Source of the DNA: Alphaproteobacteria bacterium
Lineage (GTDB): Bacteria > Pseudomonadota > Alphaproteobacteria > UBA6615
Reading direction: 5' to 3'
NCBI GenBank assembly: GCA_009691025.1
Contig: SHWB01000007.1
Coordinates: 28,231-92,230 of the forward strand
DNA: 64,000 bases
Positions 1 to 64,000 of the stretch are shown here, one piece after another. A program made the position numbers and the translations under genes. The notes under the pieces are model-generated. The model saw nothing but the letters and a program-made list of their open reading frames with translations, was not told where the DNA came from and did no database searches. The number at the start of each line of letters is the position of its first letter. The stretch's first letter is position 1.

Positions 1-357
1 GGCCTCATGCTGGTTCTCGGCCATGTTGGCATCGCGCTGGCGACCTCGCTCGCGAGCTGGCTCAACGCCCTACTGCTGGCCACCCTGCTCGTTCGGCGCG
101 GCCATCTGCGCTTCGACGCGCGCCTGCGTTCGCGGGCGCCGCGCATCCTCGCCGCCAGCCTCGTCATGGGCGGCGCTCTGTGGATTCTGGCAGGGCAGTT
201 CGGCGATGCCTGGGCGGCCGGCGGATTGGTGCGGGGCGGCGCGCTGGCGCTGGCCGTCGTTGCCGGGCTCGTCGCCTATGCCGGGGCGGCGGCGGCGACC
301 GGCGCGGCGCGGCCGGCCGATCTGCGCCTGCTGCTGCGCCGCAGCAGGCGCGCTTGA
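1..357 (+). CDS. murJ: Lipid II flippase MurJ, C-terminal fragment (gene continues upstream of the window)
   Basis: Hydrophobic C-terminal tail typical of MurJ/MviN; conserved murJ-trpS adjacency in alphaproteobacteria; stop at 355-357. Confidence 0.65.
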   Translation, partial: GLMLVLGHVGIALATSLASWLNALLLATLLVRRGHLRFDARLRSRAPRILAASLVMGGALWILAGQFGDAWAAGGLVRGGALALAVVAGLVAYAGAAAATGAARPADLRLLLRRSRRA

Positions 358-495
358 CCACGGGACCGGCGCCCGGCCATAAGCGCGCGCCAACCGATCG
401 GGGGGCTGTCTCGACCGCACGGGCACGATCCCCGTGTGCGTAGCGGCGAGGACCACAACCACCCGCCCGGGGGTCCACACCCAGGGGATTCGACC

Positions 496-1530
496 ATGAC
501 CAGCAAGCGTGTGTTTTCCGGCGTGCAGCCGACCGGCAATCTGCACCTCGGCAATTACCTCGGCGCCATCCGCAATTTCGTCGGCCTGCAGCGCGACTTT
601 GAGTGCATCTACTGCGTCGTCGACCTGCACGCCGTGACCGTATGGCAGGAGCCGGCGAAGCTCGCCGCCCAGACGCGCGAGGTGGCGGCGGCCTTCATAG
701 CCGCCGGCATCGACGGCGAAAAGCACATCATCTTCAACCAAAGCCAGGTCAGCGCGCATGCCGAGCTGGCCTGGCTGTTCAACTGCGTCGCCCGCGTCGG
801 CTGGCTCAACCGCATGACGCAGTTCAAGGAGAAGGCCGGCAGCCATCGCGAGAACGCATCGGTCGGCCTCTACGTCTATCCCAACCTGATGGCGGCCGAC
901 ATCCTCGCCTACAAGGCGACGCATGTGCCGGTTGGCGAGGACCAGAAGCAGCATCTGGAACTGGCGCGCGACATCGCGCTCAAGTTCAACCACGATTACG
1001 GGGCCGAGTTTTTCCCGGTGGTCGAGCCGCTGATCTTCGGCGAGGCGACGCGGGTGATGAGCCTGCGCGACGGCACCAAGAAGATGTCGAAATCCGATCC
1101 GTCGGACTATTCGCGCATCAATGTCACCGACGGGCCGGACGAGGTGGCGCTCAAGATCCGCCGCGCCAAGACCGATCCCGAGCCGTTGCCCGGCCCCGAT
1201 GCGATGGTCGCCGACGGCAAGGTCGACCCGGCGCGCGAGGCGGCGAGGCCGGAGGCCTTCAACCTCGTGCATATCTACGCGGCGCTGACCGACCGCACGG
1301 TCGGCGCGGTGCTGGCCGAGTTCGAGGGCCAGCCCTTCTCGGCGTTCAAGGAGCGCCTGACGGAGGTGGCAGTCGGCGTGCTCGGCCCGATGGGCAACGA
1401 GATGCAGCGCCTGATGGCCGATCCCGGCCATGTAGATGCTGTTCTGCGGAAGGGCGCGGAACGGGCCCGCGAGATCGCCTCGCCCGTGTTGCGCGCGACC
1501 CAGGACGTCATGGGCTTCCTGCGCCCCTGA
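496..1530 (+). CDS. trpS: Tryptophan--tRNA ligase
   Basis: N-terminus [19 protein letters not shown] (class I HIGH region) and KMSKS-like KKMSKSD motif; 344 aa from ATG at 496. Confidence 0.9.
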
Positions 1531-1599
1531 CGGACGAACCGCCGCCGGCTGCCTCTCGTCCTGTAGAGGCAGCCGGCAGCCCGGCCGTTGGTGAGAGCG

Positions 1600-1941
1600 C
1601 TACTTGCGCGCCCCCCGTGGTGCCTTGAGTGCCTTGATGCGGCCGACCGCGGTCTTGCCGGTGCGGCGTGCGCGCTCGAGGTTGACGACCTGCTGGATGC
1701 CGAGCCAGTGCTCCGGCGTGGTACCGGACAGCTTGGACAGGCGCAGCGACATCTCCGGGCTGACGCCGCGGCGACCGTTGACGAGCAGGCTGATCGTCCG
1801 GCGCGAGACGCCGAGCGCCTTCGCAAGCTCTTCGTGCGTCAGGCCATAGTAGGCAAGAATCCGTTCGCGAACTTCATACCCCGCGTGAGGCGAGCCGCGT
1901 CGGGTAACACTGGGTTTGCGAGCCATTCGGGCTCCCTCCAT
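1600..1941 (-). CDS. higA: HigA-family antitoxin / XRE-type HTH protein (addiction module antidote)
   Basis: HTH core ELAKALGVSRRTISLLVNGRRGVSPEMSLRLSKLSGTTPEHWLGIQ matches the HigA (TIGR02607-like) pattern; ATG at 1941. Confidence 0.7.
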   Translation of the reverse strand: MEGARMARKPSVTRRGSPHAGYEVRERILAYYGLTHEELAKALGVSRRTISLLVNGRRGVSPEMSLRLSKLSGTTPEHWLGIQQVVNLERARRTGKTAVGRIKALKAPRGARK

Positions 1942-2229
1942 CTTGTTTTCCCCGAAGGCACTCTATCATTTCTTGGCGTCCAGCCAATCATGCAAAAAGC
2001 GTGCGACCACGACGATCTCATGCAGCGTGTGGTGCGTAGGCGCGATGCATACCTGAAATCCCGCGAAGCGCAAAAGTTCCCAGCGGCGATAACGTATCGG
2101 GCACGGACGTCGCGAACGCTTCCGAGGCGACGACTGCACGGCATGGTTCACGGCTGACTAGACGATAGCGAAGTCAGGATGGCCGGACGCGCGCATGCAT
2201 GCGTAACAACGTCTAGCGAGCAGCGACAC

Positions 2230-3030
2230 TCATGCCGGTCGGACCGCCAGCGCGGTGCGCGCGTCAGCGGCATCGCGCGCGATCTGCGCCTTCAACTCGT
2301 CGATGCCGGCGAAGCGGCGCTCCGGCCGCAGGAAGGCGACGAGTTTGACGCAGAGTAGCCGTCCGTAAAGATTGCCCGCCCAGTCGAACAGGTGCGCTTC
2401 CAGCAGTTCGGTCGTGCCGTCGACCGTCGGGCGGACGCCGATATTGGCCACGCCGCCCTGGCCGGCGAGGCGTCCGTCGGGCGTCGAGGCGCTCACGGCA
2501 TAGACCCCGAAGGCCGGCCGCACTGCGCGGCCGAGCCGGAGATTGGCGGTGGGAAAGCCTATGGTGCGGCCCAGCCGCCGTCCGTCGCGAACGCGCGCCA
2601 CAATCTCGTAGTGCCGGCCGAGCAGGGCGGCGGCTTCGGTCACGTCGCCCGCGGCGAGGCGGGCGCGGATGCCGGCGCCCGTCGCGGCAGCATCGCCCTC
2701 ATCGTCGCGCAGGATCGCCGCGGCGGCGAACGCGTCGCGCAGGGTCCTCTCGACGAAGGTCGCGGCGTCGTAGCCGGCGCCGCGCAGCAGCCACAGCGCG
2801 TCGGCGCCGCAGTCGCTCAGCAGGCGGGATTTGACGCGCAGGGGCGTCAGCTCCGTACCGGCCAGCGGTGGCGCGGCGACGATCAGCGCCGCGCCCTGCC
2901 GGTTGGCAACGGCGCGCGCGCTGGCGAGGAGGGTGCGGTGGCCGCGATGGACGCCGTCGAAAGCGCCGACCGCGAACACGGCACCGCGGGCGCCGCGCGG
3001 ACGGTCACGCCAGTGATGGTGAAGGTGCAT
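2230..3030 (-). CDS. ribF: Bifunctional riboflavin kinase / FMN adenylyltransferase (appears shorter than usual in the FAD-synthetase half)
   Basis: N-terminal FDGVHRGH nucleotidyltransferase motif; C-terminal riboflavin kinase region GRTIGFPTANL...; 266 aa versus about 310 typical. Confidence 0.75.
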   Translation of the reverse strand: MHLHHHWRDRPRGARGAVFAVGAFDGVHRGHRTLLASARAVANRQGAALIVAAPPLAGTELTPLRVKSRLLSDCGADALWLLRGAGYDAATFVERTLRDAFAAAAILRDDEGDAAATGAGIRARLAAGDVTEAAALLGRHYEIVARVRDGRRLGRTIGFPTANLRLGRAVRPAFGVYAVSASTPDGRLAGQGGVANIGVRPTVDGTTELLEAHLFDWAGNLYGRLLCVKLVAFLRPERRFAGIDELKAQIARDAADARTALAVRPA

Positions 3031-3079
3031 GACGCGCCGGTGTACCGGGCGTCATGCCCTCGATCAAGAGATAGCGGCC

Positions 3080-3586
3080 CTAGCCGCCGGTGACGCGCGG
3101 CTTGGGGCGGCGCGGCACCATCACATCGGCCTCGCCGTCGATGACGACGATGTCGCCGACCGTGCAGACGGTCTGCAACGTGGCGCGCGCTCGCTCGGCA
3201 TTTAGCTTGGTGACGGTGGCACGCGCGGTCACCGTGTCGCCCGGCCGCACCGGCGCCTTGAAGCGCAGGGTCTGGCCGATATAGACGCAGCCCGGCCCCG
3301 GCAGGCGGGTGCCGATCACCGTCGAGATGAAGGAGCCCGAGAGGAAGCCGTGGGCGATGGTGCCCCCGAACATCGTCTGGGCGGCGTATTTCTCATTGAG
3401 GTGCATCGGGTTGGTATCGCCGGAGACCCCGGCGAACAGCACCAGGTCGGCGGCGCCGATGGTGCGCGCGTAGACCGCCGTCATGCCGAGTTCGAGGTCT
3501 TCGAAGAAATAGCCCGAAAGTTCCTCGAGCGCCGTGCGCGGCAGCGGACGGCGCGAGACGGGTGCGGCGGTATTGGCGGCGGCCAT
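3080..3586 (-). CDS. MaoC-like (R)-specific enoyl-CoA hydratase / hot-dog dehydratase
   Basis: Hot-dog fold motifs GDTNPMHLNEKYA and IAHGFL; start chosen at ATG 3586 rather than the longer upstream ORF start. Confidence 0.7.
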   Translation of the reverse strand: MAAANTAAPVSRRPLPRTALEELSGYFFEDLELGMTAVYARTIGAADLVLFAGVSGDTNPMHLNEKYAAQTMFGGTIAHGFLSGSFISTVIGTRLPGPGCVYIGQTLRFKAPVRPGDTVTARATVTKLNAERARATLQTVCTVGDIVVIDGEADVMVPRRPKPRVTGG

Positions 3587-3753
3587 GGGTGCCGGTTCCT
3601 TTGCGGAATGTGGCGGAATGGCGTGGCAGGGATGCCTTGTGCGCCGCAACATTTTGTTGCGGCGCATCATAAAGGAGTCGGGCGGATCGTCAAGGAAGCG
3701 TCAAGTTCACGATCTGATGCTGCGGCGCGGTCGCTGCGGCGCAAACCGCCGGT

Positions 3754-4338
3754 TCAGCCGGCGGCGGGCTGCACGATCATACGAAGCATGGTGCCGTCGA
3801 TAAGGGCCGACAGCACGAGGTCGAGGACGACCACGAAGGCCGCCGGCAGGCCGGCGATGTTGAGCGTGACGTGGGCGAGGAACCACGACCAGGCGGCCAG
3901 CAGGGTCTGGACGGCGCTGGCGATCGGCAACGCCCATGGTGGGCCGAGCAGGGCGATGACCACGGAGGCGGGCAGGGCGACCGCGAGCTGGACCACCTGC
4001 ATCCAGTTGTTGGCGACGACGAAGGCCACCCAGCGCTCGCCGCGCCCCAGCACATCGGCAACGCCGGACATCGCCAGCGGATAGGCTACCCAGAGCAGGA
4101 CATAGGCCGGGGGCAGGACGAAGGGCGCCACCGCCCTGTCGATCGCCACCGGGGCCGGCGGGTCGGACCAGACGAGGAGTTTCAGCAGCAGCCAGCCGGG
4201 CGCGACGATGATGGCGGCGGCGAAGGAGAGCACGAAGCCGGCAGACGTGGCATCGACCCAGACCTGCCCGGCACGGTCGAAATGCGCCAGCCGCCAGGCC
4301 GCGCCAAGGCCGCGTACGACATCGGCCAGCGCGATCAC
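3754..4338 (-). CDS. Conserved hypothetical integral membrane protein
   Basis: Multiple hydrophobic helices; 4-nt overlap with the dapE stop suggests co-transcription. Confidence 0.45.
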
Positions 4339-5521
4339 GCCGGTGCCGCGGGCGCGGCCGAATTGGTCCTGAACCAGTCCTCCAGCACGGCGAGATAGAT
4401 GTCCGCCAGCCGCTCGATATCGGAGGTGGCGGCGTGCTCGTCGACCTTGTGCATGGTCTGGCCAACCAGGCCGAACTCGGCAACCTGGCAGTGATCCTTG
4501 ATGAAACGCGCATCCGAGGTGCCGCCGGTGGTCGACAGCTCCGGCTCCCGGCCGGTCACGCGGCGCACGGCGCCGACGATAGTGTCCGACAGGCGCCCGG
4601 GCGGGGTGAGGAAGCTCTCGCCGGTCAGCATCGGCTCGACCGTCCAGCGGCCGCCGATCGCCGCGATTTTCGCCTGCACATGGGCGATCAGCGAGGCCGA
4701 GCTGTGCAGGTCGTTGAAGCGGATGTTGAAGGCGGCGCGCGCCTCTGCCGGGATGACATTGCCCGCCGGGTTCCCGACATCGACGGTGGAGACCTGCAGC
4801 GTCGTCGGCTGGAAATGCGCCGTGCCGAAATCTAGCGGCGCGGCGACGAGATGGTCGAGCAGGCGCACGAGGCGATGCACCGGATTGTCGGCGAGGTGCG
4901 GATAGGCGGTGTGGCCCTGCGTGCCATGCGCGATGACGCGGATGTGCAGGCTGCCGCGCCGGCCGATCTTGATCATGTCGCCGAGCGCCTCGGGATTGGT
5001 CGGCTCGCCGACGATGCAGGCATCGAGCGCCTCGCTACGCCCGGCAAGCCAGCCCAGCACCTTCTTCGTGCCGTTGATCGACGGGCCTTCCTCGTCGCCG
5101 GTGATCAGCAGGCTGATGGCGCCGGGCGGCCGGCCATGGCGGTCGAGATAGCGCGCCGCGGCGGCGACGAAGGCGGCGATGGCGCCCTTCATGTCGGCGG
5201 CGCCGCGGCCCCACAGCTTGCCGTCGGCGACAGTGCCGGCGAAGGGGTCGCTCTGCCAGGCCGCGACGTTGCCGGCCGGCACCACGTCGGTGTGGCCGGC
5301 GAAGCAGAAATTCGGCCGGCCGTCGCCGAGGCGCGCGTAGAGATTGTCGACCGGCGCCGTCCCCGCCTCCTCGAAGCGCAGGCGGTGGCAGGCGAAGCCG
5401 AGCGGCCGCAGCGTCGCCTCGAGCAGGCCGAGCGCGCCAGCATCCTCGGGCGTCACGCTGGGACAGCGGATCAGCGCGCCGGCGAACGCAACCGGATCGA
5501 TCCTGGGCGCGCCGCCAGCCA

Positions 5522-5522
<1 letters not shown>
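4335..5522 (-). CDS. dapE: Succinyl-diaminopimelate desuccinylase
   Basis: M20 peptidase motifs ([20 protein letters not shown]); the ATG overlaps the dapD stop (ATGA); the ORF track fuses it with an antisense frame of dapD. Confidence 0.85.
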
Positions 5523-6361
<839 letters not shown>

Positions 6362-6587
6362 CGTCTCTTCCCGTAAAACGCGCACGGCCCCCGAGCCTGC
6401 GGCGGACCGCGAAGATGGCCTTCGCCGCGCCGGCCTGTCAACGCCCGGCCAGCCGTGGCGAAGGCACGGGAGGCCGTGCCGTCAGCCGTTCGTTTACCGC
6501 CTCTCCTCTAGCCTTGCGGGACGAGGCGGACGGACCGGGGCGGTGCCGCCCAGGTCCCGACTCCGCCGGACAGGACGAGGCCAGCGT

Positions 6588-8345
6588 ATGGGCTTGAGCA
6601 AGAGCGCCGCCACCGCCGCTGGCACGATGGGCGAGCCGCGCGAAGCGGTGACCCAGCTTCGTGCCGAACGCGACCGGTTCGTGGCGCTGGCCTTCACCAG
6701 CGCCGACATCCTGATGGAGATTGGCGAGGGCGCTATCGTCGCCTTCGCGGCCGGCGCGATCAAGGCCTTCGTCGGCCGCCCCGACGACGTGCTGGTCGGC
6801 AGATGCTTTCTATACTGCGTGGTGAAATCCGACCGCGCGGTGGTCGATGGGCTGTTGCACAACGCGCGACGCGGCACGCGCATCGACAACGTCGCCGTCC
6901 GCCTGGTTGGCACGGCCGGTGAGACGCCGTCGCTGTCGTTGTTGGGCTTCCACATGCGCGAGCTGGGCGGCCACACTTACCTGTCGCTGCGCATGGCGCC
7001 GGTGCCGCGCGTGATCGATGTCGATTCGGTCGGCAGCATGCCCGACAGCACCGTGCTCGACAAATCCTCCTTCGCCAACGCCGCGACGCGCGCCGTCGAG
7101 GATGCGCGCGCTTCCGGAGAGGACAGCCGCCTGACCCTGCTCGACCTCAACAATTTCGTCGAGCTGCACGACCGCCTCGGCGAGGAAGCGCGCCAGGATC
7201 TGGAGCAGACCCTCGGCGCCACGCTGCGCGCCAGTTCTCTGCGCGGCGACACGGCGGCGCAACTCACCGAGGAGAAGTTCAGCCTCGTCCGCAGCATGCA
7301 TCGTGACGTGAAGGGCATGGCGCGGGAGAGCGAGACGGTGGCGCGCGCCGCCGATCCCGACGGCCAAGGCGTCCGCATAGCCAACCGCACCGTCGACGTC
7401 GACACGACACAATTGTCCGAGCAGGATGCGGTGAAGGCGCTCGTCTACACCATCAACCGCTACTGCGACACGACGCCCGAGGCCTTCAGCTTCCGCCCCC
7501 TGACGGAAAGCCTGTCGGTGCTGGCCGACGAGACGGTCGAGAAGATGGGCCGCTACGGCAAGCTCATCGAAGTGTCGAACTTCGAGGTTGCCTTCCATCC
7601 GATCTGCGACCTGCTGACCGGCCAGCCGCATTATTTCGAGGCGCTGGTCCGCTTCGACAAGAGCGTCGGCGCCTCGCCCTACGAATTCATCACCTTCGAC
7701 GAGGAAGTCGGCCTTATCTGCGAGTTTAACCTCGCCATGTGACGCAAAGTGCTGGAATTGGTGCGCGGGGCCAACGGGGCCGGCCACAAATACATGGTGG
7801 CGGTGAACATGTCGGGCCGCTCGCTGTCGACGCCGTCCCTCGTTGAGGCGATGCTGGCCATGCTGCGCGGCGCCGGCAAGGCGCGCGAGAACGTGCTGTT
7901 CGAGATCACCGAATCGGCGAAGCTCGACAATTTTCCGGAGGCCAACAACGTCATCCAGGGGCTGTGCAACGGTGGCAATATCGTCTGCCTCGACGATTTC
8001 GGCGCCGGCGTGTCGGCCTTCCAGCACCTGTTGGCGTTGCATATCGACGTGGTGAAGATCGACGGCGGCTACGTCCACAACGCCATCCGCAACGTGCGCT
8101 GCAAGGCGCTACTGAAGGCGATGGCCGGCATGTGCCGCGACCTGTCGATCACCACCATTGCCGAGATGATCGAGCGCGAGGAGGTCGCCCGCCTCGTGCA
8201 CGAATGCGGCATCGAGTACGGCCAAGGCCATCTCTACGGCAAGCCGCCCAAATACATCGACCAGTTCGCCGCGCCGCGGCCGGTGCCTTTCGACGCCGTG
8301 CCGATGCGTCGGCCGGGACCCGCCCGCAACGGCACGGAGGGCTGA
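6588..8345 (+). pseudogene. PAS-like / degenerate GGDEF / EAL c-di-GMP phosphodiesterase-type protein interrupted by an in-frame TGA at 7740-7742
   Basis: EALVRF motif and the following EAL block GLICEFNLAM[TGA]RKVLELV continue in the same frame, so the ORF track splits one gene into 6102..7742 and 7749..8345; GGDEF-like region lacks the GG(D/E)EF motif. Confidence 0.65.
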
Positions 8346-8351
8346 CGCCCG

Positions 8352-9074
8352 ATGCCGCACGCGCAGGGTGCCGCGATCGAGCCTCCCGAACCGCTGCTGC
8401 GGCCGCCGCCGCACGTCATGCCGGCGACCGCGCAGGCGCTGGTTTCGGGCTGGCCGGGCGCCGTGATCGTCTATGGCGGCGACGCCCGTATCGTCGCCGC
8501 CAATGGCGACGGCGCGCGGCTTGCCACCAGCCTCGGCAGCCCGGCCGCCCCGCTGACGGCGCTCGTCCGCCGCGCCGCCACGGGGACGGCCAGTATCGTC
8601 GAGCGTCTCGACATCGCCACGGCGAGCGGCCGGCAATGGCATCTGTGCGCGGCCATGCTGCTCGACAGCGGCATCGTCTGCGTGCTGGCGCGCGACGGAT
8701 CCTACGATGTGAACATCCGCAACGCGCTGGTCGATTCGCGCCAGCGCTAACGCGACCTCGTCACTATCTCCAGCGATTTCGTCTGGGAAACGGGCGAGGA
8801 CGGCCGCTTCGTCTTCGTCTCGCCGCACGGCGCGCTGGGCCTAAGCACCGACGAGCTGGTCGGCCGGCATCCGCGCGAACTGGAGATCGATCCCGCCGAT
8901 CCGGCGAGGCTGCGCCCCTTCGCCGCCGCTGACCCGATCGAGAACGCGCAGATCTGGGTGCGCGCCGCCGCCGGGGCCGAGGCCTGCGTGCTGGCCAGCG
9001 CCATGCCGGCGCGCGCCCGCGACTGGCGCCGGAGAGGCGCGCGCGGCCTCGTGGCGCGCATCGCCGACGACTAA
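8352..9074 (+). pseudogene. PAS-domain protein interrupted by an in-frame TAA at 8748-8750
   Basis: PAS-like sequence continues in frame across the stop: ...NALVDSRQR[TAA]RDLVTISSDFVWETGEDGRFVFVSPHG...; 6-nt gap to the upstream EAL gene (operon). Confidence 0.5.
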
Positions 9075-9264
9075 TTCGCGCTGTGGCTGGACGGCGCCGC
9101 GCTGGACGAAGGCGAGCGTCGCGCCGAGGACATTATCGAGACGGTGGTGGGCCTGCGCGAATGCGCGCCCAGCGCTGCCAAGCCGCTCGGCGCCTCCGTC
9201 TGAGGAGCGGCCGCAGGCCGCGTCTCGAAGGACGGGGCCCGGCGGTGGAAGCCGGGCGCGCGCC

Positions 9265-10176
9265 TCAGAACCCGCGCCAGATGGCCGTGCCGGCGCCGTG
9301 TTCGGTGAAGACTTCGAGCAGCACCGAATGTTCCGACCGGCCGTCGATGATGACGGCGGCCTCGACATTGGCCTCGACGGCGGCCATGCAGGTCTCGATC
9401 TTGGGGATCATGCCGCCGCTGATCGTGCCGTCCGCGACCAGGTCGCGCGCCTGCTCGACGGTGAGGTCGGTGATGAGCTTGCCCGATTTGTCGAGCACGC
9501 CGGCGACATCGGTCAGCATCAGCAGGCGTGTCGCCTTCACCGCCGCGGCGACGGCGCCGGCCACGGTGTCGGCGTTGATGTTGTAGGTCTCGCCGTCCGG
9601 CCCGACGCCGATCGGCGCGATTACCGGGATGATATGCGAGCGCGCGAAGACGTCGAGGATGCGGGCATCGACATGCTCGGGCTCGCCGACGAAGCCGAGG
9701 TCGAGCACCTTCTCGATGTTGCTGTCGGTATCGCGCTTCGTGCGCGTCATCTTGCGCGCGCGGATCAGGCCGCCATCCTTGCCCGACAGGCCGACCGCGG
9801 TGCCGCCGGCGGCGCCGATGGCGGCGGCTATCTGCTTGTTGATGGTGCCCGACAGCACCATCTCGACGATCTCGACGGTGGCGGCGTCGGTGACGCGCAG
9901 CCCGTCGACGAATTCGCTCTTGATCTTCAGGCGCTCCAGCATGCGGCCGATCTGTGGGCCGCCGCCATGCACCACCACCGGATTGATACCGATCTGCTTC
10001 AGCAGCACGATGTCGCGCGCGAAGGAATGCGCGACCGATTCGTCGCCCATGGCATGGCCGCCATACTTGACGACGAAGGTGCGGCCCGCGAAGCGGCGCA
10101 TGTAGGGCAGCGCCTCCACCAGGGTGGCGGCCTTGCCGATCAGCTCGGCGGCGGCGGGTGCGGGTTTGTCCGCCAT
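9265..10176 (-). CDS. argB: Acetylglutamate kinase
   Basis: Full-length amino-acid kinase with the typical ArgB N-terminus ([16 protein letters not shown]) and C-terminus. Confidence 0.9.
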
Positions 10177-10248
10177 GACGGTCTCGTTCCCCTGGATGTT
10201 GCGACGCAGGCGACGTTAGTGCAAATCGGCCGGGCGCGGAATCCTCCG

Positions 10249-10947
10249 TCAGCCGCCCGGCCCGCCGCCATGGCCGCTCGTGGGTACCGGCAGGGCGAAG
10301 GCGGCCAGCGCGACGCGCAGCGCCTCGATGCCGCGGTTCTTGCGGGCGCTGGTGGCCAGCACCCCGGGAAAGGCCGCGGTATGGCCGGCGGCAATCTTCG
10401 CCGTCTCGGCGAGTCGCGCGGCCAGATCCCTCGGCCCGATGGCGTCGACCTTGGTCAGCACGATCTGGAAGACGACAGCGCTGGCGTCGAGCAGGCGCAT
10501 CGTCGCCCGGTCGCTGTCCTTGATGCCGTGGCGCGCGTCGATCAGAAGGCAGACGCGGCACAGGGTCGGCCGGCCGGCGAGGTAGGCCTCGACCAGCCGC
10601 GTCCAGGACGCAACCTTCTCCTTGGCGACCTTGGCGTAGCCGAAGCCGGGCAGATCTACCAGCGCCAGCCTGCCGCCGAGATCGAAGAAGACGAGCTGCC
10701 GCGTGCGGCCGGGCGTGCGCGAGGTGCGCGCCAGCGCGGTGCGGCCGGTCAGCGCGTTGACCAGCGACGATTTGCCGACGTTCGAGCGGCCGGCGAAGGC
10801 GATCTCCGGCAGGATTGCTGGCGGCAGCGCCGCCTCGATTGGCGCCGCGGCGGCGAAGTCGCACGGGCCGGCGAACAGGCGCCGCGCCGCTGCCTCGGCC
10901 GCATCCTCCGCCGCCGGGGCGGCCGCGCCTCCGGCCGGTTTTGCCAT
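10249..10947 (-). CDS. yihA: Ribosome biogenesis GTP-binding protein YihA/EngB
   Basis: G1 motif GRSNVGKSS, G3 DLPGFGY; conserved position next to yidC. Confidence 0.85.
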   Translation of the reverse strand: MAKPAGGAAAPAAEDAAEAAARRLFAGPCDFAAAAPIEAALPPAILPEIAFAGRSNVGKSSLVNALTGRTALARTSRTPGRTRQLVFFDLGGRLALVDLPGFGYAKVAKEKVASWTRLVEAYLAGRPTLCRVCLLIDARHGIKDSDRATMRLLDASAVVFQIVLTKVDAIGPRDLAARLAETAKIAAGHTAAFPGVLATSARKNRGIEALRVALAAFALPVPTSGHGGGPGG

Positions 10948-10948
10948 G

Positions 10949-12709
10949 TCAGCCCGTCTTGCCGCCGCCGGGCTTCGGGGGCGGCGGGGTCGTGCCGCCG
11001 CCGATGGCGACGCCCATCGATCGCATGATGAGGTACTGCTGCGCGATCGACAGGAGGTTGTTCCACGTCCAGTAGATCACCAGAGCGGACGGGAAGCTGG
11101 CGAGGAAGAAGGTGAATATCAGCGGCATGAAGGTGAACATCTTCGCCTGGATGGGATCGGCCGGCGCCGGGTTAAGCTTCATCTGGGCGAACATCGTGAT
11201 GCCCATGACGATCGGCCAGATGCCGATATGCAGCAGCGAGGGCGGCGACCACGGGACGAGGCCGAACAGCGTGAACAGATTGGTTGGGTCGACCGAGGAC
11301 AAGTCGCGGATCCAGCCGTAGAACGGCGCGTGCCTCACCTCGATCGAGATCAGGATAATCTTGTAGAGGGCGAAGAACACCGGGATCTGGATGACGATGG
11401 GCAAACAGCCGGAGACCGGGTTGACCTTCTCGCGGCGGTACAGCCCCATCAGCTCCTGCTGCATCTTCTGGCGGTCGGCGCCGTACTTTTCTCGCAGCTC
11501 CATCATCTTCGGCTGCAGCGCCTTCATCTTGCTCATCGATCGATAGGATTTGTTGGCGAGTGGGAAGAAGGCGAGTTTCACCAGCACGGTGAGGGCGAGG
11601 ATGGCGAGGCCGATATTGCCGAGGTAGTCGGTCAGCCAGAGCAGGAAGTGCAGAAAGGGCTTGGTGAGGAAGAAGAACCAGCCGAAATCGATGGCGCGGT
11701 CGAAGCGTTCGATGCCGTGATTATCGCGATAGGCGTCGAGCAGCTGGACGTGCTTGGCGCCGGCGAACAGGCGGTGGGTTACCTCGGCGCTGTAGCCAGG
11801 CGAGATGCTCTGCCAGCCGCCGCGCATGTCCGCCTGGTAGCGGTCGACGCCGCCCTCGACGGTATGGCGGAAGGCGGCATCGACCGCTGCCTGCTGGTCG
11901 GGGATCAGGGCCACCAGCCAGTAGATGTCGGTGAAGCCGATCCAGCCGCCGGTCGAGGCGTACTCTCGCGTGCGGTCGTCGACGACGTTGTCGTAGTTGG
12001 GCTCCTGCAGCACGCCGCCGAGCATGCCGATCGGGCCTTCATGGAGCACGAAGTAGCCGAGCGTCTCCGGCGTGCCGATGCGCCGCACGCGGCCGAACGG
12101 AAACAGCTTCGCCGTCTCGCTGCCGCGGTTGGTCACGCGGTCGGTGACCGTGAACAGGTAATGGTCGTCGACCGCGATGGTCCGCGTGAACAGCAGGCCG
12201 GCGCCGTTGTCGAGGGTGAGCGTCAGCGGCGAAGACGGTGTGAGCGTGCCGCCGGCGGATTGCCACTGCGCATCGCCGAGGCCGAAGCTGTGGTCCGCCT
12301 CGTCGACCCAGCCATATTCGACGTAGTAGGGGTTCGCGGTGCCCGGGGGGGCTAGCAGCGTGACGTCCGGGCTGTCCGGCGCGGCCGTCACCTGCTTGCG
12401 TAGCAGGGTGAGGTCGTCGATACGGCCGCCATCGAGATCGACCGAGCCGGACAGCGCCGGTGTCGCGATCTTCACCCGGCGCGACTGCGCTAGCACCTGC
12501 TCGCGCGGCGGCGTGGCGACCGCGCCGGTACCTCTGACGGCGGCACCCGGCACCGGCGGGCCGACGGCATTCCCCTGCGGCCGGGCCATCTCGGCCTGCT
12601 GCGCCAGCTCCGCCTCGCGCTGCATCTGCGGCGTCTCGACGAAGATGTTCCAGCCGAGCAGGATCGCCACGGAGAGCGCGATCGCGATGATGAGGTTCTT
12701 CTGGTCCAT
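10949..12709 (-). CDS. yidC: Membrane protein insertase YidC
   Basis: 586 aa; N-terminal TM helix, periplasmic domain, conserved C-terminal 5-TM core; rpmH-rnpA-yidD-yidC synteny. Confidence 0.9.
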   Translation of the reverse strand: MDQKNLIIAIALSVAILLGWNIFVETPQMQREAELAQQAEMARPQGNAVGPPVPGAAVRGTGAVATPPREQVLAQSRRVKIATPALSGSVDLDGGRIDDLTLLRKQVTAAPDSPDVTLLAPPGTANPYYVEYGWVDEADHSFGLGDAQWQSAGGTLTPSSPLTLTLDNGAGLLFTRTIAVDDHYLFTVTDRVTNRGSETAKLFPFGRVRRIGTPETLGYFVLHEGPIGMLGGVLQEPNYDNVVDDRTREYASTGGWIGFTDIYWLVALIPDQQAAVDAAFRHTVEGGVDRYQADMRGGWQSISPGYSAEVTHRLFAGAKHVQLLDAYRDNHGIERFDRAIDFGWFFFLTKPFLHFLLWLTDYLGNIGLAILALTVLVKLAFFPLANKSYRSMSKMKALQPKMMELREKYGADRQKMQQELMGLYRREKVNPVSGCLPIVIQIPVFFALYKIILISIEVRHAPFYGWIRDLSSVDPTNLFTLFGLVPWSPPSLLHIGIWPIVMGITMFAQMKLNPAPADPIQAKMFTFMPLIFTFFLASFPSALVIYWTWNNLLSIAQQYLIMRSMGVAIGGGTTPPPPKPGGGKTG

Positions 12710-12715
12710 GTCGCT

Positions 12716-12967
12716 TCAGCGCCCGGAGGTGGAAGGCGGCGGCACCGGGTCCCATCCCGCGCCACCCCAGGGGTGGCAGCGCAGGATGCGCCGCAGAGCG
12801 AGCCAGAAACCGGCGGCGGGCCCGTGATGGGCGATCGCCTCGGCGGCGTAATGCGAGCACGAGGGCTCGTAACGGCAATTGGGGCCGAGCACCGGCGCGG
12901 CGAAAAGCTGCCAGCAGCGGATGGCACCGCGCATCGCGAGTACGGTCGCGGCGCTCAGCGCCCTCAT
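12716..12967 (-). CDS. yidD: Membrane protein insertion efficiency factor YidD
   Basis: 83 aa with conserved C..YEPSCS.Y motif. Confidence 0.8.
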
Positions 12968-13392
12968 GGCCGCGCCCCGCGGCGCTGCCAGGCAACCTGG
13001 GCCAGCGCGGTGCGCAGATCCTCGACCAGCGCGGCGTAGGGGCGCTCGACCGTGCCGGCCCGCGCGATCAGCACATAATCCGTTTCATCCTGCCCGGCTC
13101 TCGCCAGCACCTCGCGGACGGCCGCCCGCAGGCGGCGGCGGGCGCGGTTGCGCACCACGGCGCCACCAACCTTGCGCGACGCGGTGAAGCCGACACGGAT
13201 CGGGGGTTCGGTCGCCGGCAGACCGGCGGGACGGGGAGCCGCCTGCAGCACCAGGCCGGGCACGGCGACCTTGCGCCGCCCGGCGGCAACACGCAGGAAA
13301 TCGGCGCGGTGCCTCAGGCGGCCGGGCTGCGCTGGCACCACGCCTTCTGTCCAATGATCGTTCGCGCCCGCGGCCGAACCCGGAGCGTCCAT
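12964..13392 (-). CDS. rnpA: Ribonuclease P protein component
   Basis: RnpA motifs ([33 protein letters not shown]); ATG at 13392. Confidence 0.8.
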
Positions 13393-13451
13393 CCGCAACC
13401 CCGCTGTGACGGGCAGTCTTTTCGGTCGCGCCGGCCGCAAACGCCCGGCTG

Positions 13452-13586
13452 TCAGGCGGACAGCCGCTTGCGACCCTTGGCGCGGCGATGTGCCAGAATC
13501 CGGCGTCCGCCGACAGTCTTCATGCGCGCGCGGAAGCCGTGGCGCCGCTTGCGCACGAGCTTGCTGGGCTGATAGGTCCGTTTCAC
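13452..13586 (-). CDS. rpmH: 50S ribosomal protein L34
   Basis: 44-aa product (V/M)[43 protein letters not shown]; GTG start at 13586 with an AGGA RBS; hidden inside a long antisense ORF in the track. Confidence 0.85.
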
Positions 13587-13710
13587 GCGCGGAAATCCTG
13601 CGGTTGGGAGGTCGCCGAAAGCCTGCGCTGTATAGGGAAGGCGCGCCCTCCCTGTCAATGCAAGTGGCTGTCTGCGTCGCCCGGCCGCGTCACGCAACGG
13701 TGACTGGCAG

Positions 13711-14562
13711 GTGATGCGGCCAGCCGCCACCTCCTCGAATGAGCTGCCATCGCCCGGACAGAACCACATGAACGGCCCAGACCCGTCGCGGCCACCCCCA
13801 CCCCGACCCTCTCCCGTCCAGGGGGGGCGAGATGTTACCGGCCGGCGCGCCCTCGCCCGCTTCTGGCCGCTGGCGGTGCCGGCGGCCGGGCTGGCGCTGT
13901 TCTTCGCCCTCGGCCTCAACCGCCATGCGTGCTTTTCCGTACTGGGAAACAACCGTGAGTGGCTGCTGGCCGAGGTCGCGCGCCTCGGTTTCTGGGCCCC
14001 CGCGGCCTTTGCTGCCATGTATGCCGTCGCCGCCGCTTTCGCGCTGCCGGGCGGCACGCTGCTGACGCTGGCCGGAGGCTTCCTGTTCGGCACGCTGTGG
14101 GGCGGCCTCGCCGCGCTGGCCGGCGCCACATTGGGCGCGACGGTGGTGTTCCTCGCCGCCCGCACGGCCTTCGGCGACGCCCTGCGGCGTCGCGCCGGGC
14201 CGGGAATGCGCCGGCTGGAGGACGGGCTGCGGGAGAATGCCATGTCCTACCTGCTGGTGCTGCGGCTGGTCCCCCTGTTCCCGTTCTGGCTGGTCAACCT
14301 CGCGCCGGCCTTCTTCGGCGTTCGGCTGCGCACCTATGTGCTTGCGACGACAATTGGCATCGTGCCTGGCACCTTCGTCTTTGCCTGGGTCGGCAGCGGC
14401 CTGGGCGCCGTATTCGCCGCCGGGGGCGAACCTGATTTGGCGATCGTCTTCGCCCCGGAGGTGCTGGGCCCGCTGCTGGCGCTGGCGGCGCTGGCGCTGG
14501 TGCCGGTGGCTTGGCGCTGCTTCACCGCGCGACGCCGCCGCGGCGCGGGCGACCTCGACTAG
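13711..14562 (+). CDS. DedA/TVP38/TMEM64-family membrane protein
   Basis: Multi-TM protein with DedA-like core ([16 protein letters not shown] ... [11 protein letters not shown]). Confidence 0.7.
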
Positions 14563-14571
14563 AAGGCAGCG

Positions 14572-16008
14572 ATGGCCGGAACTCTCCACGCGGATCTCTG
14601 CGTCGTCGGCGCCGGCTCGGGCGGGCTGTCGGTGGCCGCTGGTGCTGCGCGCCTCGGGCTCTCGGTCGTGCTGTTCGAGCGCGCGCGGATGGGCGGCGAC
14701 TGCCTCAACACCGGCTGCGTGCCCTCGAAGGCTCTGCTGGCGGCCGCCGCGGCCGCCGCCAGCTCTGCACGCGCCGCCGCGCTCGGCGTCGATCTCGGCC
14801 CCACCAGGGTCGATTTCGCCCGCGTGCGCGCGCATGTCCACGACGTCATCGCGCAGATCGCGCCGCACGATTCAGTCGAACGCTTCGAGGGTCTGGGCGT
14901 GCATGTGATCGCGCAGCACGCGCGCTTCGCCGGCCCGCGCGAGATCGTTGCCGCCGACGGAACCCGTGTCGTCAGCCGCCGCTTCGTCGTCGCCACCGGC
15001 TCGCGCGCTGCGGTGCCGCCGATCCCCGGCCTCGACGCGGTGCCATACGAGACCAACGAGACCATCTTCGAGCGCACAACCATGCCCGCCCATCTGCTGG
15101 TGATCGGCGGCGGCCCCATCGGCATGGAGCTGGCGCAGGCCTTCCGCCGGCTCGGCAGCGCGGTGACGGTGATCGAGGCGCAGCACTGCCTCGGCAACGA
15201 CGACCCAGTGCTGGCCGCCATCGTGCGCGACGCGCTCCTCGCCGAGGGCGTCGCGATCCACGAGGGCACCTACGTGCGCCGCGTCGCGCTCGCCGGTGAT
15301 GGTGGCGTCGGCCTCGTCGTCGCCGGCCAGGATGGCGAGGAACGCACGCTCGTCGGCAGCGACGTGCTGGTCGCCGTCGGTCGCCGGCCGAATATCGAGG
15401 ATCTCGGCCTCGAGGCCGCCGGAATCGCAGCGGGGCCGCGCGGCATCGTCGTCGACCGCCGCCTGCGCACTTCCAATCGCCGCGTCTGGGCCGTGGGCGA
15501 CGTCGCCGGCGGGCTGCAATTCACCCATGTCGCCGGCTGGCATGCAGGCCTCGTCCTGCGCAACGCGTTGTTCCGCCTGCCGGTCGACGCGGCACCGCGC
15601 GCCGTACCCTGGGTCACCTACGCCGATCCCGAACTCGCCCATGTCGGCCTGACCGAGGCGCAGGCGCGCGCCCGCCACGGCGACCGCGTGCGCGTCACCG
15701 TCGCGCCCTTCGCCGACAACGACCGCGCCCGTGCCGAGCGGCGCACCGCCGGGCTGGTCAAGGTGGTGGCGGGTCGCGGCGGCCGCATCCTCGGCTGCAG
15801 CATCGCCGGGGCGCATGCCGGCGAGCTGATCCAGCCCTGGGTGCTGGCCCTGTCGCGCGGCCTGAAACTGTCGGCCATGGCCGGCATGATCGCGCCGTAT
15901 CCGACGCTGGGCGAGGCCGGCAAGAGCGCCGCCGGCGCCTGGTACGAGGCGTCGCTGTTCTCGCCGGCGACGCGCGCCCTCGTGCGCCTGCTCCGACACC
16001 TTCCGTGA
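14572..16008 (+). CDS. FAD-dependent pyridine nucleotide-disulfide oxidoreductase (dihydrolipoamide dehydrogenase / mercuric reductase-like)
   Basis: GAGSGG FAD site, redox-active disulfide GGDCLNTGCVPSK, NADH site, C-terminal dimerisation domain; commonly paired with a DedA gene. Confidence 0.8.
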   Translation: MAGTLHADLCVVGAGSGGLSVAAGAARLGLSVVLFERARMGGDCLNTGCVPSKALLAAAAAAASSARAAALGVDLGPTRVDFARVRAHVHDVIAQIAPHDSVERFEGLGVHVIAQHARFAGPREIVAADGTRVVSRRFVVATGSRAAVPPIPGLDAVPYETNETIFERTTMPAHLLVIGGGPIGMELAQAFRRLGSAVTVIEAQHCLGNDDPVLAAIVRDALLAEGVAIHEGTYVRRVALAGDGGVGLVVAGQDGEERTLVGSDVLVAVGRRPNIEDLGLEAAGIAAGPRGIVVDRRLRTSNRRVWAVGDVAGGLQFTHVAGWHAGLVLRNALFRLPVDAAPRAVPWVTYADPELAHVGLTEAQARARHGDRVRVTVAPFADNDRARAERRTAGLVKVVAGRGGRILGCSIAGAHAGELIQPWVLALSRGLKLSAMAGMIAPYPTLGEAGKSAAGAWYEASLFSPATRALVRLLRHLP

Positions 16009-16144
16009 CAGGACAAGAGGCCGCAGGGGGCCACAGGGGCCGCATTAGCGCGCGATGTGCTATGAACGATTCATGTCCGGAATCGCACGCATTGACGTGC
16101 CGCCCCTGACGCATTCGCTGTAGGCGCGCCTGCGGGCGCTGACG

Positions 16145-17425
16145 GTGGCGTTAGTCATGCTGGCGGAAGGGCTGATCTACCTGCCGTCGATCGCCAATTT
16201 ACGAGTCAACGGGCTGACCGAACGCGTCGCCGCCGCGCGTCTCGCCGCGCTGGCGATAGAAACCACGCCGGAGGGCGGAATCGCCGGCGGCACCAAGGCC
16301 GAGGTGCTGCGGCTGTCCGGCGCCAGCGCCATCGTGCTCTCACGCCCCGACCGCCGCGTGCTGCTGTTCGTTGACGTGCCGCCGCCGGTCGAGGTCGTCG
16401 TCGACCTGCGCCGGCGCTCGGTGCTGCCGCCCGTCGGGGCGGCGCTCTATTCGATGCTCTTCGGCCGCGACCGCACCATGCTCGCGATCGCCACGTCGCA
16501 TGGCGAACCGGACCTCGTCGTGGAGATCGTGCTCAACGAGGCGCAGCTCTGCGCGTCGATGCTGGCCTATTCGCGCAACGTGCTGCTGCTGTCGATCGCG
16601 ATCTCGCTAATCACCGGCGTGCTGCTCTACCTCGTGCTGCTCGGGCTGGTGGCGCGGCCGCTCGGCCGCATCGCCGGCGGCGTCGCCGATTTCGCGCGCG
16701 CGCCGCAGGACGAGCGAGCCGACGTCGACCCGACCGAGCGGCGCGATGAACTCGGCGTCGTGCAGCAGGCGCTGGGCGGCATGCAGCGCGACGTGCGCGC
16801 CGCGCTCGGCGAACGCGCGCGCCTCTCCGCCCTCGGCTCGGCGGTCGGCAAGATCAACCACGATTTGCGCGGCATCATGTCGACGGCGGTGTTGCTGACC
16901 GACCGGCCGGAGACGCTGGAGCAGCCGGAAATGCGGCGTCTCACCGGCCGTGCCAACCAGGCCATCGACCGCGCCATCGGCCTGTGCACGCAGACGCCCG
17001 ATTTTGCACGTGACGCCGGCCCGTCGCTGGAACGCGCGCGCTACCGTCAGCGCTACCTCGTTGTCCGGGTCGCCGACGAACTCGCCATCCTCGCCGGCAG
17101 CGCTCGCGGGCCGGGAGCTCGGCTGGTCAACGAGATTCCGATCGCCACGGTCGTTGAGGCCGACCACGAGCAGCTCTGGCGCGTCTTCGCCGACCTCGCC
17201 CGCAACGCCTTCGAGGACGGCTCGACCGCCGTGCATGTGAGCCTCTGATCGGGCGACGCCGCGCCGGCGGTCTTCGCCATCGCAGTCGCCGATGACGGCC
17301 CCGGCCTCGGCCTCGCCATCGGCCGCGACGTGATGCGCGCGCACGACGGCGATATCGTCCTGCTATCCACCGGCGACCCGGGGACGGTTTTCAGGCTGAC
17401 GTTGCCCGCTCCGCCCGGCACGTAA
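16145..17425 (+). pseudogene. Sensor histidine kinase interrupted by an in-frame TGA at 17246-17248
   Basis: H-box INHDLRGIMST, N-box LARNAFEDGSTAVHVSL[TGA]SGDAAPAVFAIAVADDGPGLGLAIGRDVMRAHDGDIVLLSTGDPGTVFRLTLP; the G1/G2 ATPase boxes follow the stop in the same frame. Confidence 0.65.
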
Positions 17426-17430
17426 ACGCG

Positions 17431-18318
17431 CTACGAAGCCAGCACCTCGAACAGGGATGGCCCCTTCGGCTTCCAGCCGAGCATGGCTCGCGCCTTTGTC
17501 GCATCGATGCGGCTGTTGGAGCCGAAACTCAGCGCCATGTTCGGGCCCCAGGCACGCATTGCCTCCGGCAGCGACAGGCTCTTTGTGGCATTGCCGAAGC
17601 CGAGCTTGCGGTTGATCGCCGCGGCTATGTCGCCGAGCGCGGCCTCGCCGGATTCGACGAAGAACAGCGAGCCGGCCGGCGCGCGCTCCAGCGCCAGCAG
17701 GTAGATGTCGGCGCAATCGTCGAGATGCACGTTCGACCAGACGTTACGTCCGGGGCCGACATGGCCGGCCACGCCCCATTCGCGCGCCGTGCGGATCATC
17801 ATCGGCACCTGCATGCTGTCGCGGTTGAGGCCCGGCCCGTCTCCATAGATCATGCAGGGCGTCAGCACCACCGAGCGCACACCCTGCCGCGCCGCCGGCA
17901 GCACGATCTGGCGTTCGACGGAGAACCATCCGGCGCGGTCGGCCAGAGGCACGAAGGGGGTGTCCTCGCTGTACACGGCCTCGCTCGCCTCGCCTCCGGC
18001 ATTGTCGGCAACGATCGAGGAGCCGCTGGTGTGGATGTACGGCTTGCCGCTGCCGGCGAGAGCCGCGACGATGGTGCGCGCCGAGACCGGGTGATTGGTG
18101 CTGGCGAGGTTGATGACGGCGTCGGCGCCGCGAGCGGCGTACTCTATCGTCTCGATGTCGTCGAGCGTGCCGAGCACCGGCGTGGCGCCGAGACGGGCGA
18201 GGCCGTCGGCCTTTTCCCGGTTGCGCGCGAGGCCCGTCACGCTGTGGCCGGCTGCCAGCAGCTTAAGCGCCACGGCGCCGCCGATATAGCCCGACGCGCC
18301 TGTCATGAAGACTTTCAT
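17431..18318 (-). CDS. NAD(P)-dependent epimerase/dehydratase (SDR/NmrA-like)
   Basis: Rossmann motif MTGASGYIGGAV; ATG at 18318. Confidence 0.7.
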   Translation of the reverse strand: MKVFMTGASGYIGGAVALKLLAAGHSVTGLARNREKADGLARLGATPVLGTLDDIETIEYAARGADAVINLASTNHPVSARTIVAALAGSGKPYIHTSGSSIVADNAGGEASEAVYSEDTPFVPLADRAGWFSVERQIVLPAARQGVRSVVLTPCMIYGDGPGLNRDSMQVPMMIRTAREWGVAGHVGPGRNVWSNVHLDDCADIYLLALERAPAGSLFFVESGEAALGDIAAAINRKLGFGNATKSLSLPEAMRAWGPNMALSFGSNSRIDATKARAMLGWKPKGPSLFEVLAS

Positions 18319-18367
18319 CGTCGCCTCTCCTGTATCGCCGCCGAGTCGTGCGCGGCTAGCCTTGTTG

Positions 18368-19582
18368 TCAGTCGAGCTGCAGGACCAGTGCCTTGAGGTA
18401 GGCGCTCTCCGGCAGGTAGGGATGCACGGGATGGTCGGGTGCGGCGCCGGCCGAGCGCAGGATGCGGCCGTCGCGCCGCGCATCGGCGAGGCCTCGCCGC
18501 ACCTGGTTGGTGAAGGTCTCGACATCGACATGATGCGAGCATGAAGCTGTGAGCAGGAAGCCGCCCGGCTCGACGATGCCCGCCGCGAGCCGCGCCAGCT
18601 TGCGGTAGCCGCGCACGCCGGCGTGGAAATCCTTCTTCGACTTCACGAAGGCCGGCGGGTCGACGATGACGAGGCCGTAGCGTTCGCCCTCGCGCCCGAG
18701 GCGTTCTAGCGTCGCGAAGGTCTCGGACTTGTGCAAGGCGACGTGGTCGCCGACGCCGCTGGCCTGCGCGGCGCGGCCGGCGAGATCGAGCGCCGGCTGT
18801 GAGCGGTCGAAGGCGTCGACATGCGCAGCACCGCCGGCCGCCGTCGCCACGGCGAAGCCGCCGGCATAGGTGTAGAAATCGGCGACGCGGCGGCCGCGCG
18901 CAAGCGCGGCGGCGAAGGCGCGGTTGTCGCGCTGGTCGTAGAACCAGCCGGTCTTCTGGCCGCCGGCGACGTCGGCGAAGAAGGTGCAGCCGTTCTCCAG
19001 CACCTCGATGGCGCCTGCGGACTCACCGCGTACAACTCGCACATACTGGTCGAGACCTTCGAGTTTGCGCACGGCGGTATCGTTGCGTAGCACGACGGTG
19101 CGCGGCGCCACGACGCGGTCGAGCGCGGCGATCAGCGTGTCGGCCAGCCTTTCCATGCCGGCGGTGTTGATCTGCAGGACCACCGTGTCGCCGAAACGGT
19201 CGATGATGGCGCCGGGCAGGCCGTCGGCCTCGGCATGAGCGAGGCGGTAGTAGGGCATGGCGTACAGCGCCTCGCGCACCGCCAGCGCTCGGACGAGACG
19301 CGCGGCGAAGAATCCGGCGTCGATAGTAGCGCCGGCGTCGCGTGTCAGCAGCCGGGCGGCGATCAGCGGGTGCGGGTTGAAGGTGGCGATGCCGAGCGCG
19401 CGCCCGTTGTCGTCCTCCAGCAGCACCAGCGAGCCGGGCTCCACGCGGCCCTTGGTGCGCGCCATGTCGATCTCGTTGGCGAAGATCCACGGATGGCCGG
19501 CCGCGACGCGGCGGGCGCGGCCGGGCAGCAGGCGCACCGGCGGCAGGCCGGCGGCGACGAAGGCAGGGGCGGCAAGGGACAT
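18368..19582 (-). CDS. rlmI: 23S rRNA (cytosine-C5) methyltransferase RlmI-like SAM-dependent methyltransferase with PUA domain
   Basis: Full-length about 404 aa; PUA-like N-terminus; class I SAM-binding core (DAFDRSQPALDLA..., VDPPAF). Confidence 0.75.
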   Translation of the reverse strand: MSLAAPAFVAAGLPPVRLLPGRARRVAAGHPWIFANEIDMARTKGRVEPGSLVLLEDDNGRALGIATFNPHPLIAARLLTRDAGATIDAGFFAARLVRALAVREALYAMPYYRLAHAEADGLPGAIIDRFGDTVVLQINTAGMERLADTLIAALDRVVAPRTVVLRNDTAVRKLEGLDQYVRVVRGESAGAIEVLENGCTFFADVAGGQKTGWFYDQRDNRAFAAALARGRRVADFYTYAGGFAVATAAGGAAHVDAFDRSQPALDLAGRAAQASGVGDHVALHKSETFATLERLGREGERYGLVIVDPPAFVKSKKDFHAGVRGYRKLARLAAGIVEPGGFLLTASCSHHVDVETFTNQVRRGLADARRDGRILRSAGAAPDHPVHPYLPESAYLKALVLQLD

Positions 19583-19595
19583 GGCCGCAGTCTAG

Positions 19596-20054
19596 TCACC
19601 GGCCCCGGTGAAGCAACCGCGGGTCAGACAAGCGCCTTGACGAGATCGGGCGGCGCGGGCCGGCCCCCGGCCGCCTCTCGTGGCGGCTCTGGCGGCCGAG
19701 TTCGACACGCAGGTTGTGGCCGCTGACCGCGCGGGCCTGTTCCTCCATCGCCGCTGCGAGGCGACTGGCGGTCTGGCCGCCGGCGCCGAGATCGGCGGCG
19801 GCGAGGTTTTCGGCCACCAGAGGCGGGCCTTCCAGCAGCCGGTCGACGCGACGCCAGGAAAACAGGGCGTGCAGATAGCCGTCCGGCGTCTCCAGCACGG
19901 TGATGCCGGTCTCGCCGGGCGATTGCTGGCCGGCACCCATCGCGAAGGCGCGCCAGCGCCCGACGCTGAGGGCCGGGTCGAGGGCGCGCACGAGGGCGAA
20001 GGCCCGTTCGAGGCGTTCGGGCGGCAGGCGGCGAGCGACGAGGCGGGTGTGCAT
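19596..20054 (-). CDS. Hypothetical protein (possible acyltransferase-like fold)
   Basis: ORF with coding-like composition, divergent from the fnr-like gene; FNR/FixK box immediately upstream. Confidence 0.35.
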   Translation of the reverse strand: MHTRLVARRLPPERLERAFALVRALDPALSVGRWRAFAMGAGQQSPGETGITVLETPDGYLHALFSWRRVDRLLEGPPLVAENLAAADLGAGGQTASRLAAAMEEQARAVSGHNLRVELGRQSRHERRPGAGPRRPISSRRLSDPRLLHRGR

Positions 20055-20107
20055 GGCAGCCTCACGAAGGGTGGCGCCAGATTGCGTGTCGGCGGCCGTC
20101 CCCGTCA

Positions 20108-20121
20108 TTGACGTGAGTCAA
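20108..20121. promoter_or_regulatory. FNR/FixK-type anaerobox TTGAC-N4-GTCAA
   Basis: Perfect palindrome ttgacgtgagtcaa between the divergent hypothetical gene and the fnrN-like gene. Confidence 0.55.
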
Positions 20122-20215
20122 GGTGGCGCCGCCGCTCGCCGGTCCGGCGGGTTGTCCTGGATCAATTCGCCGCCGGCGGGACGGCGTAGGCTTGCCATAA
20201 AGCGGGGACGGAACG

Positions 20216-20974
20216 ATGACCCTGGGCGAGACTCACGGCCGGCCGGCGGCGAACCAGCCCGATTGCTGCGATGGCGGCGGCCTCAGCGCCGCCTGCCGCG
20301 TTTGTACGGTACGGCCGAGCGCGGTCTGCGCGACCCCCGACGATGGTTAGCTCGCGCGCCTCGACGCCATCGCGGCGCGGGTGACGGCCGCGTTCGGCAC
20401 CGACATCTTCCGCGAGGGCGAGCCCGCCGGGGCGCTCTACAACCTCACCGCCGGCACCGTGAAACTCTACAATATGCTGCCCGACGGCCGCCAGCAGGTC
20501 GCCGGCGCCCTGTTTCCCGGCGACTTCCTAGGCCTCGCCATGAACGATGCCTACGCCCATACGGCCGAGGCGATGGACGACGCCGCCCTCTGCCGCTTCC
20601 CGCGCGGCCGCTTCGAGGGGCTGCTGGAGCGCATCCCACGCCTCGAGTACCGCCTGCTGGCGATGGTTTCGAACGAACTTGCCCAGGTCCAGGACCAGAT
20701 GCTGCTGCTCGGCCGCAAGAATGCGACCGATAAGATCGCCAACTTCCTGCTGCAGCTGTCGCGCCGCCAGGCGGCGCGGAGAGAGCCGGCAAACCCGGTG
20801 CGCATGCCGATGGGCCGCACCGACATCGCCGACTATCTCGGCCTGACCACGGAGACCGTCAGCCGCACCCTCACCAGCCTCAAGACCGGCGGTCCGATCC
20901 GCCTGCTGCACGGCAACTCGGTGGAGCTGCGCGACCGCGCCGCCCTGGAGGCGCGGGCCGGGGGCGGATCGTGA
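20216..20974 (+). pseudogene. fnrN: FnrN/FixK-family CRP/FNR transcriptional regulator interrupted by an in-frame TAG at 20348-20350
   Basis: Upstream of the ORF-track start the same frame encodes the FNR N-terminal Cys cluster CRVCTVRPSAVCATPDDG[TAG]LARLDAIAARV, then the cNMP-binding (IFREGEPA) and HTH (TDIADYLGLTTETVSRTL) regions. Confidence 0.65.
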
Positions 20975-21031
20975 GGGCCTCGTCCTTCGACAGGCTCGCC
21001 TCACCCTGAGCCTGTCGCAGGGCGAGGCGAG
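20974..21031. repeat. REP/MITE-like palindromic element (family 1), short copy
   Basis: GGCCTCGTCCTTCGACAGGCTCGCCTCACCCTGAGCCTGTCGCAGGGCGAGGCGAGCC between the fnrN-like gene and the M20 remnant. Confidence 0.45.
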
Positions 21032-21100
21032 CCTCCCTCGGTGCTCGGCGAAAGGTCCGCCCGCGTTGACCGGCTCACGGCGCGCTTCTAGCCTTCCCCC

Positions 21101-21529
21101 ATGCTCGAGACAGTGGCCGACCGCCTGCTCGCCGCCATCGCCGCACGGCGCGACGATGTGGCGAAACGGACTTCGGAGCTGGTGCGCATTCCCTCGGTCA
21201 ATCCGCCCGGCGAGGCCTATGCCGAATGCTGCGAGGCGCTGGCGCTGCGGCTCGGCAATCGGCGCTTCCGCTGCGATTACCTGCGCGCCGAGGGCGCGCC
21301 GGGCTACAGCGACGCCCATCCGCGCCTCAACATCGTCACCCGTCGCGAGGGCGCGCGGCACGGGCCCTGCGTGCATTTCAACAGCCATATCGACGTCGCC
21401 GCCGCCGGCCAGGGCTGGACGGCGGACCCCTTCGGCGGCGAGATTTGCGACGGCATGGTCTGGGGCCGCGGCACGGCCGACATGGATGGTGGCCTCGCCG
21501 CCGCGCGCCTGCTGGGGACGCTCGCGTGA
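21101..21529 (+). pseudogene. Truncated M20-family peptidase (ArgE/DapE-like), N-terminal 142 aa only
   Basis: Ends just after the conserved GRGTADMDGG block (GRGxxDMKG equivalent); M20 peptidases are about 380-400 aa; the stop overlaps the GTG start of the next gene. Confidence 0.55.
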
Positions 21530-22551
21530 TCCTGCGCACCGGCGCGCGCAACCTGCTAACCGACGTTCCCGGACTCGTGGTCGGCAACGCGCAGGACGAG
21601 GCGATCCGCAGCGGCGTGACTGTGGTGTTGTCGGAGGACGACGACTTCGTCGCGGCGGTCGACATCCGGGGTGGTGGCACCGGCACGCGCGAGACGGCGG
21701 CCCTGGCGCCGGAGGGCGTCGTGCCAGCGGTGCACGGCATTGTGCTGTCGGGCGGTTCGGCCTTCGGCCTCGATGCGGCCGGCGGCGCCATGACCTGGCT
21801 GGCCGCGCAGGGGCGCGGCTTCGCTGTTGGCGCGGCGCGCGTGCCGGTAGTACCGCAGGCGATCCTGTTCGACCTGCTCAACGGCGGCGACAAGGGCTGG
21901 GCGGTGCGGCCGGATATGGCCAACCCCTATCGCGCGCTCGCCGTCGCGGCCTGCGCGGCGGCCGGCGCCGACTTTGCCCTCGGCACCGCCGGCGCGGGTT
22001 ACGGCGCCATGGCCGGGGGCCTCAAGGGCGGGCTCGGCAGCACCTCGATCGTGCACGAATCCGGTCTGACGGTAGGCGCGCTGGCGGCGGTGAACGCGCG
22101 CGGCTCGGTGCTGCTCGACGGCAGCGCCGCATTCAACGCCTGGGCGGTCGAGCGCGACGGCGAGTACGGCGCCGTGCCTCCGCCCGTAGCACCCCTGCCC
22201 GATCCCGACTGGAACCTCGCCGGCGCGCGCCTGCCGGCCAACACCACGCTCGCCATCGTCGCCACCGACCTCGCTCTGGACAAGGCGCAGGTGCAGCGCC
22301 TCGCCACGATGGCGCAGGCTGGCCTCGCCCGCGCCATCCGCCCGGTGTGGACGCCGCTCGACGGCGACGTGGTGTTCGCCGTCGCCACTGGCCGGCGCGC
22401 GCTGCGCGACCCCGTCGGTGACCTCGCGCTGGCCGGCGCGCTGGCGGCCGACTGTCTCGCCCGTGCCGCCGCGCGCGGTGTCTACAAGGCGAGCGACCTC
22501 GGCGCGATGCGCTGTTACCGGGAGATTTACGGCTCGGACGATGCGACCTAG
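21526..22551 (+). CDS. DmpA/OAT-type (S58/P1 family) L-aminopeptidase / D-esterase
   Basis: N-terminus RNLLTDVPGLVVGNAQDE...GVTVVL and overall S58-like pattern; GTG start at 21526 (GTGA overlap). Confidence 0.7.
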   Translation: MILRTGARNLLTDVPGLVVGNAQDEAIRSGVTVVLSEDDDFVAAVDIRGGGTGTRETAALAPEGVVPAVHGIVLSGGSAFGLDAAGGAMTWLAAQGRGFAVGAARVPVVPQAILFDLLNGGDKGWAVRPDMANPYRALAVAACAAAGADFALGTAGAGYGAMAGGLKGGLGSTSIVHESGLTVGALAAVNARGSVLLDGSAAFNAWAVERDGEYGAVPPPVAPLPDPDWNLAGARLPANTTLAIVATDLALDKAQVQRLATMAQAGLARAIRPVWTPLDGDVVFAVATGRRALRDPVGDLALAGALAADCLARAAARGVYKASDLGAMRCYREIYGSDDAT

Positions 22552-22639
22552 TGCTTTCCGGGCGCAGTGGACTCTCTTGTGTGGCCGGGTCGCGCCCGGC
22601 TTTCTGGTGGTGCCGCTCGTATTCGGGCCGCCACTTGCC

Positions 22640-22885
22640 TTCTTGAGGCTTTGCCGTCCTACGAAACCCATCGACTGGCCAAAATTTTCGGCGCTTCTGT
22701 TATTGTTTCTATAGTAGCGTATCCATTAGTATTGTTTATGGGTGTTCCCCCGTTCTTTGTGCTGAAAGCATGCAAGAGAGATGGAATTTTAAGGTATTTT
22801 CTGACAGGATTAGATCTAGGTGCATGTTTTTTCTTCTTGATGGCGCGTGCTTCGATACCGGACTCCCCGCGTCCTTTCTTTCTCT
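22640..22885. other. Low-GC (about 40%) islet with small ORF(s) encoding a predicted 2-TM peptide
   Basis: Sharp composition drop relative to the roughly 65-70% GC flanks; ORF 22567..22887 (hydrophobic segments IVSIVAYPLVLFMGVPPFFVL, LGACFFFLMA) uses atypical codons. Confidence 0.3.
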
Positions 22886-23197
22886 AATGCAGCTTGGCGC
22901 TGGCGGCGCCTTGACCGCCGGGCTGTTCTGGCTGATCGCCGGGCCCGACGGCGTCGACGCTCGGCTCGGCAGTGACCGAGCACTTGCTTACGGCGACTTG
23001 CCGGAGGCGGCGCAGGGAAGCAAGGCTGGGTAGAGCCGCCGCACCTCTACCGTTGCGGTTCGACCACCACCGTGCCGATCTTGTCGCCGATTTCGACCAA
23101 CTCGTGCGCGGCGGCGCAGTCGGCGCGCGGGAAGCGCGCCGCCGCCTGCGGTTGACCTTTGTCGGCGGGCGCCGAACGATGCGCCACAGGAGATCGC

Positions 23198-23611
23198 ATG
23201 CCCCGCTTTTCGCTTGATTCGCAACTCGCCGCCAGTACCGTGCGGCTCGCGCGCTGGAAGCTGTCCGATGCGCTGCTGTCGACGGACGCGACCTATCCAT
23301 GGCTGATCCTCGTGCCGCGCCGGGCGGGGGTTGTCGAGCTGACCGACCTGCCATGGGCCGACGCAATGGCCCTGACGGCGGAGATCCGCCACGCGTCGCG
23401 GGCTCTGACGGAGCTGTTTGCGCCGAACAAGATCAACGTCGCGGCGATCGGCAATCAGGTCCGCCAGTTGCACGTCCATGTCGTCGCCCGCTTCCGCGAC
23501 GATCCGGCTTGGCCGCGGCCGATCTGGGGCGCAACGCCCAGCCGCGCCTACGATCCGGCCGAACTCGCACGGCGACGCAAGGTGCTGGTGCGCGCCCTCA
23601 CGCAGGATTGA
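23198..23611 (+). CDS. HIT-family (histidine triad) hydrolase
   Basis: HVHVV histidine-triad motif; AGGAG RBS before the ATG at 23198. Confidence 0.8.
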   Translation: MPRFSLDSQLAASTVRLARWKLSDALLSTDATYPWLILVPRRAGVVELTDLPWADAMALTAEIRHASRALTELFAPNKINVAAIGNQVRQLHVHVVARFRDDPAWPRPIWGATPSRAYDPAELARRRKVLVRALTQD

Positions 23612-23713
23612 CGGGCGCCGGCGCGCGCGAAGCTGCCGACGCTTCTACCTTCTCCGGCGGGGGCATGGACGGGGGCAGCGCGTCCGTTCGGACGTGGTGC
23701 GAGGTGCGGAGTC

Positions 23714-23993
23714 CATGGACGACTTCCTGACCGGCATTGCCCTGATCGTACTGGGCGCCTTCATGTTCGCGGTTAGCTTCCCCCGCGAGGCACGCCGCCA
23801 TCGCCTGCGCGAGCACCGACGCGAAGCGGCTGCCGCCTGGCGCGACAGTGCGCTGCGCGTCCTGCGCTTCGCCGCCGCCGCAATCGGCGTGATGCGGGCG
23901 CTGGACGGCATCGTCTTCGCCATCGCCGGCCTCTACGGCGTCGAACTGTTCGCCCACGCCCCCGGCTTGCCGCGGGGGAACGAGCCTGTATAG
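23714..23993 (+). CDS. Small hypothetical membrane protein
   Basis: 93-aa ORF with two predicted TM helices upstream of argG. Confidence 0.3.
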
Positions 23994-24050
23994 TCCGGCC
24001 GCGCGCGCCGGGCGGGGCCCGGGCGCAGGCGGAAGCGGCAGGACGACTCC

Positions 24051-25265
<1,215 letters not shown>

Positions 25266-25964
25266 TCACCCCGGCCAGGCCGGCACCCCGATGGCGTAGG
25301 GGTGCAGCCAGACGAGGATGACAGTGAGCGCCAGCGCCACCAGCGGCCGCCACCAGCCGATGCCGGACCAGTCCATGCGCGTGCGGCGCTCGGCCAGCGC
25401 GCGGAACGGCAGGATAGAGGTGGTCATCAGGATCGGCCCCCAGGAGGCGCCGAGGCGGACCTCTTTCTTGCGGTCGATATGGAACATGCCGGCGACGGCG
25501 AGGGCGGCGAGGCCGCCCATCATCACGATGCCCGCCAGGTCGCCGCGCGCCACGATATGCGCGCCGGCCCACAGCACCACGCTCCACAGGAAGGGGTGGC
25601 GGGTGACGCGGAAAATGCCCGGCGCCGGGTTCTGCGGCGAGATCATCGCCTCGCTGCCGGCAGGCAGGGTCGGCGAGGCGGTGGTGAAGGCGCAGACGGC
25701 CAGCAGCAGGGCCACCGGCATGATCGCGACCGGCACCCAGGCGAGCCCGCCGCCGCCCGGCCACAGGCCGACGAAGGGCGCATCGCGCCAGGCCGAGACC
25801 ATCCACACGAAGGTCGCCAGCGCGACGGCCGAATAGAGCAGCATGAAGCCGCGCTCGCCCAGCCGGGCCGCCAGCGGCGTGCGCAGCGGCGCCGAGGCCA
25901 GCAGGATATGCGTGGCCACGAAGGTGGCGGTGGCGGCGATGAGCGCGTCGAGCCCGGGCTGCAT
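25266..25964 (-). CDS. nnrU: NnrU-family membrane protein
   Basis: 232 aa, multi-TM, NnrU-like blocks (RHPFLWSVVLWAGAH). Confidence 0.7.
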   Translation of the reverse strand: MQPGLDALIAATATFVATHILLASAPLRTPLAARLGERGFMLLYSAVALATFVWMVSAWRDAPFVGLWPGGGGLAWVPVAIMPVALLLAVCAFTTASPTLPAGSEAMISPQNPAPGIFRVTRHPFLWSVVLWAGAHIVARGDLAGIVMMGGLAALAVAGMFHIDRKKEVRLGASWGPILMTTSILPFRALAERRTRMDWSGIGWWRPLVALALTVILVWLHPYAIGVPAWPG

Positions 25965-26099
25965 ACGCTGGCCTCCAGGTCAGGGCTCCTGTCTCGTCTT
26001 CTCGCTGGGCCGCGTCAAGCCCGGGCGAACCGACCGGTCGCCAGCGGCAGGGGCGCTTCGCCGGCTTTGCCTCCCCGCGATGACGGCGTATGAGAGGCC

Positions 26100-26387
26100 A
26101 TGACCGCCTACTAAGACAGGCTCGACCCCATCGCCCGCGCCATCATCGAGGCGCTTTCCGCGCGCCCGGCGGGCGCCTCGATCGCCGGCGAGGAGGTGGC
26201 GCAGGCTATCGCCGAGAAGCGCCGCCGCCCGGCCGACCCGCCCGATCTGTGGCGGCGCTTCCTGCCGGCGGTGCGCCAGCAGGCCCTGCATTTCGCGCGC
26301 GCCGGCCGCATCGAATTCCTGCGCAAGGGCAAGCCGGCCGACCCGGAAGCCGTCAGGGGCGCCGTGCGCTACCGGCTGGCGAGCTGA
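26100..26387 (+). pseudogene. DUF3253-family protein with an in-frame TAA at codon 5 (26112-26114)
   Basis: MTAY[TAA]DRLDPIARAIIEALSARPAGASIAGEEVAQAIA...[42 protein letters not shown]: the full DUF3253 domain is in one frame with ATG at 26100, and no canonical start exists between the stop and the conserved domain. Confidence 0.45.
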
Positions 26388-27283
26388 GCGGGCACGGCGA
26401 GGCCGCGCCGCCGGCACGCCGCCGTCACCGTATTGGCCAGCAGGCAGGCGATGGTCATCGGCCCGACACCGCCGGGCACCGGCGTGATGGCGCCGGCCAC
26501 CGCCTTCGCTTCCTCGAAGGCGACGTCGCCGACGAGGCGCGTGCCGTCCGGCTTCTCCGCCGTCGGCGCGGCGACGCGATTGATGCCAACATCGATGACC
26601 GTCGCGCCGGGTTTTACCCAATCGCCGCGGATCATTTCGGGGCGGCCGACGGCGGCGACGAGGATGTCGGAGGAGCGGCATCGCGCAGCGATATCGCGCG
26701 TGCGCGAATGCGCCACCGTGACCGTGCAATTCTCGCCGATGAGCAGCTGCGCCATCGGTCGTCCGACCAGCACCGAGCGGCCAACGACGACGGCGTCGGC
26801 GCCCGACAGATCACCCAGACGGTCCTTCAACAGCATCAGCGAGCCGAGCGGCGTGCAGGGCACGAGCGCCCTGTCCATGCTGCCGCTGGCCAGCAGCCCG
26901 GCATTGACGACGTGCAGCCCGTCGACGTCCTTGGCCGGGTCGATGGCGGCGATTACGCGGGTCTGGTCGAGGCCCTTCGGCAACGGCAACTGCACGAGGA
27001 TGCCGTCGACGGCGGGATCGGCATTGAGACGTGCGACCAGAGCCTCCAGCTCGGCCTGCGCCGTAGTCGCCGGCAGGCGATGGTCGAAATGCCCGAGCCC
27101 GGCCTGCTCGGCCGCCCGGCTCTTGCTGCGCACATAGACCTGCGAGGCGGGGTCCTCGCCGACCAGCACCACGGCGAGGCCGGGGACGACACCGTGCGCC
27201 GTCTTCAGTTCGGCCGCCGCCGCGCCGACGCGGGCGCGCAGCCCGTCGGCGAAGGCTTTGCCGTCGATGATCGCCGCAGTCAT
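26369..27283 (-). CDS. folD: Bifunctional methylenetetrahydrofolate dehydrogenase / methenyl-THF cyclohydrolase
   Basis: Full-length 304 aa with conserved FolD blocks. Confidence 0.9.
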
Positions 27284-27618
27284 GCGGATACCCCTTCTGC
27301 GTGGGTGAGCCAGGCTTCCAGCCGGGCTGCGAGCGATGACGGATCGCCCGAAACGGTGACGGCCCGGAGCCGGCCGCTTGTGCCCAACGTGACGGCGAGG
27401 GCGGATTTCGGTACGTCACAGGCGGCGGCGAGTAGCGCCAGCACGGCGGCATTGGCCGCGCCCTCGGCCGGCGGCGCCGTCACGGCGACGCGGAGGGCCG
27501 GCACGTCGGGCAGGGCTATGGTGCCGCCGGCACCGGCGCGACGGGCGCGCGGCGTCACCCGCACGCGCACGGCGAGGCCTTCGCGCACCGGCCGCCAGGG
27601 CCGCTCAGATGGGGCCAT
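27280..27618 (-). CDS. DUF167 (YggU-like) protein
   Basis: [13 protein letters not shown]...[19 protein letters not shown] pattern typical of DUF167; overlaps folD start and yggT end. Confidence 0.65.
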
Positions 27619-27886
27619 ACTCGCGCAGCAGGCTGCGCAGCAGCCAGATCGCCAGTAGCAGGACCAGCGGCGAGATGTCGACGCCGCCGATCGACGGCAC
27701 GACTTGCCGGATCGGCCGCAGCAGCGGCTCGGTGATGCGGTAGAGGAAGTCACCGACGACATAGACGATGCGGTTCGACGTGTTGAGCACGTTGAACTGC
27801 ACCAGCCAAGTCAGCACGACCGAGATGATCAGGGCCCAAGTGTAGAGCTCGAGCACGATGTCGATCAGCAGAAACAGCGATTGCAT
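27605..27886 (-). CDS. yggT: YggT-family membrane protein
   Basis: About 93 aa, two TM helices, conserved YggT C-terminal region. Confidence 0.7.
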   Translation of the reverse strand: MQSLFLLIDIVLELYTWALIISVVLTWLVQFNVLNTSNRIVYVVGDFLYRITEPLLRPIRQVVPSIGGVDISPLVLLLAIWLLRSLLREYGPI

Positions 27887-28018
27887 CGGCGGCTCGGCTC
27901 CCCGCGGCAGGCGGCGCGAGACTAGCCCCCGCCGCGCGGCCAAGTCCAGCGAAGGGGGCGGGCATGGGACCCCTTTCCCCCCGACGGGCGGAGAGGGCTA
28001 TCTCGCCCCGCCCCGCGC

Positions 28019-28047
28019 CTTGACAGCGCGGGGGGCCATCAACAATA
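28019..28047 (+). promoter_or_regulatory. Candidate sigma70-type promoter for tRNA-Ala (TTGACA-17 nt-CAATAT)
   Basis: Consensus -35 hexamer at 28019-28024 and a -10-like hexamer 17 nt downstream, about 50 nt upstream of the tRNA. Confidence 0.3.
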
Positions 28048-28098
28048 TCCGCCGTCCCGACGCCGGGGGCCGATGGTGCCCGCCGGTCTGGCCACGGT

Positions 28099-28174
28099 GG
28101 GGCCGTAGCTCAGTTGGGAGAGCGCCTCGTTCGCAATGAGGAGGTCAGGGGTTCGATTCCCCTCGGCTCCACCA
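28099..28174 (+). tRNA. tRNA-Ala (anticodon CGC)
   Basis: Cloverleaf with GGGGCCG acceptor stem, G3:U70 alanine identity pair, anticodon loop tTCGCAa, TPsiC arm GGTTCGATTCC, encoded CCA. Confidence 0.9.
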
Positions 28175-28209
28175 CTCTCTTTCATGACATTCGCACAGAA
28201 TTGACGGAG

Positions 28210-28229
28210 CCGGCGGAAGCCGCCGGTTT
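28210..28229 (+). terminator. Hairpin (CCGGCGG-aag-CCGCCGG) followed by a short T tract downstream of tRNA-Ala
   Basis: Perfect 7-bp GC stem with a 3-nt loop and TTT; a second longer inverted repeat lies at 28272-28319. Confidence 0.3.
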
Positions 28230-28369
28230 CCGCCACTTTCGCGCCCGCTTTCAGGGCAAACCTTGGCAGAGACGCCGCTGATCGGTGGCTGAAGCCGCCT
28301 TTTGGGGCCGGCGTCTCTGTAGCCCCTTTTCCGCAGCCAACACTTCGCCATGACTGTCTGTAACCCCTC

Positions 28370-28900
28370 TCAGGCAAAGCCGAGCAGGCGGCGCTGATCG
28401 GCCCAGAGGGCCGGCAGATCAGGCCCACGCTTGAGCGCGGAGACCGTGAGTTCGACCGGCTGCCGGCCGGCCAGGATCGCCTCGACGATGTCGGGGGCGA
28501 GGAAGGCCAGCGGGAGGATACGGCTCGCATCTCCATGGTCGATGCCATGGCGCCGCGCGAGATCGCGGATCGAGGCTACCGCGCCATCCTTGATCTCCCC
28601 GAACCAGGCGTGCGCCTGGGCGGTCAGGGAGATGAGTCGACCGTCGGGCGTTGGCGGCTGTCCCTTGCCAGGGATGACCAGTTTCGTTTCGGCGCCGCGG
28701 CGCCGGGTGGAGATCGGACACTCGATCGCCAACGAAACGGTGGTTGCGGTGGCCGACCTCTCCTGCACCTGTTCGCCCTCTACACGGAGCTTCGCCCGAA
28801 GGCGGCCTCGGCGGACCGTGATGCGGAGATGCTGCTCGTCTGGCCCGAGCTCAAGGCGAAGCCGGCCGGGAGAGGGTGCACCGAGCCGCCATCTGCCAAG
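28370..28900 (-). pseudogene. Remnant (C-terminal portion) of a serine-recombinase-family protein adjacent to tRNA-Ala
   Basis: C-terminal tail ...[49 protein letters not shown] resembles a conserved tail of resolvase/recombinase proteins of alphaproteobacterial mobile elements; no catalytic N-terminal domain recognisable. Confidence 0.35.
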
Positions 28901-29637
28901 TTCCCGACGCCGTCCGGCGACGAGCCAGATCAGATCCGGAAACCGACGAAGCCACGGCATGGCATCTGGCCGCCCGCACGCGGCCTCGTACTGCGCAAGT
29001 TCGCGAAGGATCATCCGATCCCATTGTGGCAGCCAGACTTCCCCGCAGCACTGACCGATCCTGCCGGCACGCGCGATTCGCGCTTCACGATCGAGGCCAC
29101 AGCAGTCGCCGTCTGCGCAGGGCCGACGGCCTACGGTGCTCGCCGGCCGTAGCACAGCCGGCAAAACCACACGACGCAGGATCTGAACCTCGCCCATTGG
29201 CTCCTGCTGCCGCTGTGCGAGGACGAAGAAGAGCTTGAACTGACACTGCGTGTCGCGCGCCACCGGGCAAGCCGGCTTGTCACCGAGGACCGGGCGCAGT
29301 TGTGCATTGCGAGGTTGGCAAAGGTCCTGCTGGACCGACGATGCCTCTCCAAAGCGGAACTTGAATGCTGGCTCGACGCCGCAGTCTGCAGACCCCGGAA
29401 AACACGGCCTATGGCTCGGCCCCACCGGGTTCCGCCCCTCAAGTGCTACGAGCTACATCGAGGCTGACCAGCCTGAACGGTCTCACCTTCCGAACGAGCG
29501 TCCTGCGGCCCATTGCATGCGGGTTCGCAGAGGGATCAAATGCTCATCAAACAGGCCTCCAGCGCCCGCTGCCTCGCCTGACTTCGGCCTCGATTGGGGA
29601 AGCCTTGGACCAGACACTGAACGCACCGGCGCCGGCG

Positions 29638-30831
29638 ATGCCGACCTCTTATGCCGACATCAAGCGCGCCGCCGAGGCGCTGGTGCCGCTGATCGAGGCC
29701 GAGGCCGACGAGGCCGAGCGCCAGTACCACCAGTCCGACAAGGTGGTCGACGCCTTCCGCAAGGACGGTATCTACACGATGCTCGGACCGCGCGGGAACG
29801 GCGGCGCCGAGCTGGCCTATGTCGATGCCATGCGCATCGCCGAGCGCCTGTGCCACGCTGACGGCTCGACCGGCTGGTGCGCCATGGTGATGAACGTGCA
29901 CGCCGCCTCGGCGGGCGCCTTCCTGCCACAGGCCGGCATTGACATCGTCTACCCCAACGGCGCCGACGTGCTGGTGGCCGGCCAGGGCGTGCCGCGCGGT
30001 TACGCGCGCGCCGTCGATGGCGGCTACCAGGTGAAGGGCCTGTGGAGCTACGGCAGCGGCATCTGGCACGCCGAATGGGTGCATTCCGGCTGCTTCGTCA
30101 TGGACGGCGAGATGATGCGGCGCGACGCGCATGGCCGCCCGGTCGTCGTCGTCGTGCATCACCCGATGGCCGACGCCGAGCTCAAGGGCAACTGGGACGT
30201 CCTCGGCCTGCGCGGCACCGGCAGCTACGACTACGCCATCAAGGGCGGCGGCGAGATCTTTATCCCGCACCACCTCTGCTACTGGGGCGAAAACCCGCCG
30301 GTCGAGCGCGGTGGCGTGCAATATGCCGGCGGCTTCGTAGCCATGGCCAACTGGGGCCATACGAGCTGGGCCATGGGCATGGGCCGCCGCGTGCTCGACG
30401 AGCTGGCGGCCAATGCGCGCGCCCGCACCGACGTGTTCGGGCCGCTGCACAAGAGCACCACCTTCCGCGCCCAGTTTGCCGAGGCCGAGGCCAAGTACCG
30501 CGCCGGCCGGGCGCTGACCTACGAGTCCTGGGAAGACCTCTGCGAGAGCTTCGCCCAGGGCAAGTCGGCGACGGTGGAACAGTTCGCGCTGATCCGGCTC
30601 GCCATGCGCCACATGCACGATGTCATCTCGGAGATCGCGACCTTTGCTCATCGCGCCTCGCGCGGCGCGAGCCTGCGGCCCTGCCGCCTGCAACGCGCCT
30701 ACCGCGACATCCACTCCGGCACGCAGCACATCCTGATGGCCGACGAAATCTACGCCGAGTGCGGCCACGCGCTGCTCGGCACGCTCGGGCCCAACGCCAA
30801 GTGGACACTGCTCGGCCTGACGGACGATTAA
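29638..30831 (+). CDS. Acyl-CoA dehydrogenase-like flavin-dependent monooxygenase/oxidoreductase (ACAD type 2 family)
   Basis: About 397 aa with ACAD-fold blocks (GWCAMVMNVH, LRGTGSYDY); ATG at 29638. Confidence 0.65.
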   Translation: MPTSYADIKRAAEALVPLIEAEADEAERQYHQSDKVVDAFRKDGIYTMLGPRGNGGAELAYVDAMRIAERLCHADGSTGWCAMVMNVHAASAGAFLPQAGIDIVYPNGADVLVAGQGVPRGYARAVDGGYQVKGLWSYGSGIWHAEWVHSGCFVMDGEMMRRDAHGRPVVVVVHHPMADAELKGNWDVLGLRGTGSYDYAIKGGGEIFIPHHLCYWGENPPVERGGVQYAGGFVAMANWGHTSWAMGMGRRVLDELAANARARTDVFGPLHKSTTFRAQFAEAEAKYRAGRALTYESWEDLCESFAQGKSATVEQFALIRLAMRHMHDVISEIATFAHRASRGASLRPCRLQRAYRDIHSGTQHILMADEIYAECGHALLGTLGPNAKWTLLGLTDD

Positions 30832-31446
30832 CGCTTACGTCGGCAGCACCGCACGCTCCCGCCGGAGAGAAGCTCACCGGTGGGCTGGCTGGCGAGTGAA
30901 CGGCGAACGACGATGCGACCGGTGCCGTGGGAGCCATTGGTTCCGCGCGCGTTCAGCTGTTGCGGCTCGACGCCGACATCCCGCGATCGATCAAGGGGGA
31001 GGGCCGTGCCAGAGACCTCCGTTACGCTCTTCGGAGACCTCTCCAAACCTGCCAGCACACTGGCCGAGAAAATCCTGGAGGCATTGGGCGCGTGTCTTGG
31101 CCACGGCAGCTACAGCGTGTTGCTGCAGCCGACGCCGGTGTCACGGAAGTCAGGGCCACGGCAGAAGCGGCTGCGAGGCTCATTCTCAAGCGAGCCGAGA
31201 TCGAGGCGGACGATCTTACGCTTCGCTCGTCCCACTTTCGTGCCGCCGGCGAAACTGCCCGTCCCGGGGGCGACGCACAACTCGGCAGCGCCCGGTGTCC
31301 GCGCGCCACGGCGTCTGCTCAGCCTCAAGGTCTTGATCTGCATACGAAAAGCGCACGGGTGAGGCCGGGTGGACGGCGGTTACTGGCGCTCTCTGTCCTG
31401 ATGTGCCGTCTGCCTGTTCGCTGTCGGCCAAGCCCCGCTCGACGGG

Positions 31447-31585
31447 AGGAAATACCCTGTTTTGGGCGTTTGAATTCCCTGTTCCTGGTCCTAGGGAATT
31501 CGGCCCGAAACCGCAGTGTTATCCGTGGGTTGTACCGGGGCAATTCGCCTCTGATGGCCCGAAGGCAAAGGAATTCCCTGTTCCT
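31447..31585. repeat. Iteron-like direct repeats GAATTCCCTGTTCC (2 perfect copies plus degenerate copies) in a lower-GC non-coding stretch
   Basis: Perfect 14-mers at 31473-31486 and 31571-31584; degenerate AATACCCTGTT at 31451 and GGAATTCGGCC at 31494. Confidence 0.4.
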
Positions 31586-31731
31586 TCGCCGGAGTACCGA
31601 CTGCTCTCAACGGAGACGGGTTAGCTCCTGCCTCTCAGCACCACCAATTCCTTGCCCGCCCGCGCGCGGATCGGCTGCCGCAAACCCTGTTTGCCGGGCC
31701 CCCGGTCGTTCGGCGGGGCAAGGCGGCCCGC

Positions 31732-32604
31732 TCAGGCGGGCCGGCCCGGTTCCGGCGGCGGGGTGAAGATCATGTCGCGCCGCACGGCGTCGAGATCGGC
31801 GCAGCCCAGCATGGCCTGGGCGTTGGCCAGCTCGTCGCGCAGCAGGCCGGCGGCGCGCGCCGCGCCGGCCTTGCCGCCGGCCGAGACGCCATAGAGGAAG
31901 GCGCGGCCGGCGAAGCAGAAATCGACGCCGAGCGCGATGGCCTTCAGGATGTCGGAGCCGCGCCGTATGCCGCCGCCGAAGAGCAGCGGCCGGGCCTCCG
32001 GCACCGCCTGCCGCACCTCGCACAAGCTGTCGATGCTGGCGGGCATGAAGTCCAGCCGGTTGCCGCCGTGGTTCGACACGACGACCGCGTCGGCGCCAGC
32101 CGGCAGGCCGTCGCCACGTCTCCGGGGGCGAAGCAGGCCCTTGATCACCAGCTTGCCGCGCCAGTGCGCGCGGATGCTCTCCATGTCGCTCCACACCAGG
32201 GTGGGCGGCCACACGGTGGCGAAGAAGCGCAGGATGTCCGTCGGCGAGCTGCCGGGCGGCGCATAGGGCTGCCAGCTCTCCGCCGCCGGCATCCCGCCAT
32301 TGGCGAGGAAGCGGCACAGCCAGTCCTGGTGGCTCAGCAAATTGGTGAAGATTCCCGGCCATTTGCGCCAGTCGATCCCGCCGCGCAGCGACACGCCGGT
32401 GCGCAGCGGCACCTCGCTGCGGTTGGCCACCGGGTAGTTCACCGCGACGGCCAGCACCTCGACTCCGGCATTGCGCGCCTGCGCCATCATCCCCTCGGTG
32501 ATGGCGTGGGCCTTCGCCGGATAGATCTAGCTCAAGACCTGCCCGGGCGCGATGCGGGCAACGGTCTCGCTCGCCGCCTCCGACATCACCGGCTTACGCC
32601 CGCG
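31732..32604 (-). pseudogene. FMN-dependent alpha-hydroxy acid dehydrogenase (LldD/glycolate oxidase family), N-terminally truncated with an in-frame TAG at 32527-32529
   Basis: C-terminal 252 aa carry VVVSNHGGNRLD and the FMN-binding end; homology continues upstream in frame across the TAG (...IAPGQVLS[TAG]IYPAKAHAITEGMMAQARNAGVEVLAVAVN) and is then lost in the low-GC insert at about 32600. Confidence 0.5.
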
Positions 32605-32709
32605 TTAATTGGTGGCGCCCTTACCGTAATCCGCATTTAGGGTGCTTTCCAACGCCATAAAGAGTATTTGCAGCGCTTCAATTATTAGGTCTTTTACTCT
32701 TTCTCGGTA

Positions 32710-32982
32710 TTATTGCACTTTAGCGTCTTTTCTTTCTAGGACATCCGCAGACCAATGTGTTCTCTCATTTCCAATCGAAAGATCATCGACCTCACTCGCC
32801 ACACCTATGAATACATCCAGAACATCGTCGGGCAAACACGCTAACCCGCCACGGATATCTGCCAAATCTTGACACGCAAGCAGTAAGTCTTGCTCTCCGG
32901 CAAGAGCGCGTTCTGCAATCTGTCTTGTAAGCGCCAGCATCACGGGATTGCTTCCGCAATGGGCATTCATGAGGGGCCTCAC
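32710..32982 (-). CDS. Small ORF (90 aa) of foreign composition inside a low-GC islet; function unknown
   Basis: About 50% GC with A/T-ending codons atypical for this genome; abuts the LLM gene stop; no recognisable domain. Confidence 0.3.
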   Translation of the reverse strand: MRPLMNAHCGSNPVMLALTRQIAERALAGEQDLLLACQDLADIRGGLACLPDDVLDVFIGVASEVDDLSIGNERTHWSADVLERKDAKVQ

Positions 32983-32983
32983 C

Positions 32984-34213
32984 CTACCCCACCGCCTCCG
33001 GCATCACCGGCGCGATCTCCTTCAGGCGTGGCAGGACCTCCTTGCCGAACAGGCGGATGCTCTTCTCGGACTCGGCATGCGTCATGAAGCCGGTCCGGCC
33101 GACCATGGTGAGGTGGCCGAAGCCGCCGACGGCCTCGTGGAAGCGCTCGACCTGGGCGACGACGCTGTTGGGGTTGCCGGCGAACATGATGCCCTGCGCC
33201 ATCGCCTGCTCGACGGTGATCGAGGTCAGCTTTGCGGCGTTGCGCTCGGCCGAGGCGACGCCCTTCTCGGCGTTGACAAGGCTCGGAGCGTCGGCGGCGC
33301 CATTCGGCCGCGTGCGCCAGCCCGGGCCGGCGATGCGCGGCGGCGCCACGCCGGGCATCAGATGCGCCATCTGCGGCCCTGTCTTGAGGCTGGTGTTGAG
33401 GAACCAGAGCTGCTTCTCGCCGCCCGCCTGCCCCTCCGCGTCGGTGTCGCCGACATGGACGAAGGCGCTGTAGGCAAAATGGTCGCTCGCCACCGGCGGC
33501 ATTCCGGCCTCGGCGCGCGCGGCGCGGTAGGCGGCATAGGCGCGCCGCGTGCCGTCGATGCCGCGCAGCACCAGAGTGTGCACCATGCCGCGCCGTCCGA
33601 CCTCGGCGGCGGTGTGCGGATCGCCCGTCGCCGCCCACATGCGGATGCGCTCCTGCCACGGGCGCGGCCAGATGTTCACATGGCGGTGGGTGAAGTGCTT
33701 GCCCTCCCAGGAGAACGGGCCGTCCTGGTGGGTCAGCGCCTTGCCGATCAGGTCGATCGCCTCCCAGTAGCGCTCGACATTGCCGACCGGGTTGGCGTTG
33801 GCCGAGGCGAATTCGCTGCCGCCAGACTTGACGAAGCCGATCTCCAGCCGGCCGTGCGAGATGACGTCGGCGGTGGCGTATTCCTCGGCCACGCGCACCG
33901 GCTCGCGGCGCAGCGATATGAGCGTGCCGAGGCTGAGGATGCGCGCCTTGCGCGTCTGCCGCGCGAGGATGCCGACCATCATCGGGTTGGAGCCGATCAA
34001 CGAGTTGATGCCGGCATGGTGCTCGGTGACGCCGATGTTCACGCCCAGATCGTCGCACAGCAGATACTCGTCGATCGTCTCGGCGAACAGGTTGGCGGCG
34101 ACACGCGGGTCGCACCAGCGGTTGGGCAGGCTCGCGCGCACCGCTTCGGCGGAATCGAGTACGCCCTTCTCCACATAGGGATACGGCACCTCGCACTGCC
34201 ACCACGCATCCAT
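32984..34213 (-). CDS. LLM-class (luciferase-like) flavin-dependent oxidoreductase
   Basis: 409 aa with LLM blocks (GVTEHH, TIM-barrel pattern). Confidence 0.75.
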   Translation of the reverse strand: MDAWWQCEVPYPYVEKGVLDSAEAVRASLPNRWCDPRVAANLFAETIDEYLLCDDLGVNIGVTEHHAGINSLIGSNPMMVGILARQTRKARILSLGTLISLRREPVRVAEEYATADVISHGRLEIGFVKSGGSEFASANANPVGNVERYWEAIDLIGKALTHQDGPFSWEGKHFTHRHVNIWPRPWQERIRMWAATGDPHTAAEVGRRGMVHTLVLRGIDGTRRAYAAYRAARAEAGMPPVASDHFAYSAFVHVGDTDAEGQAGGEKQLWFLNTSLKTGPQMAHLMPGVAPPRIAGPGWRTRPNGAADAPSLVNAEKGVASAERNAAKLTSITVEQAMAQGIMFAGNPNSVVAQVERFHEAVGGFGHLTMVGRTGFMTHAESEKSIRLFGKEVLPRLKEIAPVMPEAVG

Positions 34214-34243
34214 CGTCGAATCTCCCTGTACAGGCGGGGCAGG

Positions 34244-35038
34244 TCAGCGTGCGAGGAAATCGAGGATCCGGACGGCCAGCGCATCCGGCCGCTCGATCTC
34301 CGGGTGATGCCCGGCGCCCTCGATCAGCTCGAAGCGCGCGCCGGGGATGAGAGCCGCGTAGCCGCGCCCGTAACCGGGCGCGACGATGCGGTCTCTCTCG
34401 CCCCACAGCACCAGCGTCGGCACCGCGATGTGGCCGAGCCAGCGCGCCAGGCGCGGATTGTACATGTAGGGCTCCCATCCATAGAGGCAGAGCGCGTCGC
34501 GGTCGCGCGCATGCCGCGTCAGCGCCTCGTCCGGCAGCGCGTCGAAATCTGGCGCGTTGCGCTCGGGGTCGTGCCAGCTCCGCCGTCGCACCGTGTTGGG
34601 GTGGGTGTTGAAGATGTCGAGGATGTCGGCCGTCTCGCGGTCGCCGAGCTTGATGCCGAGCGCGTCGACGAGCACGAGGCGGTCGAGACGGCGCGAGCAG
34701 GAGACGGCGATCTCGGCGGCGAGCCAGCCGCCGAACGAGGCGCCGACGAGCGTCACCTTGTCGTCCGGCAGCCCGTCGATGAAGGCGCGGTAGAGATGGA
34801 CGAGGTCGTAGACGGTCTCGAAATCGCCGGGCCGCGGCGACCCGCCGAAGCCCGGATGCGACGGCGCCAGCACCGCACCTGCCGTCGCCAGGCGTTCGAG
34901 AAAGCGCGCGTCCGGCGCGAGCGGGTGGAAGCCATGCAGGAACAGGATGGCGCGGCCGCTGCCGCCCCGCACGATTTCGAGGTCGCAATCGCCGACCTTC
35001 GCCCGGTCGACGCGCGGCGACGACACCCCGGCCATCAC
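34244..35038 (-). CDS. Alpha/beta-fold hydrolase
   Basis: LFLHGF, nucleophile elbow GASFGG, C-terminal His region. Confidence 0.8.
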   Translation of the reverse strand: MMAGVSSPRVDRAKVGDCDLEIVRGGSGRAILFLHGFHPLAPDARFLERLATAGAVLAPSHPGFGGSPRPGDFETVYDLVHLYRAFIDGLPDDKVTLVGASFGGWLAAEIAVSCSRRLDRLVLVDALGIKLGDRETADILDIFNTHPNTVRRRSWHDPERNAPDFDALPDEALTRHARDRDALCLYGWEPYMYNPRLARWLGHIAVPTLVLWGERDRIVAPGYGRGYAALIPGARFELIEGAGHHPEIERPDALAVRILDFLAR

Positions 35039-35156
35039 TTCCTCCCTGTCGACCGCCGGACCACCGTTTCAGGGACCGCGACCGGATCGATTATCGCTTG
35101 GCGCCGATTTGGGCATATTCACCGCACCGGGTTCAACCGGGGCGGCTCGCGGACGA

Positions 35157-36920
35157 TCAGGCCAGGATCAGCCCCGCCTCGACGGCACGAATCTGCAAGG
35201 CCAGAACTTTCGAGTATATGCGGCACTGGGCGAAGCTGCCGGCGATGAACCACAGGCCGGGCTGGCCGGTGCGCGTCCACATGGCGGCGAGCTCCTGGCG
35301 CGCCTCGTCGAAGCCCCAGATGGGGCCGACCCGTTCGGCGACCGCCTCGCCGAACAGCTTGCGGACCAGCGCCTCCTGCCCCCTGAAGCCGGTCGCCAAC
35401 ACGATCAGGTCAGCCGGCAGCAGCGTGCCGTCGCGCAGCCGCGCGCCGTCGGCGACGATGCGGTTGATGTCGGCGAACTGGACGAGGCCGACCTTGCCAT
35501 CGACGATCAACTCGGAGCAGCCGACGTTGAAGTAGTAGCCGCCGCCGCGCGTCAGGTACAGGAACTGCCAGCCGGTGCCGTCGGGGCCGAAATCGAGCCG
35601 GAAGCCGGCGCGTTCGAGGCCGTCGAGCAGCTCCCGGTCGATCTCGCGCGCCCGCGCCGTCAGCAGGCGATGCGCCTCGCGCAGAGGCGCCAGCGGCATG
35701 GCGGCGGCGAGCAGGTCGCAATCGGCGAGGTCCGGCCCTTCCTCGTAGAGCGCGTAGGGCAGCTGCGCGCTCGGCTCGATGTTGACCACCATCGTCGGGC
35801 TGCGCTGCGCCATGGTGACGTCGGCGCCGGCCGCGTGCAGGTCCTGCGCGATGTCGTGGCCGCTGGTGCCGGTGCCGATCACCAGAGCGCGCCGTCCGGC
35901 CCAGGCCGTGCCGTCGCGCCACTCGCCCGAGTGCAGCACGGTGCCGGCGAAATCGGCGAGGCCGGCGATCGCCGGGCGGGCGGGAATGCCGCTGACGCCG
36001 GTCGCCATGACGATGTGGCGCGGCCGCACGCGCCGCTCGGTACCGTCGGCCCGCCGCAGCATCGCCGTCCACCGGCCTGCCGCCGCGTCGTAGCCGGCGC
36101 CGGCCAGTCCGGTATCGGTCCAGACGTTCAGCTCCATCGCCTCGGCATAGCCCTCGAACCAGAAGGCCAGCATGTCCTTGGGAATCCAGGTCGGCCAGCC
36201 CGGCGGGAACGGCATGTAGGGCAGGTGGTTGACGTGCACCTGGTTATGCAGCGTCAGCGCGTGGTAGCGGTGGCGCCAGTTGTCGCCGACGCGCGCGTTG
36301 CGCTCGACCGCCAGCGTGTCCACGCCCAGCATCCGCAGCCGCGCGGCGATGGACAGCCCAGCCTGCCCGGCGCCGACGACGAGGACGTCAGGATCGCGGT
36401 CGGCATAGGCCGCTGCCGCCCGACGCCGGTCGAGCCAGTTGGGCCCGCGAAAGTCGCGCGAATACGCCGAGCCGGATGGTCGCGCGCCGCCAACGGCCTC
36501 GGGGAAATCGTCGAGTGCGGCGAGCGCGGTGAGCAGGGTCCACGCCTTCGCCGGCGCCGCGGCGTCGCCGGGCAGGAGCTGGACGACACCTTCGCCCGTG
36601 CCGGTGGCGGTGCGGAAGCGGAAGATCGCCTCGATGGTGTCGGTGCCGGCGCGGCTGACGCGACGGGGCGGGGTGCGGCCGGGCGTCACCTCGAAGGCCC
36701 GGGCGGCGAGCCGGCGGTCATCGGCGAGTGCCGAGGCGATGGCGCCGGCGCCGCTGACCGTCGCTACCCGCCAGCTCAGCGCCAGCAGGTCGCGCCAGTG
36801 CGCATCCGGCACGAACAGCGCGGCGAGGGCGGATCCGCCGCCACCGGCGAGCGCCGCCTCGAAGCCGGCGAGCCAGCGCTCCACGGCCGCAACAGGCGTT
36901 CCGCTTGCCCCGTCCAGCAT
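35157..36920 (-). CDS. Flavin-containing monooxygenase (FMO / Baeyer-Villiger-type, FAD/NAD(P)-binding) with an N-terminal SnoaL/NTF2-like extension
   Basis: GAGQAGL FAD motif, GTGTSGHD NADP motif, ATG(F/Y) block LATGFRG. Confidence 0.7.
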   Translation of the reverse strand: MLDGASGTPVAAVERWLAGFEAALAGGGGSALAALFVPDAHWRDLLALSWRVATVSGAGAIASALADDRRLAARAFEVTPGRTPPRRVSRAGTDTIEAIFRFRTATGTGEGVVQLLPGDAAAPAKAWTLLTALAALDDFPEAVGGARPSGSAYSRDFRGPNWLDRRRAAAAYADRDPDVLVVGAGQAGLSIAARLRMLGVDTLAVERNARVGDNWRHRYHALTLHNQVHVNHLPYMPFPPGWPTWIPKDMLAFWFEGYAEAMELNVWTDTGLAGAGYDAAAGRWTAMLRRADGTERRVRPRHIVMATGVSGIPARPAIAGLADFAGTVLHSGEWRDGTAWAGRRALVIGTGTSGHDIAQDLHAAGADVTMAQRSPTMVVNIEPSAQLPYALYEEGPDLADCDLLAAAMPLAPLREAHRLLTARAREIDRELLDGLERAGFRLDFGPDGTGWQFLYLTRGGGYYFNVGCSELIVDGKVGLVQFADINRIVADGARLRDGTLLPADLIVLATGFRGQEALVRKLFGEAVAERVGPIWGFDEARQELAAMWTRTGQPGLWFIAGSFAQCRIYSKVLALQIRAVEAGLILA

Positions 36921-37238
36921 CGGTGTCTCCTACGGATGTCCCCGGGTGTAGAAGAGGTGAAAATTGCAACCTCTCAATGGGAGGTCAATGGCCGCGATAT
37001 GCCATCGACGTGACATGTTAACCATTCGTTAGGCAGACCGGTGCGACACTGGCCTCGTCGGTGGTCGCCCCCATCGAGCGACGACCGGCCGGCGAGCCTC
37101 CTCCCGGCTCCGACCGTTCCTGCCTCCCCTGTCGTTCGCGAGCCGCTCCGCCCCACCCGGGTCGGGGCGGTTCCGTTTTGCGGCCCTGTTGCGCTGCGGT
37201 AAGGTCCGCGGCCCATTCCATCGCCTGCGAGGCCCGTC

Positions 37239-38542
37239 ATGGTCGACCCGCGGCATTTTCGCTTCCAGACCTTGGCGCTGCATGCCGGCCAGCAGCCGGA
37301 TCCTGTGACGGGTGCGCGCGCCCAGCCGATCTACCAGACCACCTCCTACGTCTTTCCCGATGTTGACCACGCGGCGAGCCTGTTCAATCTCGAACGGCCG
37401 GGCCACATCTACAGCCGCATCTCCAACCCTACTGTCGCCGTGTTCGAGGAACGGGTGGCGGCACTCGAAGGCGGCGTTGGCGCGGTGGCGACGGCGAGCG
37501 GCCACGCGGCGCTCGTGCTCGCCGTCACGACGCTGATGGGCACCGGCGGGCACATCGTGGCCTCGCGTGCCCTCTATGGTGGAAGCCACAATCTGTTCGG
37601 CCACACCCTGCCGCGCTTCGGCATCACGACGACGCTGGTCGATCCGCGCAAGCCGGAGGATTTCGCTGCGGCGATCCAGCCCGAGACGCGGCTGGTCTTC
37701 GCCGAGACCATCGGCAATCCCGGCCTCAAAGTGCTCGACATAGCCGCGGTGGCGAAAGTGGCGCACGGCGCAGGATTGCCGCTGCTGGTCGATGCGACCT
37801 TCACGACGCCGGCGCTGCTGCGCCCGTTCGAGCACGGCGCCGACCTGATCCTGCATTCGGCGACGAAATGGATCGGCGGCCACGGCGTTGCCATCGGCGG
37901 CGTGCTGGTCGATGGCGGCCGCTTCGATTGGGAGGCGTCGGGCAAATTCCCCACGCTGACCGAGCCCTATGCCGGCTATCACGGCCTCGACTTCGCCGAG
38001 GAGTTCGGGCCGGCCGCCTTCGTCATGCGCGCCCGCGCCGAGGGTCTGCGCGATTTCGTCGCCTGCATGGCGCCGCAGACCGCCTTCTATCTGCTGCAGG
38101 GGCTGGAGACGCTGCCGTTGCGCATGGCGCGCCACGTCGCCAATGCGCGCTCCGTGGCGACTTTCCTCGAACGCGCCGAGGAGGTGGCGTGGGTAGCGTG
38201 GCCCGACCTCGAAAGCCACCCGGACCACGCGCTGGCTCAGCGCCTGCTGCCCGACGGGCCGTGCTCTATCGTCACCTTCGGCATCCGGCCGGGCAAGGCC
38301 GGCGCGCGCGCGCCGGCGCGAAGTTCATCGAGGAGCTCGGCCTGTTCTCCCACCTCGCTAATGTCGGCGACGGCAAGTCGCTGGTCATCCACCCGGCGAG
38401 CACGACGCACCAGCAGATGAGCGCCGACGACCTCGCCCGCGCCGGCGTCGGCGAGGAACTGATCCGCCTGTCGATCGGCCTCGAACACGAGGACGATCTG
38501 ATCGACGATCTGCGCCAGGCGCTGCGCGCCTCGCAGCGGTGA
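37239..38542 (+). pseudogene. metY: O-acetylhomoserine aminocarboxypropyltransferase (sulfhydrylase) with a frameshift in a (GC)n run near 38300-38312
   Basis: PLP-enzyme blocks intact through ...[17 protein letters not shown] in frame 0, then continue ...[35 protein letters not shown] in frame 2 (ORF 37868..38542); the shift lies in ggcgcgcgcgcgccggcgcg. Confidence 0.7.
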
Positions 38543-38594
38543 GACGGAATGAAACGGATCGCGCACGGCCAGCGCTTCCCCCACCTCTGCCCAA

Positions 38595-38677
38595 CCCTCT
38601 CCACCCCCCGGGGCGGAGAGGGGACAGCTTGGTCATTGCGACCGCGTGCCCTCTCCGCCCTTGATGGCGGAGAGGGA
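38595..38677. repeat. Two tandem GC-rich hairpins of the CCCTCTCC...GGAGAGGG family (REP/terminator-like)
   Basis: CCCTCTCC-acccccggggc-GGAGAGGG at 38595-38623 and CCCTCTCCGCC-cttgat-GGCGGAGAGGG at 38649-38677, between metY and the hydrolase gene. Confidence 0.5.
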
Positions 38678-38745
38678 CAGGGTGAGGTGGGTGCTGCCGC
38701 CATACCGGTCGCATCGGCTTCGTGCCGGTTCGGGAGAACGTAATC

Positions 38746-39547
38746 ATGCAGATCACGCCCGGCGGGCGCCGCGTCTTCATCCATACCGGAGGAAAGCCCA
38801 TAGATGCCGGCAATCCGGCCCTAGTGCTGGTGCACGGCGCCGGCACCGACCACACTTTCTGGGCGATGCAGGCGCGCTTCTTCGCGCATCACGGCTTCAG
38901 CGTGCTGGTGCCAGATTTGCCAGGCCACGGCCGCTCCGCTGGTCCGGCGGAGACGACCATCCCGGCGCTCGCCGACTGGCTGTGGCGCACCCTCGACGTG
39001 ATCGGCTCGGCGAAGGTGGCGCTGGCCGGCCATTCGATGGGCTCGCTCGTGGCACTCGCCGCGGCGGCCGCCGTGCCGGACCGCGTGACGGCGCTGGTAC
39101 TGGTTGGCAGCGCGCCGAAGATCGCCGTGCACGCCGATCTGATCGCCGCCGCGAAGGTCGACACGCCTCTCGCCATCGAGCTGATCACCGAATGGGGCTT
39201 CGGCCGCGCCGCGCGGCTGGGCGGACACACCGCGCCGGGAATGTGGATGACCGGCGGCGGAAAGCGCCTGATCGCCGCCGCGCCGCCGGGCGCGCTCGCC
39301 GCCGACCTCGTCGCCTGCGATATCTGGGAGGGCGGGCCGGCGGCGGCGGCGAAGATCGCCTGCCCGACGCTGCTGATCGCCGGCGGCGACGACCGCATGA
39401 CGCCCCCGCGCATCGGCGAGACACTGGTGAAATCAATCGCCGGCGCGCTCATGGAAGTGTTTCCCGACACCGGGCACATGATCATGGTCGAGGGGGACCA
39501 ACGAGACCACCGATTCGATCCACCGTTTTCTTGCGAGCGTGCGATGA
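38746..39547 (+). pseudogene. Alpha/beta-fold hydrolase with a probable frameshift in a G5 run (about 39492-39496)
   Basis: GHSMGS nucleophile elbow; the ORF reads through into the thioesterase frame; removing one G restores a plausible C-terminus ...MIMVEGTNETTDSIHRFLASVR ending in TGA overlapping the thioesterase ATG (ATGA). Confidence 0.5.
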
Positions 39548-40251
39548 CCGACGATGCCAAGGCCGAGCGCAATCTGCGCCGCGCCGATTACCGTCACTTC
39601 CTCGCCGTGCCGACGCGCTGGATGGACACCGACGTCTATGGCCACGTCAACAACGTCACCTACTATTCCTACTTCGACACGGTGGTGAACGAGTTCCTCG
39701 TGCGCTTCACCGGGCTCGACTTCCGGGCGAAGGGGCCGGTAGGCATGGTCGGCGAGACCGGCTGCCGCTTCCACAGCGAGATCGCCTTTCCCGATGTGCT
39801 CGAGTCGGGTCTGCGCGTGCGCCGGCTGGGCAAGACCTCGGTGACCTACGAGATCGGCATCTTCAAGGCCGGCCGCCAGGCACCGGCGGCGACCGGCCAT
39901 TTCACCCATGCCTATGTCGTACCCGGCGACATGCGCGCTGTGCCGGTGCCCGAAGCCGCCCGGGCCGTGCCGGAAACGCTAGTGGTTACGGGGTGGCGCC
40001 GCCTTTGCCTCCCCCGCTGCGCGGGGGAAAGATTCATATGCTTCGGCGCAGCGGCACCAGCAGGCCGGCGGCGAAGAGGGTGGCGGCGGCGACGACGATG
40101 GACGGTCCGGTCGGCGTGTCCCAGGCGAAGGAGAAGGCGAGGCCCATCGCCACGGAGAGCGAACCGACGAGCGCCGCGAGGATCGCCATCGCCTCCGGCG
40201 TGGCGGCGAGGCGGCGCGCGGCGGCGGCCGGCACGATCAGAAGTGACGTGA
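39544..40251 (+). CDS. 4HBT/YbgC-like acyl-CoA thioesterase; no stop at the expected C-terminus, the ORF runs about 240 nt into the convergent znuB
   Basis: Hot-dog thioesterase motif WMDTDVYGHVNNVTYYSYFD; the domain ends near ...PVPEAARAV (about 39975) but the frame stays open over Arg-rich antisense of znuB. Confidence 0.5.
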   Translation: MTDDAKAERNLRRADYRHFLAVPTRWMDTDVYGHVNNVTYYSYFDTVVNEFLVRFTGLDFRAKGPVGMVGETGCRFHSEIAFPDVLESGLRVRRLGKTSVTYEIGIFKAGRQAPAATGHFTHAYVVPGDMRAVPVPEAARAVPETLVVTGWRRLCLPRCAGERFICFGAAAPAGRRRRGWRRRRRWTVRSACPRRRRRRGPSPRRANRRAPRGSPSPPAWRRGGARRRPARSEVT

Positions 40252-40825
40252 TCAGCAGGATGCCGACGATCTTCAGCGCCACGGCGATGACCAGCGCTAT
40301 CAGCAGCATGAAGCCCAGCCGCACCAGCGTGGCGTTGACGCCTTCGACGCGCGCCAGCTCCTCGTGCACGGTGATGGCCAGCAGCTTGCGCCACAACAGC
40401 GCCAGCAGCGCCAGCGAGACGGCGCCGCCACCCCAGATCCAGTAAAGGTCCGACGCCGTCACCGCGAGGATGTCGCCGAACAGCAGGGTCATCAGGTCGA
40501 GCCGCAGCGTCGGCATGAAGGCGACGACGACGAGGCCGAGCGACAGCGCGCTGTGGGAGAGGATGCCGAGCAGCGTGTCGCCGGCGAGGTAGCGCTGGTG
40601 CTGCAGCGCCACCAGCACCACGGCGAGGCCGGCGCAGACGGAGATGGTGGTCAGTTCCGGCTCGATGCCGGCGGCGAGCCCTATGGCGATGCCGAGCAGG
40701 GCCGAATGCGACAGAGTGTCGCCGAAATAGGCCAGGCGACGCCACACCACGAAGGCGCCGAGCGGCCCGGCGACGATCGCCACGCCGATGCCGCCGGCCA
40801 GTGCGCGCAGCAAAAAATCATCCAT
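40034..40825 (-). CDS. znuB: Zinc ABC transporter permease
   Basis: ABC-3 family permease, about 263 aa; ATG at 40825. Confidence 0.85.
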   Translation of the reverse strand: MDDFLLRALAGGIGVAIVAGPLGAFVVWRRLAYFGDTLSHSALLGIAIGLAAGIEPELTTISVCAGLAVVLVALQHQRYLAGDTLLGILSHSALSLGLVVVAFMPTLRLDLMTLLFGDILAVTASDLYWIWGGGAVSLALLALLWRKLLAITVHEELARVEGVNATLVRLGFMLLIALVIAVALKIVGILLITSLLIVPAAAARRLAATPEAMAILAALVGSLSVAMGLAFSFAWDTPTGPSIVVAAATLFAAGLLVPLRRSI

Positions 40826-41639
40826 GGCGGACGTGGTCGTGCGGGCCTTGATGGTGGTGGTCGTCGTGCGCGTGGTCGCCGGCATGCGGCAGCACGGCGC
40901 CCGAGGGCGCATGCTCGTGATTGTGCGCGTGGGTGTAGACGGCCAGACCCGCCATATCCTCGACCACAGGGAACAGCGCGCGATAGGCCGGATGCGCGCG
41001 CACGTCGTGCGGCAGGCCGGTGCAGCAGACATGGTGGTTGAGGCACACGACACGATCGGCGGCGCCCATCACCAGATGCAGATCGTGGCTGACCAGAAGC
41101 ACTCCGCAGCCGCGTTGGGTGCGCACCGCCGCGATCAGCCGGTAGAATTCCGCCTGCCCGGTGACGTCGAGGCTTTGCGCCGGCTCGTCGAGCACCAGCA
41201 GGGCCGGTTTGCGCAGCAGCGCGCGGGCCAGCAGCACGCGCTGCATCTCGCCGCCCGACAGGCGCTGCACCGGCCGGCCGAGCAGGGCCACGATGTTGGT
41301 CTCGGCGGCGACGGCGTCTCGGTGTGCGCGCGGCACGCGTCCGCCCAGCGCGAGGAAGCGGCCGGCCGTCAGCGGCATGGTCTCGTCCACGGCAATGCGC
41401 TGCGGCATGTAGCCGACGATGAGCTTCGGGCGCCGCCAGACCTCGCCGGTATCGGGTGCCAGCAGGCCCAGCCCGATGCGCAGCAGCGTCGTTTTGCCGG
41501 CGCCGTTGGGGCCGATGAGGGTGACGATCTCGCCGCGTCCGACGGCAAGGTCGATGCCGTCGAGCGTCGTGCTGTTGCCCTGGCGCAGGCTCACGCCGGT
41601 CAGCGTCAGCAGCGGCTCGGCGGGGGCCGGCGCGTTCAC
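40818..41639 (-). CDS. znuC: Zinc ABC transporter ATP-binding protein
   Basis: Walker A GPNGAGKTT, signature LSGGEMQR, His-rich C-terminus; GTG start overlapping the zur stop. Confidence 0.85.
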   Translation of the reverse strand: MNAPAPAEPLLTLTGVSLRQGNSTTLDGIDLAVGRGEIVTLIGPNGAGKTTLLRIGLGLLAPDTGEVWRRPKLIVGYMPQRIAVDETMPLTAGRFLALGGRVPRAHRDAVAAETNIVALLGRPVQRLSGGEMQRVLLARALLRKPALLVLDEPAQSLDVTGQAEFYRLIAAVRTQRGCGVLLVSHDLHLVMGAADRVVCLNHHVCCTGLPHDVRAHPAYRALFPVVEDMAGLAVYTHAHNHEHAPSGAVLPHAGDHAHDDHHHQGPHDHVRHG

Positions 41640-42145
41640 GCCGGGGCCTCGCCGGCGCGGCAGGAGGGGCACAGGCCCGACGCCTCGACGGTCAGCCGAT
41701 CGACGGCGAAGCCCAGCTGCGCGGCATCGCTCGCCAGCGCCTGCGCGACGGCGCCGTCATGCAGCTCGGCGGCGTTACCGCAGGTGCGGCAAATGAGGAA
41801 TTGTGGCCCGTGCCGGCTCTCCGGGTCGGGGCAGCCGAGATAGGCGTTGAGGCTTTCGAGCCGGTGCACCAGCCGGTGTTCGAGCAGGAATTCCAGCGCG
41901 CGGTAGACGGTGGACGGGGCGACGCGGCCCTCGCTGCTGGCGGCGAGGATGTCGAGGACGGCGTAGGCGCCGATCGGGCGATGGCTGTCCCAGACGATCT
42001 CCAGCACCCGCCGGCGCAGCGGCGTGAGGCGCGCGCCGCGCGCCGCGCATACGGCATCGGCGCGCAGCAGGGCGTTGGCCACGCAATGCTCGTGGTCGTG
42101 CGACCGGTAGGCGGCGGGGGCCTGCGGCGCTTTGCATTTCGTCAT
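41636..42145 (-). CDS. zur: Zinc uptake regulator (Fur family)
   Basis: Fur-family fold with HHDH/CxxC metal sites (HDHEHC, CRTCG, CPSC). Confidence 0.8.
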   Translation of the reverse strand: MTKCKAPQAPAAYRSHDHEHCVANALLRADAVCAARGARLTPLRRRVLEIVWDSHRPIGAYAVLDILAASSEGRVAPSTVYRALEFLLEHRLVHRLESLNAYLGCPDPESRHGPQFLICRTCGNAAELHDGAVAQALASDAAQLGFAVDRLTVEASGLCPSCRAGEAPA

Positions 42146-42182
42146 CGCCCAGCGTTATAGCGTTTCCGGCTGGCCTCGTCTG

Positions 42183-42206
42183 CAATGTTATACTATAACA
42201 AATGCA
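42183..42206. promoter_or_regulatory. Zur box in the divergent zur-znuA promoter region
   Basis: AT-rich palindrome aatGTTATAcTATAACaaat in an otherwise GC-rich intergenic region between zur/znuCB and znuA. Confidence 0.55.
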
Positions 42207-42233
42207 GATATCCCCATGTAGGAGCCCTTGCCG

Positions 42234-43172
42234 ATGCGCCCTGCGCTTTCCGTCCTCGCCGCCGCCCTCGCCCTGGCCGTGCTGCGCCCCGCCGCGGCGG
42301 AGGTGCCGTCCGTGGTGGCCTCGATTCCGCCCGTACATTCGCTCGTCGCCGCCGTGATGGTGGGGGTTGGCACGCCTGCGCTGCTGATACCCGGCGCCGT
42401 GTCGGAGCACACCTACACGCTGAAGCCGTCCGATGCCCGGCTGCTCGACCGGGCGGGCGTGGTGTTCTGGGTCGGGCCGCCGATCGAGGGCTACCTGGCG
42501 AAGCCGCTGGCCGCGCTGGCCGGGCGCGCGCGCGTGGTCGAACTGCTCGATGCCGACGGCGTCGAGCGCCTGCCGGCCCGCAGCGGCGGGGTGTGGGAGT
42601 CGCACGACTATCACGACAAGTCCGGCGATGAACTCGAGGATCACGGCGACGATGCGACGACGGACGGCCATGTCTGGCTGGCGCCGGCCAATGCGCGGGC
42701 TATCGGGCGCGCGGCGGCGGTGACGCTGTCCGCCGCCGACCCGGCCAATGCGGCGCGCTACGCCGCCAACCTCGCGACGCTGGAGGCGAGGCTCGTGGCT
42801 CTGGATGACGATCTGAGGGCGGTGACGGCGCCGGTGCGCGGCCTGCCCTTCATCGTCTTCCACGACGCCTACCAGTATCTCGAACGCGCCTACACCCTAG
42901 CCTCGGCCGGCTCGATCACCGTCTCGGCCGAGCGCAAGCCGGGGGCGCAGCGCCTCGCCGAATTGCGCGCCAAGGTGCGCGAGGCGCGCGCGCGCTGCGT
43001 ATTCGCCGAGCCGCAATTCCCCTCCGCGCTGGTCCGCACGGTGGCCGAGGGCACCGGCGCGCGCACGGCGTCGCTCGACCAGCTTGGCGCCGGCATCGCG
43101 CCGGGGCCGGAGCTCTATTTCACGATGATGCGCCGGCTGGCCGGCGACCTCGCCTTCTGCCTCAGGGGGTAG
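42234..43172 (+). CDS. znuA: Zinc ABC transporter periplasmic substrate-binding protein
   Basis: Signal peptide; ZnuA family with His/Asp/Glu-rich loop (HDYHDKSGDELEDHGDD); AGGAG RBS. Confidence 0.85.
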   Translation: MRPALSVLAAALALAVLRPAAAEVPSVVASIPPVHSLVAAVMVGVGTPALLIPGAVSEHTYTLKPSDARLLDRAGVVFWVGPPIEGYLAKPLAALAGRARVVELLDADGVERLPARSGGVWESHDYHDKSGDELEDHGDDATTDGHVWLAPANARAIGRAAAVTLSAADPANAARYAANLATLEARLVALDDDLRAVTAPVRGLPFIVFHDAYQYLERAYTLASAGSITVSAERKPGAQRLAELRAKVREARARCVFAEPQFPSALVRTVAEGTGARTASLDQLGAGIAPGPELYFTMMRRLAGDLAFCLRG

Positions 43173-43899
43173 CGCGTGCGGCGGCGGCGCGCAGCGCCTC
43201 GGCGCGGCTGCGGGCGATCTCGGCGCGCAACCGCACCAGCAGGAAGGTGACGAAGAACGCCAGATAGGCGAAGGCCATCACCAGCAGCGGCGCCAGCATC
43301 GAAGGGTGGATGGTCGGCCCGTCGAGGCGGAGGACGGAAGCCGGCTGGTGCAGCGTCGTCCACCAGTCGACCGAGAATTTGATGATCGGCACGTTGACGA
43401 TGCCGACCAGCGCCAGCACCGCCGAGGCCCGCGCGCCGCGTCGCGGATCGTCGAAGGCGGCGTCGAGCGCGATATGGCCGAGATAGAGGAAGAACAGCAC
43501 CAGCACCGAGGTTAGGCGGGCATCCCACACCCACCAGGTGCCCCAGGTGGGCTTGCCCCAGAAGGCGCCGGTGACCAGCACGATGGCGGTAAAGCCGGTG
43601 CCCAGCGGTGCCGCGGCGCGCGCCGCCAGCTCCGCCAGAGGGCTCTTCCAGACCAGCAGCATGGCGCCGGCGACGGCGAGGAAGACGTAGACCATCAGCG
43701 CCATCCACGCCGCCGGCACATGGACGTACATGATGCGCACCGTCTCGCCCTGCTGGTAGTCGTCCGGCGAGGCGAACAGGGCGAGCCACAGCCCGGCGGC
43801 GAACAGCAGCGCGGTCGCCGTGGCGCTCCACGGCAGCACAGCGGCTGCGACGCGGCCGAAACGCGCCGGGTTCGACAGGAAGTGCCAGTTGATCGCCAT
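43162..43899 (-). CDS. ccmC: Heme exporter protein C (cytochrome c maturation)
   Basis: WWxWD-type tryptophan-rich motif (WGTWWVWDARL), multi-TM. Confidence 0.85.
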   Translation of the reverse strand: MAINWHFLSNPARFGRVAAAVLPWSATATALLFAAGLWLALFASPDDYQQGETVRIMYVHVPAAWMALMVYVFLAVAGAMLLVWKSPLAELAARAAAPLGTGFTAIVLVTGAFWGKPTWGTWWVWDARLTSVLVLFFLYLGHIALDAAFDDPRRGARASAVLALVGIVNVPIIKFSVDWWTTLHQPASVLRLDGPTIHPSMLAPLLVMAFAYLAFFVTFLLVRLRAEIARSRAEALRAAAARATP

Positions 43900-43948
43900 C
43901 GCTTCGTGTCTCGTCTGGCGCCGCATGGTTAGAGACGCCAGCTGCGCG

Positions 43949-44030
43949 GGCTCCTCACCATGAGGCTATCTCATTTGACCTCGCCCTGAGGAGCCGGCCG
44001 ATCGGCCGGCGTCTCGAAGGGCCGCCGCCG
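43949..44030. repeat. Degenerate copy of the REP/MITE-like element (family 1)
   Basis: CCTCACCaTGAGG...CCTGAGGAGCCGGCCGATCGGCCGGCGTCTCGAAGGGC between ccmC and ccmB. Confidence 0.4.
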
Positions 44031-44702
44031 CTATTCCCCCAGCGCCTGGCGCAGCGCGGCGCCGGCGGCCCAGGGGGCCAGCGCGGCGGCGGTCAGCAGG
44101 AAGGCGGCGAGCAGCGACAGCGGCAGGCGCAGCGCGCCGCCGGTTATGGCCGCCTCGGCCGCGGCGGCGCCGAAGATCAGCACCGGCACGCAGAGCGGCA
44201 GCACCAGCAGCGGCACCAGCACGCCGCCGCGCCGCGCGCCCAGCGCCAGCGCCGCGCCGATGGCGCCGAGCAGCGACAGGGTTGGCGTGCCGAACAGCAG
44301 GGCCAGCGCGAGGACCGGCAGGGCCGCGGGCGGCAGGCCGTAGAGGATGGCGACGAAGGGTGCAGCGACGACCAGCGGCAGGCCGGTGGCGAGCCAGTGG
44401 GCCAGCGCCTTGGCCAGCGCCAGCAGCGCGGGCGGCAGCGGCCCTAGCGCCAGCAGGTCGAGCGAACCATCCTCGAAATCGGCGGCGAAGACGCGCTCGA
44501 GCGACAGCAGCGCGGCGAGCAGGGCGGCGACCCACACAACGCCGGCGCCGATGCGCGCCAGCAGCGCCTGCTCGGAGCCGATGCCGAAGGGAAAGATGAT
44601 GGCGACGACGAGGAAGAAAGCCACGGCGATGGCCGCGTCGCCGCCGCCGGCCAGGGCCAGCCGCAGATCGCGGCCGACGATTGCGAGGAAGGCGCGCATC
44701 AT
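44031..44702 (-). CDS. ccmB: Heme exporter protein B
   Basis: CcmB family 6-TM permease; ATG overlaps the ccmA stop. Confidence 0.8.
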   Translation of the reverse strand: MMRAFLAIVGRDLRLALAGGGDAAIAVAFFLVVAIIFPFGIGSEQALLARIGAGVVWVAALLAALLSLERVFAADFEDGSLDLLALGPLPPALLALAKALAHWLATGLPLVVAAPFVAILYGLPPAALPVLALALLFGTPTLSLLGAIGAALALGARRGGVLVPLLVLPLCVPVLIFGAAAAEAAITGGALRLPLSLLAAFLLTAAALAPWAAGAALRQALGE

Positions 44703-45352
44703 GACGCCGCCCGCAGGGTCAGGGTCGCCACCGGCGCCGTCAGCGCGGCGGCGAGAACCGCACCATGCGTCGCGGCGACGACAATTCCGCCGGACGCGCA
44801 GTGTCTGTCGATCAGGCCGGCGAGCCGCGCCACGCCGTCCTCGTCCAGTGCGGTCGTTGGCTCGTCGAGCAGCCAGAGCGGCGCGGCGCCCAGCGCCAGC
44901 CGCGCCAGCGCCAGACGACGCCGCTGCCCGGCCGAGAGATGGCGGGCCGGAATAGGACCGAGGCGACCGAGGCCGACCCGGTCCAGCGCGGCGTCGATGT
45001 CGGCGGCGGCGCGACGCGGCCCGGCCATGCCCGCCCAGTTGGCGAGGTTGCGGGCGACGGTCAGCGCCGGCTTGACGGCATCGGCGTGGCCGAGCCAGGC
45101 GAGGCGGGCGCGATGGCCGTCGGGATCGTCCGTCACGGGCTTGCCGGCCCAGCGCAGCGCGCCGGCAGCCGGGGCGGCGAGGCCGGCCATCAGGCGCAGC
45201 AGGCTCGACTTGCCGGCGCCGTTGGCACCGGCCAGCAGCAACACGCCGCCCGAAGCCGCGGCGAAGCCGAGGCCGGCGAACACCACGCGCCCGCCGCGTT
45301 CGCAGGCGAGGTCCACCCCCTCGAAGATCGCCATGCCCTGCCGCCTCGCCAT
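44699..45352 (-). CDS. ccmA: Cytochrome c biogenesis heme-exporting ATPase
   Basis: Walker A GANGAGKSS, signature LSAGQRRR, Walker B LWLLDEP. Confidence 0.8.
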   Translation of the reverse strand: MARRQGMAIFEGVDLACERGGRVVFAGLGFAAASGGVLLLAGANGAGKSSLLRLMAGLAAPAAGALRWAGKPVTDDPDGHRARLAWLGHADAVKPALTVARNLANWAGMAGPRRAAADIDAALDRVGLGRLGPIPARHLSAGQRRRLALARLALGAAPLWLLDEPTTALDEDGVARLAGLIDRHCASGGIVVAATHGAVLAAALTAPVATLTLRAAS

Positions 45353-45427
45353 TGCGGGCCGGCACCATAAACCAACCCCACCGAAAATCGACCCACCTCA
45401 CCCTCCACGTCGCCTGCAGCGACGGGT

Positions 45428-45465
45428 CCCCTCCCTCTCCGCCCCCGGAGGTGGAGAGGGAGGGG
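45428..45465. repeat. GC-rich hairpin of the CCCTCTCC/GGAGAGGG family
   Basis: CCCCTCCCTCTCC-gcccccggaggt-GGAGAGGGAGGGG perfect 13-bp stem. Confidence 0.5.
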
Positions 45466-45795
45466 AGAGGCGGGGGCAGCCCGAGACAGGCAGGAAAGGC
45501 GCGACCCCACGAATGACGGTAGCCAAAAAAATTCGGCCGCCGGTGGGGGGACCGGCGGCCGAAAGGGCCTTTTGATGACCCTTGCGGGTCGTCGTAGGCG
45601 GTCTGGAGAGAGCCAACGCTCGCCCTCTCGACCTTGGGACAGGGAACACGGGCTGGGTGGCGGAAATTGGTACCGATTGCGGCGACACTGTGGCATCGCG
45701 GATTTATTTCGCCCGGTTGCGCCGGGCCGGGCCGGCGGGCAAAAGTGCGTCACCCGCGCCTCCGGCGGCGGGCTTCGCGTCCGGAACGAGTTTTC

Positions 45796-46860
45796 ATGGC
45801 CAAGGCGACCTTTTCGCGCACCACCGACACCGTGCCGGTGCTCGACCAGCATCGGTTCGACGAGGCTGCGCTGACGCGCTGGCTAGCCGGCCATGTCGAG
45901 GGATTCCGCGCGCCGGTGCGGCTCAGCCAGTTCCAGGGTGGCATGTCGAACCCGACCTTCCTCGCCGAGGATGCCGGCGGGCGCGGCTATGTCGTGCGCA
46001 AGAAGCCGCCGGGCGAGCTGCTGCCCTCGGCCCATGCCGTCGACCGCGAGCACCTCGTCACCAGCGCGCTCGCCGGCACCGCCGTGCCGGTCGCCAGAAC
46101 GCTGGCGCTGTGCGACGATTCCACGGTCATCGGCACCGCCTTCTTCGTCATGCAGCATGTGCCTGGGCGCATCTTCCACGACCCGTCGCTGCCCGATCTC
46201 ACGCCAGCCGAGCGCACTACCATTTACGACTCGATGAATGCCACGCTAGCCGCGCTGCACGCGGTCGACTACCCGAATGTGGGACTGGCGGATTACGGCC
46301 GCGCCGGCGGCTATATGGGCCGCCAGGTGAAGCGCTGGTCGCAGCAATACGAATCCTCGAAAACCGACGATATCGCCGAGATGTATAGGCTTATGGCGTG
46401 GCTGCCGGCCAACATGCCCGACGACAGCGAGACGACGATCGTCCACGGCGATTTCCGGCTGGAGAATCTGATCGTCCATCCGAACGAGCCGCGAATCGTC
46501 GCCGTGCTCGACTGGGAATTGTCGACGCTCGGCCACCCGCTGTCGGACCTCGCCTACAACTGCCTGCCCTATTACTGGCCGGAGGAATCCTTAGGCGACA
46601 TGCGCGGGCTCGATCCGGACACGCCGGGCATTCCCTCCGAGGCCGACTATGTCGCCGCTTATTGCCGGCGCAGCGGCCGCGCCGGGATCCCCGACTGGGC
46701 CTTCTATCTGGTGCTGTCCCTGTTCCGCCTAGCCGCCATCATCCAGGGAGTCTATTACCGCGGGCTGCAAGGCAACGCCGCCTCGCCCGAGGCGCTGCTG
46801 CGCCGCGACTTGACGCGCCAGCTTTCGAAGCGGGCCTGCGAGCTGGTGGAGAAGGGGTAG
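45796..46860 (+). CDS. Phosphotransferase-family protein (APH/ACAD10-associated kinase-like)
   Basis: Protein-kinase-like fold motifs ([16 protein letters not shown]); ATG at 45796. Confidence 0.7.
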
Positions 46861-46867
46861 GCGCCGC

Positions 46868-46925
46868 CGCCCGCACACTCGTCCTCGTCCTTCGACAGAC
46901 TCAGGATGAGGACGAGTGTGCGGGC
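46868..46925. repeat. REP/MITE-like palindromic element (family 1)
   Basis: 18-bp stem GCCCGCACACTCGTCCTC ... GAGGACGAGTGTGCGGGC around GTCCTTCGACAGACTCAGGATGAGGAC. Confidence 0.5.
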
Positions 46926-46953
46926 GCTCGCTTGCCCCGAAGCGGGCGAGCCC

Positions 46954-47889
46954 TCAATACCCCTGCGCCGTATCCACCTGGTTCACGAGCGGGCGCCCGG
47001 CCACGAGGCGGCGGATGTTGTCGATCACCTGCCCGACGATGGAGCGCGGATCGGAGATCGCGGCGTTGTGCGGCGTCACGGTGATGCGCTGATGCGCCCA
47101 GAACGGGTGGTCCACCGGCAGCGGTTCGGTGTGGAACACGTCGAGCGTCGCATGCGCGATCCTGCCCGTATCCAGCGCCGCCAGCAGATCGTCGTCGACC
47201 AGATGCCCGCCGCGCCCGGCGTTGATCAGGAAGGCGCCCTCGGGCAGATGCGCGAAATTCGCGGCGCAGAGGATGCCTTCGGTCGCCGGCGTCAGCGGCA
47301 GCAGGCAGACGAGGATGTTGGTGCTGGCGAGGAAGGGGGCGAGCCCGGCCGGACCGTGGAATCTCGCGACGCCCGGCAGCGTCTTTTCCGTGCGGCTCCA
47401 GACGGCGACGGCGAAGCCGAGCGCCGCCAGTTTCGCCGCAGAATCGGCGCCCATCACGCCCAGGCCGAGGATGCCGATGCGCCGCTCGGCCGGCAGGCGG
47501 TGCAGGTCGAAGCGCATCTTCCAGACGCGCTCGCGCTGCTGCGCCTCCAGCACCGGCAGGAAGCGATGGTAGCGCAGCACATGCAGCAGCACGTATTCGG
47601 TGATGCCCGCCGTCATCATAGGGTCGACGATGCGCGTCACCGGCACGCCCGCCGGCAGGGTAGGGTCGGCGAAGACGTGGTCGACGCCGGCGCCCATCGA
47701 CAGGATGAGTTCGAGCTTAGGCAGGCTCGCCAGCAGCCCGTGGCGCGGCTTCCAGACCAGCGCCCAGCGGATGTCGGCTGGGTCGCCGACATCGGGCCAG
47801 GCGCGCACCGGAATGTCCGGCGCGGCCTTGTTCAGCTCGCCCGTCCACCAGTCGACGCGGTCTACTTCGGAGAAGAAGAGGAGGGTCAT
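46954..47889 (-). CDS. ghrA: D-isomer-specific 2-hydroxyacid dehydrogenase (glyoxylate/hydroxypyruvate reductase A-like)
   Basis: GLGVMG NAD-binding motif and catalytic R/E/H pattern. Confidence 0.75.
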   Translation of the reverse strand: MTLLFFSEVDRVDWWTGELNKAAPDIPVRAWPDVGDPADIRWALVWKPRHGLLASLPKLELILSMGAGVDHVFADPTLPAGVPVTRIVDPMMTAGITEYVLLHVLRYHRFLPVLEAQQRERVWKMRFDLHRLPAERRIGILGLGVMGADSAAKLAALGFAVAVWSRTEKTLPGVARFHGPAGLAPFLASTNILVCLLPLTPATEGILCAANFAHLPEGAFLINAGRGGHLVDDDLLAALDTGRIAHATLDVFHTEPLPVDHPFWAHQRITVTPHNAAISDPRSIVGQVIDNIRRLVAGRPLVNQVDTAQGY

Positions 47890-47913
47890 CTGCCGCCCTT
47901 CGCGGGTAACACG

Positions 47914-48048
47914 CCAGGCATCCTCGTCCTTCGACAGGCTCAGGATGAGGATGCCTGGCTCGGTCGTTGTGTGACCGCCTCACCCTGAGCGTCCTCACCC
48001 TGAGGAGCCGCCGCAAGGCGGCGTCTCGAAGGGCGAGGGGCGAGGCGG
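47914..48048. repeat. REP/MITE-like palindromic element (family 1), full copy
   Basis: GCCAGGCATCCTCgtccttcgacaggctcaggatGAGGATGCCTGGC followed by CCTCACCCTGAGCGTCCTCACCCTGAGGAGCCGCCGCAAGGCGGCGTCTCGAAGGGCGAGGGGCGAGG. Confidence 0.55.
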
Positions 48049-48058
48049 CTGCACGCTC

Positions 48059-49690
48059 TCAGGTCGCCACGGCCGCCGAATGCACGGCCTGCAAATCGAA
48101 GGCAGCCGCCATCAGGGCCTGGGTGTAGGTCTCGCGCGGATGCTCAAAGATGTCGGCGGCGGGGGCCTGTTCCACCACCTTGCCGCCGCGCAGCACGATG
48201 ACGTGGTCGGCCATGGCGCGCACCACCTTGAGATCGTGGCTGATGAACAGGAAGGCGAGGCGGTGGCGCTGCTGCAGTCCGCGCAGCAGCTCGACGATCT
48301 GCGCCTGCACCGAGCGGTCGAGCGCCGAGGTAGGCTCGTCGAGTACGACGAAGCGCGGCTTCAGCACGAGGGCGCGCGCGATGGCGACGCGCTGGCGCTG
48401 TCCGCCGGAGAATTCGTGCGGGTAGCGGTAGCGCGTGGCGGGGTCGAGTCCCACCTCCTGCATCACCTCGACGATCATGCGGTCGCGCCCGGCCTCGTCG
48501 GCGCCGATGCGGTGCACCTCCAGCCCCTCGGCGATGATGCGCGCGATCGACATGCGCGGGCTGAGGCTGCCATAGGGGTCCTGGAAGACGATCTGCATCT
48601 CGCGGCGCAGCGGCCGCACCGCGCTCGCCGACATCCCGTCGATATTCTTGCCGAGGAAGACGACGGGGCCCTCGGAGGACAGCAGGCGCAGCAGCGCGAG
48701 TCCGAGGGTCGTCTTGCCCGATCCGGATTCGCCGACCACGCCGACGGTCTGGCCTTCGCGCACTTCCAGCGTCACGCCGTCGACGGCGCGCACATAATCG
48801 ACCGTGCGGCGCAGGATGCCGGACTTGATTGGGAAGTAGACCTTCAGGTTATCGGCCTGCATCACCATCACCGCATCTGAAGGCGGCACGTTCGGCGCTC
48901 CGGTCGGTTCCGACGACAGCAGATGGCGCGTGTAGTTGTGCGACGGAGCGGAGAAGATGCCCTTCGTCGTGCCCTGCTCGACGATCTCTCCGCCGCGCAT
49001 GACGGCGACGCGGTCGGCCATGCGCGCAACGATGCCGAGATCGTGGGTGATGAACAGCATGCTCATGCCGAAGCGTTTCTTGAGCTGCTGCAGCAATTCG
49101 AGGATCTGCGCCTGGATGGTGACGTCGAGTGCCGTCGTCGGCTCGTCGGCGATCAGCAGCGAGGGCTCGTTGGCCAGCGCCATGGCGATCATCACGCGCT
49201 GGCGCTGGCCGCCCGACAGCTCGTGCGGATAGGCACCGAGACGCTTGTTGGCCTCGGCCAGACCGACGAGCTTCAGCAGTTCCAGCGTGCGCGCGCGGGC
49301 GGCGGAGCGGCTCATGCCCTTGTGGATGAACAGCACCTCGTTGATCTGCTTCTCGATGGTGTGCAACGGGTTCAGCGAGGTCATCGGCTCCTGGAAGATC
49401 ATGGCTATGCGGTTGCCGCGGATCTTGCGCAGCCGGTCCTGCGAAGCGCCGACCAACTCCTCGCCCTCGAAGCGGATGGAGGAGCCGGCGGGGTGCCGCG
49501 CCACGGGGTAGGGCAGCAATTGCAGCACCGACAGCGCCGTTACCGACTTGCCGGAGCCGGATTCTCCGACCAGCGCCACCGTCTCGCCGCGCGCCACCTG
49601 CAGCGATACGCCGCGCACCGCGTGCACAGCGCCTCCGGGGGTGGCGAAATCGACCCCGAGGTTGCCGATGGCCAGCAACGGTTCGGTCAT
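48059..49690 (-). CDS. yejF: Peptide/microcin C-type ABC importer, fused double ATP-binding protein
   Basis: Two ABC cassettes, each with Walker A GESGSGK(S/T) and LSGGQRQR. Confidence 0.85.
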
Positions 49691-50784
49691 GTCCCGTCCC
49701 CCGTCACCTGCTTGCGCGGATCGAAGGCGTCGCGTACCGCCTCGCCGATGAAGACCGACAGGCTCAGCATCACGGCGATGACGAAGAAGCCGGTGATGCC
49801 GAGCCACGGCGCCTGCAAATTCTCCTTGCCCTGCTTCAGCAGCTCGCCGAGCGAGGCCGATCCGGGCGGCAGGCCGAAGCCGAGATAGTCTAGGCCGGTC
49901 AGCGCCGTCAGCGCACCCGCCGTCACGAAGGGCAGCATAGACAGGGTCGCCACCATGGCGTTTGGCAGCACATGGCGAGCCATGATAGTGCGGTTGCCGA
50001 CGCCGAGCGCGCGGGCCGCGCGCACATAATCGAAGCTGCGGGCGCGCAGGAATTCGGCGCGCACGACGCCGACTAGGGCGGTCCAGCTGAACAGCGCGAG
50101 CAAGCACAGCAGCGTCCAGAAGCCGGGCGCGAACACGCTCGACAGGATGATCAGCAGGAAGAATGTCGGCATCGCTTCCCAGACCTCTATGAAGCGCTGG
50201 AACAGCAGATCGACCCAGCCGCCGTAATAGCCCTGCACCGCCCCGGCCATCACCCCGACGGCGCTGGCGACGATCGTCAGCGCGAGGCCGAACAGCACCG
50301 AGATGCGATAGCCGTAGATCAGCCGGGCCACCACGTCGCGCGCCTGGTCGTCGGTGCCGAGCCAGTTCTTCGCGCTGGGCGGCGCCGGCGCCGGCACGGT
50401 GAGGTCGGTGACCGGGCTGTCGTAGCTGTAGGGCACCAGCGGCCACAGCATCCAGCCGCCCTTTTCGGCGATAAGGTCGTGCAGATAGGGGTCTGTGTAG
50501 TCCGCCTCGGTGGCGAAGTCGCCGCCGAATGCCGTCTCCGGATAGAATTTGAACACCGGCATGTAGAAGGCGCCGTCGTGGCGGATCAGCAGCGGCCGGT
50601 CGTTGGCGATGAACTCCGATCCGAGGCTGACGAGGAACAGCAGCAGGAAGATCCACAGCGACCACCAGCCGCGCCGGTTGGCGCAGAAATTGGCCAGCCG
50701 CCGCGCGGTGATCGGATCGAGACGCATCCCTAGCATCCGTATGCGGCCGTAGGCCGCCGGCATGGTGTTGGTCACGGCACTCAT
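49687..50784 (-). CDS. yejE: Peptide ABC importer permease
   Basis: BPD-type permease with long N-terminal periplasmic extension; ATGA overlaps on both sides. Confidence 0.8.
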
Positions 50785-51893
50785 CCGCCGCGCGCCTCGA
50801 AATCGATGCGTGGATCGACCAGCACGTAGGTGAGGTCGGTGACGAGGCGGATGACCAGCCCGAGCAGCGAGAACACCCACAGCGTCGCGAAGATGACGGC
50901 ATAGTCGCGGCTGATCGTCGCCTCGAAGCCGAGCAAGCCGAGGCCCTCCAGCGAGAAGATGATCTCGATGAACAGCGCGCTGCCGAACAGGATCGACACG
51001 AAGGCGCCGGGAAAGCCGGCGATGACGATCAGCATGGCGTTGCGGAAGACGTGGCCGTAGAGCACGCGGTTCTCGGTCAAACCCTTGGCGCGCGCCGTGG
51101 TCACGTATTGCTGGTTTACCTGGTCGAGGAAGGAATTCTTGGTCAGCACGGTGAGCTGGGCGTAGCCGCCGATCACCATCGCCGTCACTGGCAGGGCGAT
51201 GTGCCAGAGGTAGTCGAGCACCTGGTCGACGGCGGACAGTTGTTCCCAGTCGTCGGAGGTGAGGCCGCGCAGGGGGAACCAGTTCCAGTAGGAGCCGCCG
51301 GCGAACAGCACGATCAACAGGATGGCGAACAGGAAGGACGGGACGGCGTTGCCGACGATGACCACGGCCGAAGTCCAGACGTCGAATTTCGTGCCGTCGC
51401 GCACCGCCTTGGCAATGCCGAGCGGGATCGAGATGAGGTAGGCGAACAGCGTCGACCACAACCCGATGGTGATCGACACCGGTAGGCGCTCGATCACCAG
51501 GTCGATGACCGCCCGGTCGCGGAAGAAGGAATTGCCGAAATCGAAGGTCAGGTAATTGCCGACCATCAGGAAGAAGCGTTCCAGCGGCGGCTTGTCGAAG
51601 CCGACCATCTGCTCGATCTCCGCCACCAGCTCCGGCGGCAGGCCGCGCGCGCCGCGGTATTTCGACTCGAAGCCCTGCTGGCTGGCGACGGCCTGCGGGC
51701 CCTGCCCCGCCGTCTCGCCACCGCTGCCGCCGCCGAAGCGCACGGTCGCTTCCACGGCATTGCCCTGGATGCGGGAGATGATCTGCTCGACCGGGCCGCC
51801 TGGGGCGAACTGCACGATGGCGAAATTGATCACCATGATCCCGAACAGGGTTGGGACGATGAAGATCAGCCGGCGGACGATGTAGGACAGCAT
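50781..51893 (-). CDS. yejB: Peptide ABC importer permease
   Basis: DppB/OppB-like permease, about 370 aa. Confidence 0.8.
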
Positions 51894-51925
51894 GGTGCCG
51901 GCAGCCTAGGGCAACGGCTCGACGG

Positions 51926-52049
51926 TCGTCCTCATCCTTCGACAGGCTCAGGATGAGGACGATGGGTGGCGGCGTTACAGGATTGCCTCACCCTGAGCCT
52001 CCTCACCCTGAGGAGACGCCGCCAGGCGGCGTCTCGAAGGGCGAAGGGC
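51926..52049. repeat. REP/MITE-like palindromic element (family 1), full copy
   Basis: GTCGTCCTCATCCttcgacaggctcaGGATGAGGACGAT plus GGATTGCCTCaccctgagcctcctcaccctgaggagacgccgccaggcggcgtctcgaagggcgaagggcGAGGCAATCC. Confidence 0.55.
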
Positions 52050-52083
52050 GAGGCAATCCGGTCGCGGCGGCGGGCCGTCGGCA

Positions 52084-53946
52084 TCAATTCGTCACGCTGC
52101 GGCGCAGGCCGAGTGCGGCGTCCTTCGCCGGGTCGATCCACCAGGTGTCGGGCTGGACGCCGGATGCCGGGATCGCCGCCGGCATGCCGAAGCGGCTCCA
52201 GTAGGCCAGCCGGTCGTGCGGGATGTGCCAGTGCGGCACGACGTAATGGCCCCAGAGAAGCGCGCGGTCGAGGGCGCGGGTCCGCGCGACGAGGCTCTCG
52301 CGCGATGCCGCGGCGATGACGAGGTCGATCAGCTCGTCGATGGCCTTGTCAGCGATACCGACGAGGTTGCGCGCGCCCGGCTGCGCCGCCGCCGCGCTGC
52401 CCCAGAATTCGCGCTGCTCGTTGCCCGGCGACTGCGACTGGCCCCAGGACGACACGATAACATCGAAATCGTAGGCATCGCCGCGACGCTGGTACTGCGA
52501 GGGATCGACGACACGCACCGTCGCCGCGATGCCCAGCCGTTCAAGGTTGCGCGCCCAGGGCAGCACTATGCGCTCGAAGCCCGGATCGGCGAGCAGCACC
52601 TCGAAATTGAAGGGCTTGCCGTCCTTGCCGAACAGCTTGCCGCTAGTCACCGTCCAGCCGGCCTCGGCGAGCAGGCGCTGGGCCGTGCGTAGATTGTCGC
52701 GCAGGCCCTGCGGGCCGCTGCCCGTCGCCGGTGGCGCATAGGCCTGGGCATAAACCGCCTCGGGCAGCCGGCCCCTGAAGCGTTCGAGAATCTCGCGCTC
52801 CTCGGCGCCCGCATCCTTCAGCAGGCCGCCGCTCGCCAGTTCGGAATTGTCGAAGTAGCTCTTCGTGCGCGTATAGGCGCCATAGAACAGGTTGAGGTTC
52901 GCCCATTCGAAGTCGAAGGCCAGCGTCAGCGCCTGACGGACGCGCGGATCGACGAAGTGCGGCCGGCGTAGATTGAAGGCGAAGCCCTGCATGCCGGCGG
53001 TGCGCTGGTGCGGGAACTCGACCTTCGCGATGCGCCCGTCGCGCACCGGCGGCACGTCGAAGGCCGTCGCCCATTCCTTGGCCGAATTCTCGACCCAGAT
53101 GTCGAGCGCGCCCGATTTGAAAGCCTCGCGCGCCACGGTGCGGTCGCGGAAATATTCGTAGCGCACGATGTCGACATTGTTGCGGCCGATATGGGTCGGC
53201 AGGTTCTTGCCCCAGTAATCCTTCACGCGCTCGTAGACGATGGTGCGGCCCGGCTCGACGCTGGCGATGCGGTAGGCGCCGCTGCCCAGTGGCGGATCCA
53301 GCGTCGTCTTGCCGAAGTCGCGCGTCGCCCACCAATGCTTCGGCATCACCGGAAGCTGGCCGAGGATCAGCGGCAATTCGCGATTGGTGCCGGGCGTGAA
53401 CTCGAAGCGCACCTTGCGATCGCCGGTCTGCTTCACCGCGGCGACGTCGTGATAGTAGTAGCGATAGAAGGGCTGGCCCTTGTCGCGCAGCATGTTGAAG
53501 GTCCAGATAACGTCGTCGACGGTGATTGGCTTGCCGTCGTGCCAGCGCGCATCGGCGCGCAGGACGAATTCGGCCCAGCTTCGGTCGTCCGGCACCTCGA
53601 TCGTCTTGCAAAGCACGCAATACTCGGTGAAAGCCTCGTCGGCCGAGGCTTCCATCAGCGTGTCGTAGATTGCCCCCAGCCCCGCCGCCGGGGTGCCCGG
53701 AATGATGAACTGGTTGAGGCTGTCGAAGGTACCGGTCGCATCGGCGACACGGGTGCCGCCCTGCGTGGCCGCCGGGTCGACGTAGTCGTAATGCTTGAAG
53801 CCGGCGGCGTATTTCGGCTTGCCGTGCATCGCCATGCCGTGCGCCGGCCCGTCGGTGCCGTCGGCCGCGGCGGGCGTGGCGACGGCCAGGGCGACGAGTG
53901 CGGCGACGAGTGCGGTTAGGCAAACGGACATGCGGACTCCCGGCAT
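52084..53946 (-). CDS. yejA: Peptide/microcin C-type ABC importer periplasmic substrate-binding protein (SBP family 5)
   Basis: About 620 aa, signal peptide (MSVCLTALVAALVALAVATPAAA), SBP_bac_5 blocks. Confidence 0.8.
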   Translation of the reverse strand: MPGVRMSVCLTALVAALVALAVATPAAADGTDGPAHGMAMHGKPKYAAGFKHYDYVDPAATQGGTRVADATGTFDSLNQFIIPGTPAAGLGAIYDTLMEASADEAFTEYCVLCKTIEVPDDRSWAEFVLRADARWHDGKPITVDDVIWTFNMLRDKGQPFYRYYYHDVAAVKQTGDRKVRFEFTPGTNRELPLILGQLPVMPKHWWATRDFGKTTLDPPLGSGAYRIASVEPGRTIVYERVKDYWGKNLPTHIGRNNVDIVRYEYFRDRTVAREAFKSGALDIWVENSAKEWATAFDVPPVRDGRIAKVEFPHQRTAGMQGFAFNLRRPHFVDPRVRQALTLAFDFEWANLNLFYGAYTRTKSYFDNSELASGGLLKDAGAEEREILERFRGRLPEAVYAQAYAPPATGSGPQGLRDNLRTAQRLLAEAGWTVTSGKLFGKDGKPFNFEVLLADPGFERIVLPWARNLERLGIAATVRVVDPSQYQRRGDAYDFDVIVSSWGQSQSPGNEQREFWGSAAAAQPGARNLVGIADKAIDELIDLVIAAASRESLVARTRALDRALLWGHYVVPHWHIPHDRLAYWSRFGMPAAIPASGVQPDTWWIDPAKDAALGLRRSVTN

Positions 53947-54048
53947 CGACGACCAACCCCCGACCCCAGAATGGGCGGCAGCCGCACCCCGATCAAGCCC
54001 CACCAGTCTCGTCCAAACAGAACTCCTCTCTCAAAGGGAGAGGAGAAT

Positions 54049-54669
54049 CTACGACAGCTCCGTATAGCAATGCTTGCGGGCGCGCGGGTTCTGGCCGACG
54101 CGGCCGTACCAGGCGGCGATGTTTGGCAGCTCGATGCGCTCGATCGGCAGCTTGAACCAGCGATGCACCAGCGCGACGTTCGTTACCTCGGCCAGCGTCA
54201 GCCTGTCGCCGGCGAGGTAGGGCGTGCGCCCGAGCTGCGCTTCGATAATCTTCAGCGTCGTGCCCCAGGCCTCGACGCCGGCGGCGATGGCCTTCATGTC
54301 GCGCTGCTCGGGCTTGAGGCGGATCAGCGGCGGGAAGACGGCGCTCATGCGCGGGCTGTGCACGCCGGTCGACCAGTCCATCCAGCGGTCGACGCGCTGC
54401 GCGGCCTGCAGTTCGGTGGGGAACAGCGGGCTGTTGTGCTTGCGGCACAGATAGCGGCAGATCGAATTCGACTCCCACATCACGAAATCGTCGTCGATCA
54501 CCGTCGGCACCGTGCCGTTGGGGTTGAGCGCGAGATACAGCGCCTCCCGGTTGCGGCCGTAATTGCCACCGATGTCGTTGTCGTGCTCGTAGGGCAGGCC
54601 CAGCTCGTCGGCCACCCACAGCACCTTCATTACGTTGAAAGAGGTCCGGCGTCCGAGAATCTTCAACAT
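54049..54669 (-). CDS. Glutathione S-transferase
   Basis: GST N-terminal thioredoxin-like and C-terminal helical domains. Confidence 0.8.
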   Translation of the reverse strand: MLKILGRRTSFNVMKVLWVADELGLPYEHDNDIGGNYGRNREALYLALNPNGTVPTVIDDDFVMWESNSICRYLCRKHNSPLFPTELQAAQRVDRWMDWSTGVHSPRMSAVFPPLIRLKPEQRDMKAIAAGVEAWGTTLKIIEAQLGRTPYLAGDRLTLAEVTNVALVHRWFKLPIERIELPNIAAWYGRVGQNPRARKHCYTELS

Positions 54670-54694
54670 GTCGTTTCTTCCGTTCTGCTTGAGC

Positions 54695-56086
54695 TCAGCG
54701 CTTCGTGATCCGGCCGAAGCGTCGCTCGACGACGCCCCAGGCGGCGAACAGGCCGGTGGCCTCGCCGCCTTCGGGGCGGCCGGCGCGGCCGCCGGTGTTC
54801 CAGGCGAAGATGTCGAGATGCGCCCACGGGATGCCGGCGCCGACGAAGGATTCGAGGAACAGCGCGGCCGTGATGCCGCCGCCGAACGGCCCCTCGCTGG
54901 TCGAGCGCAGATCGGCGATCTTGCTGTCGATCATGCGGAGATAGGGCTGGTGCAGTGGCAGGCGCCACACCGGATCGCCTGCCGCCTCGCCGGCGGCGGC
55001 GAAATCGGCCGCCAGGCGGTCGTCGTTGCAGAACAGCGCGCCGAGGCCAGTGCCGACGGCAACGCGGGCGGCGCCGGTTAGCGTGGCGAAGTCGATCATC
55101 AGCGCCGGGTTGTCGCGGCTCGCCTCGGCCAGGCAATCGCCGAGCACGAGGCGCCCTTCGGCATCGGTGTTCGTCACCTCGACCGTCAGCCCCTTGCGCG
55201 AGCGCAGCACGTCGAGCGGACGGAAGGCGTTGCCGGAAATGGCGTTCTCGACCGCGCCGATGAGGATGCGCAGGCGCACGCGCAGGCCCAGCGCCATGAT
55301 AAGATGGCCGAGCGCCAGCGCATGTGCCGCCCCCGCCATGTCCTTCTTCATGCGCAGCATGCCGTCGGCGGTCTTGATGTTGAGGCCGCCGGAATCGAAG
55401 CAGACGCCCTTGCCGACGAGGGTGAGCTTCGGGTCGCCGGCCCGGCCCCAGGCGATGTCGATCAGCCGCGGCGCGTCGTCGGAGGCGCGGCCGACGGCGT
55501 GGATCATCGGGTAGTTGGCGGCCAGCAGCCTGTCGCCGGCCGTCACCGCGACCTTCGCCTTGTGCCGGCGGGCCAGCGCGCGCGCCGCGGCGGCCAGCTC
55601 CGACGGTCCCATGTCCTCGGCCGGCGTGTTGACGAGGTCGCGCACCAGCGTCGAGGCCTCGACCATCGCCGTCACGCGCTTGCGGTCGGCGCCCTCGGGC
55701 CAGACCAGCCGCGGCCCGCCCGGGCGCGGCTTGCGGTATTTCGCGAAATCGTATCCGGCGAGCGCCCAGCCGAAGGCCACATCGTCGGGCGCGACGCCCT
55801 TCGGCAGCGCGGCGATGGCATAGCTGCCAGCCAGCAGCCCCTCGGCCATCGCCGCCCACGGCCAGGGACCCTTCGTCTCGGGCGGCACGAACACCGCGCC
55901 GGATGGCGCTCCGTCCGGGCCGGGCAGCGGCACCGGCCGGCCGCGCTGGCCGGTGTAGCCGCAGCCCGACAGCCAGGCCCGCACGCGCGCCGGCTGGCGC
56001 TTCGCCCAGGCGGCGTAGTCCGCCGCCGCCACCACCGTGACCGGCACGGTATCCGCCTTCGCGCGGGCGATCAGATTGGGCGTCAT
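54695..56086 (-). CDS. Leucyl aminopeptidase family protein (M17)
   Basis: M17 catalytic blocks (VGKGVCFDSGGLNIK, NTDAEGRL); ATG at 56086. Confidence 0.8.
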   Translation of the reverse strand: MTPNLIARAKADTVPVTVVAAADYAAWAKRQPARVRAWLSGCGYTGQRGRPVPLPGPDGAPSGAVFVPPETKGPWPWAAMAEGLLAGSYAIAALPKGVAPDDVAFGWALAGYDFAKYRKPRPGGPRLVWPEGADRKRVTAMVEASTLVRDLVNTPAEDMGPSELAAAARALARRHKAKVAVTAGDRLLAANYPMIHAVGRASDDAPRLIDIAWGRAGDPKLTLVGKGVCFDSGGLNIKTADGMLRMKKDMAGAAHALALGHLIMALGLRVRLRILIGAVENAISGNAFRPLDVLRSRKGLTVEVTNTDAEGRLVLGDCLAEASRDNPALMIDFATLTGAARVAVGTGLGALFCNDDRLAADFAAAGEAAGDPVWRLPLHQPYLRMIDSKIADLRSTSEGPFGGGITAALFLESFVGAGIPWAHLDIFAWNTGGRAGRPEGGEATGLFAAWGVVERRFGRITKR

Positions 56087-56360
56087 CGAAACGTCCTGTT
56101 GTTCGCCCGCACAGTGCCGCGCGCGCGTCCTGCGGGCAAGGCCGGGGTGGTTGCGCCGGACGGGCTGGCGGCTAGGATGCGCGCCGCGCGTCCGGCTGCG
56201 GGCGCCGTTCAGGAGGAACGATCGCATGGCGCGGGCGAAGGACGATCTGCTCGGGGCGAGGGAGCTGGCCGAGATGTATGCAGAGAAGGCCGCCGGCACG
56301 CACGCCTGGCCGATGGGCAGGGATGCCGCCGGCGCCATCATGTACACGTAGGACGGCACC

Positions 56361-56654
56361 ATGAGCGCCACGGTCGTCGCCGCCGGCCGCGCCGCGCCCG
56401 GGCCGAACGGCGATGCGGCGGCGAAGGCGGCTGCCTATGCCAGCCACTTCAACTACGTGGCGCGCCGGCGTCTCGACGGCGAGGTCGTGGTGCACACCAT
56501 CGAGCATGAGCTCGACCCGGAGATGGTCGGGATGGAGTTGCGGCGCGCAATCGAGCATCTCGGCGACGTCATGTATTTCCGCGGCGCCAGCCCGGATGGG
56601 ACGGCCAGCGTCATCGTCTGGCGCCGCAGGCCTGTGACCGCCGGGAAAGGCTGA
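56361..56654 (+). CDS. Hypothetical protein (97 aa)
   Basis: Open frame with coding-like composition; preceded in the same frame, 3 codons upstream, by a 41-aa ORF (56226..56351) ending in TAG. Confidence 0.3.
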   Translation: MSATVVAAGRAAPGPNGDAAAKAAAYASHFNYVARRRLDGEVVVHTIEHELDPEMVGMELRRAIEHLGDVMYFRGASPDGTASVIVWRRRPVTAGKG

Positions 56655-56753
56655 GCGGCGCGTCAGCGGTTGACCGTCCGACGGACGCTCCATAGGGTCC
56701 GGCGCAAGACCGGCGGCCGGCGGGCCGCCTTCACCGGTGCGGCGGAGTATTGC

Positions 56754-57389
56754 ATGCTTGACTTCTACACATGGCCGACGCCCAACGGGCGCAAGGTGGC
56801 GATCTTCCTCGAGGAAGCGGGGACGCCGTACAATCTGAAGCCCGTGAACATCGGCAAGGACGAGCAGTTCGCGCCCGATTTCCTGGCCATCAGCCCGAAC
56901 AACAAGATTCCGGCCATCGTCGACCACGACAATGGTGACTTACCGCTGTTCGAGTCCGGCGCCATCCTGCTGTACCTGGCCGAGAAGGAAGGCAAGTTCC
57001 TCTCGACCGATCGCAAGAAATACTGGCGCACGATGGAATGGCTGATGTGGCAGATGGGTGGCGTCGGCCCCGTCTTCGGCCAGGTGCATCATTTCGTGCA
57101 CTACAACCACGGCAAGGCGCCCTACGCCGAGGAGCGCTTCGCCGCCGAGGCGCGCCGCATCTACGGCGTGCTCGACAAACGCCTGGAAGGCCGCGAATAC
57201 GTCGTCGACGACTACTCGATCGCCGACATGGCGGTCTGGCCCTGGGCCGCGCGCCACAACTGGCAGCAGGTCAATCTCAACGACTTTCCCAATGTGCGCC
57301 GCTGGTACGTCGCCCTCGCCAACCGCCCGGCCGTGCAGAAGGCCTGGCGCATCCCGGAGAACACCCAGCCCCTGCCGATGCCGGAGTAG
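56754..57389 (+). CDS. Glutathione S-transferase (YfcG/YghU-like)
   Basis: GST fold; GGAG RBS; T8 tract right after the stop. Confidence 0.8.
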   Translation: MLDFYTWPTPNGRKVAIFLEEAGTPYNLKPVNIGKDEQFAPDFLAISPNNKIPAIVDHDNGDLPLFESGAILLYLAEKEGKFLSTDRKKYWRTMEWLMWQMGGVGPVFGQVHHFVHYNHGKAPYAEERFAAEARRIYGVLDKRLEGREYVVDDYSIADMAVWPWAARHNWQQVNLNDFPNVRRWYVALANRPAVQKAWRIPENTQPLPMPE

Positions 57390-57436
57390 GTTTTTTTTCC
57401 TCGCCCATGTGGAGAGGGCTTCCGGCATTGGCGCTG

Positions 57437-57531
57437 GACCGCCTCGCCCTTCGACAAGCTCAGGGTGAGGCGGTCAAGTAGCACCTGTGTTCCCAATCGG
57501 CCTCATCCTGAGCTTGTCGAAGGACGAGGCC
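57437..57531. repeat. REP/MITE-like palindromic element (family 1) with two inverted core copies
   Basis: GACCGCCTCgcccttcgacaagctcagggtGAGGCGGTC and GGCCTCatcctgagcttgtcgaaggacGAGGCC; the inner cores are reverse complements of each other. Confidence 0.5.
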
Positions 57532-57555
57532 GACCCACCACGGAACACGCAGCGT

Positions 57556-58089
57556 TCACATCCGCGCACGCTCGATCAATGCAGGCGTCTCGGCCATCGC
57601 CCTCGCTACGATGGCGGCGCAGGAGCGGGCGGCGGCCAGCGCGTCGTGGTGCTGCACGAGATCGATGCCCAGCGTCAGGCAGACATTTGGCAGCCGCGTC
57701 TGGCGGATGTTCAATGCCGCGCGCGCCAACTTTACCGTGCAGATGAAGCGCTTGCGCAATGGCGGCAAGCCGTAGCGCGCGGCGGTCGCGCGCTGCACGT
57801 TGCGGTCGAAGCCGGCGTTGTGCGCTGCGAGTAATTCGGCGCCGGCGGCGAAGCGGGCGATGGCCGGGTAATGGCCGGCTAAGTTGGGCGCTTCGGAGAC
57901 ATGCTCCCGGGCGATGCCGTGCAGCGCGGTGAAGCGCGGCACGAACCAGCGTTCCGGCTGGTGGATGGGCAGAGCCAGCTAGTCCGTGACGATCCCGTAC
58001 TCGACCCGCACGAGGACGAGGGCGCTGGCGCTGTCGGCGCTGTAATTGGCGGTCTCGAAGTCGATCGCCACGAAAACATGGTGCGGCAC
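57556..58089 (-). pseudogene. DnaQ-like 3'-5' exonuclease (DEDDh) interrupted by an in-frame TAG at 57979-57981
   Basis: Exo I motif VFVAIDFETAN in ORF 57979..58275 and Exo III motif HNAGFDRNV in ORF 57556..57942 are in the same frame, separated only by TAG (...VEYGIVTD[TAG]LALPIHQPERWFVPRFTAL...). Confidence 0.55.
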
Positions 58090-58115
58090 TGGCCGCAGTT
58101 CTAACGGGGGCTCCG

Positions 58116-58763
58116 TCACAGCGCCGCGGCGGAGGCGAGGAATGCGCGGATCTTGGCGGGGTCCTTCTTCCCCGGGGCCGTCTCCACGCCCGACGAAACA
58201 TCCACCGTGCGCGCGCCCGACAGCGTCACCGCGCGGGCGAGGTTGGCCGCGTCGAGGCCGCCGGCGAGCATCCATGGCATGGGCCAGTTGCGGCTGGCGA
58301 GCAGCGTCCAGTCGAAGGTCACGGCGTTGCCGCCGGGCAGCGCGCCGATCATGCCTTTCGGCGGGCGCGCATCGAACATCAGCCAGTCGGCGCTACCGCG
58401 ATAGGAGCTCGCGGCGTCGAGGTCGGCGGCCTCGCCGATCTTCAGCACCTTCATCGCCGCCAGGCCGGTGCGGCGCTTCAATTCCATCACCCGCGCCGGC
58501 GTCTCGTCGCCGTGCAGCTGCAGCATGTCGAGCTTCGCCGCGGCGACCGCGGTGGCGATGGTGGCATCGTCGGCATCGACGAACAGGCCGACCTTCTTCA
58601 CCTCCGGCGGCACGAGGGCGGCGAGCGCCCGCACCTGGTCTGGCGTCACGGCGCGCGGGCTCGGCGGATAGAACACGAAGCCGACGAAGCGGGCGCCACC
58701 GGAAACGGCCGTGCGGACCGAGGCCGCATTGTTGAGGCCGCAGATTTTTGCCGCCACGCTCAT
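58116..58763 (-). CDS. trpF: Phosphoribosylanthranilate isomerase
   Basis: TIM-barrel TrpF blocks (KICG, LQLHGDE); overlaps the pyrF stop. Confidence 0.85.
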
Positions 58764-59479
58764 GGCCGCGTCCCGGCGAGGCTGGCGGCGATGGCGGCCG
58801 CCGCGGCGGCCGGATCGGACGCGGCCGTGATCGGCCGGCCGATGACCAGCACGTCGGCGCCGGCGGCGCGCGCGCCGGCCGGGTCGAGCATTCGCTTCTG
58901 GTCGCCCGTCGCCGCACCCGCCGGGCGAATACCAGGCACTACAAGCAGAAAATTTGGCCCGCAGGTCTGGCGCAGCATCGCCACCTCGGCCGGCGAGCAG
59001 ACGACGCCGTCGGCACCGCTATCCTGCGCCAGCAGAGCAAGGCGGCGCACCTGGTTGGACGGCGTGGTAGCCTGGCCAATTGCGGCCAGGTCGCCGGCAT
59101 CTAGGCTGGTCAGAACGGTGACGGCGAGCACGCGCGGCCGGTTCGCCCCGGCCTCGCCGGCCGCGGCGACGGCGGCCTCGATCATCGCTCGCCCGCCGCC
59201 GGCATGGACGTTGAGCATGGCCATGCCGAGACCGGCCGCGGCGCGCACCGCGCCGGCGACGGTGTTGGGAATGTCGTGGAATTTGAGGTCGAGGAACACC
59301 GGCAGGCCGAGGGCGGCCAGCGCGCGCACGCCGTCGCCCCCGTTGGCGACGAAGAATTCGAGGCCAAGCTTGATGCCGCCGACATGCGGTCGCACGGCTT
59401 CGGCCCAGGCGCGCGCCTGGCGCGCATCGGCGGTGTCGAGGGCGACGAAGACGGGATTGGCTGCGGTGTGATCGTTCAT
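58760..59479 (-). CDS. pyrF: Orotidine 5'-phosphate decarboxylase
   Basis: [16 protein letters not shown], catalytic Lys/Asp pattern. Confidence 0.9.
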
Positions 59480-59540
59480 GGTGGCAGGCAGTGTCGTCCG
59501 TGATTCCTAGCGCATTTCCGCGCCGGAGGCAGCCGGGCGT

Positions 59541-60710
59541 TCAGAGCAGCGGGCCGCTATCGCCCGCCACCCGCAGCACCTCGCTCGCCATCACGAACAG
59601 ATGGTAGAGCGACGAGGCGGGCGCATTGGGGGCGAATCCTCTGCCGCTGCGCCGTATATGGTCCTGCCACGCGCCCGCCGCCACTCCGGGCGCAGCGAGG
59701 TAGCGGGCGAACAGCCCGTCGAGAAGTCGGCCGACGCGCGCCGCGGCGTCCGCCTCGCCGGCTGCGTGGCGCGTCAACTCGGCCTTGATCGCCTCGGTCT
59801 GCACCCAGAGTCGCTTGGTGTCGGCCTTCACGGCGCCGTCGGGGGCAATGCCGTTGAAGGCCAGCCCGTCGGCGCTGTCGACACCGTGCCGGCCGAAGGC
59901 ATAGAGGCGCGCCCGCTCGGTGGCCGTCGTCTCGCCTGTAGCCGCCGCGAAGCGGTCGAGCAGCCAGGTCCATTCGAAATGGTGGCCGGGCTCCAGCGTG
60001 TCGCCGTCTAGCGGTGTCCAGTCGCGTCCGAAATTCTCGCGCAGCGCCCCCGACGAAGCCTCGACGAAGCGCCCGCGCAGCAGTGCCAGCAGCGCCCGCG
60101 CGCGGTCGAGGTAGCGCTCCTCGCCGGTCGCGGCATGCAGCGCCAGCATCGCCTCGAACAGATGCATGTGTGGATTCTGCCGGCGCGGTCCGTCGGCGAC
60201 GGCTGGCACGCCCTCGTCGAAGCCGCCATGCACGGGGTCGGCCAGCGCACCGTCGAGGAAGGCGAGGATGCGCGCGATCCAGGTCGCCGCCGCCTTGTCG
60301 CCCGTGGCACGACCGTACCAGGCCATGGCGAGCAGGGCGAAAGCCTGCTCGTACAATTCGCGCCGCTCGTCCAGCTTCCGTCCGTCGCGCGCGACGGCGA
60401 AGCGAAAGCCGCCCTCGGGATGCCAGTAATGGCGCGTCAGGAAGGCGAAGCCCTGCGCCGCCACCGCGCGCGCGTCGGGTCCGCCAGCCGGGCCGGGCCA
60501 GCCAAGCAGCGCGGCGTGGCTGTAAACGTAGATCTGCCGCGCCTGCACCCGCATGCGCCGAGGCAGATCCGGCAGCGGCGCGCCGTCGAGCGTCAGCGCC
60601 TCGACGAAGCCGCCGGCGGGATCGACGCCCGCGGTCGCCCAGAGTGGCAGCGCCTGCTCGGTCAGCCAGTCGCGAAGACGGGAAACGGATGCGTTTGGCA
60701 ATGCCGGCAT
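59541..60710 (-). CDS. AGE-family epimerase/isomerase (N-acylglucosamine 2-epimerase / mannose-6-phosphate isomerase-like)
   Basis: alpha6/alpha6-barrel AGE pattern with conserved His/Glu positions. Confidence 0.7.
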   Translation of the reverse strand: MPALPNASVSRLRDWLTEQALPLWATAGVDPAGGFVEALTLDGAPLPDLPRRMRVQARQIYVYSHAALLGWPGPAGGPDARAVAAQGFAFLTRHYWHPEGGFRFAVARDGRKLDERRELYEQAFALLAMAWYGRATGDKAAATWIARILAFLDGALADPVHGGFDEGVPAVADGPRRQNPHMHLFEAMLALHAATGEERYLDRARALLALLRGRFVEASSGALRENFGRDWTPLDGDTLEPGHHFEWTWLLDRFAAATGETTATERARLYAFGRHGVDSADGLAFNGIAPDGAVKADTKRLWVQTEAIKAELTRHAAGEADAAARVGRLLDGLFARYLAAPGVAAGAWQDHIRRSGRGFAPNAPASSLYHLFVMASEVLRVAGDSGPLL

Positions 60711-60773
60711 GACGTCATTCTTCACGCGTCGCGAATCGGCCGGGCCGACGACGCGATCCGGCCTCTCGCATCG

Positions 60774-61127
60774 TCAACCGGCCATCGGGGTGCCGGCGGG
60801 TGGCGACAGCCGCGCGGTACCCGCCTGCATCGTCGGCGACGCACCCTGTGTCGTGGTCTGCAGGCGCCCGATTTCGCGTTCCAGAGTGTTGATGCGTCGG
60901 TCGCGCCGGCGCGCTTCGCGCTGCCGCCCGAAGGCGGTGAGCCAGGCGACGCTGACGCCGGCGACGAAGCAGAGAGCCGCAGAGCCGAGCACCAGCAGGA
61001 ATGCCGGCGCGGCGATGGCGATGTCGAAGGGCCAGAGATCGAGCATGACGGCGTCGCGGTTGTTGACCGCGAAGACAATCACGATGGCGGTGAGCGGTAC
61101 CGTCACGATCCATCTCAGATGGCGCAC
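60774..61127 (-). CDS. LapA/DUF1049-family inner-membrane protein
   Basis: Two N-terminal TM helices followed by a charged coiled region; frequent neighbour of ihfB. Confidence 0.55.
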   Translation of the reverse strand: MRHLRWIVTVPLTAIVIVFAVNNRDAVMLDLWPFDIAIAAPAFLLVLGSAALCFVAGVSVAWLTAFGRQREARRRDRRINTLEREIGRLQTTTQGASPTMQAGTARLSPPAGTPMAG

Positions 61128-61170
61128 GTCATCCGCTCCTTTGCCGGCGCACCCGTCGGGAGGTGCGAGC

Positions 61171-61452
61171 TCAGTCGCCGTTGAGCCGCTCGCGTAGCTC
61201 CTTGCCGGTCTTGAAATAGGGGACGACCTTTTCCGATACGGTAACGGAATCGCCGGTTCGCGGGTTTCGGCCGACGCGCGGGCCGCGTCGCTTCACCGAG
61301 AACGCACCGAACCCCCGCAGCTCGACCCGGTCGCCACGCGCCAGTGCCCCCGTCACCTCGTCGAGGATGGTGCCGACGATGCGCTCGACATCGCGCTGGT
61401 AGAGATGCGGGTTGCGCTCGGCCAGACGCGCGATCAGTTCCGACTTCGTCAT
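61171..61452 (-). CDS. ihfB: Integration host factor subunit beta
   Basis: [33 protein letters not shown]...[26 protein letters not shown] matches the IHF-beta/HU fold; ATG at 61452. Confidence 0.85.
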
Positions 61453-61553
61453 CTCCGCGCCGGGGACATCCGTCCCCGCCCCCGGTTCGCCGTGTCGCGC
61501 GACTATCGCCGACAGACGAACGCCCAAACGCGAACGCAACGACCGTCGTTGGT

Positions 61554-62462
61554 TCAGCGCAGGCTAGGGTGCCAAACAGAAACCAGCCCGTCAAGTGATA
61601 GTGCCTTGGAATACAATGACTTTTTTACCAGCGCTCCGAGCACCTTTGAAACCGCGCCGTCATCCTCCTCGACATTGACGTTGCGCACCGGCGTTTCGAG
61701 GGGAATCCCGTGTACGCGGGCGAGCCATTCGCGCGCCGCGCGCTCGTCGCCGAGTTCGTCAACGAGGCCGTTGGCGACGGCCTGGCGGCCTGTGTAGATG
61801 CGCCCGTCGGCCAGCGCCAGCGCGCGTTCGCGCGGCATGGCGCGCCGCTCGGCGACGAGGTCGACGAAGAACGCGAACATGTCATTCACAACCGTCTCGA
61901 GGGCAGCGCGGCCGGCCTCCGATAACGGCGCCAGCGGCGACGGCTCGCCTTTCAGCAGGCCGGAGCGGACCGTGTTGGCCCGGATGCCGAGGTTCTCCAG
62001 TAACTCGCTCACTTCCACCGACTGCAAGATGACGCCGATCGACCCGGTGATCGTACCGTCGCGCGCGAAGAGGCGTTCGCCGGCGAGCGCGGCCATGTAG
62101 CCGCCCGACGCCGCCAGCGTGCCCATCACCACGGCCACCGGCTTCGCCTCGGCGGTGCGCCGGATCGAACGGTAGAGCTGCTCGCCGCCGACGACGGTGC
62201 CGCCGGGCGAGTCGATATGGACGATCACGGCGCTGACGGCCTCGTCCTGGCCGAGTGCCTCTATCGCCGCCGCTCGCTGGCCGTCCTCGAGCAGCAGGCC
62301 CGAGACGGCGATACGGGCGACATGGTCCCTCTCCAGCAGGCCCTCGCGCGACAGCGCAACGAGGACGAGGGCGAGCGCCAGGCCGGTCGCGATCAGGCGC
62401 CAGAAGAGCAGACGGCGGCGCAGCTTGCGCCGCGCCGCCGCCATGTCGTCGTCCCAGGCCAT
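61554..62462 (-). CDS. sppA: Signal peptide peptidase SppA (36K type)
   Basis: N-terminal TM helix; S49 serine protease blocks ([17 protein letters not shown]). Confidence 0.8.
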
Positions 62463-62518
62463 GTCCGTGCGTCCTGGCGTGCGGGGCCGGGGGGGGGCGG
62501 AGAGCCCCGTTGCCGCGG

Positions 62519-64000
<1,482 letters not shown>

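Follow-up and report, generated by a model that had tools for sequence, protein, structure and literature searches.

Nonsense-rich gene decay and a G:C→T:A-shifted substitution spectrum in a 64-kb window of an uncultured alphaproteobacterium

The broken genes found in a 64-kb stretch of DNA from an uncultured alphaproteobacterium are true pseudogenes, and are neither artefacts nor products of recoding. We estimate at about 85% the probability that the lineage is losing accessory genes, sensing and regulatory genes especially, by ordinary neutral decay coloured by mutation rich in G:C→T:A transversions. Read-through, recoding and sequencing error are unnecessary to account for the pattern.

The analysed stretch, referred to below as the window, belongs to a metagenome-assembled genome (MAG) deposited at NCBI (locus tags EXQ97_, proteins MSO808xx) and has a G+C content of ~70%. 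All decay and spectrum figures were obtained from this single 64-kb window. Comparisons were made with a JGI metagenome relative (~88-92% nucleotide identity) and with the MAG GCA_050246875.1 (~84%). The relatives' sequences used were L001/L161/L164/L168 and L165/L166/L162/L169, as well as L163 for the DUF3253 gene. Substitutions were polarised by parsimony using an outgroup of ~85% identity.

Broken genes and their lesions

In the window alone, ~10 of ~66 genes are broken. Of the ~50 genes that allow comparison, ~10 are disrupted in the window, compared with none in the relatives (10/41 versus 0/41, Fisher p ~0.001), and full-length syntenic orthologues of all ten broken genes are found in one to four relatives. 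The density of in-frame stops, described as unusual in a first-pass annotation of this DNA, is therefore lineage-specific. The 49 intact genes, 14,530 codons in total, contain not one internal stop. Intact genes fill 74.5% and pseudogene remnants 14.3% of the window, and the G+C content (70.5%) is close to the values of 70.7% and 71.5% found in the relatives. The coordinates and main lesions of the analysed features are listed in Table 1.

Table 1. Pseudogenes, gene remnants and an insertion in the window, with their counterparts in relatives
Feature	Position	Strand	Main lesion or context	Counterpart in relatives
GGDEF-EAL pseudogene	6588..8345	+	TGA 7740, from Cys TGC	585 aa, intact in L001; TGC in both L166 and L001
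PAS-GGDEF pseudogene remnant	8352..9266	+	three stops and ~2.6 kb of deletions	575 aa, intact in L166
HAMP histidine-kinase pseudogene	16073..17425	+	two stops, 66-nt and 3-nt deletions	473-480 aa, intact in L166, L161, L001
FnrN-type Crp/Fnr regulator pseudogene	20216..20974	+	TAG 20348, from Glu GAG	252 aa, intact in L165 and L001
M20 peptidase pseudogene	21101..21529	+	residues 1-135 left; ~850-nt internal deletion	427 aa, intact in L165 and L161
Zinc-dependent alcohol dehydrogenase 3' remnant, 107 nt	23037..23142	-	blastn match to L161 8042-8148	325-aa gene present in L001 genome
DUF3253 pseudogene	26100..26387	+	TAA 26112 at codon 5, from GAA/GAT	95 aa, intact, same ATG, in L161, L162, L163, L165
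3.5-kb insertion	28175..31721		directly 3' of tRNA-Ala(CGC)	none in L165 (synteny breakpoints)
FMN-dependent hydroxy-acid dehydrogenase (lldD-like) pseudogene	31732..32590	-	TAG 32527, from Gln CAG	419 aa, intact in L165
O-acetylhomoserine sulfhydrylase-like (metY-like, Cys_Met_Meta_PP) pseudogene	37239..38528	+	frameshift in (GC)n run, ~38295-38310	434 aa, intact in L165
Lipocalin_5 pseudogene	56226..56654	+	TAG 56349, from Pro CCG (two steps)	142 aa, intact in L164 and JGI/Logan cluster members
DnaQ-like (RNase_T family) exonuclease pseudogene	57556..58116	-	TAG 57979, from Glu GAG	186 aa, intact in L168 and L169

The seven stops reported earlier are all present at the coordinates given, each in frame within a gene whose syntenic counterpart in relatives is intact, and alignment with relatives identified the replaced codon in every case (Cys, Tyr, Ser, Glu, GAA/GAT, Gln and Glu, in order of position). 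Four additional stops (9072, 9201, 16121 and 56349), the frameshift in the metY-like gene, the deletion in the M20 peptidase gene and the outright deletion of other genes extend the earlier list. A hybrid sensor kinase found in L165 is missing as well.

The same annotation held that each gene was split by a single stop and was otherwise intact, its motifs continuing undisturbed downstream. Single Pfam matches do cross the stops of the GGDEF-EAL (EAL, HMM 8-236), lldD-like (FMN_dh, starting at HMM 97), Lipocalin_5 (HMM 5-113) and DnaQ-like (RNase_T, HMM 1-163) genes, and the residues on either side of stop 7740 agree with those of relatives. The GGDEF-EAL, FnrN-type, DUF3253 and lipocalin genes carry one lesion each, whereas the PAS-GGDEF, histidine-kinase, lldD-like and DnaQ-like genes carry more than one, and for these four the description of a lone stop without secondary damage fails. 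In the PAS-GGDEF gene, TAA 8748 replaces a Tyr codon (TAT/TAC), TAA 9072 replaces the Glu of the GGDEF motif (now ADD*F), and TGA 9201, which possibly replaces Gly, lies at a deletion junction. Of its deletions, one is internal (~0.7 kb) and the other, at the 3' end (~2 kb), also removes the adjacent DUF2336 gene, which is retained in L166 (429 aa). Both histidine-kinase stops, TAG 16121 and TGA 17246, derive from Ser TCG, the latter in two steps. The in-frame 66-nt deletion after position 17293 eliminates the interval between the G1 and G2 boxes, a 3-nt deletion occurs at 17407, and the HATPase_c match is limited to HMM 72-110. The lldD-like gene has lost its first 135 codons, retaining residues 136-419, and carries indels of +1 at 32132 and -1 at 32099. 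The DnaQ-like exonuclease has lost an Exo III catalytic Asp (HHDALADA to HHDALAAA).

Stop 20348 in the FnrN-type regulator falls after the N-terminal Cys cluster and before the cNMP-binding domain. In the DUF3253 gene, the stop is part of a clustered change from GCC GAA/GAT to TAC TAA, and the next canonical in-frame start would yield a remnant of just 63 aa. The metY-like product aligns with Pfam HMM 1-380 and with residues 2-425 of PDB 7kb0 only when two reading frames are joined.

The earlier view that substitutions predominate over indels, in a pattern atypical of pseudogenes, stands for small indels, but not for larger deletions, which are frequent in the window and range from 66 nt to 4.9 kb. 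We counted 3-4 small indels in 4.4 kb of aligned pseudogene sequence, and ~5 across the 10 pseudogenes. At a ratio of one indel to 10 neutral substitutions, taken from PMC6054270, ~10-15 would be expected in the 4.4 kb (Poisson P<=0.03). Published GC-rich pseudogene sets are richer in small indels (PMC6054270).

The bias toward signalling and regulatory functions was borne out: regulatory genes make up 4/10 of the broken genes versus 3/52 of the others (p=0.01, with functions classified post hoc). No IS elements were found in the 64-kb window. The 3.5-kb insertion next to the tRNA gene holds an acyl-CoA dehydrogenase-like gene and, judging from its translation, a putative C-terminal remnant of a recombinase (no Pfam hit).

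Relaxed constraint and substitution spectrum

Changes at codon positions 1+2 versus position 3 were compared in six of the ten broken genes (GGDEF-EAL, PAS-GGDEF, histidine kinase, FnrN-type regulator, M20 peptidase and DUF3253). In the window lineage the counts are 145/136 (p12/p3 ratio 1.07), compared with 45/135 (0.33) in the relative, for an OR of 3.2 (p=1.5e-8). For instance, the ratio is 0.79 versus 0.13 in the GGDEF-EAL gene and 1.17 versus 0.59 in the FnrN-type regulator. Relaxation is mild in intact genes (OR 1.3, p=0.011; 22 kb), in which 993 changes are specific to the window lineage and 828 to the relative, a factor of 1.2. The rates at positions 1+2 suggest that, of the branch since the nearest relative, the broken genes have spent roughly 40% on average without constraint; the very recent inactivation suggested earlier is not supported.

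The two lineages also differ in the kinds of substitution that they have accumulated. The C>A share in intact genes is 18.5% in the window lineage and 11.4% in the relative (p=2e-5). The difference is seen at third positions (OR 2.3, p=2.5e-6) and in pseudogenes (22% versus 8%, p=1e-4), and across site classes the excess of G:C→T:A changes over the sister lineage is about two-fold (OR 1.8 to 3.1). Among intact genes, the surplus of C>A changes is concentrated at third positions (71%, where errors free of selection would give 43%; p=8e-8); it has hence been filtered by selection and is real.

G:C→T:A changes account for 6 or 7 of the 8 single-step stops, and the types of stop observed are better fitted by the window spectrum (P=0.13-0.26) than by that of the relative (P=0.018). 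When all 281 substitutions were used, a simulation of neutral decay predicted 5.4±2.3 stops, and 6 were observed. With ~150 substitutions, the estimated neutral share, the prediction was 3.0±1.7 (P(>=6)=0.08); some excess over the simulation is expected in any case, because the genes were picked for having stops.

Alternative explanations

Artefact and read-through had both been offered, alongside inactivation, as sources of the stops; only inactivation agrees with the gene-wide relaxation, the multiple lesions and the normal terminators. It is highly improbable that faulty assembly or base calling in a low-quality MAG introduced the stops and that the genes are in truth intact. The source is indeed a MAG, and G-to-T changes are a recognised signature of oxidative damage to libraries. 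However, changes at positions 1+2 are 3.2-fold in excess along the whole length of the affected genes, and the surplus of C>A changes among intact genes bears the mark of selection. Inflated counts of pseudogenes with internal stops, as seen in this draft assembly, are a documented mark of poor assemblies (Cooley and Wright 2024, PMC11017572). Errors of that kind would fall at random, yet the intact genes are free of stops; in the window, the lesions are confined to genes under relaxed constraint, several of which carry deletions as well, and they recur across assemblies. Identical truncated products are found in the NCBI, ENA and Logan assemblies, although the sequencing runs may be common to all three. 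The ENA N-terminal fragment of the EAL protein differs by one residue and ends at the same stop, and the ENA assembly repeats the metY-like frameshift, with the same 393+41 aa split.

Equally remote is the prospect that full-length proteins are still made, whether by read-through, by suppressor tRNAs or under an altered genetic code. As in recoding (UGA-Trp, UGA-Gly, selenocysteine, pyrrolysine), the stops lie in frame within conserved domains, and some, such as that of the EAL gene, have well-conserved surroundings. Unlike in recoding, three codons are involved, and they replace six or seven amino acids (Cys, Tyr, Glu, Ser, Gln, Pro and possibly Gly at 9201) with no consistent meaning. All three also terminate the 49 intact genes (TGA 36, TAG 12, TAA 1) at positions matching those of relatives. 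Simple codon reassignment and selenocysteine, already discounted in the first-pass annotation, are thus excluded. Moreover, the affected genes are decaying under relaxed constraint, and some are truncated or frameshifted. The sole tRNA gene in the 64-kb window is that of tRNA-Ala(CGC); no suppressor tRNA and no Rfam recoding element were found there.

The remaining alternatives accept the decay and differ as to its cause. Loss of signalling genes (c-di-GMP turnover, oxygen sensing, two-component kinase) may have been positively selected in a new niche. The over-representation of regulators among the broken genes and the absence of the hybrid sensor kinase are consistent with such selection, which we nevertheless regard as unlikely, given that decay also affects non-regulatory genes (M20 peptidase, DUF3253, lldD-like, metY-like, lipocalin and exonuclease) and that the number of stops agrees with the neutral simulation. 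Early loss of regulators is also predicted by relaxed selection during reductive evolution. Somewhat more plausible, though still doubtful, is that the lineage has long been a base-substitution mutator, defective in oxidised-guanine (GO) repair (mutY/mutM), and that this condition is the driver of the nonsense-rich decay and not just an influence on its character. Strains deficient in the GO system (MutY/MutM) likewise show a lineage-specific excess of G:C→T:A changes and stops derived from GAG, GAA, TCG and TGC. The two-fold rise in all site classes, the origin of most single-step stops, the scarcity of small indels relative to substitutions and the 1.2-fold excess of total substitutions over the sister lineage all point in this direction. 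Against a driving mutator, purifying selection on intact genes is still clear, the overall rise in rate is modest, and the lineage is old, unlike transient clinical or laboratory mutators. A two-fold shift is also small beside that of laboratory mutY mutants. The mutY, mutM and mutT genes lie outside the window.

Gene decay in a shifted mutational background

In the preferred reading, neutral decay is coloured by the shifted spectrum. Once constraint on a gene has relaxed, substitutions build up at every codon position, and they are drawn from a spectrum about two-fold richer in G:C→T:A transversions than that of the nearest relative. Codon usage, as measured, and the genetic code imply that such transversions turn GAG, GAA, TCG, TAC and TGC directly into stops, and nonsense mutations of all three kinds are therefore the commonest small lesion. 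Deletions, from 66 nt to several kb in length, then wear down the dead genes, with few small frameshifting indels. The shift in spectrum may result from weaker MutY/MutM-type repair of oxidised guanine or from more oxidative damage, and the gene loss from life in a niche that is narrower or more stable, with a smaller effective population.

The window resembles the reductive genomes of Mycobacterium leprae, Sodalis glossinidius and the Candidatus Burkholderia leaf-nodule symbionts (PMC7067036, PMC6054270), where numerous lineage-specific pseudogenes have orthologues that are intact in relatives, constraint is relaxed, erosion proceeds by deletion, regulators are lost and the density of intact coding sequence is low. 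In contrast to these genomes, it displays neither an expansion of IS elements nor an evident fall in G+C content, and for this reason the classic scenario of host restriction is not demonstrated. The window also departs from Candidatus Burkholderia, in which ~4.6 small indels occur per pseudogene (PMC6054270), in that nonsense mutations are dominant. The decay process itself is of a known kind, and it is the G:C→T:A-rich mutation pattern that makes it look unusual.

Window content and orthologous loci

Exact protein matches place the window in an NCBI metagenome-assembled genome (MAG) labelled Alphaproteobacteria bacterium, with proteins MSO808xx, locus tags EXQ97_ and a contig of 96,122 bp. 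The window, a chromosomal piece with a G+C content of approximately 70%, carries murJ, trpS, ribF, dapE, dapD, argB, engB, yidC, yidD, rnpA, argG, folD, znuABC, zur, ccmABC, yejABEF, pepA, trpF, pyrF, ihfB, sppA and rpsA. A plasmid origin was ruled out, as a PLSDB megablast of 24 kb returned only short housekeeping matches. The window sequences are also present in Logan assemblies and in ERZ1305449, an ENA assembly. Of the window, 74.5% consists of intact genes and 14.3% of recognisable remnants, which leaves 11.3%; the transport and housekeeping block at 44.4-57.4 kb is undamaged except for the lipocalin gene.

Syntenic loci were taken from MAG GCA_050246875.1 (~84% nucleotide identity; L001, L161, L164 and L168) and from the closer JGI metagenome 3300015615 (~88-92% identity; L165, L166 and L167). 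Three short contigs (L162, L163 and L169) served as additional references. The closer relatives were reached only via members of 90% clusters. A scan of JGI metagenomes with YidC returned a single short relative, L081, but no contig from the same species, and a literature search using the sample and assembly identifiers found no relevant publication.

Internal stop codons and further lesions

The seven in-frame stops reported in the first-pass annotation are all present at the positions given, and each of the affected genes is full-length in the relatives. In the GGDEF-EAL, PAS-GGDEF and histidine kinase genes, third-position G+C is ~0.9 in the same frame before and after the stop. On read-through translation, one Pfam match extends across the stop in the EAL protein (HMM 8-236), the FMN-dependent hydroxy-acid dehydrogenase-like lldD (FMN_dh) and the DnaQ-like exonuclease (RNase_T, HMM 1-163). 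In the FnrN-type regulator, PAS-GGDEF and DUF3253 genes, the stop precedes the domain that Pfam recognises. The stop in DUF3253 belongs to a cluster of changes, GCC GAA/GAT to TAC TAA; three or four substitutions in a span of six bases suggest one complex mutational event.

The genes had been described as otherwise intact, and four of them carry extra lesions. In the PAS-GGDEF gene, a second stop takes the place of Glu in the GGDEF motif, which now reads ADD*F, a third lies at a deletion junction, a position that makes its origin ambiguous, and ~0.7 kb internally and ~2 kb at the 3' end have been lost, including the entire neighbouring DUF2336 gene. The histidine kinase gene features an additional stop and has lost 66 nt, in frame, from the stretch that separates its G1 and G2 boxes. 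Of lldD, nothing but residues 136-419 is left, with a +1 and a -1 indel that compensate each other, and the Exo III Asp of the DnaQ-like gene is gone. Lesions that had been missed include a stop in a Lipocalin_5 gene, a frameshift inside a (GC)n tract in a gene resembling O-acetylhomoserine sulfhydrylase (metY-like), an internal deletion of ~850 nt in an M20 peptidase gene and a zinc-ADH gene reduced to a 107-nt remnant. A 4.9-kb block of L165, encoding a CHASE8 hybrid sensor kinase, a DUF4154 protein and a TonB receptor, is absent from the window. Six-frame Pfam scans of the non-coding-looking stretches at 22.5-23.7, 27.9-29.6, 30.8-31.8 and 32.5-33.0 kb returned only a missed HIT gene, and suspected eroded genes were not identified.

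Lesions and other features of the window, with ancestral codons and the size of the full-length protein in relatives
Feature	Position	Lesion or content	Ancestral codon	Full length (aa)
GGDEF-EAL	7740	TGA	TGC (Cys)	585
PAS-GGDEF	8748	TAA	TAT/TAC (Tyr)	575
PAS-GGDEF	9072	TAA	Glu	
PAS-GGDEF	9201	TGA		
Histidine kinase	17246	TGA	TCG (Ser), two steps	473-480
Histidine kinase	16121	TAG	TCG (Ser)	
FnrN-type regulator	20348	TAG	GAG (Glu)	252
DUF3253	26112	TAA	GAA/GAT	95
DUF3253	26106-26114	clustered change		
lldD (FMN_dh)	32527	TAG	CAG (Gln)	419
lldD	32132 and 32099	+1/-1 indel pair		
DnaQ-like (RNase_T)	57979	TAG	GAG (Glu)	186
Lipocalin_5	56349	TAG		
L165 block	37175-37197	gap		
lldD 5' replacement	32573-37002	4.4 kb		
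Stretch lacking counterpart	22530-23037	~500 nt		
tRNA-Ala(CGC) and insertion	28099-31721	3.5-kb insertion		
Hypothetical ORF	19596-20054 (-)	152 aa		
ribF	2230-3030 (-)	266 aa		
Two-domain ORF	38722-40251	509 aa		
tRNA-Leu(gag) call	20233-20319 (-)	ARAGORN		
REP-like repeat	46879-46915			
REP-like repeat	47918-47954			
REP-like repeat	51926-51962			
REP-like repeat	57438-57474			
REP-like repeat	57497-57533			
REP-like repeat	20997-21029			
Second palindromic element	38580-38691			
Related copy of second element	45433-45465			

Insertions, repeats and unusual open reading frames

Where L165 has the 5' end of lldD, the window has a different segment, which is low in GC at its start (GC3 ~0.53) and codes for a luciferase-like monooxygenase, an alpha/beta hydrolase and a flavin monooxygenase. 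The missing 4.9-kb block of L165 would lie just downstream, and either arrangement may be the ancestral one. Another stretch lacks a counterpart in L161 and L165 and has neither coding signal nor Pfam match; its site is occupied by a zinc ADH gene in L161 and by DUF898 and M48 peptidase genes in L165. The tRNA-Ala(CGC) gene is immediately followed by an insertion not found in L165, which carries an acyl-CoA dehydrogenase-like gene and, at ~28.4-28.8 kb on the minus strand, a remnant without Pfam match that resembles the C-terminal part of a recombinase. This arrangement suggests an old integrated island.

Two families of palindromic elements were identified. A REP-like intergenic repeat of ~37 nt, TCGTCCTCGTCCTTCGACAGRCTCAGGATGAGGACGA, occurs in at least six copies in both orientations and, when translated, gives a recurring ILSLSKDED motif at ORF ends. 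The second element, with 46-nt arms (CCCTCTCCGCC...GGCGGAGAGGG), is located directly after the metY-like gene.

Three open reading frames are unusual. A hypothetical ORF without stop shows 2.1 changes at positions 1+2 for each change at position 3 in the window lineage, versus 0.29 in the relative; it may be either a cryptic pseudogene or a gene that evolves fast. The ribF ORF is short, and its N-terminal FAD-synthetase domain, which matches only HMM positions 5-111 of 158 and does so weakly (44.6 bits), may be degenerate. A single ORF with alpha/beta hydrolase and 4HBT thioesterase domains may have arisen as a natural fusion or through loss of the stop between two genes.

Gene decay, assembly error and recoding

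Spurious pseudogenes are a recognised concern (Cooley and Wright, PMC11017572), addressed here by four lines of evidence which, although drawn from assemblies rather than reads, point to real lesions. Approximately 26.7 kb were aligned in three taxa, and parsimony was used to place each change on a lineage. In the genes that bear stops, changes at positions 1+2 versus position 3 number 145/136 in the window lineage and 45/135 in the intact orthologues of the relative (OR 3.2, p=1.5e-8). At position 3, the two lineages do not differ; the excess is therefore specific to amino-acid-changing positions, and is beyond what isolated base-calling errors can cause. Intact genes show mild relaxation only (OR 1.3, p=0.011). 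Recurrence across assemblies also counters an assembly or base-calling artefact, an option raised by the first-pass annotation: the same truncated products occur in the NCBI, ENA and Logan assemblies, although these may share underlying reads; the ENA consensus has one residue changed in the N-terminal EAL fragment, with the stop at the same codon, and the metY-like split (393+41 aa) recurs in ENA. So does the lack of internal stops in the 14,530 codons of 49 intact genes. Very recent inactivation, also proposed, does not agree with the position 1 and position 2 rates, which lead to an estimate of ~40% for the part of the branch, counted from the split with the JGI relative, over which the genes have evolved free of constraint.

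The evidence is against codon reassignment, which the first-pass annotation had rightly discounted: all three stops terminate normally (TGA 36, TAG 12 and TAA 1 among 49 intact genes), the ends of intact genes fall at the same places in the relatives, and the internal stops stand for six or seven different amino acids. Normal termination, the variety of replaced residues and the decay of the affected genes are likewise evidence against translational read-through, as far as sequence comparison can tell. Within the window, the only tRNA is tRNA-Ala(CGC), and no recoding element was found. A tRNA-Leu(gag) called by ARAGORN lacks Rfam support, overlaps the 5' region of the Fnr gene and is probably a false positive.

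The decay is lineage-specific pseudogenisation, of a kind already known from genomes in reductive evolution. In contrast to such genomes, the window features neither the usual IS expansion nor a visible AT shift, and its lesions are coloured by a G:C→T:A bias.

Mutation spectrum and implications

G:C→T:A changes are in approximately two-fold excess in the window lineage. Their share is 18.5% in intact genes of the window lineage versus 11.4% in the relative (p=2e-5), and 22% versus 8% in pseudogenes (p=1e-4); at third positions alone, the OR is 2.3 (p=2.5e-6). In intact genes, 71% of the excess falls at third positions, where unselected errors would place 43% (p=8e-8), which indicates that it is real and filtered by selection rather than due to library damage. 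Given the codon usage (GAG 3.3%, TCG 1.8%, TAC 1.4%, GAA 1.0%, TGC 0.7%), G:C→T:A makes up 49-57% of the ways to reach a stop in a single step with the window spectrum, and 33% with that of the relative. Among the eight stops that need a single step, six or seven are G:C→T:A and one (lldD) is C→T; these types fit the window spectrum (P=0.13-0.26) and fit that of the relative poorly (P=0.018). Simulating 281 random substitutions with the window spectrum on ancestral sequences produced 5.4±2.3 stops, versus six observed in the same stretches. The dead DnaQ-like exonuclease was dropped as a source of the spectrum for lack of evidence, being a 186-aa stand-alone RNase_T-family protein whose role as a replicative proofreader is not established. 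Loss of proofreading is not expected to leave a G:C→T:A signature.

The reported predominance of substitutions over indels holds for small indels, which number five: the +1 and the -1 in lldD, the frameshift in metY and two deletions of 3 nt. Larger deletions, from 66 nt up to several kb, are common. GC-rich Burkholderia symbionts carry ~4.6 small indels per pseudogene (PMC6054270), and the count in the window is also below that predicted from a one-in-ten indel:substitution ratio. A mutation rise specific to base substitutions, for instance through a defect in oxidised-guanine repair, would produce both the G:C→T:A skew and the scarcity of indels; the repair genes lie outside the window. We tentatively assign a probability of about one in four to a stable, long-term base-substitution mutator of this type, a free-living or newly niche-restricted environmental alphaproteobacterium with a GC-rich genome, in which genes would die mainly by large deletions and by nonsense mutations of the G:C→T:A type, and small indels would be very rare. 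This pattern would differ from that of known symbionts, where reduction is driven by frameshifts and IS elements.

In the public annotation of the MAG, the fragments are deposited as separate proteins and are not flagged as pseudogenes (MSO80873-MSO80875, MSO80884, MSO80888, MSO80900, MSO80920, MSO80922). Examples are a 384-aa "GGDEF domain-containing protein", a 194-aa "EAL domain-containing protein" and a 140-aa "exonuclease". Consequently, the signalling and metabolic repertoire of the MAG is overstated, and a corrected annotation is the main practical value of the analysis. Lineage-specific codon-position rates in three taxa allowed decay to be told from assembly error on assembled sequence alone. 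Proteins of c-di-GMP turnover, an Fnr regulator that senses oxygen, a sensor kinase and an enzyme of the methionine pathway have been lost from this lineage, which is known from metagenomes only, and all of them are kept by its nearest relatives. The lineage provides a natural example of how the mutation spectrum shapes lesion type. It may also represent a natural mutator: if the G:C→T:A skew is genome-wide and tied to mutY/mutM loss, the lineage would be a useful natural system for mutator effects on genome reduction.

Follow-up and report, generated by a model that had tools for sequence, protein, structure and literature searches.

The Caulobacter protein PdeA is a phosphodiesterase composed of PAS, degenerate GGDEF and EAL domains. 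Its domain order, together with the degeneracy of the GGDEF domain and a complete set of EAL residues, recurs in the first of two adjacent signalling genes that we analyzed in a 64-kb stretch of DNA (hereafter the window) from an uncultured alphaproteobacterium of Lake Baikal (1250–1350 m). The same likeness extends to the GGDEF–EAL tandems MorA (4rnh) and PA0861 (5xgb), and MorA was the best PDB match of this gene (gene 1; E = 1.5e-32 over GGDEF–EAL). However, unlike PdeA, MorA and PA0861, the window copy is interrupted, gene 1 is orthologous to no named enzyme (DibA, the top-scoring NCBIfam equivalog, reached 138 bits where its cut-off is 980), and the activity of its family is putative. The second gene, as represented by its intact orthologue, resembles the GGDEF cyclases with PAS/GAF sensors and has a canonical RIGGDEF motif, whereas the window copy retains ~50 codons of that domain and reads ADD-stop-F. 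The nearest named relative of a third gene, which encodes a DUF2336 protein and is missing from the window, is SpbR (Caulobacter CC2323), an RcdA/ClpXP-delivered polar/chromosome-segregation protein (bioRxiv 10.1101/2020.06.12.148478). In particular, the DUF2336 protein of L001, one of two intact loci used here for comparison, matched Pfam DUF2336 with 170.8 bits and the NCBIfam SpbR model with 132.8 bits (1.6e-38), a score below that model's cut-off of 400 that makes it a distant relative only. Our literature searches found nothing relevant on DUF2336, and nothing on SpbR with PopZ.

Gene death by nonsense codons and deletions is a known phenomenon. As in the unitary pseudogenes of host-restricted pathogens and of other bacterial lineages on which selection is relaxed, the locus has stops at sense codons of its orthologues, a deletion between short direct repeats, raised replacement at conserved sites, AT-biased changes, and linked genes that decay together; unlike those pathogens, the host is apparently free-living deep-lake plankton, judging only by the source of the sample. 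We consider it very likely that the two genes are a recently inactivated, decaying cluster of unitary pseudogenes. Relative to L001, to the closest intact relative (L085) and to 45–78 outgroups, the cluster carries three nonsense codons and two deletions (Table 1).

Table 1. Features of the decayed locus and its flanking genes (window coordinates).
Feature	Position	Strand	Basis
dapD, intact left synteny anchor	5522..6361	-	92% identical to L001 dapD, dN/dS 0.086
Gene 1, PAS-like / degenerate GGDEF / EAL c-di-GMP phosphodiesterase-type pseudogene	6588..8345	+	translation, Pfam, orthologues
Nonsense codon TGA, codon 385, from TGC (Cys) by C->A	7740..7742	+	TGC in L001 and L085
Gene 2, PAS-GAF-GGDEF diguanylate cyclase remnant (574 aa in intact orthologue)	8352..9203	+	blastn and tblastn vs L001, alignment
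Nonsense codon TAA, from TAC (Tyr) by C->A, in RYRDL linker just before PAS	8748..8750	+	TAC in L001
Junction of 711-bp (237-codon, in-frame) deletion with 8-bp microhomology CGGCCTCG	9044..9051	+	alignment to L001
Destroyed active-site motif GCC GAC GAC TAA TTC (A D D stop F)	9063..9077	+	GGC GGC GAC GAA TTC in L001
Third nonsense codon TAA, from GAA (Glu of GGDEF) by G->T	9072..9074	+	E in 45/45 orthologues
Second deletion, ~1.96 kb of L001 (13327-15290) replaced by 60 unalignable bases	9201..9260		comparison with L001
argB, intact right synteny anchor	9265..10176	-	97% identical to L001 argB, dN/dS 0.048

Gene 1 begins with ATG at 6588, meets the TGA at 7740–7742 (...EFNLAM-stop-RKVLELVRG...), and continues in the same frame to a TGA at 8343–8345, giving 585 codons. 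Its intact orthologues, both of 585 aa, are 84% (P0001, from L001) and 90.8% (L085) identical. An earlier reading of the locus from its sequence alone (the sequence-only reading) had reported in-frame stops in both genes, which are present (TGA 7740–7742 and TAA 8748–8750), and an EAL domain continuous across the first of them. Consistent with this, a profile search matched Pfam EAL (PF00563) to residues 327–553 as one stretch spanning codon 385 (162.7 bits, 1.2e-47; cut-off 31.3; model positions 8–236 of 236); the TGA splits this domain, and no uninterrupted frame encodes the whole of it. The same reading correctly saw TEEKF in place of the GG(D/E)EF motif, where the Pfam GGDEF match is weak (residues 159–239, 24.2 bits, model positions 12–92 of 161). 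Because the motif is degenerate in every orthologue (SDEKF, DDNRF, DENRF and others), TEEKF is a family trait and not a mark of decay. The proposal that the stop arose from TGG is contradicted by the ortholog alignment, which gives a Cys codon (TGC) in both L001 and L085; across 78 orthologues the column reads C32 A29 V10 F5 S1 M1.

This column bears on whether the UGA might encode selenocysteine, or the stops be subject to programmed read-through, so that functional full-length proteins are made. With Cys opposite the UGA in 32 of 78 homologues, the site has the look of a classic Sec/Cys pair and resembles selenoprotein genes, in which UGA stands where many homologues show Cys. Stops of the form UGA-C are leaky; the gene 1 stop is of this form, and traces of full-length gene 1 protein may be made as a result. 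Nevertheless, we regard recoding as extremely improbable. The 70 nt past the UGA (7740–7810) have a folding energy of -20.8 kcal/mol, where shuffled versions average -21.7 (z = +0.32), Rfam gave no match at the TGA and only a few in 7600–9300, to unrelated families and far under gathering scores, and thus neither folding against shuffles nor Rfam revealed a SECIS-like hairpin 3' of the TGA. Unlike the position of a selenoprotein, the column does not conserve Cys and often has Ala, Val or Phe, the stop is not conserved, since L085 has TGC, and the sequence downstream is unconstrained, with replacement and synonymous changes (N:S) at 14:12 past the stop. We reject selenocysteine at the TGA on the strength of the folding result, the Rfam search, the variability of the column, the L085 codon and the relaxed downstream sequence. 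Furthermore, the remaining two stops are UAA, which is unable to encode Sec, the three stops lie at distinct positions and use both TGA and TAA, the catalytic domain of the partner gene is deleted, and tRNA-Leu and tRNA-Ala are the only tRNAs in the window. The translation by read-through entertained earlier is also at odds with the excess of replacements described below. The locus is thereby removed as a candidate for stop-codon recoding, and its in-frame stops are plain gene death.

Three-taxon parsimony on the window, L085 and L001 placed 43 synonymous and 47 replacement changes (46 replacements and one stop) of the EAL gene on the window branch, as compared with 44 synonymous changes and 3 replacements on the L085 branch (Fisher p = 2.5e-8; omega ~0.37 versus 0.02). 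L085, at 91.5% nucleotide identity to the window's EAL copy, thus serves as an internal clock: synonymous change is equal, and replacements accumulated 16-fold faster in the window lineage on either side of the TGA, with similar N:S before and after it (29:27, 4:4 and 14:12). In counts polarised with outgroups, conserved columns were replaced on the window branch at 9.9% in the three disrupted segments, whereas the rate in five neighbour genes that are intact was 3.3% (p = 6e-7); the L001 branch showed no such difference. AT-biased changes made up 20/31, versus 11/31 in the neighbour genes (p = 0.04), the bias expected of DNA free of selection in a genome of 69.5% G+C. These findings demonstrate that purifying selection is relaxed specifically in the disrupted lineage.

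Two observations speak against a pseudogene. Taken alone, the dN/dS of the EAL gene in a pairwise comparison of the window with L001 makes it look constrained (0.20, no higher than that of yidC or dapE), and the catalytic EAL residues are all still there: E351, R355, N407, E439, E442, D469, D470, K490, E526 and Q546 are invariant, the window copy included. (We take the E of EAL, R, N, ExxE, DD, K, E and Q to have catalytic or metal-binding roles.) The pairwise value is uninformative, however, because inactivation is recent; we estimate that it falls in about the final third of the window's branch after its split from L085. The relative-rate ratio (41:6 versus 44:16, p = 0.09) is weak, since every gene evolves faster in the window lineage, and the rate per conserved site is the better measure. 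Protein evolution in the neighbour genes outpaced that of the sister lineage ~2.75-fold.

The intact catalytic residues of the C-terminal piece would also suit a gene fission, in which the 384-aa N-terminal product (sensor and degenerate GGDEF), a re-initiated EAL fragment of 194–198 aa, or both remain functional. Gene callers predict both pieces, GTG codons lie past the stop at 7749 and 7761, and eight related lineages have the EAL gene without the cyclase and DUF2336 genes, so that the EAL protein can be useful alone. Fission is nonetheless very unlikely in our view: the break falls inside the EAL barrel and parts the EAL motif from N, ExxE, DD, K, E and Q, lineage-specific N:S is ~1.1 in every part (for residues 1–326 it is 29:27 in the window versus 3:22 in L085), and near-invariant residues are altered in both halves (Q337H, H349Y, A371D, D381N, W391L, R460C and Y480H). 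With the genes read as pseudogenes, the public gene calls at this locus are fragments: a 384-aa "GGDEF domain-containing protein" (MSO80873.1), a 194-aa EAL ORF, and a 132-aa "hypothetical protein" (MSO80875.1).

Gene 2 starts, as had been described, 6 nt downstream of gene 1 (ATG 8352). The sequence-only reading took it for a small PAS protein ending naturally at 9072–9074. It is instead the remnant of a cyclase whose intact orthologue contains PAS (134–242), GAF-like (278–385) and GGDEF (398–553, 145 bits) domains and scores 151.5 bits with TIGR00254; the window copy keeps the N-terminal ~233 codons and the ~50 codons around the GGDEF motif. At the first TAA it reads ...DSRQR-stop-RDLVTISSDFVWETG..., a column that is Y36 F9 in 45 orthologues. 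The PAS fold had been said to continue over this stop, and the orthologues do read through it, but the TAA (residue 133) lies at the N-terminal edge of PAS, outside its core (Pfam PAS_4, residues 141–229). The supposed natural end is a nonsense codon at a Glu invariant among the orthologues, beyond which the original frame runs to a TGA at 9201–9203. The aligned orthologues displayed have RxGGDEF at this motif, and the window copy of gene 2 yielded no Pfam GGDEF match, consistent with its lack of a complete domain.

The 711-bp deletion took the end of the PAS domain, the GAF-like region and the first half of the GGDEF domain. Its junction was located by two alignments, of window 8301–9051 with L001 11714–12466 and of window 9044–9200 with L001 13170–13326, which share 8 bp. 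Lost with the second deletion were the cyclase gene's 3' end, all of the DUF2336/SpbR-like gene (430 aa) and an ORF of 110 aa. In all, ~2.6 kb of the intact arrangement is missing from the window, including two downstream genes that are wholly gone and that the sequence-only reading had missed. (Note that a guanylate-cyclase-like gene at L001 4477–5664 is also absent from the window; we did not score this as a loss, as no other locus has a homologue.)

Of 67 informative loci, drawn from many alphaproteobacterial MAGs, 43 show the order dapE–dapD, EAL, PAS-GGDEF, DUF2336, argB–engB; therefore the intact state is ancestral and that of the window is derived. The earlier view was right that the two genes form part of a single operon-like unit and that damage to both is meaningful. 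The ancestor carried three genes between dapD and argB, encoding a PAS-like/degenerate-GGDEF/EAL protein (presumably a c-di-GMP phosphodiesterase), a PAS-GAF-GGDEF diguanylate cyclase and a DUF2336 (SpbR-like) protein, with a further small ORF behind the last in the closest relative. The intact proteins, judged by their domains, would break down and make c-di-GMP, a putative activity. The need for the module would then have ended in the window's lineage, in which TGC->TGA, TAC->TAA, GAA->TAA, the 711-bp deletion between 8-bp direct repeats and the ~1.96-kb deletion built up, along with many replacements at residues conserved elsewhere. We infer both the order of these events and the cause of the module's dispensability. 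A functional full-length product is predicted to be absent, and what remains would be neutral sequence heading for deletion. The value of the case is modest, as a cleanly dated discarding of an entire c-di-GMP module.

The source is a metagenome-assembled genome, and stops can arise from single-base errors, both of which favor an artefact of sequencing, assembly or binning in which the real genome has intact genes. The broken locus is present, however, in separately assembled Logan contigs of SRR8561391 (100% identical) and SRR8561390 (99.95%), 1250-m and 1350-m Baikal samples that, coming from one study and one lake, show fixation in that population and not independence of lineages. The ENA assembly ERZ1305449 has the same truncated gene calls with a one-residue variant, a comparison comprising gene calls and one protein (contig carrying P0002). 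No intact allele of the window's species occurs among the best matches listed in the protein search. Moreover, errors would not cluster as five independent lesions and 46 replacements in two genes while the neighbour genes are clean. There is accordingly next to no chance that the damage is artefactual.

That a DUF2336/SpbR-like gene is linked so tightly and widely to a phosphodiesterase/cyclase pair offers a usable lead on DUF2336 function. One possibility, which we hold tentatively and think improbable, is that the genes between dapD and argB are a functional unit, widespread in Rhodospirillales-like alphaproteobacteria, in which a dedicated pair controls a polarity/cell-cycle protein, and that their loss here belongs to ongoing genome-wide gene shedding in a free-living deep-freshwater lineage. 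We entertain this reading because at least four genes are damaged in 64 kb, the neighbour genes evolve faster as noted above, and the downstream pair was lost repeatedly in eight other lineages that kept the EAL gene.

When the window was scanned for in-frame stops by GC content at each codon position, 16 sites were flagged. Antisense frames and natural boundaries between genes in the same frame (14560, 34243 and 56652) accounted for most of them, and the true internal stops were those at 7740, 8748 and 57979 only, the third being in an exonuclease gene. That no other clear in-frame stops were found indicates that neither general recoding of the genome nor poor sequence quality is involved. 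Besides the module, the window holds two more damaged genes. An apparent 2.8-kb gene-free gap (47979–50781) proved to be an artefact of the ORF filter, and contains intact ABC-transporter permease and ATPase genes.

Gene 1, the EAL gene, is one open frame interrupted by an in-frame TGA at codon 385, just where the sequence-only reading had placed it and with the flanking peptides it had quoted. In support of its further proposal that the EAL domain is continuous across the TGA, an HMM search with the stop-masked translation matched the Pfam EAL model over residues 327–553 in a single stretch (162.7 bits, E = 1.2e-47), so that the domain bridges the stop. Nor is there a natural gene boundary at this position among the gene 1 orthologues that we recovered by protein search: P0001 is intact (585 aa, 84% identity), and many others (40–57% identity) are each without interruption. 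The original codon, for which TGG had been suggested, is TGC both in L001 (the contig of the P0001 orthologue, our intact reference locus) and in L085 (the closest intact relative), and the column holds C32 A29 V10 F5 S1 M1 in 78 orthologues. The Pfam GGDEF match of gene 1 is weak (residues 159–239), and its TEEKF signature, correctly read in place of GG(D/E)EF, is degenerate in every orthologue aligned and is thus a family trait rather than a sign of decay. Every EAL catalytic residue is retained in the family and in the window copy alike. Among characterised proteins, the nearest relatives are generic tandems of GGDEF and EAL domains (best PDB match MorA, 4rnh, E = 1.5e-32); the best NCBIfam equivalog is DibA, with a score far under the cut-off, and the architecture is presumably akin to that of the Caulobacter PdeA-type PAS/degenerate-GGDEF/EAL enzymes.

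Positions of the genes and lesions in the window, with the state in the intact reference locus L001
Feature	Position	Strand	Detail
Gene 1 ORF	ATG 6588 to TGA 8343-8345	+	585 codons, one frame, internal TGA
Nonsense codon (a), gene 1 codon 385	TGA 7740-7742	+	TGC (Cys) in L001, C->A
Gene 2 ORF	ATG 8352	+	starts 6 nt 3' of gene 1; frame goes on past in-frame TAA
Nonsense codon (b), gene 2	TAA 8748-8750	+	TAC (Tyr) in L001, C->A
Deletion junction (c), gene 2	9044-9051	+	711-bp in-frame loss, 237 codons, 8-bp microhomology CG(G/A)CCTCG
Nonsense codon (d), gene 2 GGDEF motif	TAA 9072-9074	+	GAA->TAA vs L001
Second deletion (e)	9201-9260		L001 13327-15290 (~1.96 kb) replaced by 60 unalignable bases
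DEDDh/RNase_T exonuclease gene	57556-58270	-	in-frame TAG 57979-57981
M20 peptidase stump	21092-21529	+	142 aa

The adjacent gene 2 has the in-frame TAA that had been reported for it, but what had been taken for a PAS gene is, on alignment with L001, a diguanylate cyclase gene reduced to a stump. In the intact orthologue a PAS domain (134–242) is followed by a GAF-like region and then by a canonical GGDEF domain (145 bits, RIGGDEF); the 711-bp deletion took the end of the first, the second, and half of the third. In the GGDEF motif, GGC GGC GAC GAA TTC of L001 has become GCC GAC GAC TAA TTC (A D D * F). The seemingly natural end of the gene is thus a third nonsense codon, past which the old frame continues to TGA 9201-9203; the Glu lost here is invariant (45/45 orthologues). 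The column at the first TAA is Y36 F9 of 45. The ~1.96-kb deletion cut the cyclase gene short at its 3' end and carried away all of the DUF2336 gene and a 110-aa ORF. The claim that both genes of one apparent operon are disrupted holds, with five independent disabling lesions rather than two.

We scanned the whole 64-kb window (69.5% G+C) for in-frame stops with coding-type codon-position composition in the flanks on both sides. Besides 7740 and 8748, the scan returned a single exonuclease case; its other returns were antisense artefacts or natural boundaries between genes in one frame. The stops are thus local lesions and reflect neither a property of the genome nor sequence quality. Several independent sources carry the 132-aa product ending at the TAA: the NCBI MAG contig of 96,122 bp (MSO80875.1, EXQ97_04420), two contigs of ENA ERZ1305449, and the Logan assemblies of SRR8561391 and SRR8561390, two runs that sampled Lake Baikal in winter at 1250 m and 1350 m (bioRxiv 10.1101/2020.04.02.019802). 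The Logan contigs match window positions 7294–9229 and 7394–9229 with 100% and 99.95% identity; they take in each of the three stops as well as the junction of the first deletion, and extend ~30 bp beyond the second deletion's breakpoint at 9200/9201, stopping short of argB. The sole difference in SRR8561390 is 8836 T>G (Leu->Arg, in the dead PAS remnant), and P0002, the ENA product of the EAL gene, differs from the window by one residue (S236R) and is truncated at the same codon. These two are the only polymorphisms seen between assemblies of the population, and both are replacements inside dead genes. Given these reproduced sequences, and with no intact allele of the window species among the best matches listed in the protein search, the lesions seem to be fixed in the Baikal population.

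Read-through of the stops, which had been considered in the sequence-only reading, is not supported. The position of the UGA opposite Cys suggested selenocysteine. Against this, folding of the 70 nt that follow the UGA is no better than that of shuffled sequences (z = +0.32), and Rfam gave nothing at the TGA and few sub-threshold matches, to unrelated families, in the region. The Cys at codon 385 is not conserved, the codon is TGC in the closest relative, and both remaining stops are UAA; the only tRNAs within the window are Leu and Ala. Near-cognate read-through of UGA-C at a low level is possible on general grounds, but any such product would bear numerous damaging replacements and would have lost its cyclase partner.

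For the EAL gene, window and L001 differ with a pairwise dN/dS of 0.20, close to the values for yidC (0.21) and dapE (0.19), so any inactivation must be recent. We therefore compared conserved columns, polarised by outgroups, in the three disrupted segments and five intact neighbour genes. On the window branch, replacements had occurred at 9.9% (41/414) of these columns in the disrupted segments versus 3.3% (44/1321) in the neighbours (odds ratio 3.2, p = 6e-7); the identical comparison on the L001 branch gave 1.4% versus 1.2% (p = 0.8). A metagenome scan provided L085 (SXGR01266570.1), an intact 585-codon gene of 91.5% nucleotide identity, and with it the decisive test, a three-taxon comparison of lineage-specific changes in gene 1, with L001 as outgroup. 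The window branch has 43 synonymous, 46 replacement and one stop change, and the L085 branch 44, 3 and 0 (Fisher p = 2.5e-8). Since the synonymous counts are equal, both branches have had the same time and the same input of mutations, and the replacements, in 16-fold excess, are a loss of constraint. With site counts from the pairwise dN/dS, omega is ~0.37 on the window branch versus ~0.02 on that of L085, from which we roughly infer that gene 1 may have been unselected over some final third of the branch that leads from L085. Replacement-to-synonymous ratios are alike across the gene (29:27 for codons 1–326, 4:4 for 327–384 and 14:12 for 386–585), and thus preservation is no better upstream of the stop than downstream. 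Near-invariant residues replaced include Q337H, H349Y, A371D, D381N, W391L, R460C, H464N and Y480H. The dead segments show an AT bias in their changes (20/31, versus 11/31 in neighbours; p = 0.04). All three nonsense mutations are G:C->T:A, which is unremarkable because many routes from GC-rich codons to stops are of that type.

What the window lineage has inactivated and partly deleted is a conserved phosphodiesterase-type/diguanylate cyclase/DUF2336 module. In L001 (GCA_050246875.1) the order is dapE, dapD, then genes for the EAL protein (585 aa), PAS-GGDEF protein (574 aa), DUF2336 protein (430 aa) and the 110-aa ORF, then argB, engB and yidC. A scan of species-representative genomes yielded 79 loci, all from uncultured Alphaproteobacteria mostly labelled Rhodospirillales-like, 67 of them with flanks long enough for gene order to be counted. 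The three genes are consecutive in 43 of the 67, mostly between dapD and argB, and the module is thus ancestral; the EAL gene directly adjoins argB in eight, EAL and DUF2336 genes occur together in one, and the homologue is located elsewhere in 15. Eight lineages besides that of the window have kept the EAL gene and independently lost the cyclase and DUF2336 genes, indicating that the downstream pair is repeatedly dispensable; in the window lineage the EAL gene has followed the pair into loss. The intact module would make and degrade c-di-GMP on signals sensed by its PAS/GAF domains, with DUF2336 a plausible downstream partner. The DUF2336 protein of L001 scores 132.8 bits against the NCBIfam SpbR model (cut-off 400) and is, by this match, a distant relative of that Caulobacter polar/chromosome-segregation protein, the role of which has been described (bioRxiv 10.1101/2020.06.12.148478). 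The phenomenon is textbook pseudogene formation, a real finding of low novelty. The EAL/PAS-GAF-GGDEF/DUF2336 linkage offers a lead to what DUF2336 does.

Three loci (L037, L039 and L041) have a tandem pair of DUF2336 genes. On MAG contigs, tblastn matches are split for the EAL gene in L015 and L059 and for the PAS-GGDEF gene in L012 and L066, suggestive of frameshifts, whether from separate disruption events or from indel errors in the sequence. The L059 EAL gene may be the source of P0113 (340 aa), a possible fragment whose contig has the same length (136,048 bp). L001 also has, at 4477–5664, a 395-aa GAF/adenylate-guanylate-cyclase-like gene that is absent at window 2142–2245 and from every other fetched locus; it could have been inserted in L001 or lost from the window.

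Two further genes in the window are damaged. The Pfam match of the 3'-5' exonuclease gene spans its TAG, and its closest relatives, P0132 (86%) and P0133 (83%), have Glu at the site, pointing to a probable GAG->TAG change; conserved residues of the window copy are also replaced (C->S, G->V, W->R, W->L, P->Q and others). The M20 ORF, only about the N-terminal third of the peptidase (Pfam positions 2–43 of 206), abuts an S58 (DmpA-like) peptidase gene that lies in a different frame, and is probably a truncated remnant. In the intact housekeeping neighbours dapD, dapE, argB, engB and yidC (window 4335–12709), we counted 44 polarised replacements on the window branch versus 16 on that of L001, a ~2.75-fold faster evolution; overall, evolution is faster in the window lineage. 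Together, the exonuclease stop, the M20 stump and the faster neighbours within the window are a hint that selection on this lineage may be weaker in general. Among highly conserved columns of yidC, 7/170 have changed in the window versus none in L001.

Follow-up and report, generated by a model that had tools for sequence, protein, structure and literature searches.

A probable pseudogene of an FnrL/FnrN/AadR-type oxygen sensor, with an amber codon in its sensory region, in an alphaproteobacterium

Does the 197-aa open reading frame that starts at GTG 20381 in a 64,000-nucleotide stretch of alphaproteobacterial DNA (the window) encode a working regulator, or is it what is left of an oxygen sensor whose frame was broken by a nonsense codon? 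The earlier note on this DNA had proposed the latter, placing an amber codon inside the N-terminal cysteine-cluster region of an FnrN-like regulator, downstream of a box of its own. Here, we compare the locus with intact relatives, examine the decay of the frame and of the genes around it, and weigh the other ways in which the stop could be read.

Layout of the locus and family of the ancestral protein

The coordinates given in that note for the box, ATG, TAG and GTG were all reproduced from the window sequence. On the plus strand, the frame opened by ATG 20216, which is preceded by GCGGGGACGGAACG, runs for 44 codons (MTLGETHGRPAANQPDCCDGGGLSAACRVCTVRPSAVCATPDDG) to a TAG at 20348-20350, beyond which 207 codons follow in the same frame with no more stops until TGA 20972-20974, giving a stop-joined translation of 252 codons. 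The earliest start codon past the TAG is GTG 20381, which opens the 197-aa ORF. A product from this start was said to lack the sensory N-terminus and, in agreement, all three cysteines of the N-terminal motif are encoded upstream of the TAG. The features of the locus are as follows.

19596..20054, minus strand: divergent neighbour up153, a predicted GNAT-fold gene, frameshifted by a 31-nt deletion near codon 130
20108..20121, no strand: distal FNR/FixK-type box TTGACGTGAGTCAA, between fnr and the divergent GNAT-like gene, which share this intergenic region
20152..20165, no strand: second, proximal box-like site TTGTCCTGGATCAA, whose centre is 44 bp downstream of that of the distal box
20216..20347, plus strand: first 44 codons of the former fnr, the N-terminal sensory region by translation and alignment to intact relatives
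20294-20329, plus strand: C27-X2-C30-X7-C38 motif (C17 and C18 also lie within the first 44 codons)
20348..20350, plus strand: in-frame amber codon TAG, fnr codon 45, in place of the Glu of relatives
20351..20974, plus strand: rest of the fnr frame (cNMP-like beta-roll, dimerisation helix, Crp-type HTH), containing the annotated 197-aa ORF
20591-20593, plus strand: codon of the central Cys126 (LCRFPR), downstream of the stop
20816-20884, plus strand: HTH residues 201-223, with ETVSR as residues 213-217

For the hairpin that follows the fnr stop (20977-21034), no second copy was found within the window, and a sigma-70 and terminator scan of 19950-21150 gave no match. ARAGORN called a tRNA-Leu(GAG) at 20233-20319 on the minus strand; this candidate was rejected, having no Rfam tRNA match even at E≤10 and no counterpart called in the related loci L002, L003 and L004 (see below).

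In a check that the earlier note had suggested, the stop-joined translation compares as a full-length FNR-type regulator with an Fe-S cysteine motif. It matches the Pfam models cNMP_binding (57.6 bits, cut-off 27.5), HTH_Crp_2 (59.4 bits, cut-off 27) and Crp (44.5 bits, cut-off 21), i.e. it has the cNMP-binding-like beta-roll followed by a C-terminal Crp-type helix-turn-helix that characterizes the CRP/FNR superfamily. The top-scoring NCBIfam model is the Rhodobacter equivalog FnrL (NF045989) at 168.9 bits, under its cut-off of 300, and the Caulobacter equivalog FixK (NF050806; 144 bits, cut-off 300) and Fnr (129 bits, cut-off 228) models also score under threshold. As the FnrL score is far under the cut-off, the locus is filed as FNR-type and not as an FnrL equivalog. 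FixK proteins are set apart by the absence of an N-terminal cysteine cluster, whereas the ancestral gene clearly encoded one: the C27-X2-C30-X7-C38 motif and the central C126 are those of the Fe-S branch of FNR proteins. The nearest PDB entries are Bradyrhizobium japonicum FixK2 (4i2o; top score), which aligns only from residue 51, and FNR of A. fischeri (Aliivibrio fischeri; 5cvr/5e44), which aligns from residue 18 and covers the cysteine region. The recognition helix carries the E--SR motif in the form ETVSR (residues 213-217), the motif that in E. coli FNR reads the TTGA half-site. By its predicted domains, cysteine spacing and recognition motif, the ancestral gene is thus placed in the Fe-S branch of the CRP/FNR superfamily, as an FnrL/FnrN/AadR type.

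By analogy with the family, the ancestral 252-residue protein would have held a [4Fe-4S] cluster through Cys27, Cys30, Cys38 and Cys126, and would have dimerised without oxygen and bound TTGA-N6-TCAA boxes, including one or two in its own divergent promoter region. The stop now separates these ligands, with C27, C30 and C38 upstream and C126 downstream, and no one polypeptide has all four. With FnrL (Rhodobacter), FnrN (Rhizobium leguminosarum) and AadR (Rhodopseudomonas), the locus shares the order of cysteine cluster, beta-roll, dimerisation helix and Crp HTH, the spacing of C-X2-C-X7-C and the central cysteine, E--SR and an upstream TTGA-N6-TCAA. It differs from them in that the frame is broken at codon 45 and drifting, in an extra CC pair (DCC[ED]GG) that the window clade has before the motif, and in its pairing with a divergent GNAT-fold gene. 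No second CRP/FNR gene was found within the 64-kb window.

The amber codon and the drift of the frame

The database search returned thousands of homologs. The closest relatives form a small clade that consists of P0001/L003 (252 aa, 83% identical to the window protein), L043 (85% identical over 220 residues; the only clade member added by the metagenome scan), L002 (MAG GCA_050246875.1, with full synteny to the window over 20 kb) and L004/L005. Among the genome contigs scanned there was no same-species genome, the best match being at 63%. At the site of the stop, the window reads DDG(stop)LARL, as opposed to DDGELARL in L043, DDAELARL in P0001/L003 and SDDELVRL in L002, the underlying codons being GGT TAG in the window, GGC GAG in L043, GCA GAG in L003 and GAC GAA in L002. 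The replaced Glu is one of 46 columns that stay invariant when 113 more distant homologs are aligned. Among the ∼45 relatives at ≥55% identity, every ORF is uninterrupted and contains C-X2-C-X7-C, and the window copy alone is interrupted. The comparison thereby supports a one-step origin of the TAG from the invariant Glu codon (GAG→TAG), as the earlier note had envisaged from the family pattern, and the closest intact relative, L043, indeed has GGC GAG. The position of the amber at codon 45, inside the N-terminal cysteine-cluster region of an FnrN-like regulator, likewise holds up in comparison with intact relatives, whose frames are uninterrupted in this region.

Two observations would have spoken for a naturally short protein, namely upstream codons unrelated to FNR N-termini or relatives that start downstream of the stop. 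The 44 codons show clear homology to FNR N-termini. A 200-aa annotated relative, P0003, was considered as an example of a natural downstream start and rejected: the DNA is open from ATG L002:9845 over 252 codons that include the cysteine motif, and the short annotation is, judging from this upstream frame, a start-calling artefact.

The divergence of the window copy extends well beyond the stop codon. Of the 46 invariant columns, 7 are altered in the window, none in P0001 and 1 in L002. One of the seven (L→P) directly precedes the stop, another is the stop codon, and the other five (L→M, R→Q, F→A, A→V and E→D) follow it. Among 82 columns with ≥95% conservation, 9 are altered in the window, against a mean of 0.8 and a maximum of 5 for the 113 outgroup sequences. 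Family-invariant residues are thus replaced after the stop (e.g. KLYNMLPDGRQQVAGALF in the window vs KLYKLLPDGRRQITGFLF), and positions of the otherwise invariant YKLLPDGRRQITGFLF loop and of the dimerisation helix are among them. Lineage-unique codon changes were counted as nonsynonymous:synonymous (N:S), a counting method and not a likelihood branch model, and give 24:5 for the window, 5:9 for L003, 15:12 for L002 and 8:14 for L004; the window differs from the pooled relatives (28:35) with Fisher p=6e-4. For changes past the stop only, the ratio is 19:4 against 21:28 pooled (p=0.002). When the closest trio is taken by itself, the counts are 21:17 (window), 3:12 (L043) and 6:12 (L003), and the difference (21:17 vs 9:24) is of modest significance (p=0.03). 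Nucleotide distances among these three are similar (∼10–15%), whereas protein identity is 83–85% between the window and its sisters and 93% between L043 and L003. The methyltransferase gene next to fnr, taken from the same genome as a control, has a ratio of 9:11, similar to those of its relatives, which indicates that the nonsynonymous excess is specific to fnr and is not a long-branch effect. As far as such counts can tell, this shows relaxed purifying selection on the fnr copy along its whole length, also past the stop. The statement that the gene was inactivated by an amber codon holds in that the frame is interrupted, to which we add that the whole frame decays and is not merely interrupted.

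Several elements are still intact, namely the boxes, the Shine-Dalgarno-like GGGGA, all four cysteine ligands and the ETVSR recognition motif, which argues that the inactivation is not ancient. Judging from a frame that is already drifting, the lesion is not recent either. Taken together, the locus is very probably a pseudogene whose intact ancestor was an FnrL/FnrN/AadR-type oxygen sensor in the CRP/FNR superfamily. As the sequence shows, codon 45, an invariant Glu, became TAG by a G→T change, such that translation from ATG 20216 ends after 44 residues, within the sensory region; afterwards, or alongside a general relaxation of selection, the entire frame drifted, with replacement of residues that are unchanged elsewhere in the family.

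Promoter boxes and the divergent GNAT-like neighbour

The distal box TTGACGTGAGTCAA is the sole TTGA-N6-TCAA in the 64 kb, where shuffled sequences lead one to expect 0.10 (at least one in 10 of 100 shuffles), and a single occurrence by chance alone would be only mildly unlikely. Upstream of fnr, the box recurs at the corresponding position in L003, L043 and L002, as it does in ∼20 orthologous loci that are more distant, and this conservation argues that it is not a chance match. It had been described as a perfect FNR/FixK box, which is accurate for TTGA-N6-TCAA but not for the E. coli-type TTGAT-N4-ATCAA, from which it departs by two symmetrical differences; it is a TTGAC-N4-GTCAA variant common to many orthologous loci. 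The proximal site, TTGTC-N4-ATCAA, has 2 mismatches to TTGAT-N4-ATCAA, and its conservation does not extend beyond the close clade (window, L043, L003, L002). In L004, the distal box is mutated to TCGAC... and the proximal one to ATTAA.

The two sites resemble the dual-box autoregulatory layout of R. leguminosarum fnrN, in which the distal anaerobox activates and the proximal one, at the transcription start, represses (PMC7888657), although the spacing differs, at 44 bp in the window and 32 bp in fnrN (PMC7888657). The box had been regarded as belonging to fnr. It does lie upstream of fnr, but the region is shared with the conserved divergent GNAT-fold gene, and the distal box may serve that gene instead of, or besides, fnr; its median distance is 76 bp to the GNAT-like start and ∼105 bp to the fnr start, and both distances vary among loci. 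Two explanations are offered for the persistence of the boxes: decay has not yet reached them, or a CRP/FNR paralog encoded outside the window still uses them.

A homolog of the 153-aa gene up153 lies divergently beside fnr in ∼30 of ∼40 loci whose fnr is ≥56% identical to P0001. The window copy is covered by tblastn over residues 1–130 only, and DNA alignment with L002, L003 and L004 reveals the 31-nt deletion. The up153 family has no Pfam or NCBIfam match. An AlphaFold2 model built from a 12-sequence alignment (pLDDT 81, pTM 0.79) finds GNAT N-acetyltransferases throughout its Foldseek PDB list, with E from 2e-6 and TM 0.6–0.69, whereas a profile search of the family against PDB sequences gives only non-significant acetyltransferase matches (E 0.6–1.8). 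Since the profile search is non-significant, the fold assignment comes from the AlphaFold2 model and Foldseek, which point to a GNAT fold for the up153 product. An exhaustive profile search with this GNAT-like family yielded 658 cluster representatives (50% identity) at E≤1e-10; in a sample of ten, eight lack any Pfam match, another matches Acetyltransf_1, and the tenth is a fusion with 4Fe-4S ferredoxin domains.

Both lineages with a damaged fnr (window and L004) carry independent frameshifting deletions in the GNAT-like gene. L006 and L016 have an intact fnr, yet seemingly truncated GNAT-like copies, and the coupling of fnr and GNAT is for this reason only suggestive. The conservation of the pair in many uncultured Alphaproteobacteria, the ferredoxin fusion and the joint damage in the window and L004 nevertheless lead us to propose, tentatively and as a doubtful rather than a favoured possibility, that FNR-type regulator and divergent GNAT form a conserved two-gene redox module sharing one FNR box, with the GNAT as primary target or modifier. 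If so, the window would record a module discarded as a unit in permanently oxic water.

Gene erosion around the locus, rival readings and habitat

Damage elsewhere in the window was identified by comparison with the syntenic L002 and by coverage of Pfam profiles. A GC3 frame-plot screen and a crude GC3 gene finder proved noisy, and the screen missed the fnr TAG and flagged antisense frames; the results of both served as pointers only, and every case was checked by Pfam coverage. Including fnr, at least 9 of roughly 55–60 genes in the window (∼15%) are damaged, among them the following.

About 6585-8345: GGDEF-EAL protein, TGA 7740 inside the EAL domain
16073-17416: histidine kinase, TAG 16121 and TGA 17246, with a 69-nt deletion that removes the ATP-binding G1/F boxes
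21101-21529: M20 deacylase (M20 peptidase), only residues 1-135 of 427 left
23050-23142, minus strand: Zn-dehydrogenase, a 31-residue remnant
31732-32526, minus strand: FMN-dependent dehydrogenase, first 115 profile positions missing
About 37240-38542: O-acetylhomoserine sulfhydrylase-type PLP enzyme, frameshift near 38300
57556 to about 58200, minus strand: DEDD exonuclease, TAG 57979 directly past the DFET motif

Housekeeping genes, including yidC, argG, folD, argB, trpS, rpsA and pyrF, appear intact. With so many damaged genes in the window, the fnr lesion is best seen as one instance of a wider decay, which falls notably on sensory and accessory genes. The inactivation of fnr that had been noted earlier is supported, with the addition that it is no targeted regulatory change and that fnr is one of many damaged genes.

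Against this background, three other readings of the stop may be weighed. The 197-aa ORF predicted by gene callers (P0002) could be made, e.g. by re-initiation 31 nt past the amber, as an oxygen-insensitive, cluster-less FixK-like activator. FixK-type proteins are naturally cluster-less and bind the same box (PMC7888657), the alignment of FixK2 (4i2o) to the family begins only at residue 51, and, as in FixK/FixK2 of Bradyrhizobium and Sinorhizobium, an ORF without N-terminal cysteines keeps the beta-roll and a box-recognising HTH. The post-stop frame has, moreover, an intact HTH with ETVSR and no further stop or frameshift in 207 codons, the latter being weak evidence as stops are rare at 72% G+C. 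However, FixK genes are intact, under purifying selection and have an N-terminal segment of their own, whereas the window ORF is the leftover of a Cys-containing ancestor; its product would start at about FixK2 residue 43, probably without the N-terminal helix segment that precedes the beta-roll. No Shine-Dalgarno-like sequence, and hence no recognisable ribosome-binding site, stands ahead of GTG 20381 (GCGGCGCGG). Nonsynonymous changes strongly predominate past the stop (19:4) and alter residues that are invariant in 113 homologs. The beta-roll loop has K→N, L→M, R→Q, T→A and F→A, the dimerisation helix has A→V, and E→D is a further replacement of this kind. Without its cluster, E. coli FNR is an inactive monomer. 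From these counts, a new function gained by positive selection is not formally separable from neutrality, but an excess of replacements that extends past the stop makes a functional FixK-like 197-aa product unlikely.

The TAG might, alternatively, be an error of sequencing or assembly, or represent a minority allele, with the gene intact and functional in most cells, given that only a single base differs and that populations are collapsed in metagenome assemblies. The Logan contig L001 (SRR8561391), which is 100% identical to the window over 5175 nt, has the TAG as well, and the ENA assembly carries an identical 197-aa product; the three TAG-carrying assemblies (window, ENA, Logan) may share the same Baikal reads, although two assemblers arrived at an identical base. 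A read error would explain neither the seven deviations at family-invariant positions nor the nonsynonymous bias of the branch, and adjacent genes have large deletions and more stops, which are not substitution errors; we consider an error very unlikely. Read-through of the TAG, whether by a suppressor tRNA, a reassigned codon or a programmed mechanism, would still yield the full-length sensor. TAG accounts for three of the five in-frame stops in the damaged genes of the window (16121, 20348, 57979), and a C follows the fnr TAG. Reassignment of the codon is rejected on stop-codon usage, as 6 of 30 intact window genes end in TAG, and the other broken genes also have TGA stops, frameshifts and deletions. 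No suppressor tRNA is found in the window, where the sole tRNA call overlapping the locus is the ARAGORN false positive, and relaxed selection speaks against a product that is still important, such that read-through is extremely unlikely. The reading of the locus as a pseudogene is the one we retain.

A related lineage provides a second case. In L004/L005, which come from two different samples and are mutually identical, an in-frame deletion of 99 nt removes the HTH of fnr, and there are more replacements at invariant positions and point mutations in both boxes; the frameshifting deletion in the GNAT-like gene is a different one from that of the window. Synonymous distances group the window with L003/L043 and not with L004, which implies that the inactivations in the window and in L004/L005 are independent.

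The 5.2-kb contig identical to the window comes from SRR8561391, a Lake Baikal winter sample from 1350 m, in a water column that is oxic at all depths (PMC7678222). On this habitat link, which consists of one 100%-identical contig in one Baikal sample, the organism most likely lives in permanently oxic water and sheds dispensable sensory and accessory genes, hence the loss of fnr. In such a setting, the loss of an anaerobic regulator is expected.

Nonsense inactivation of fnr also has a precedent. E. coli B strains, including BL21(DE3), carry a natural fnr amber at codon 141 and have no detectable full-length FNR (PMC3149613). In both cases an amber nonsense codon strikes a global oxygen regulator, with the promoter and the genes of the regulon retained in E. 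coli B; the codon is mid-protein there, whereas the stop lies in the sensory N-terminus here, and the rest of the E. coli B gene is not visibly decayed, in contrast to the relaxed window gene. With nonsense-inactivated fnr known from E. coli B, the locus is an ordinary pseudogene that carries little weight alone.

Its description does correct the annotation, in that the 197-aa 'cyclic nucleotide-binding' protein is to be read as a probable pseudogene remnant and the 200-aa relative of GCA_050246875.1 as a mis-called start. It also reveals a conserved, unannotated partner with a predicted GNAT fold for this FNR subfamily, testable in cultivable relatives. Finally, two independent inactivations in sister freshwater lineages, together with ∼15% broken genes in the window, suggest that a free-living bacterium of high G+C content is still losing genes.

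The FNR-type regulator in related genomes

In the sister lineage represented by loci L004 and L005, the gene for the FNR-type oxygen sensor (fnr) carries damage of its own and is identical in two samples, and the two FNR/FixK-type boxes upstream of it are both point-mutated (TCGAC..., ...ATTAA). This inactivation affects the same regulator as in the window and is independent of the amber codon there. The ortholog in L002, a relative that is fully syntenic with the window over 20 kb, is deposited as a 200-aa protein whose annotated start is an ATG inside the gene. That start is mis-called, since the true reading frame runs for 252 codons and encodes the Cys cluster as well.

fnr in relatives
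L004:2980-3639 and L005:182-841, fnr with the HTH lost, in-frame 99-nt deletion
L002:9845-10603 (GCA_050246875.1, JBFWVF010000002.1), fnr ortholog, 252-codon ORF

Two further features lie in, or directly behind, the window copy. ARAGORN places a tRNA-Leu(GAG) within the N-terminal codons of fnr (20233-20319, minus strand), which is a false positive given that an Rfam tRNA match is absent and that the relatives have no counterpart. Immediately 3′ of the fnr stop codon is a 58-nt G+C-rich palindrome (20977-21034) in which two inverted repeats, 17-21 nt in length, overlap; it is not present in L002, has no second copy within the window and, as it is without a T-run, is not a classical terminator.

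Other disrupted genes in the window

Signalling, metabolic and nuclease genes of the window are also interrupted, truncated or frameshifted.

Disrupted genes in the window
~6585-8345, plus strand, GGDEF-EAL protein, in-frame TGA at 7740-7742 within the EAL domain
16073-17416, plus strand, histidine kinase pseudogene, in-frame TAG at 16121, TGA at 17246 and a 69-nt deletion
21101-21529, plus strand, remnant of an ArgE/DapE-type M20 deacylase, residues 1-135 kept
22551-23198, minus strand, PIG3-type Zn-dehydrogenase, remnant at 23050-23142 with 31 C-terminal residues left
31732-32526, minus strand, FMN-dependent dehydrogenase, first 115 profile positions missing
~37240-38542, plus strand, Cys/Met-metabolism PLP enzyme (O-acetylhomoserine sulfhydrylase type), frameshift near 38300
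57556-~58200, minus strand, DEDD (RNase_T family) exonuclease, in-frame TAG at 57979-57981

The histidine kinase is a pseudogene: its 69-nt deletion removes the ATP-binding G1/F-box region, and the counterpart in L002 is intact at 473 aa. The Pfam matches of two other proteins cross their in-frame stops, namely the EAL match of the GGDEF-EAL protein and that of the exonuclease, in which the TAG directly follows the DFET ExoI motif. The frames of the PLP enzyme cover Pfam profile positions 1-308 in one and 309-380 in another. The M20 deacylase, full length in L002 at 427 aa, is missing ~840 bp in the window, a deletion that brings the remnant up against the S58 peptidase gene at 21526. The DNA that replaces most of the Zn-dehydrogenase (325 aa in L002) at 22551-23050 is of lower G+C, and its ORFs are short with no family match found. 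Lower G+C is likewise seen upstream of the FMN-dependent dehydrogenase (32530-33000), again with no family match found, and the truncation of this gene looks like the result of an insertion or replacement.

The GNAT-like gene divergent from fnr

The usual divergent neighbour of the FNR subfamily found in the window is a GNAT-like gene, which in the window is itself broken.

GNAT-like genes
Window 19596-20054, minus strand, GNAT-like gene divergent from fnr, frameshifted by a 31-nt deletion
L002:9207-9668, counterpart

The L004 gene is also frameshifted, by a 53-nt deletion unlike that of the window. At L043, the closest intact fnr relative, the alignment with the window upstream of the fnr promoter (L043:1-605) ends ~30 nt into the GNAT-like gene, which suggests that the gene is rearranged or lost there, or that this short contig is chimeric. 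The family is conserved at ~150-170 aa in L002, the window and about 30 other loci, and at a cut-off of E<=1e-10 it comprises 658 clusters defined at 50% identity. It has no Pfam or NCBIfam model, and its predicted fold is that of GNAT. One member found among cluster representatives, P0209 (355 aa), carries 4Fe-4S ferredoxin (Fer4) domains as a fusion, a hint that the GNAT-like family may be linked to redox processes.

Follow-up and report, generated by a model that had tools for sequence, protein, structure and literature searches.

A variable tRNA-Ala(CGC) locus in an alphaproteobacterium: a worn-down phage-like element and a probable separate operon replacement

Introduction

Does the gene-rich interval between tRNA-Ala(CGC) and metY in this alphaproteobacterial contig represent one mobile element or several layers of change? 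Within the 64,000-nucleotide stretch of DNA that we analysed (the window), the original prediction proposed a single degraded integrative island of 9 kb, in which all genes are cargo. Sequence comparison with a close relative indicates that the flagged interval is composed of three parts: a tRNA-associated remnant (island A), an ancestral lldD-like gene, and a replaced segment (replacement B; Table 1). The interval probably records three structural changes that arose independently at a variable locus, and not one island. Island A itself is ordinary; the clade to which its recombinase belongs is the interesting lead.

Table 1. Features of the tRNA-Ala(CGC)-metY interval (positions in the window; a dot marks features without strand)
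Feature	Position	Strand	Evidence or remark
tRNA-Ala(CGC), intact; attL side of island A	28099..28174	+	ARAGORN; Rfam 67.7 bits
Element arm, 195 bp, from tRNA end to recombinase stop codon; two stable hairpins	28175..28369	.	
Large serine recombinase gene, 3' remnant	28370..28966	-	residues ~362/404-565 of ~560
DNA without assignment inside island A	28967..29637	.	no homology; poor codon-position signal (frame plot)
ACAD-fold, group-D-type flavin-dependent oxygenase gene, apparently intact	29638..30831	+	Pfam Acyl-CoA_dh_2, _N, _1
Non-coding or decayed island A DNA with two exact 15-nt repeats	30832..31601	.	repeat GAATTCCCTGTTCCT
Decayed copy of tRNA-Ala 3' half, putative displaced original fragment; attR side of island A	31602..31646	+	
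Native downstream flank of the tRNA	31647..31721	.	57 bp extra relative to L085
lldD-like FMN-dependent dehydrogenase pseudogene	31722..32585	-	Pfam FMN_dh positions 116-348 of 350
Left junction of replacement B, low-GC DNA	32586..32709	.	L085 homology fades at ~32575-32590
Low-GC 90-aa ORF directly past the LLM stop codon	32710..32982	-	
Luciferase-like monooxygenase (LLM class)	32984..34213	-	Pfam Bac_luciferase, 2.7e-32
Alpha/beta-fold hydrolase	34244..35038	-	Pfam Abhydrolase_6, Abhydrolase_1; pairs with LLM in metagenome loci
Flavin-containing monooxygenase (FMO)-like NAD(P)/FAD oxidoreductase, 587 aa	35157..36920	-	Pfam FMO-like, Pyr_redox_2/3
FMO operon upstream region and right junction of replacement B	36921..37004	.	
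Ancestral intergenic DNA, homologous to lldD upstream region of L085; contains the attR first proposed and a hairpin (37140-37173)	37005..37175	.	
Junction lacking a 4.9-kb block of histidine kinase, DUF4154 and TonB-dependent receptor genes	37176..37196	.	
metY (O-acetylhomoserine sulfhydrylase), right-hand core gene	37239..38420	+	Pfam, NCBIfam

An empty site delimits island A

Housekeeping genes identified with Pfam bracket the interval as predicted, with folD, DUF167 and yggT on the left and metY on the right. ARAGORN and Rfam agree on the tRNA-Ala(CGC) gene, the sequence of which is identical in the relatives L084 and L085; homology to both ends at 28174/28175. L085, which shares ~88% nucleotide identity with the window (93% identity for FolD), provides an empty site: its homology reaches exactly the last tRNA base and restarts at 31722. 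L084 departs from the window at 28175 and retains the native ATTTCC flank, and a flank of the form (A/T)TTTCC(C)G directly follows the tRNA in L084 and in the more distant relatives L011 and L070. The empty site in L085 thus bears out the predicted degraded integrative element at the 3' end of the tRNA gene, and its breakpoints, which we observe directly, reduce it to 3.47 kb (28175-31646). Island A is the worn-down remnant of a phage-like element that begins directly after the tRNA, and its GC content (66.7% against 69.5-70.3%) deviates only mildly.

At the far end of island A, CCTCTCAGCACCACCA at 31631-31646 agrees with the tRNA end in 13 of 16 positions, and alignment places 31602-31669 colinear with the tRNA 3' half and native ATTTCC flank of L085. 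Taken by itself this similarity is weak (local score P~0.05 for its 150-bp neighbourhood), so the assignment as attR leans on its position and on the shared flank. Such a marginal score, the small number of relatives available for comparison and the nearly host-like GC content speak for an alternative in which nothing was inserted: 28175-31646 would be ancestral DNA deleted in the L085 lineage, and the resemblance at 31631-31646 would be due to chance. That deletion, however, would have to start exactly at the last tRNA base and end exactly after a tRNA-end-like sequence with an ATT(T)CC flank. Moreover, the relatives named above carry the native flank directly after the tRNA, and within the segment a recombinase fragment from a mobile element occupies the canonical position. 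We therefore regard an ancestral segment as highly improbable and treat island A as inserted DNA.

Content of island A

The arm next to the tRNA forms two stable hairpins at ~28212-28234 and 28266-28320 (fold z-scores -3.0 and -2.6). They had been described as terminator-like; a consensus terminator scan passes over both because their T-runs are weak. The adjoining reading frame is, as predicted, the C-terminal remnant of a serine recombinase: tblastn aligns 28373-28858 with residues ~404-565 of ~560-aa PF00239+PF07508 proteins at 50-58% identity, and one homologue carries the match on to 28966. The last ~160-200 codons remain. The catalytic and recombinase domains are absent, and tblastn detected no N-terminal part in any frame. 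The remnant matches phrog_14161 ('recombinase', 7e-28), and its structural model has a pLDDT of 86; weak fold matches suggest that the C-terminal helical domain may be ParB/Noc-like.

Beyond the recombinase, the ORF portion of the unassigned DNA has no Pfam or PHROG match. The ACAD-like oxygenase that follows is a real gene, with an Acyl-CoA_dh_2 match, weak HsaA/HpaH-type matches and an NCBIfam HsaA-like match over positions 4-360 of 383 that falls far under the cut-off. Its ORF opens at 29365, with a likely start at 29638, and its composition is host-like (GC3 ~0.9). The gene does not occur at the tRNA-Ala site of L085; it has no close relatives in viral contigs and none in related elements. 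It may be cargo or a later arrival in island A, of uncertain origin. The predicted iteron-like repeats come down to one 15-mer in two exact copies (31472-31486 and 31571-31585, the latter 16 bp short of attR) with partial and inverted pieces, unaccompanied by a rep gene or a regular array. ORFs in this part of island A gave no Pfam or PHROG matches.

Intact recombinase homologues lie near tRNA genes or tRNA 3' fragments

Which enzyme integrated island A? Intact homologues of the remnant have a phage context and combine an N-terminal resolvase domain, including the catalytic serine (YTRKS), with PF07508; they share an operon with DUF3489 and DUF2924 proteins. One counterpart, in another MAG (L091), is a 558-aa recombinase, 53-54% identical to the remnant (tblastn), with DUF3489 and DUF2924 ahead of it. 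Its end lies 206 bp from a tRNA-Ala(CGC) gene that is followed by yggT-DUF167-folD-DUF3253-NnrU-argG, so that locus, orientation and recombinase-tRNA spacing are all the same as in the window. The closest homologue (57-58% identical) is located after a terminase on L093, where a tRNA-Ala-type 3' end lies 206 bp past the recombinase stop codon. The 195-bp arm of island A matches the spacing in both relatives, and blastn homology with L093 runs from the recombinase gene into 28305-28369.

This arrangement extends to other tRNAs. Of the 62 loci with at least 250 bp beyond the recombinase gene, a T-loop-to-CCA motif lies downstream, on the opposite strand, in 19 (in 15 of these, 159-267 bp past the stop codon), against 3, 3 and 1 at control positions. 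At six loci ARAGORN identified full tRNA genes (Ala, Met, Asp, Ser) that converge on the recombinase gene from 175-470 bp downstream, and a tRNA-Gln ~950 bp from the gene at a seventh. The tRNA fragments on phages start at the anticodon stem-loop. No intact family element was seen with both ends, and hence no direct repeat of a tRNA fragment for an intact member. Judged from these sequence patterns, the family appears to be a little-described clade of tRNA-targeting serine integrases.

Tyrosine integrases are the classic users of tRNA and tmRNA genes as targets, and Microvirga has a tyrosine-integrase island in the same tRNA. Island A might accordingly have been integrated by a tyrosine integrase since lost, the serine fragment being unrelated cargo or a nested element; the two 15-nt repeats adjoining attR would fit arm-type sites of such an element. 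We consider this unlikely. The remnant shares its orientation and ~200-bp tRNA spacing with the intact homologues in L091 and L093, many viral contigs repeat this spacing with other tRNAs, and the 10 kb inside the L091 element contain no tyrosine integrase. Serine-recombinase islands at tmRNA genes are, moreover, documented (PMC3146451; AcaML1).

With the serine recombinase as the probable integrator, we propose that a phage-like element entered the tRNA-Ala(CGC) gene by yggT-folD, the crossover probably falling in or close to the anticodon stem-loop. The attP of the element would have brought a replacement tRNA 3' half, so that the gene at attL stayed intact with a 3' half presumably supplied by the element, and the original half would have been pushed to the far end as attR. 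Internal deletions would then have stripped nearly everything, leaving an immobile residue: the arm, the recombinase C-terminus, the ACAD-like gene, the repeat-bearing DNA and a mutated tRNA half.

Comparison with known elements

Island A resembles tDNA-integrated genomic islands and prophages (the Islander/TIGER signature): the tRNA is intact on one side, a displaced 3' fragment lies in direct orientation on the opposite side, and the recombinase gene is located directly inside attL. A close relative lacks the island, and what is left of it has decayed to a 'grounded' remnant, further features shared with such elements. By contrast, its recombinase is of the serine and not the tyrosine family and lacks the catalytic part, only 3.5 kb are left, and the tRNA fragment is heavily mutated. 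The homologues share the N-terminal resolvase domain, PF07508 and phage context with the integrases of phiC31, Bxb1, TP901-1 and A118. Such canonical phage serine integrases use protein-coding or intergenic sites and restore no tRNA. They also presumably differ in their zinc ribbon, the usual cysteines of which are missing from the homologue alignment consensus; the homologues further have an extra C-terminal helical domain, predicted to be perhaps ParB/Noc-like.

A further parallel is offered by the ssrA islands of Dehalococcoides, whose serine recombinase is DsiB (McMurdie et al. 2011, PMC3146451). There too a large serine recombinase lies on the reverse strand by attL; the tRNA-like target gene regains its 3' end from the element, a direct repeat of that end is left at the far boundary, and strain variation concentrates at the locus (PMC3146451). 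The DsiB islands differ in targeting tmRNA (T-loop, 20-bp repeat), in their Chloroflexi host, in their CcrB-like integrase and in a second small recombinase, DsiA (PMC3146451), whereas island A involves tRNA-Ala(CGC), an alphaproteobacterium, a ~45-nt fragment from the anticodon arm, and DUF3489 and DUF2924 as partners. Among cultured or named phages, the recombinases nearest to the intact homologue P0031 are those of Acidithiobacillus phage AcaML1 (55% identity over the N-terminal 350 aa), Ralstonia phage YO134_1 (44%) and Wolbachia phage WO (33-35%). None of the three is reported to target a tRNA gene, and their identity to the window fragment is limited. AcaML1 was reported with 10-bp repeats and an attB 'srrA' (PMC3826726); we take this name to mean the tmRNA gene ssrA. 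Literature mentions of DUF2924 are confined to Wolbachia papers.

The lldD-like gene is ancestral and replacement B is separate

L085 carries an intact lldD-like gene (419 aa) only 28 bp from the tRNA, and the window copy is 83% nucleotide-identical to it. Comparison of the two loci thus identifies the gene as ancestral content and not island cargo. The predicted truncation is real: the window copy has lost its 5' end, ~115 N-terminal codons, to replacement B, and an in-frame TAG replaces the Gln of the WxQLY motif, a pseudogene state that is directly visible.

A single island from 28175 to 37114 would account for the presence of every listed gene (Pfam), for the core genes that bracket the interval and for its variation between relatives, yet it is hard to reconcile with an orthologue that adjoins the tRNA in L085. 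Nor does its right boundary hold. Compared with the tRNA end, the attR proposed at 37098-37114 differs at 5 of 16 positions; it does not align to the tRNA 3' end and is equalled or bettered at 75 plus-strand sites in the window, no better than chance. It sits in conserved ancestral intergenic DNA (37005-37175, 79% identical to L085 by blastn and alignment), and 31602-31646 provides a better attR with a native flank. Part of the interval is therefore ancestral core, and we consider one 9-kb island close to untenable.

The LLM, hydrolase and FMO genes are present as predicted (Pfam) and belong to a separate insertion or replacement: we found no tie at this locus to the tRNA or the recombinase. 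Replacement B (~32586-37004) comprises this operon and a small low-GC ORF and took out the lldD 5' end. The GC content of 32586-32983 is 49.5%, against 69.5% for the window. The foreign-looking small ORF is real, but it is better read on the minus strand, where codon position 3 is AT-richest. Its family consists of conserved small proteins (93 representative clusters, typically 105-115 aa) and has no Pfam, NCBIfam or PHROG match; in one relative it follows an RHS repeat as part of a fusion. The hydrolase-LLM pair is kept at ~60-78% identity in most of 80 soil-metagenome loci, which identifies it, by gene neighbourhood, as a widespread chromosomal module, and the LLM gene is 100% identical in the independent assembly L003. 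The FMO gene is not adjacent to the pair in other loci. Its product has an N-terminal extension of ~170 aa, and full-length homologues (~50% identity) are plasmid-borne in Rhizobium, Cupriavidus and Rhodococcus. The resemblance of 36972-37008 to a tRNA is probably fortuitous.

As a second event, the operon and its trailing low-GC ORF would have replaced ~0.5 kb comprising the lldD 5' end and promoter-proximal DNA, after which the lldD-like gene would have decayed further. We infer the mechanism of this step as well as the order of the events.

The missing block before metY

The 4.9-kb block missing from the window adjoins metY in both L085 and L254, pointing to its deletion as a putative third event. 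Because the close relatives with usable context number two or three, all from metagenomes, the polarity of the second and third events rests on parsimony. The metY product is 95% amino-acid-identical to that of L085, and the gene is frameshifted near 38312 by a 1-bp deletion in a (GC)n run.

The empty site in close relatives

Because the window is about 70% GC, genes were called by codon-position GC. Nearly all the descriptive observations of the original prediction stand (see table). An Rfam scan of the window returned the tRNA only, with no riboswitch and no other RNA family. The window matches a contig in metagenome assembly ENA ERZ1305449, and a Logan assembly, made independently, agrees with the window at 100% identity over 31081-35051.

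In a FolD scan of the genome collection, relatives among the matches listed were at most 71% identical and conserve the order folD-yggT-tRNA-Ala; they are too distant for an empty-site test. A FolD protein search yielded close relatives at 89-96% amino-acid identity, with long contigs for two. L085, a JGI metagenome contig (FolD 93% and about 88% nucleotide identity to the window), and L084, an NCBI MAG, were reverse-complemented and compared with the window by blastn. Synteny with both breaks at 28174/28175. In L085, 28175-31721 is missing and homology ends on the last tRNA base, as an empty site would have it.

Three differences distinguish the window from L085. The first, an inserted stretch of about 3.5 kb that begins right behind the tRNA, is the decayed element that we call island A, with a GC content of 66.7% vs 69.5-70.3% for comparison DNA. 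The second is a 4.4-kb replacement, here replacement B, where about 0.5 kb with the lldD 5' end stood. The third is the absence from the window of a 4.9-kb kinase / DUF4154 / TonB-receptor block, which adjoins metY in a second relative (L254) too. The original prediction had a single 9-kb degraded island run from tRNA-Ala(CGC) to a candidate attR at 37098-37114; its kind is borne out, and its extent, boundary and cargo list are overturned by the L085 comparison and the analysis of the att sites. What the window preserves of the tRNA-integrated element is dead and ordinary, and the replacement next to it is unrelated. The tRNA-Ala to metY interval consists of this small, dead element, the pseudogene of an ancestral gene and the unrelated operon replacement, for this genome mainly a matter of annotation; since these are three separate parts, the oxygenase and hydrolase genes are not to be read as one pathway that was transferred together.

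Table. Features between the left flank and metY, with the blocks shared with L085
Feature	Window	Strand	L085	Remarks
Left-flank genes				order argG, NnrU, DUF3253, folD, DUF167, yggT
Left-flank block	23184-28174		6814-11779	stops at final tRNA base
tRNA-Ala(CGC)	28099-28174			intact, at one boundary of island A
Island A	28175-31646			
Recombinase-fragment ORF		minus		351 codons, homologues for C-terminal part only
ACAD-fold oxygenase gene	29638-30831			followed by about 0.8 kb without recognisable genes
15-mer copies	31472-31486, 31571-31585			
lldD-like FMN-dependent dehydrogenase gene				5'-truncated, followed by 0.4-kb stretch of 49.5% GC
lldD block	31722-32573		11798-12649	3' two-thirds of lldD
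Replacement B	~32586-37004			
Small low-GC ORF	32710-32982	minus		90 aa
LLM, alpha/beta hydrolase and FMO genes		minus		followed by metY
Intergenic block	37002-37175		13178-13361	upstream of lldD
metY block	37197-39855		18257-20915	metY onward
metY region	37239-38560			
Hydrolase-thioesterase ORF	38746-40062			439 aa

The ends of island A

A same-strand copy of the tRNA end, CCCCTCGGCTCCACCA, lies at 31631-31646, with 13 of 16 positions matching. This copy is followed by ATTCC and the real tRNA in L085 by ATTTCC; in L084 and two further relatives (L011 and L070), flanks similar to ATTTCC come directly after the tRNA. Global alignment makes 31602-31669 colinear with the L085 tRNA 3' half, which starts with the anticodon arm, together with its native flank; a 57-bp insertion relative to L085 and then the lldD region follow. 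The displaced tRNA 3' fragment (31602-31646) is in direct orientation and forms the opposite boundary of island A. Scored by sequence similarity alone, this att match has P~0.05 within its neighbourhood, and we accept it as the distal att end because it lies at the synteny break and shares the native flank.

The candidate attR at 37098-37114 has 5 mismatches in 16, is equalled or bettered by 75 sites on the window's plus strand, and lies inside DNA conserved in L085 as the lldD upstream region; judged by these comparisons, it is not an att site. Close to it, at the right edge of replacement B, 36972-37008 resembles the tRNA-Ala anticodon-to-T-arm with a local score of 14, the highest anywhere in the window. 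The likeness is probably due to chance, 60% of shuffles reaching this score over 36 kb and the stretch partly aligning with ancestral L085 DNA; an older att remnant is the less likely reading.

A remnant of a serine recombinase

The final ~160 residues of the recombinase-fragment ORF share 50-58% identity with the C-terminal ends of ~560-aa proteins that have both a Resolvase (PF00239) and a Recombinase (PF07508) domain (E-values 1e-44 to 1e-28), and the fragment matches phage family phrog_14161 at 7e-28, confirming the C-terminal serine-recombinase remnant of the original prediction. By tblastn with full-length homologues, residues ~404-565 lie at 28373-28858, one homologue lengthening the match to residue 362, at 28966. 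The rest of the recombinase, including the resolvase catalytic domain, is absent from all frames of the window (tblastn), and the window ORF has no Pfam match to the PF07508 Recombinase domain, its family homology beginning at residue ~362-404. The homologues keep the catalytic serine (PF00239, invariant S14 in YTRKS). As only the C-terminal part is in the window, 195 bp from the tRNA, the recombinase gene is a dead 3' stump.

In a structure model from 36 sequences (pLDDT 86), a small beta unit precedes a helical domain, whose best fold matches, to ParB/Noc/Spo0J DNA-binding domains, are weak (Foldseek probability 0.98, E-value 0.27). We also observed the C-terminal domain of this family as a separate gene of ~90-125 aa on plasmids of Eleftheria terrae (L002) and Bradyrhizobium ottawaense (L001). 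In Eleftheria, it directly follows genes for a 470-aa recombinase and a DUF2924 protein, indicating that the domain can split off naturally.

Intact homologues and tRNA genes

Locus L091, from an alphaproteobacterial MAG whose FolD is at most 71% identical to that of the window, encodes P0031, an intact homologue of 558 aa, behind genes for DUF3489 and DUF2924. A gap of 206 bp separates the end of P0031 from the 3' end of tRNA-Ala(CGC), beyond which come yggT, DUF167, folD, DUF3253, NnrU and argG, so that locus and convergent orientation are as in the window, with a spacing of 206 bp vs 195 bp. The closest homologue, P0001 in L093, follows genes for a ParB-methyltransferase, DUF5681, large terminase, DUF3489 and DUF2924, and a tRNA-Ala-type 3' end lies 206 bp beyond its stop. 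The serine recombinase was probably the integrase of island A.

The recombinase family is abundant in IMG/VR. In six loci on viral contigs, ARAGORN detected complete tRNA genes (Ala, Met, Asp, Ser) that lie 175-470 bp beyond the recombinase gene and converge with it; a seventh has a tRNA-Gln at a distance of about 950 bp. Of the 62 loci with at least 250 bp downstream, 19 have a T-loop-to-CCA motif there on the opposite strand, and in 15 of those 19 it lies 159-267 bp from the recombinase stop; the controls gave 3/62 (downstream, same strand) and 3/68 and 1/68 (upstream). Several viral contigs carry a lone tRNA fragment, beginning at the anticodon stem-loop, within otherwise shared phage DNA, which should be the expected look of an attP that restores its target. 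Within the DNA available at the loci with intact recombinases, we found no second copy of the tRNA end.

Tentatively, and with slightly less conviction than doubt, we propose that this recombinase fragment stands for a clade of large serine integrases of phages that is widespread and practically undescribed. Its members would have a DUF3489/DUF2924 operon, a zinc-ribbon region without cysteines (by consensus reading), an extra C-terminal domain that may be ParB-like, attB in tRNA genes (Ala-CGC, Met, Asp, Ser, possibly Gln), crossover at the anticodon stem-loop, and an attP with a replacement 3' half of about 45 nt. The one lead of wider interest is this comparative one, a phage serine-integrase clade apparently targeting tRNA genes.

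Integration into a tRNA gene with restoration of its 3' half is thought typical of tyrosine integrases. The Islander authors wrote in 2015 that serine integrases were not known to do this. Serine recombinases do have precedents at tmRNA genes: in the Dehalococcoides ssrA islands, the serine recombinase DsiB adjoins attL, with a 20-bp repeat (PMC3146451), and for phage AcaML1, whose recombinase shares 55% identity with P0031 over the latter's N-terminal 350 residues, attB is listed as 'srrA' (PMC3826726), read here as the tmRNA gene ssrA. We found almost nothing in the literature on DUF2924 and DUF3489, and no description there of tRNA targeting by this recombinase clade; earlier cataloguing in the TIGER work (PMC7192596) is possible. 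The comparison points to serine integrases that use and restore tRNA genes as attachment sites. If confirmed by experiment, this would give the serine-integrase toolbox compact, conserved and ubiquitous attB sites, and would correct the assumption that tRNA-gene islands belong to tyrosine integrases, on which island-finding software was built.

Variation at the tRNA-Ala(CGC) locus

The arrangement folD-yggT-tRNA-Ala(CGC) is conserved in many Alphaproteobacteria, and the DNA after the tRNA differs in every genome examined. At the yggT-folD locus of Microvirga massiliensis (L049 1514-9232), two full tRNA-Ala(CGC) copies 7.6 kb apart enclose a 343-aa tyrosine integrase adjoining the tRNA and a small resolvase; this island is an independent one at the same target. 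Metagenome contigs of close relatives tend to stop at or near the tRNA. Five short contigs with folD and yggT (L086-L090) all end about 0-220 bp from tRNA-Ala, L086 at the anticodon position, which fits population-level variation at the site or could be coincidence.

Other content of island A

The ACAD-like gene, a candidate for cargo, is seemingly intact, with host-like codon composition and GC3, and encodes a group-D-type flavin oxygenase that scores well short of every equivalog cut-off. Neither related elements nor viral contigs contain relatives of this gene, and plasmids have remote ones only (≤37% identity). Neither tblastx/blastn against related elements nor Pfam and PHROG searches of the ORFs revealed phage-gene remnants in the rest of island A.

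Just inside island A, adjoining attR, the 15-mer GAATTCCCTGTTCCT occurs in two exact copies 99 bp apart, accompanied by a partial copy near 31452 and, at 31494, an inverted GGGAATTC. Such repeats had been called iteron-like. Iterons are at least three regularly spaced direct repeats of 17-22 bp beside a rep gene or AT-rich origin; two 15-mers with partial and inverted pieces and no rep gene fall short of this. In IMG/VR viral contigs the 15-mer occurs at chance level only. The single locus there that shares a recombinase homologue has it inside coding DNA.

The lldD pseudogene and replacement B

In L085, lldD is intact (419 aa), with its stop codon 28 bp from the tRNA. The window copy covers only positions 116-348 of 350 in the FMN_dh profile, leaving the domain incomplete, and an in-frame TAG replaces the glutamine of the WxQLY motif. 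Compared with L085, replacement B is what destroyed lldD. The lldD, LLM, hydrolase and FMO genes had all been counted as island cargo, an assignment that fails because lldD adjoins the tRNA in L085 and replacement B is separate.

Neither end of replacement B shows a recombinase, a transposase or repeats. GC content is 71% in its operon, and the compositionally foreign part is the trailing 0.4 kb only, which has no DNA match on plasmids. The hydrolase-LLM pair forms a conserved two-gene module in many soil-metagenome contigs, with no FMO gene alongside; FMO homologues at about 50% identity lie on rhizobial and other plasmids. The low-GC 90-aa ORF, which comes immediately behind the LLM stop codon, belongs to a family of conserved small proteins (about 105-115 aa, 93 representative clusters) for which Pfam, NCBIfam and PHROG gave no match. 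In one relative the protein follows an RHS repeat as a fusion, a hint of a polymorphic-toxin or immunity setting.

Beyond replacement B, metY differs from L085 by a 1-bp deletion near 38312 in a (GC)n run and reads as 393 aa plus a 41-aa tail, vs 434 aa in L085. The 439-aa ORF that follows joins an alpha/beta hydrolase and a 4HBT thioesterase, two separate genes in L085. Either assembly indels or true decay could account for these two frame problems, which fall within 2 kb of each other.

To the left of the tRNA, a second low-GC spot (22533-23183, down to 56%) lies at another synteny break with L084 and L085. A piece of ~100 bp in these relatives, overlapping the end of their match to the window near ~21500 (about 21480-21500), also matches 5153-5250 in inverted orientation at about 80% identity, and may be a small dispersed repeat.
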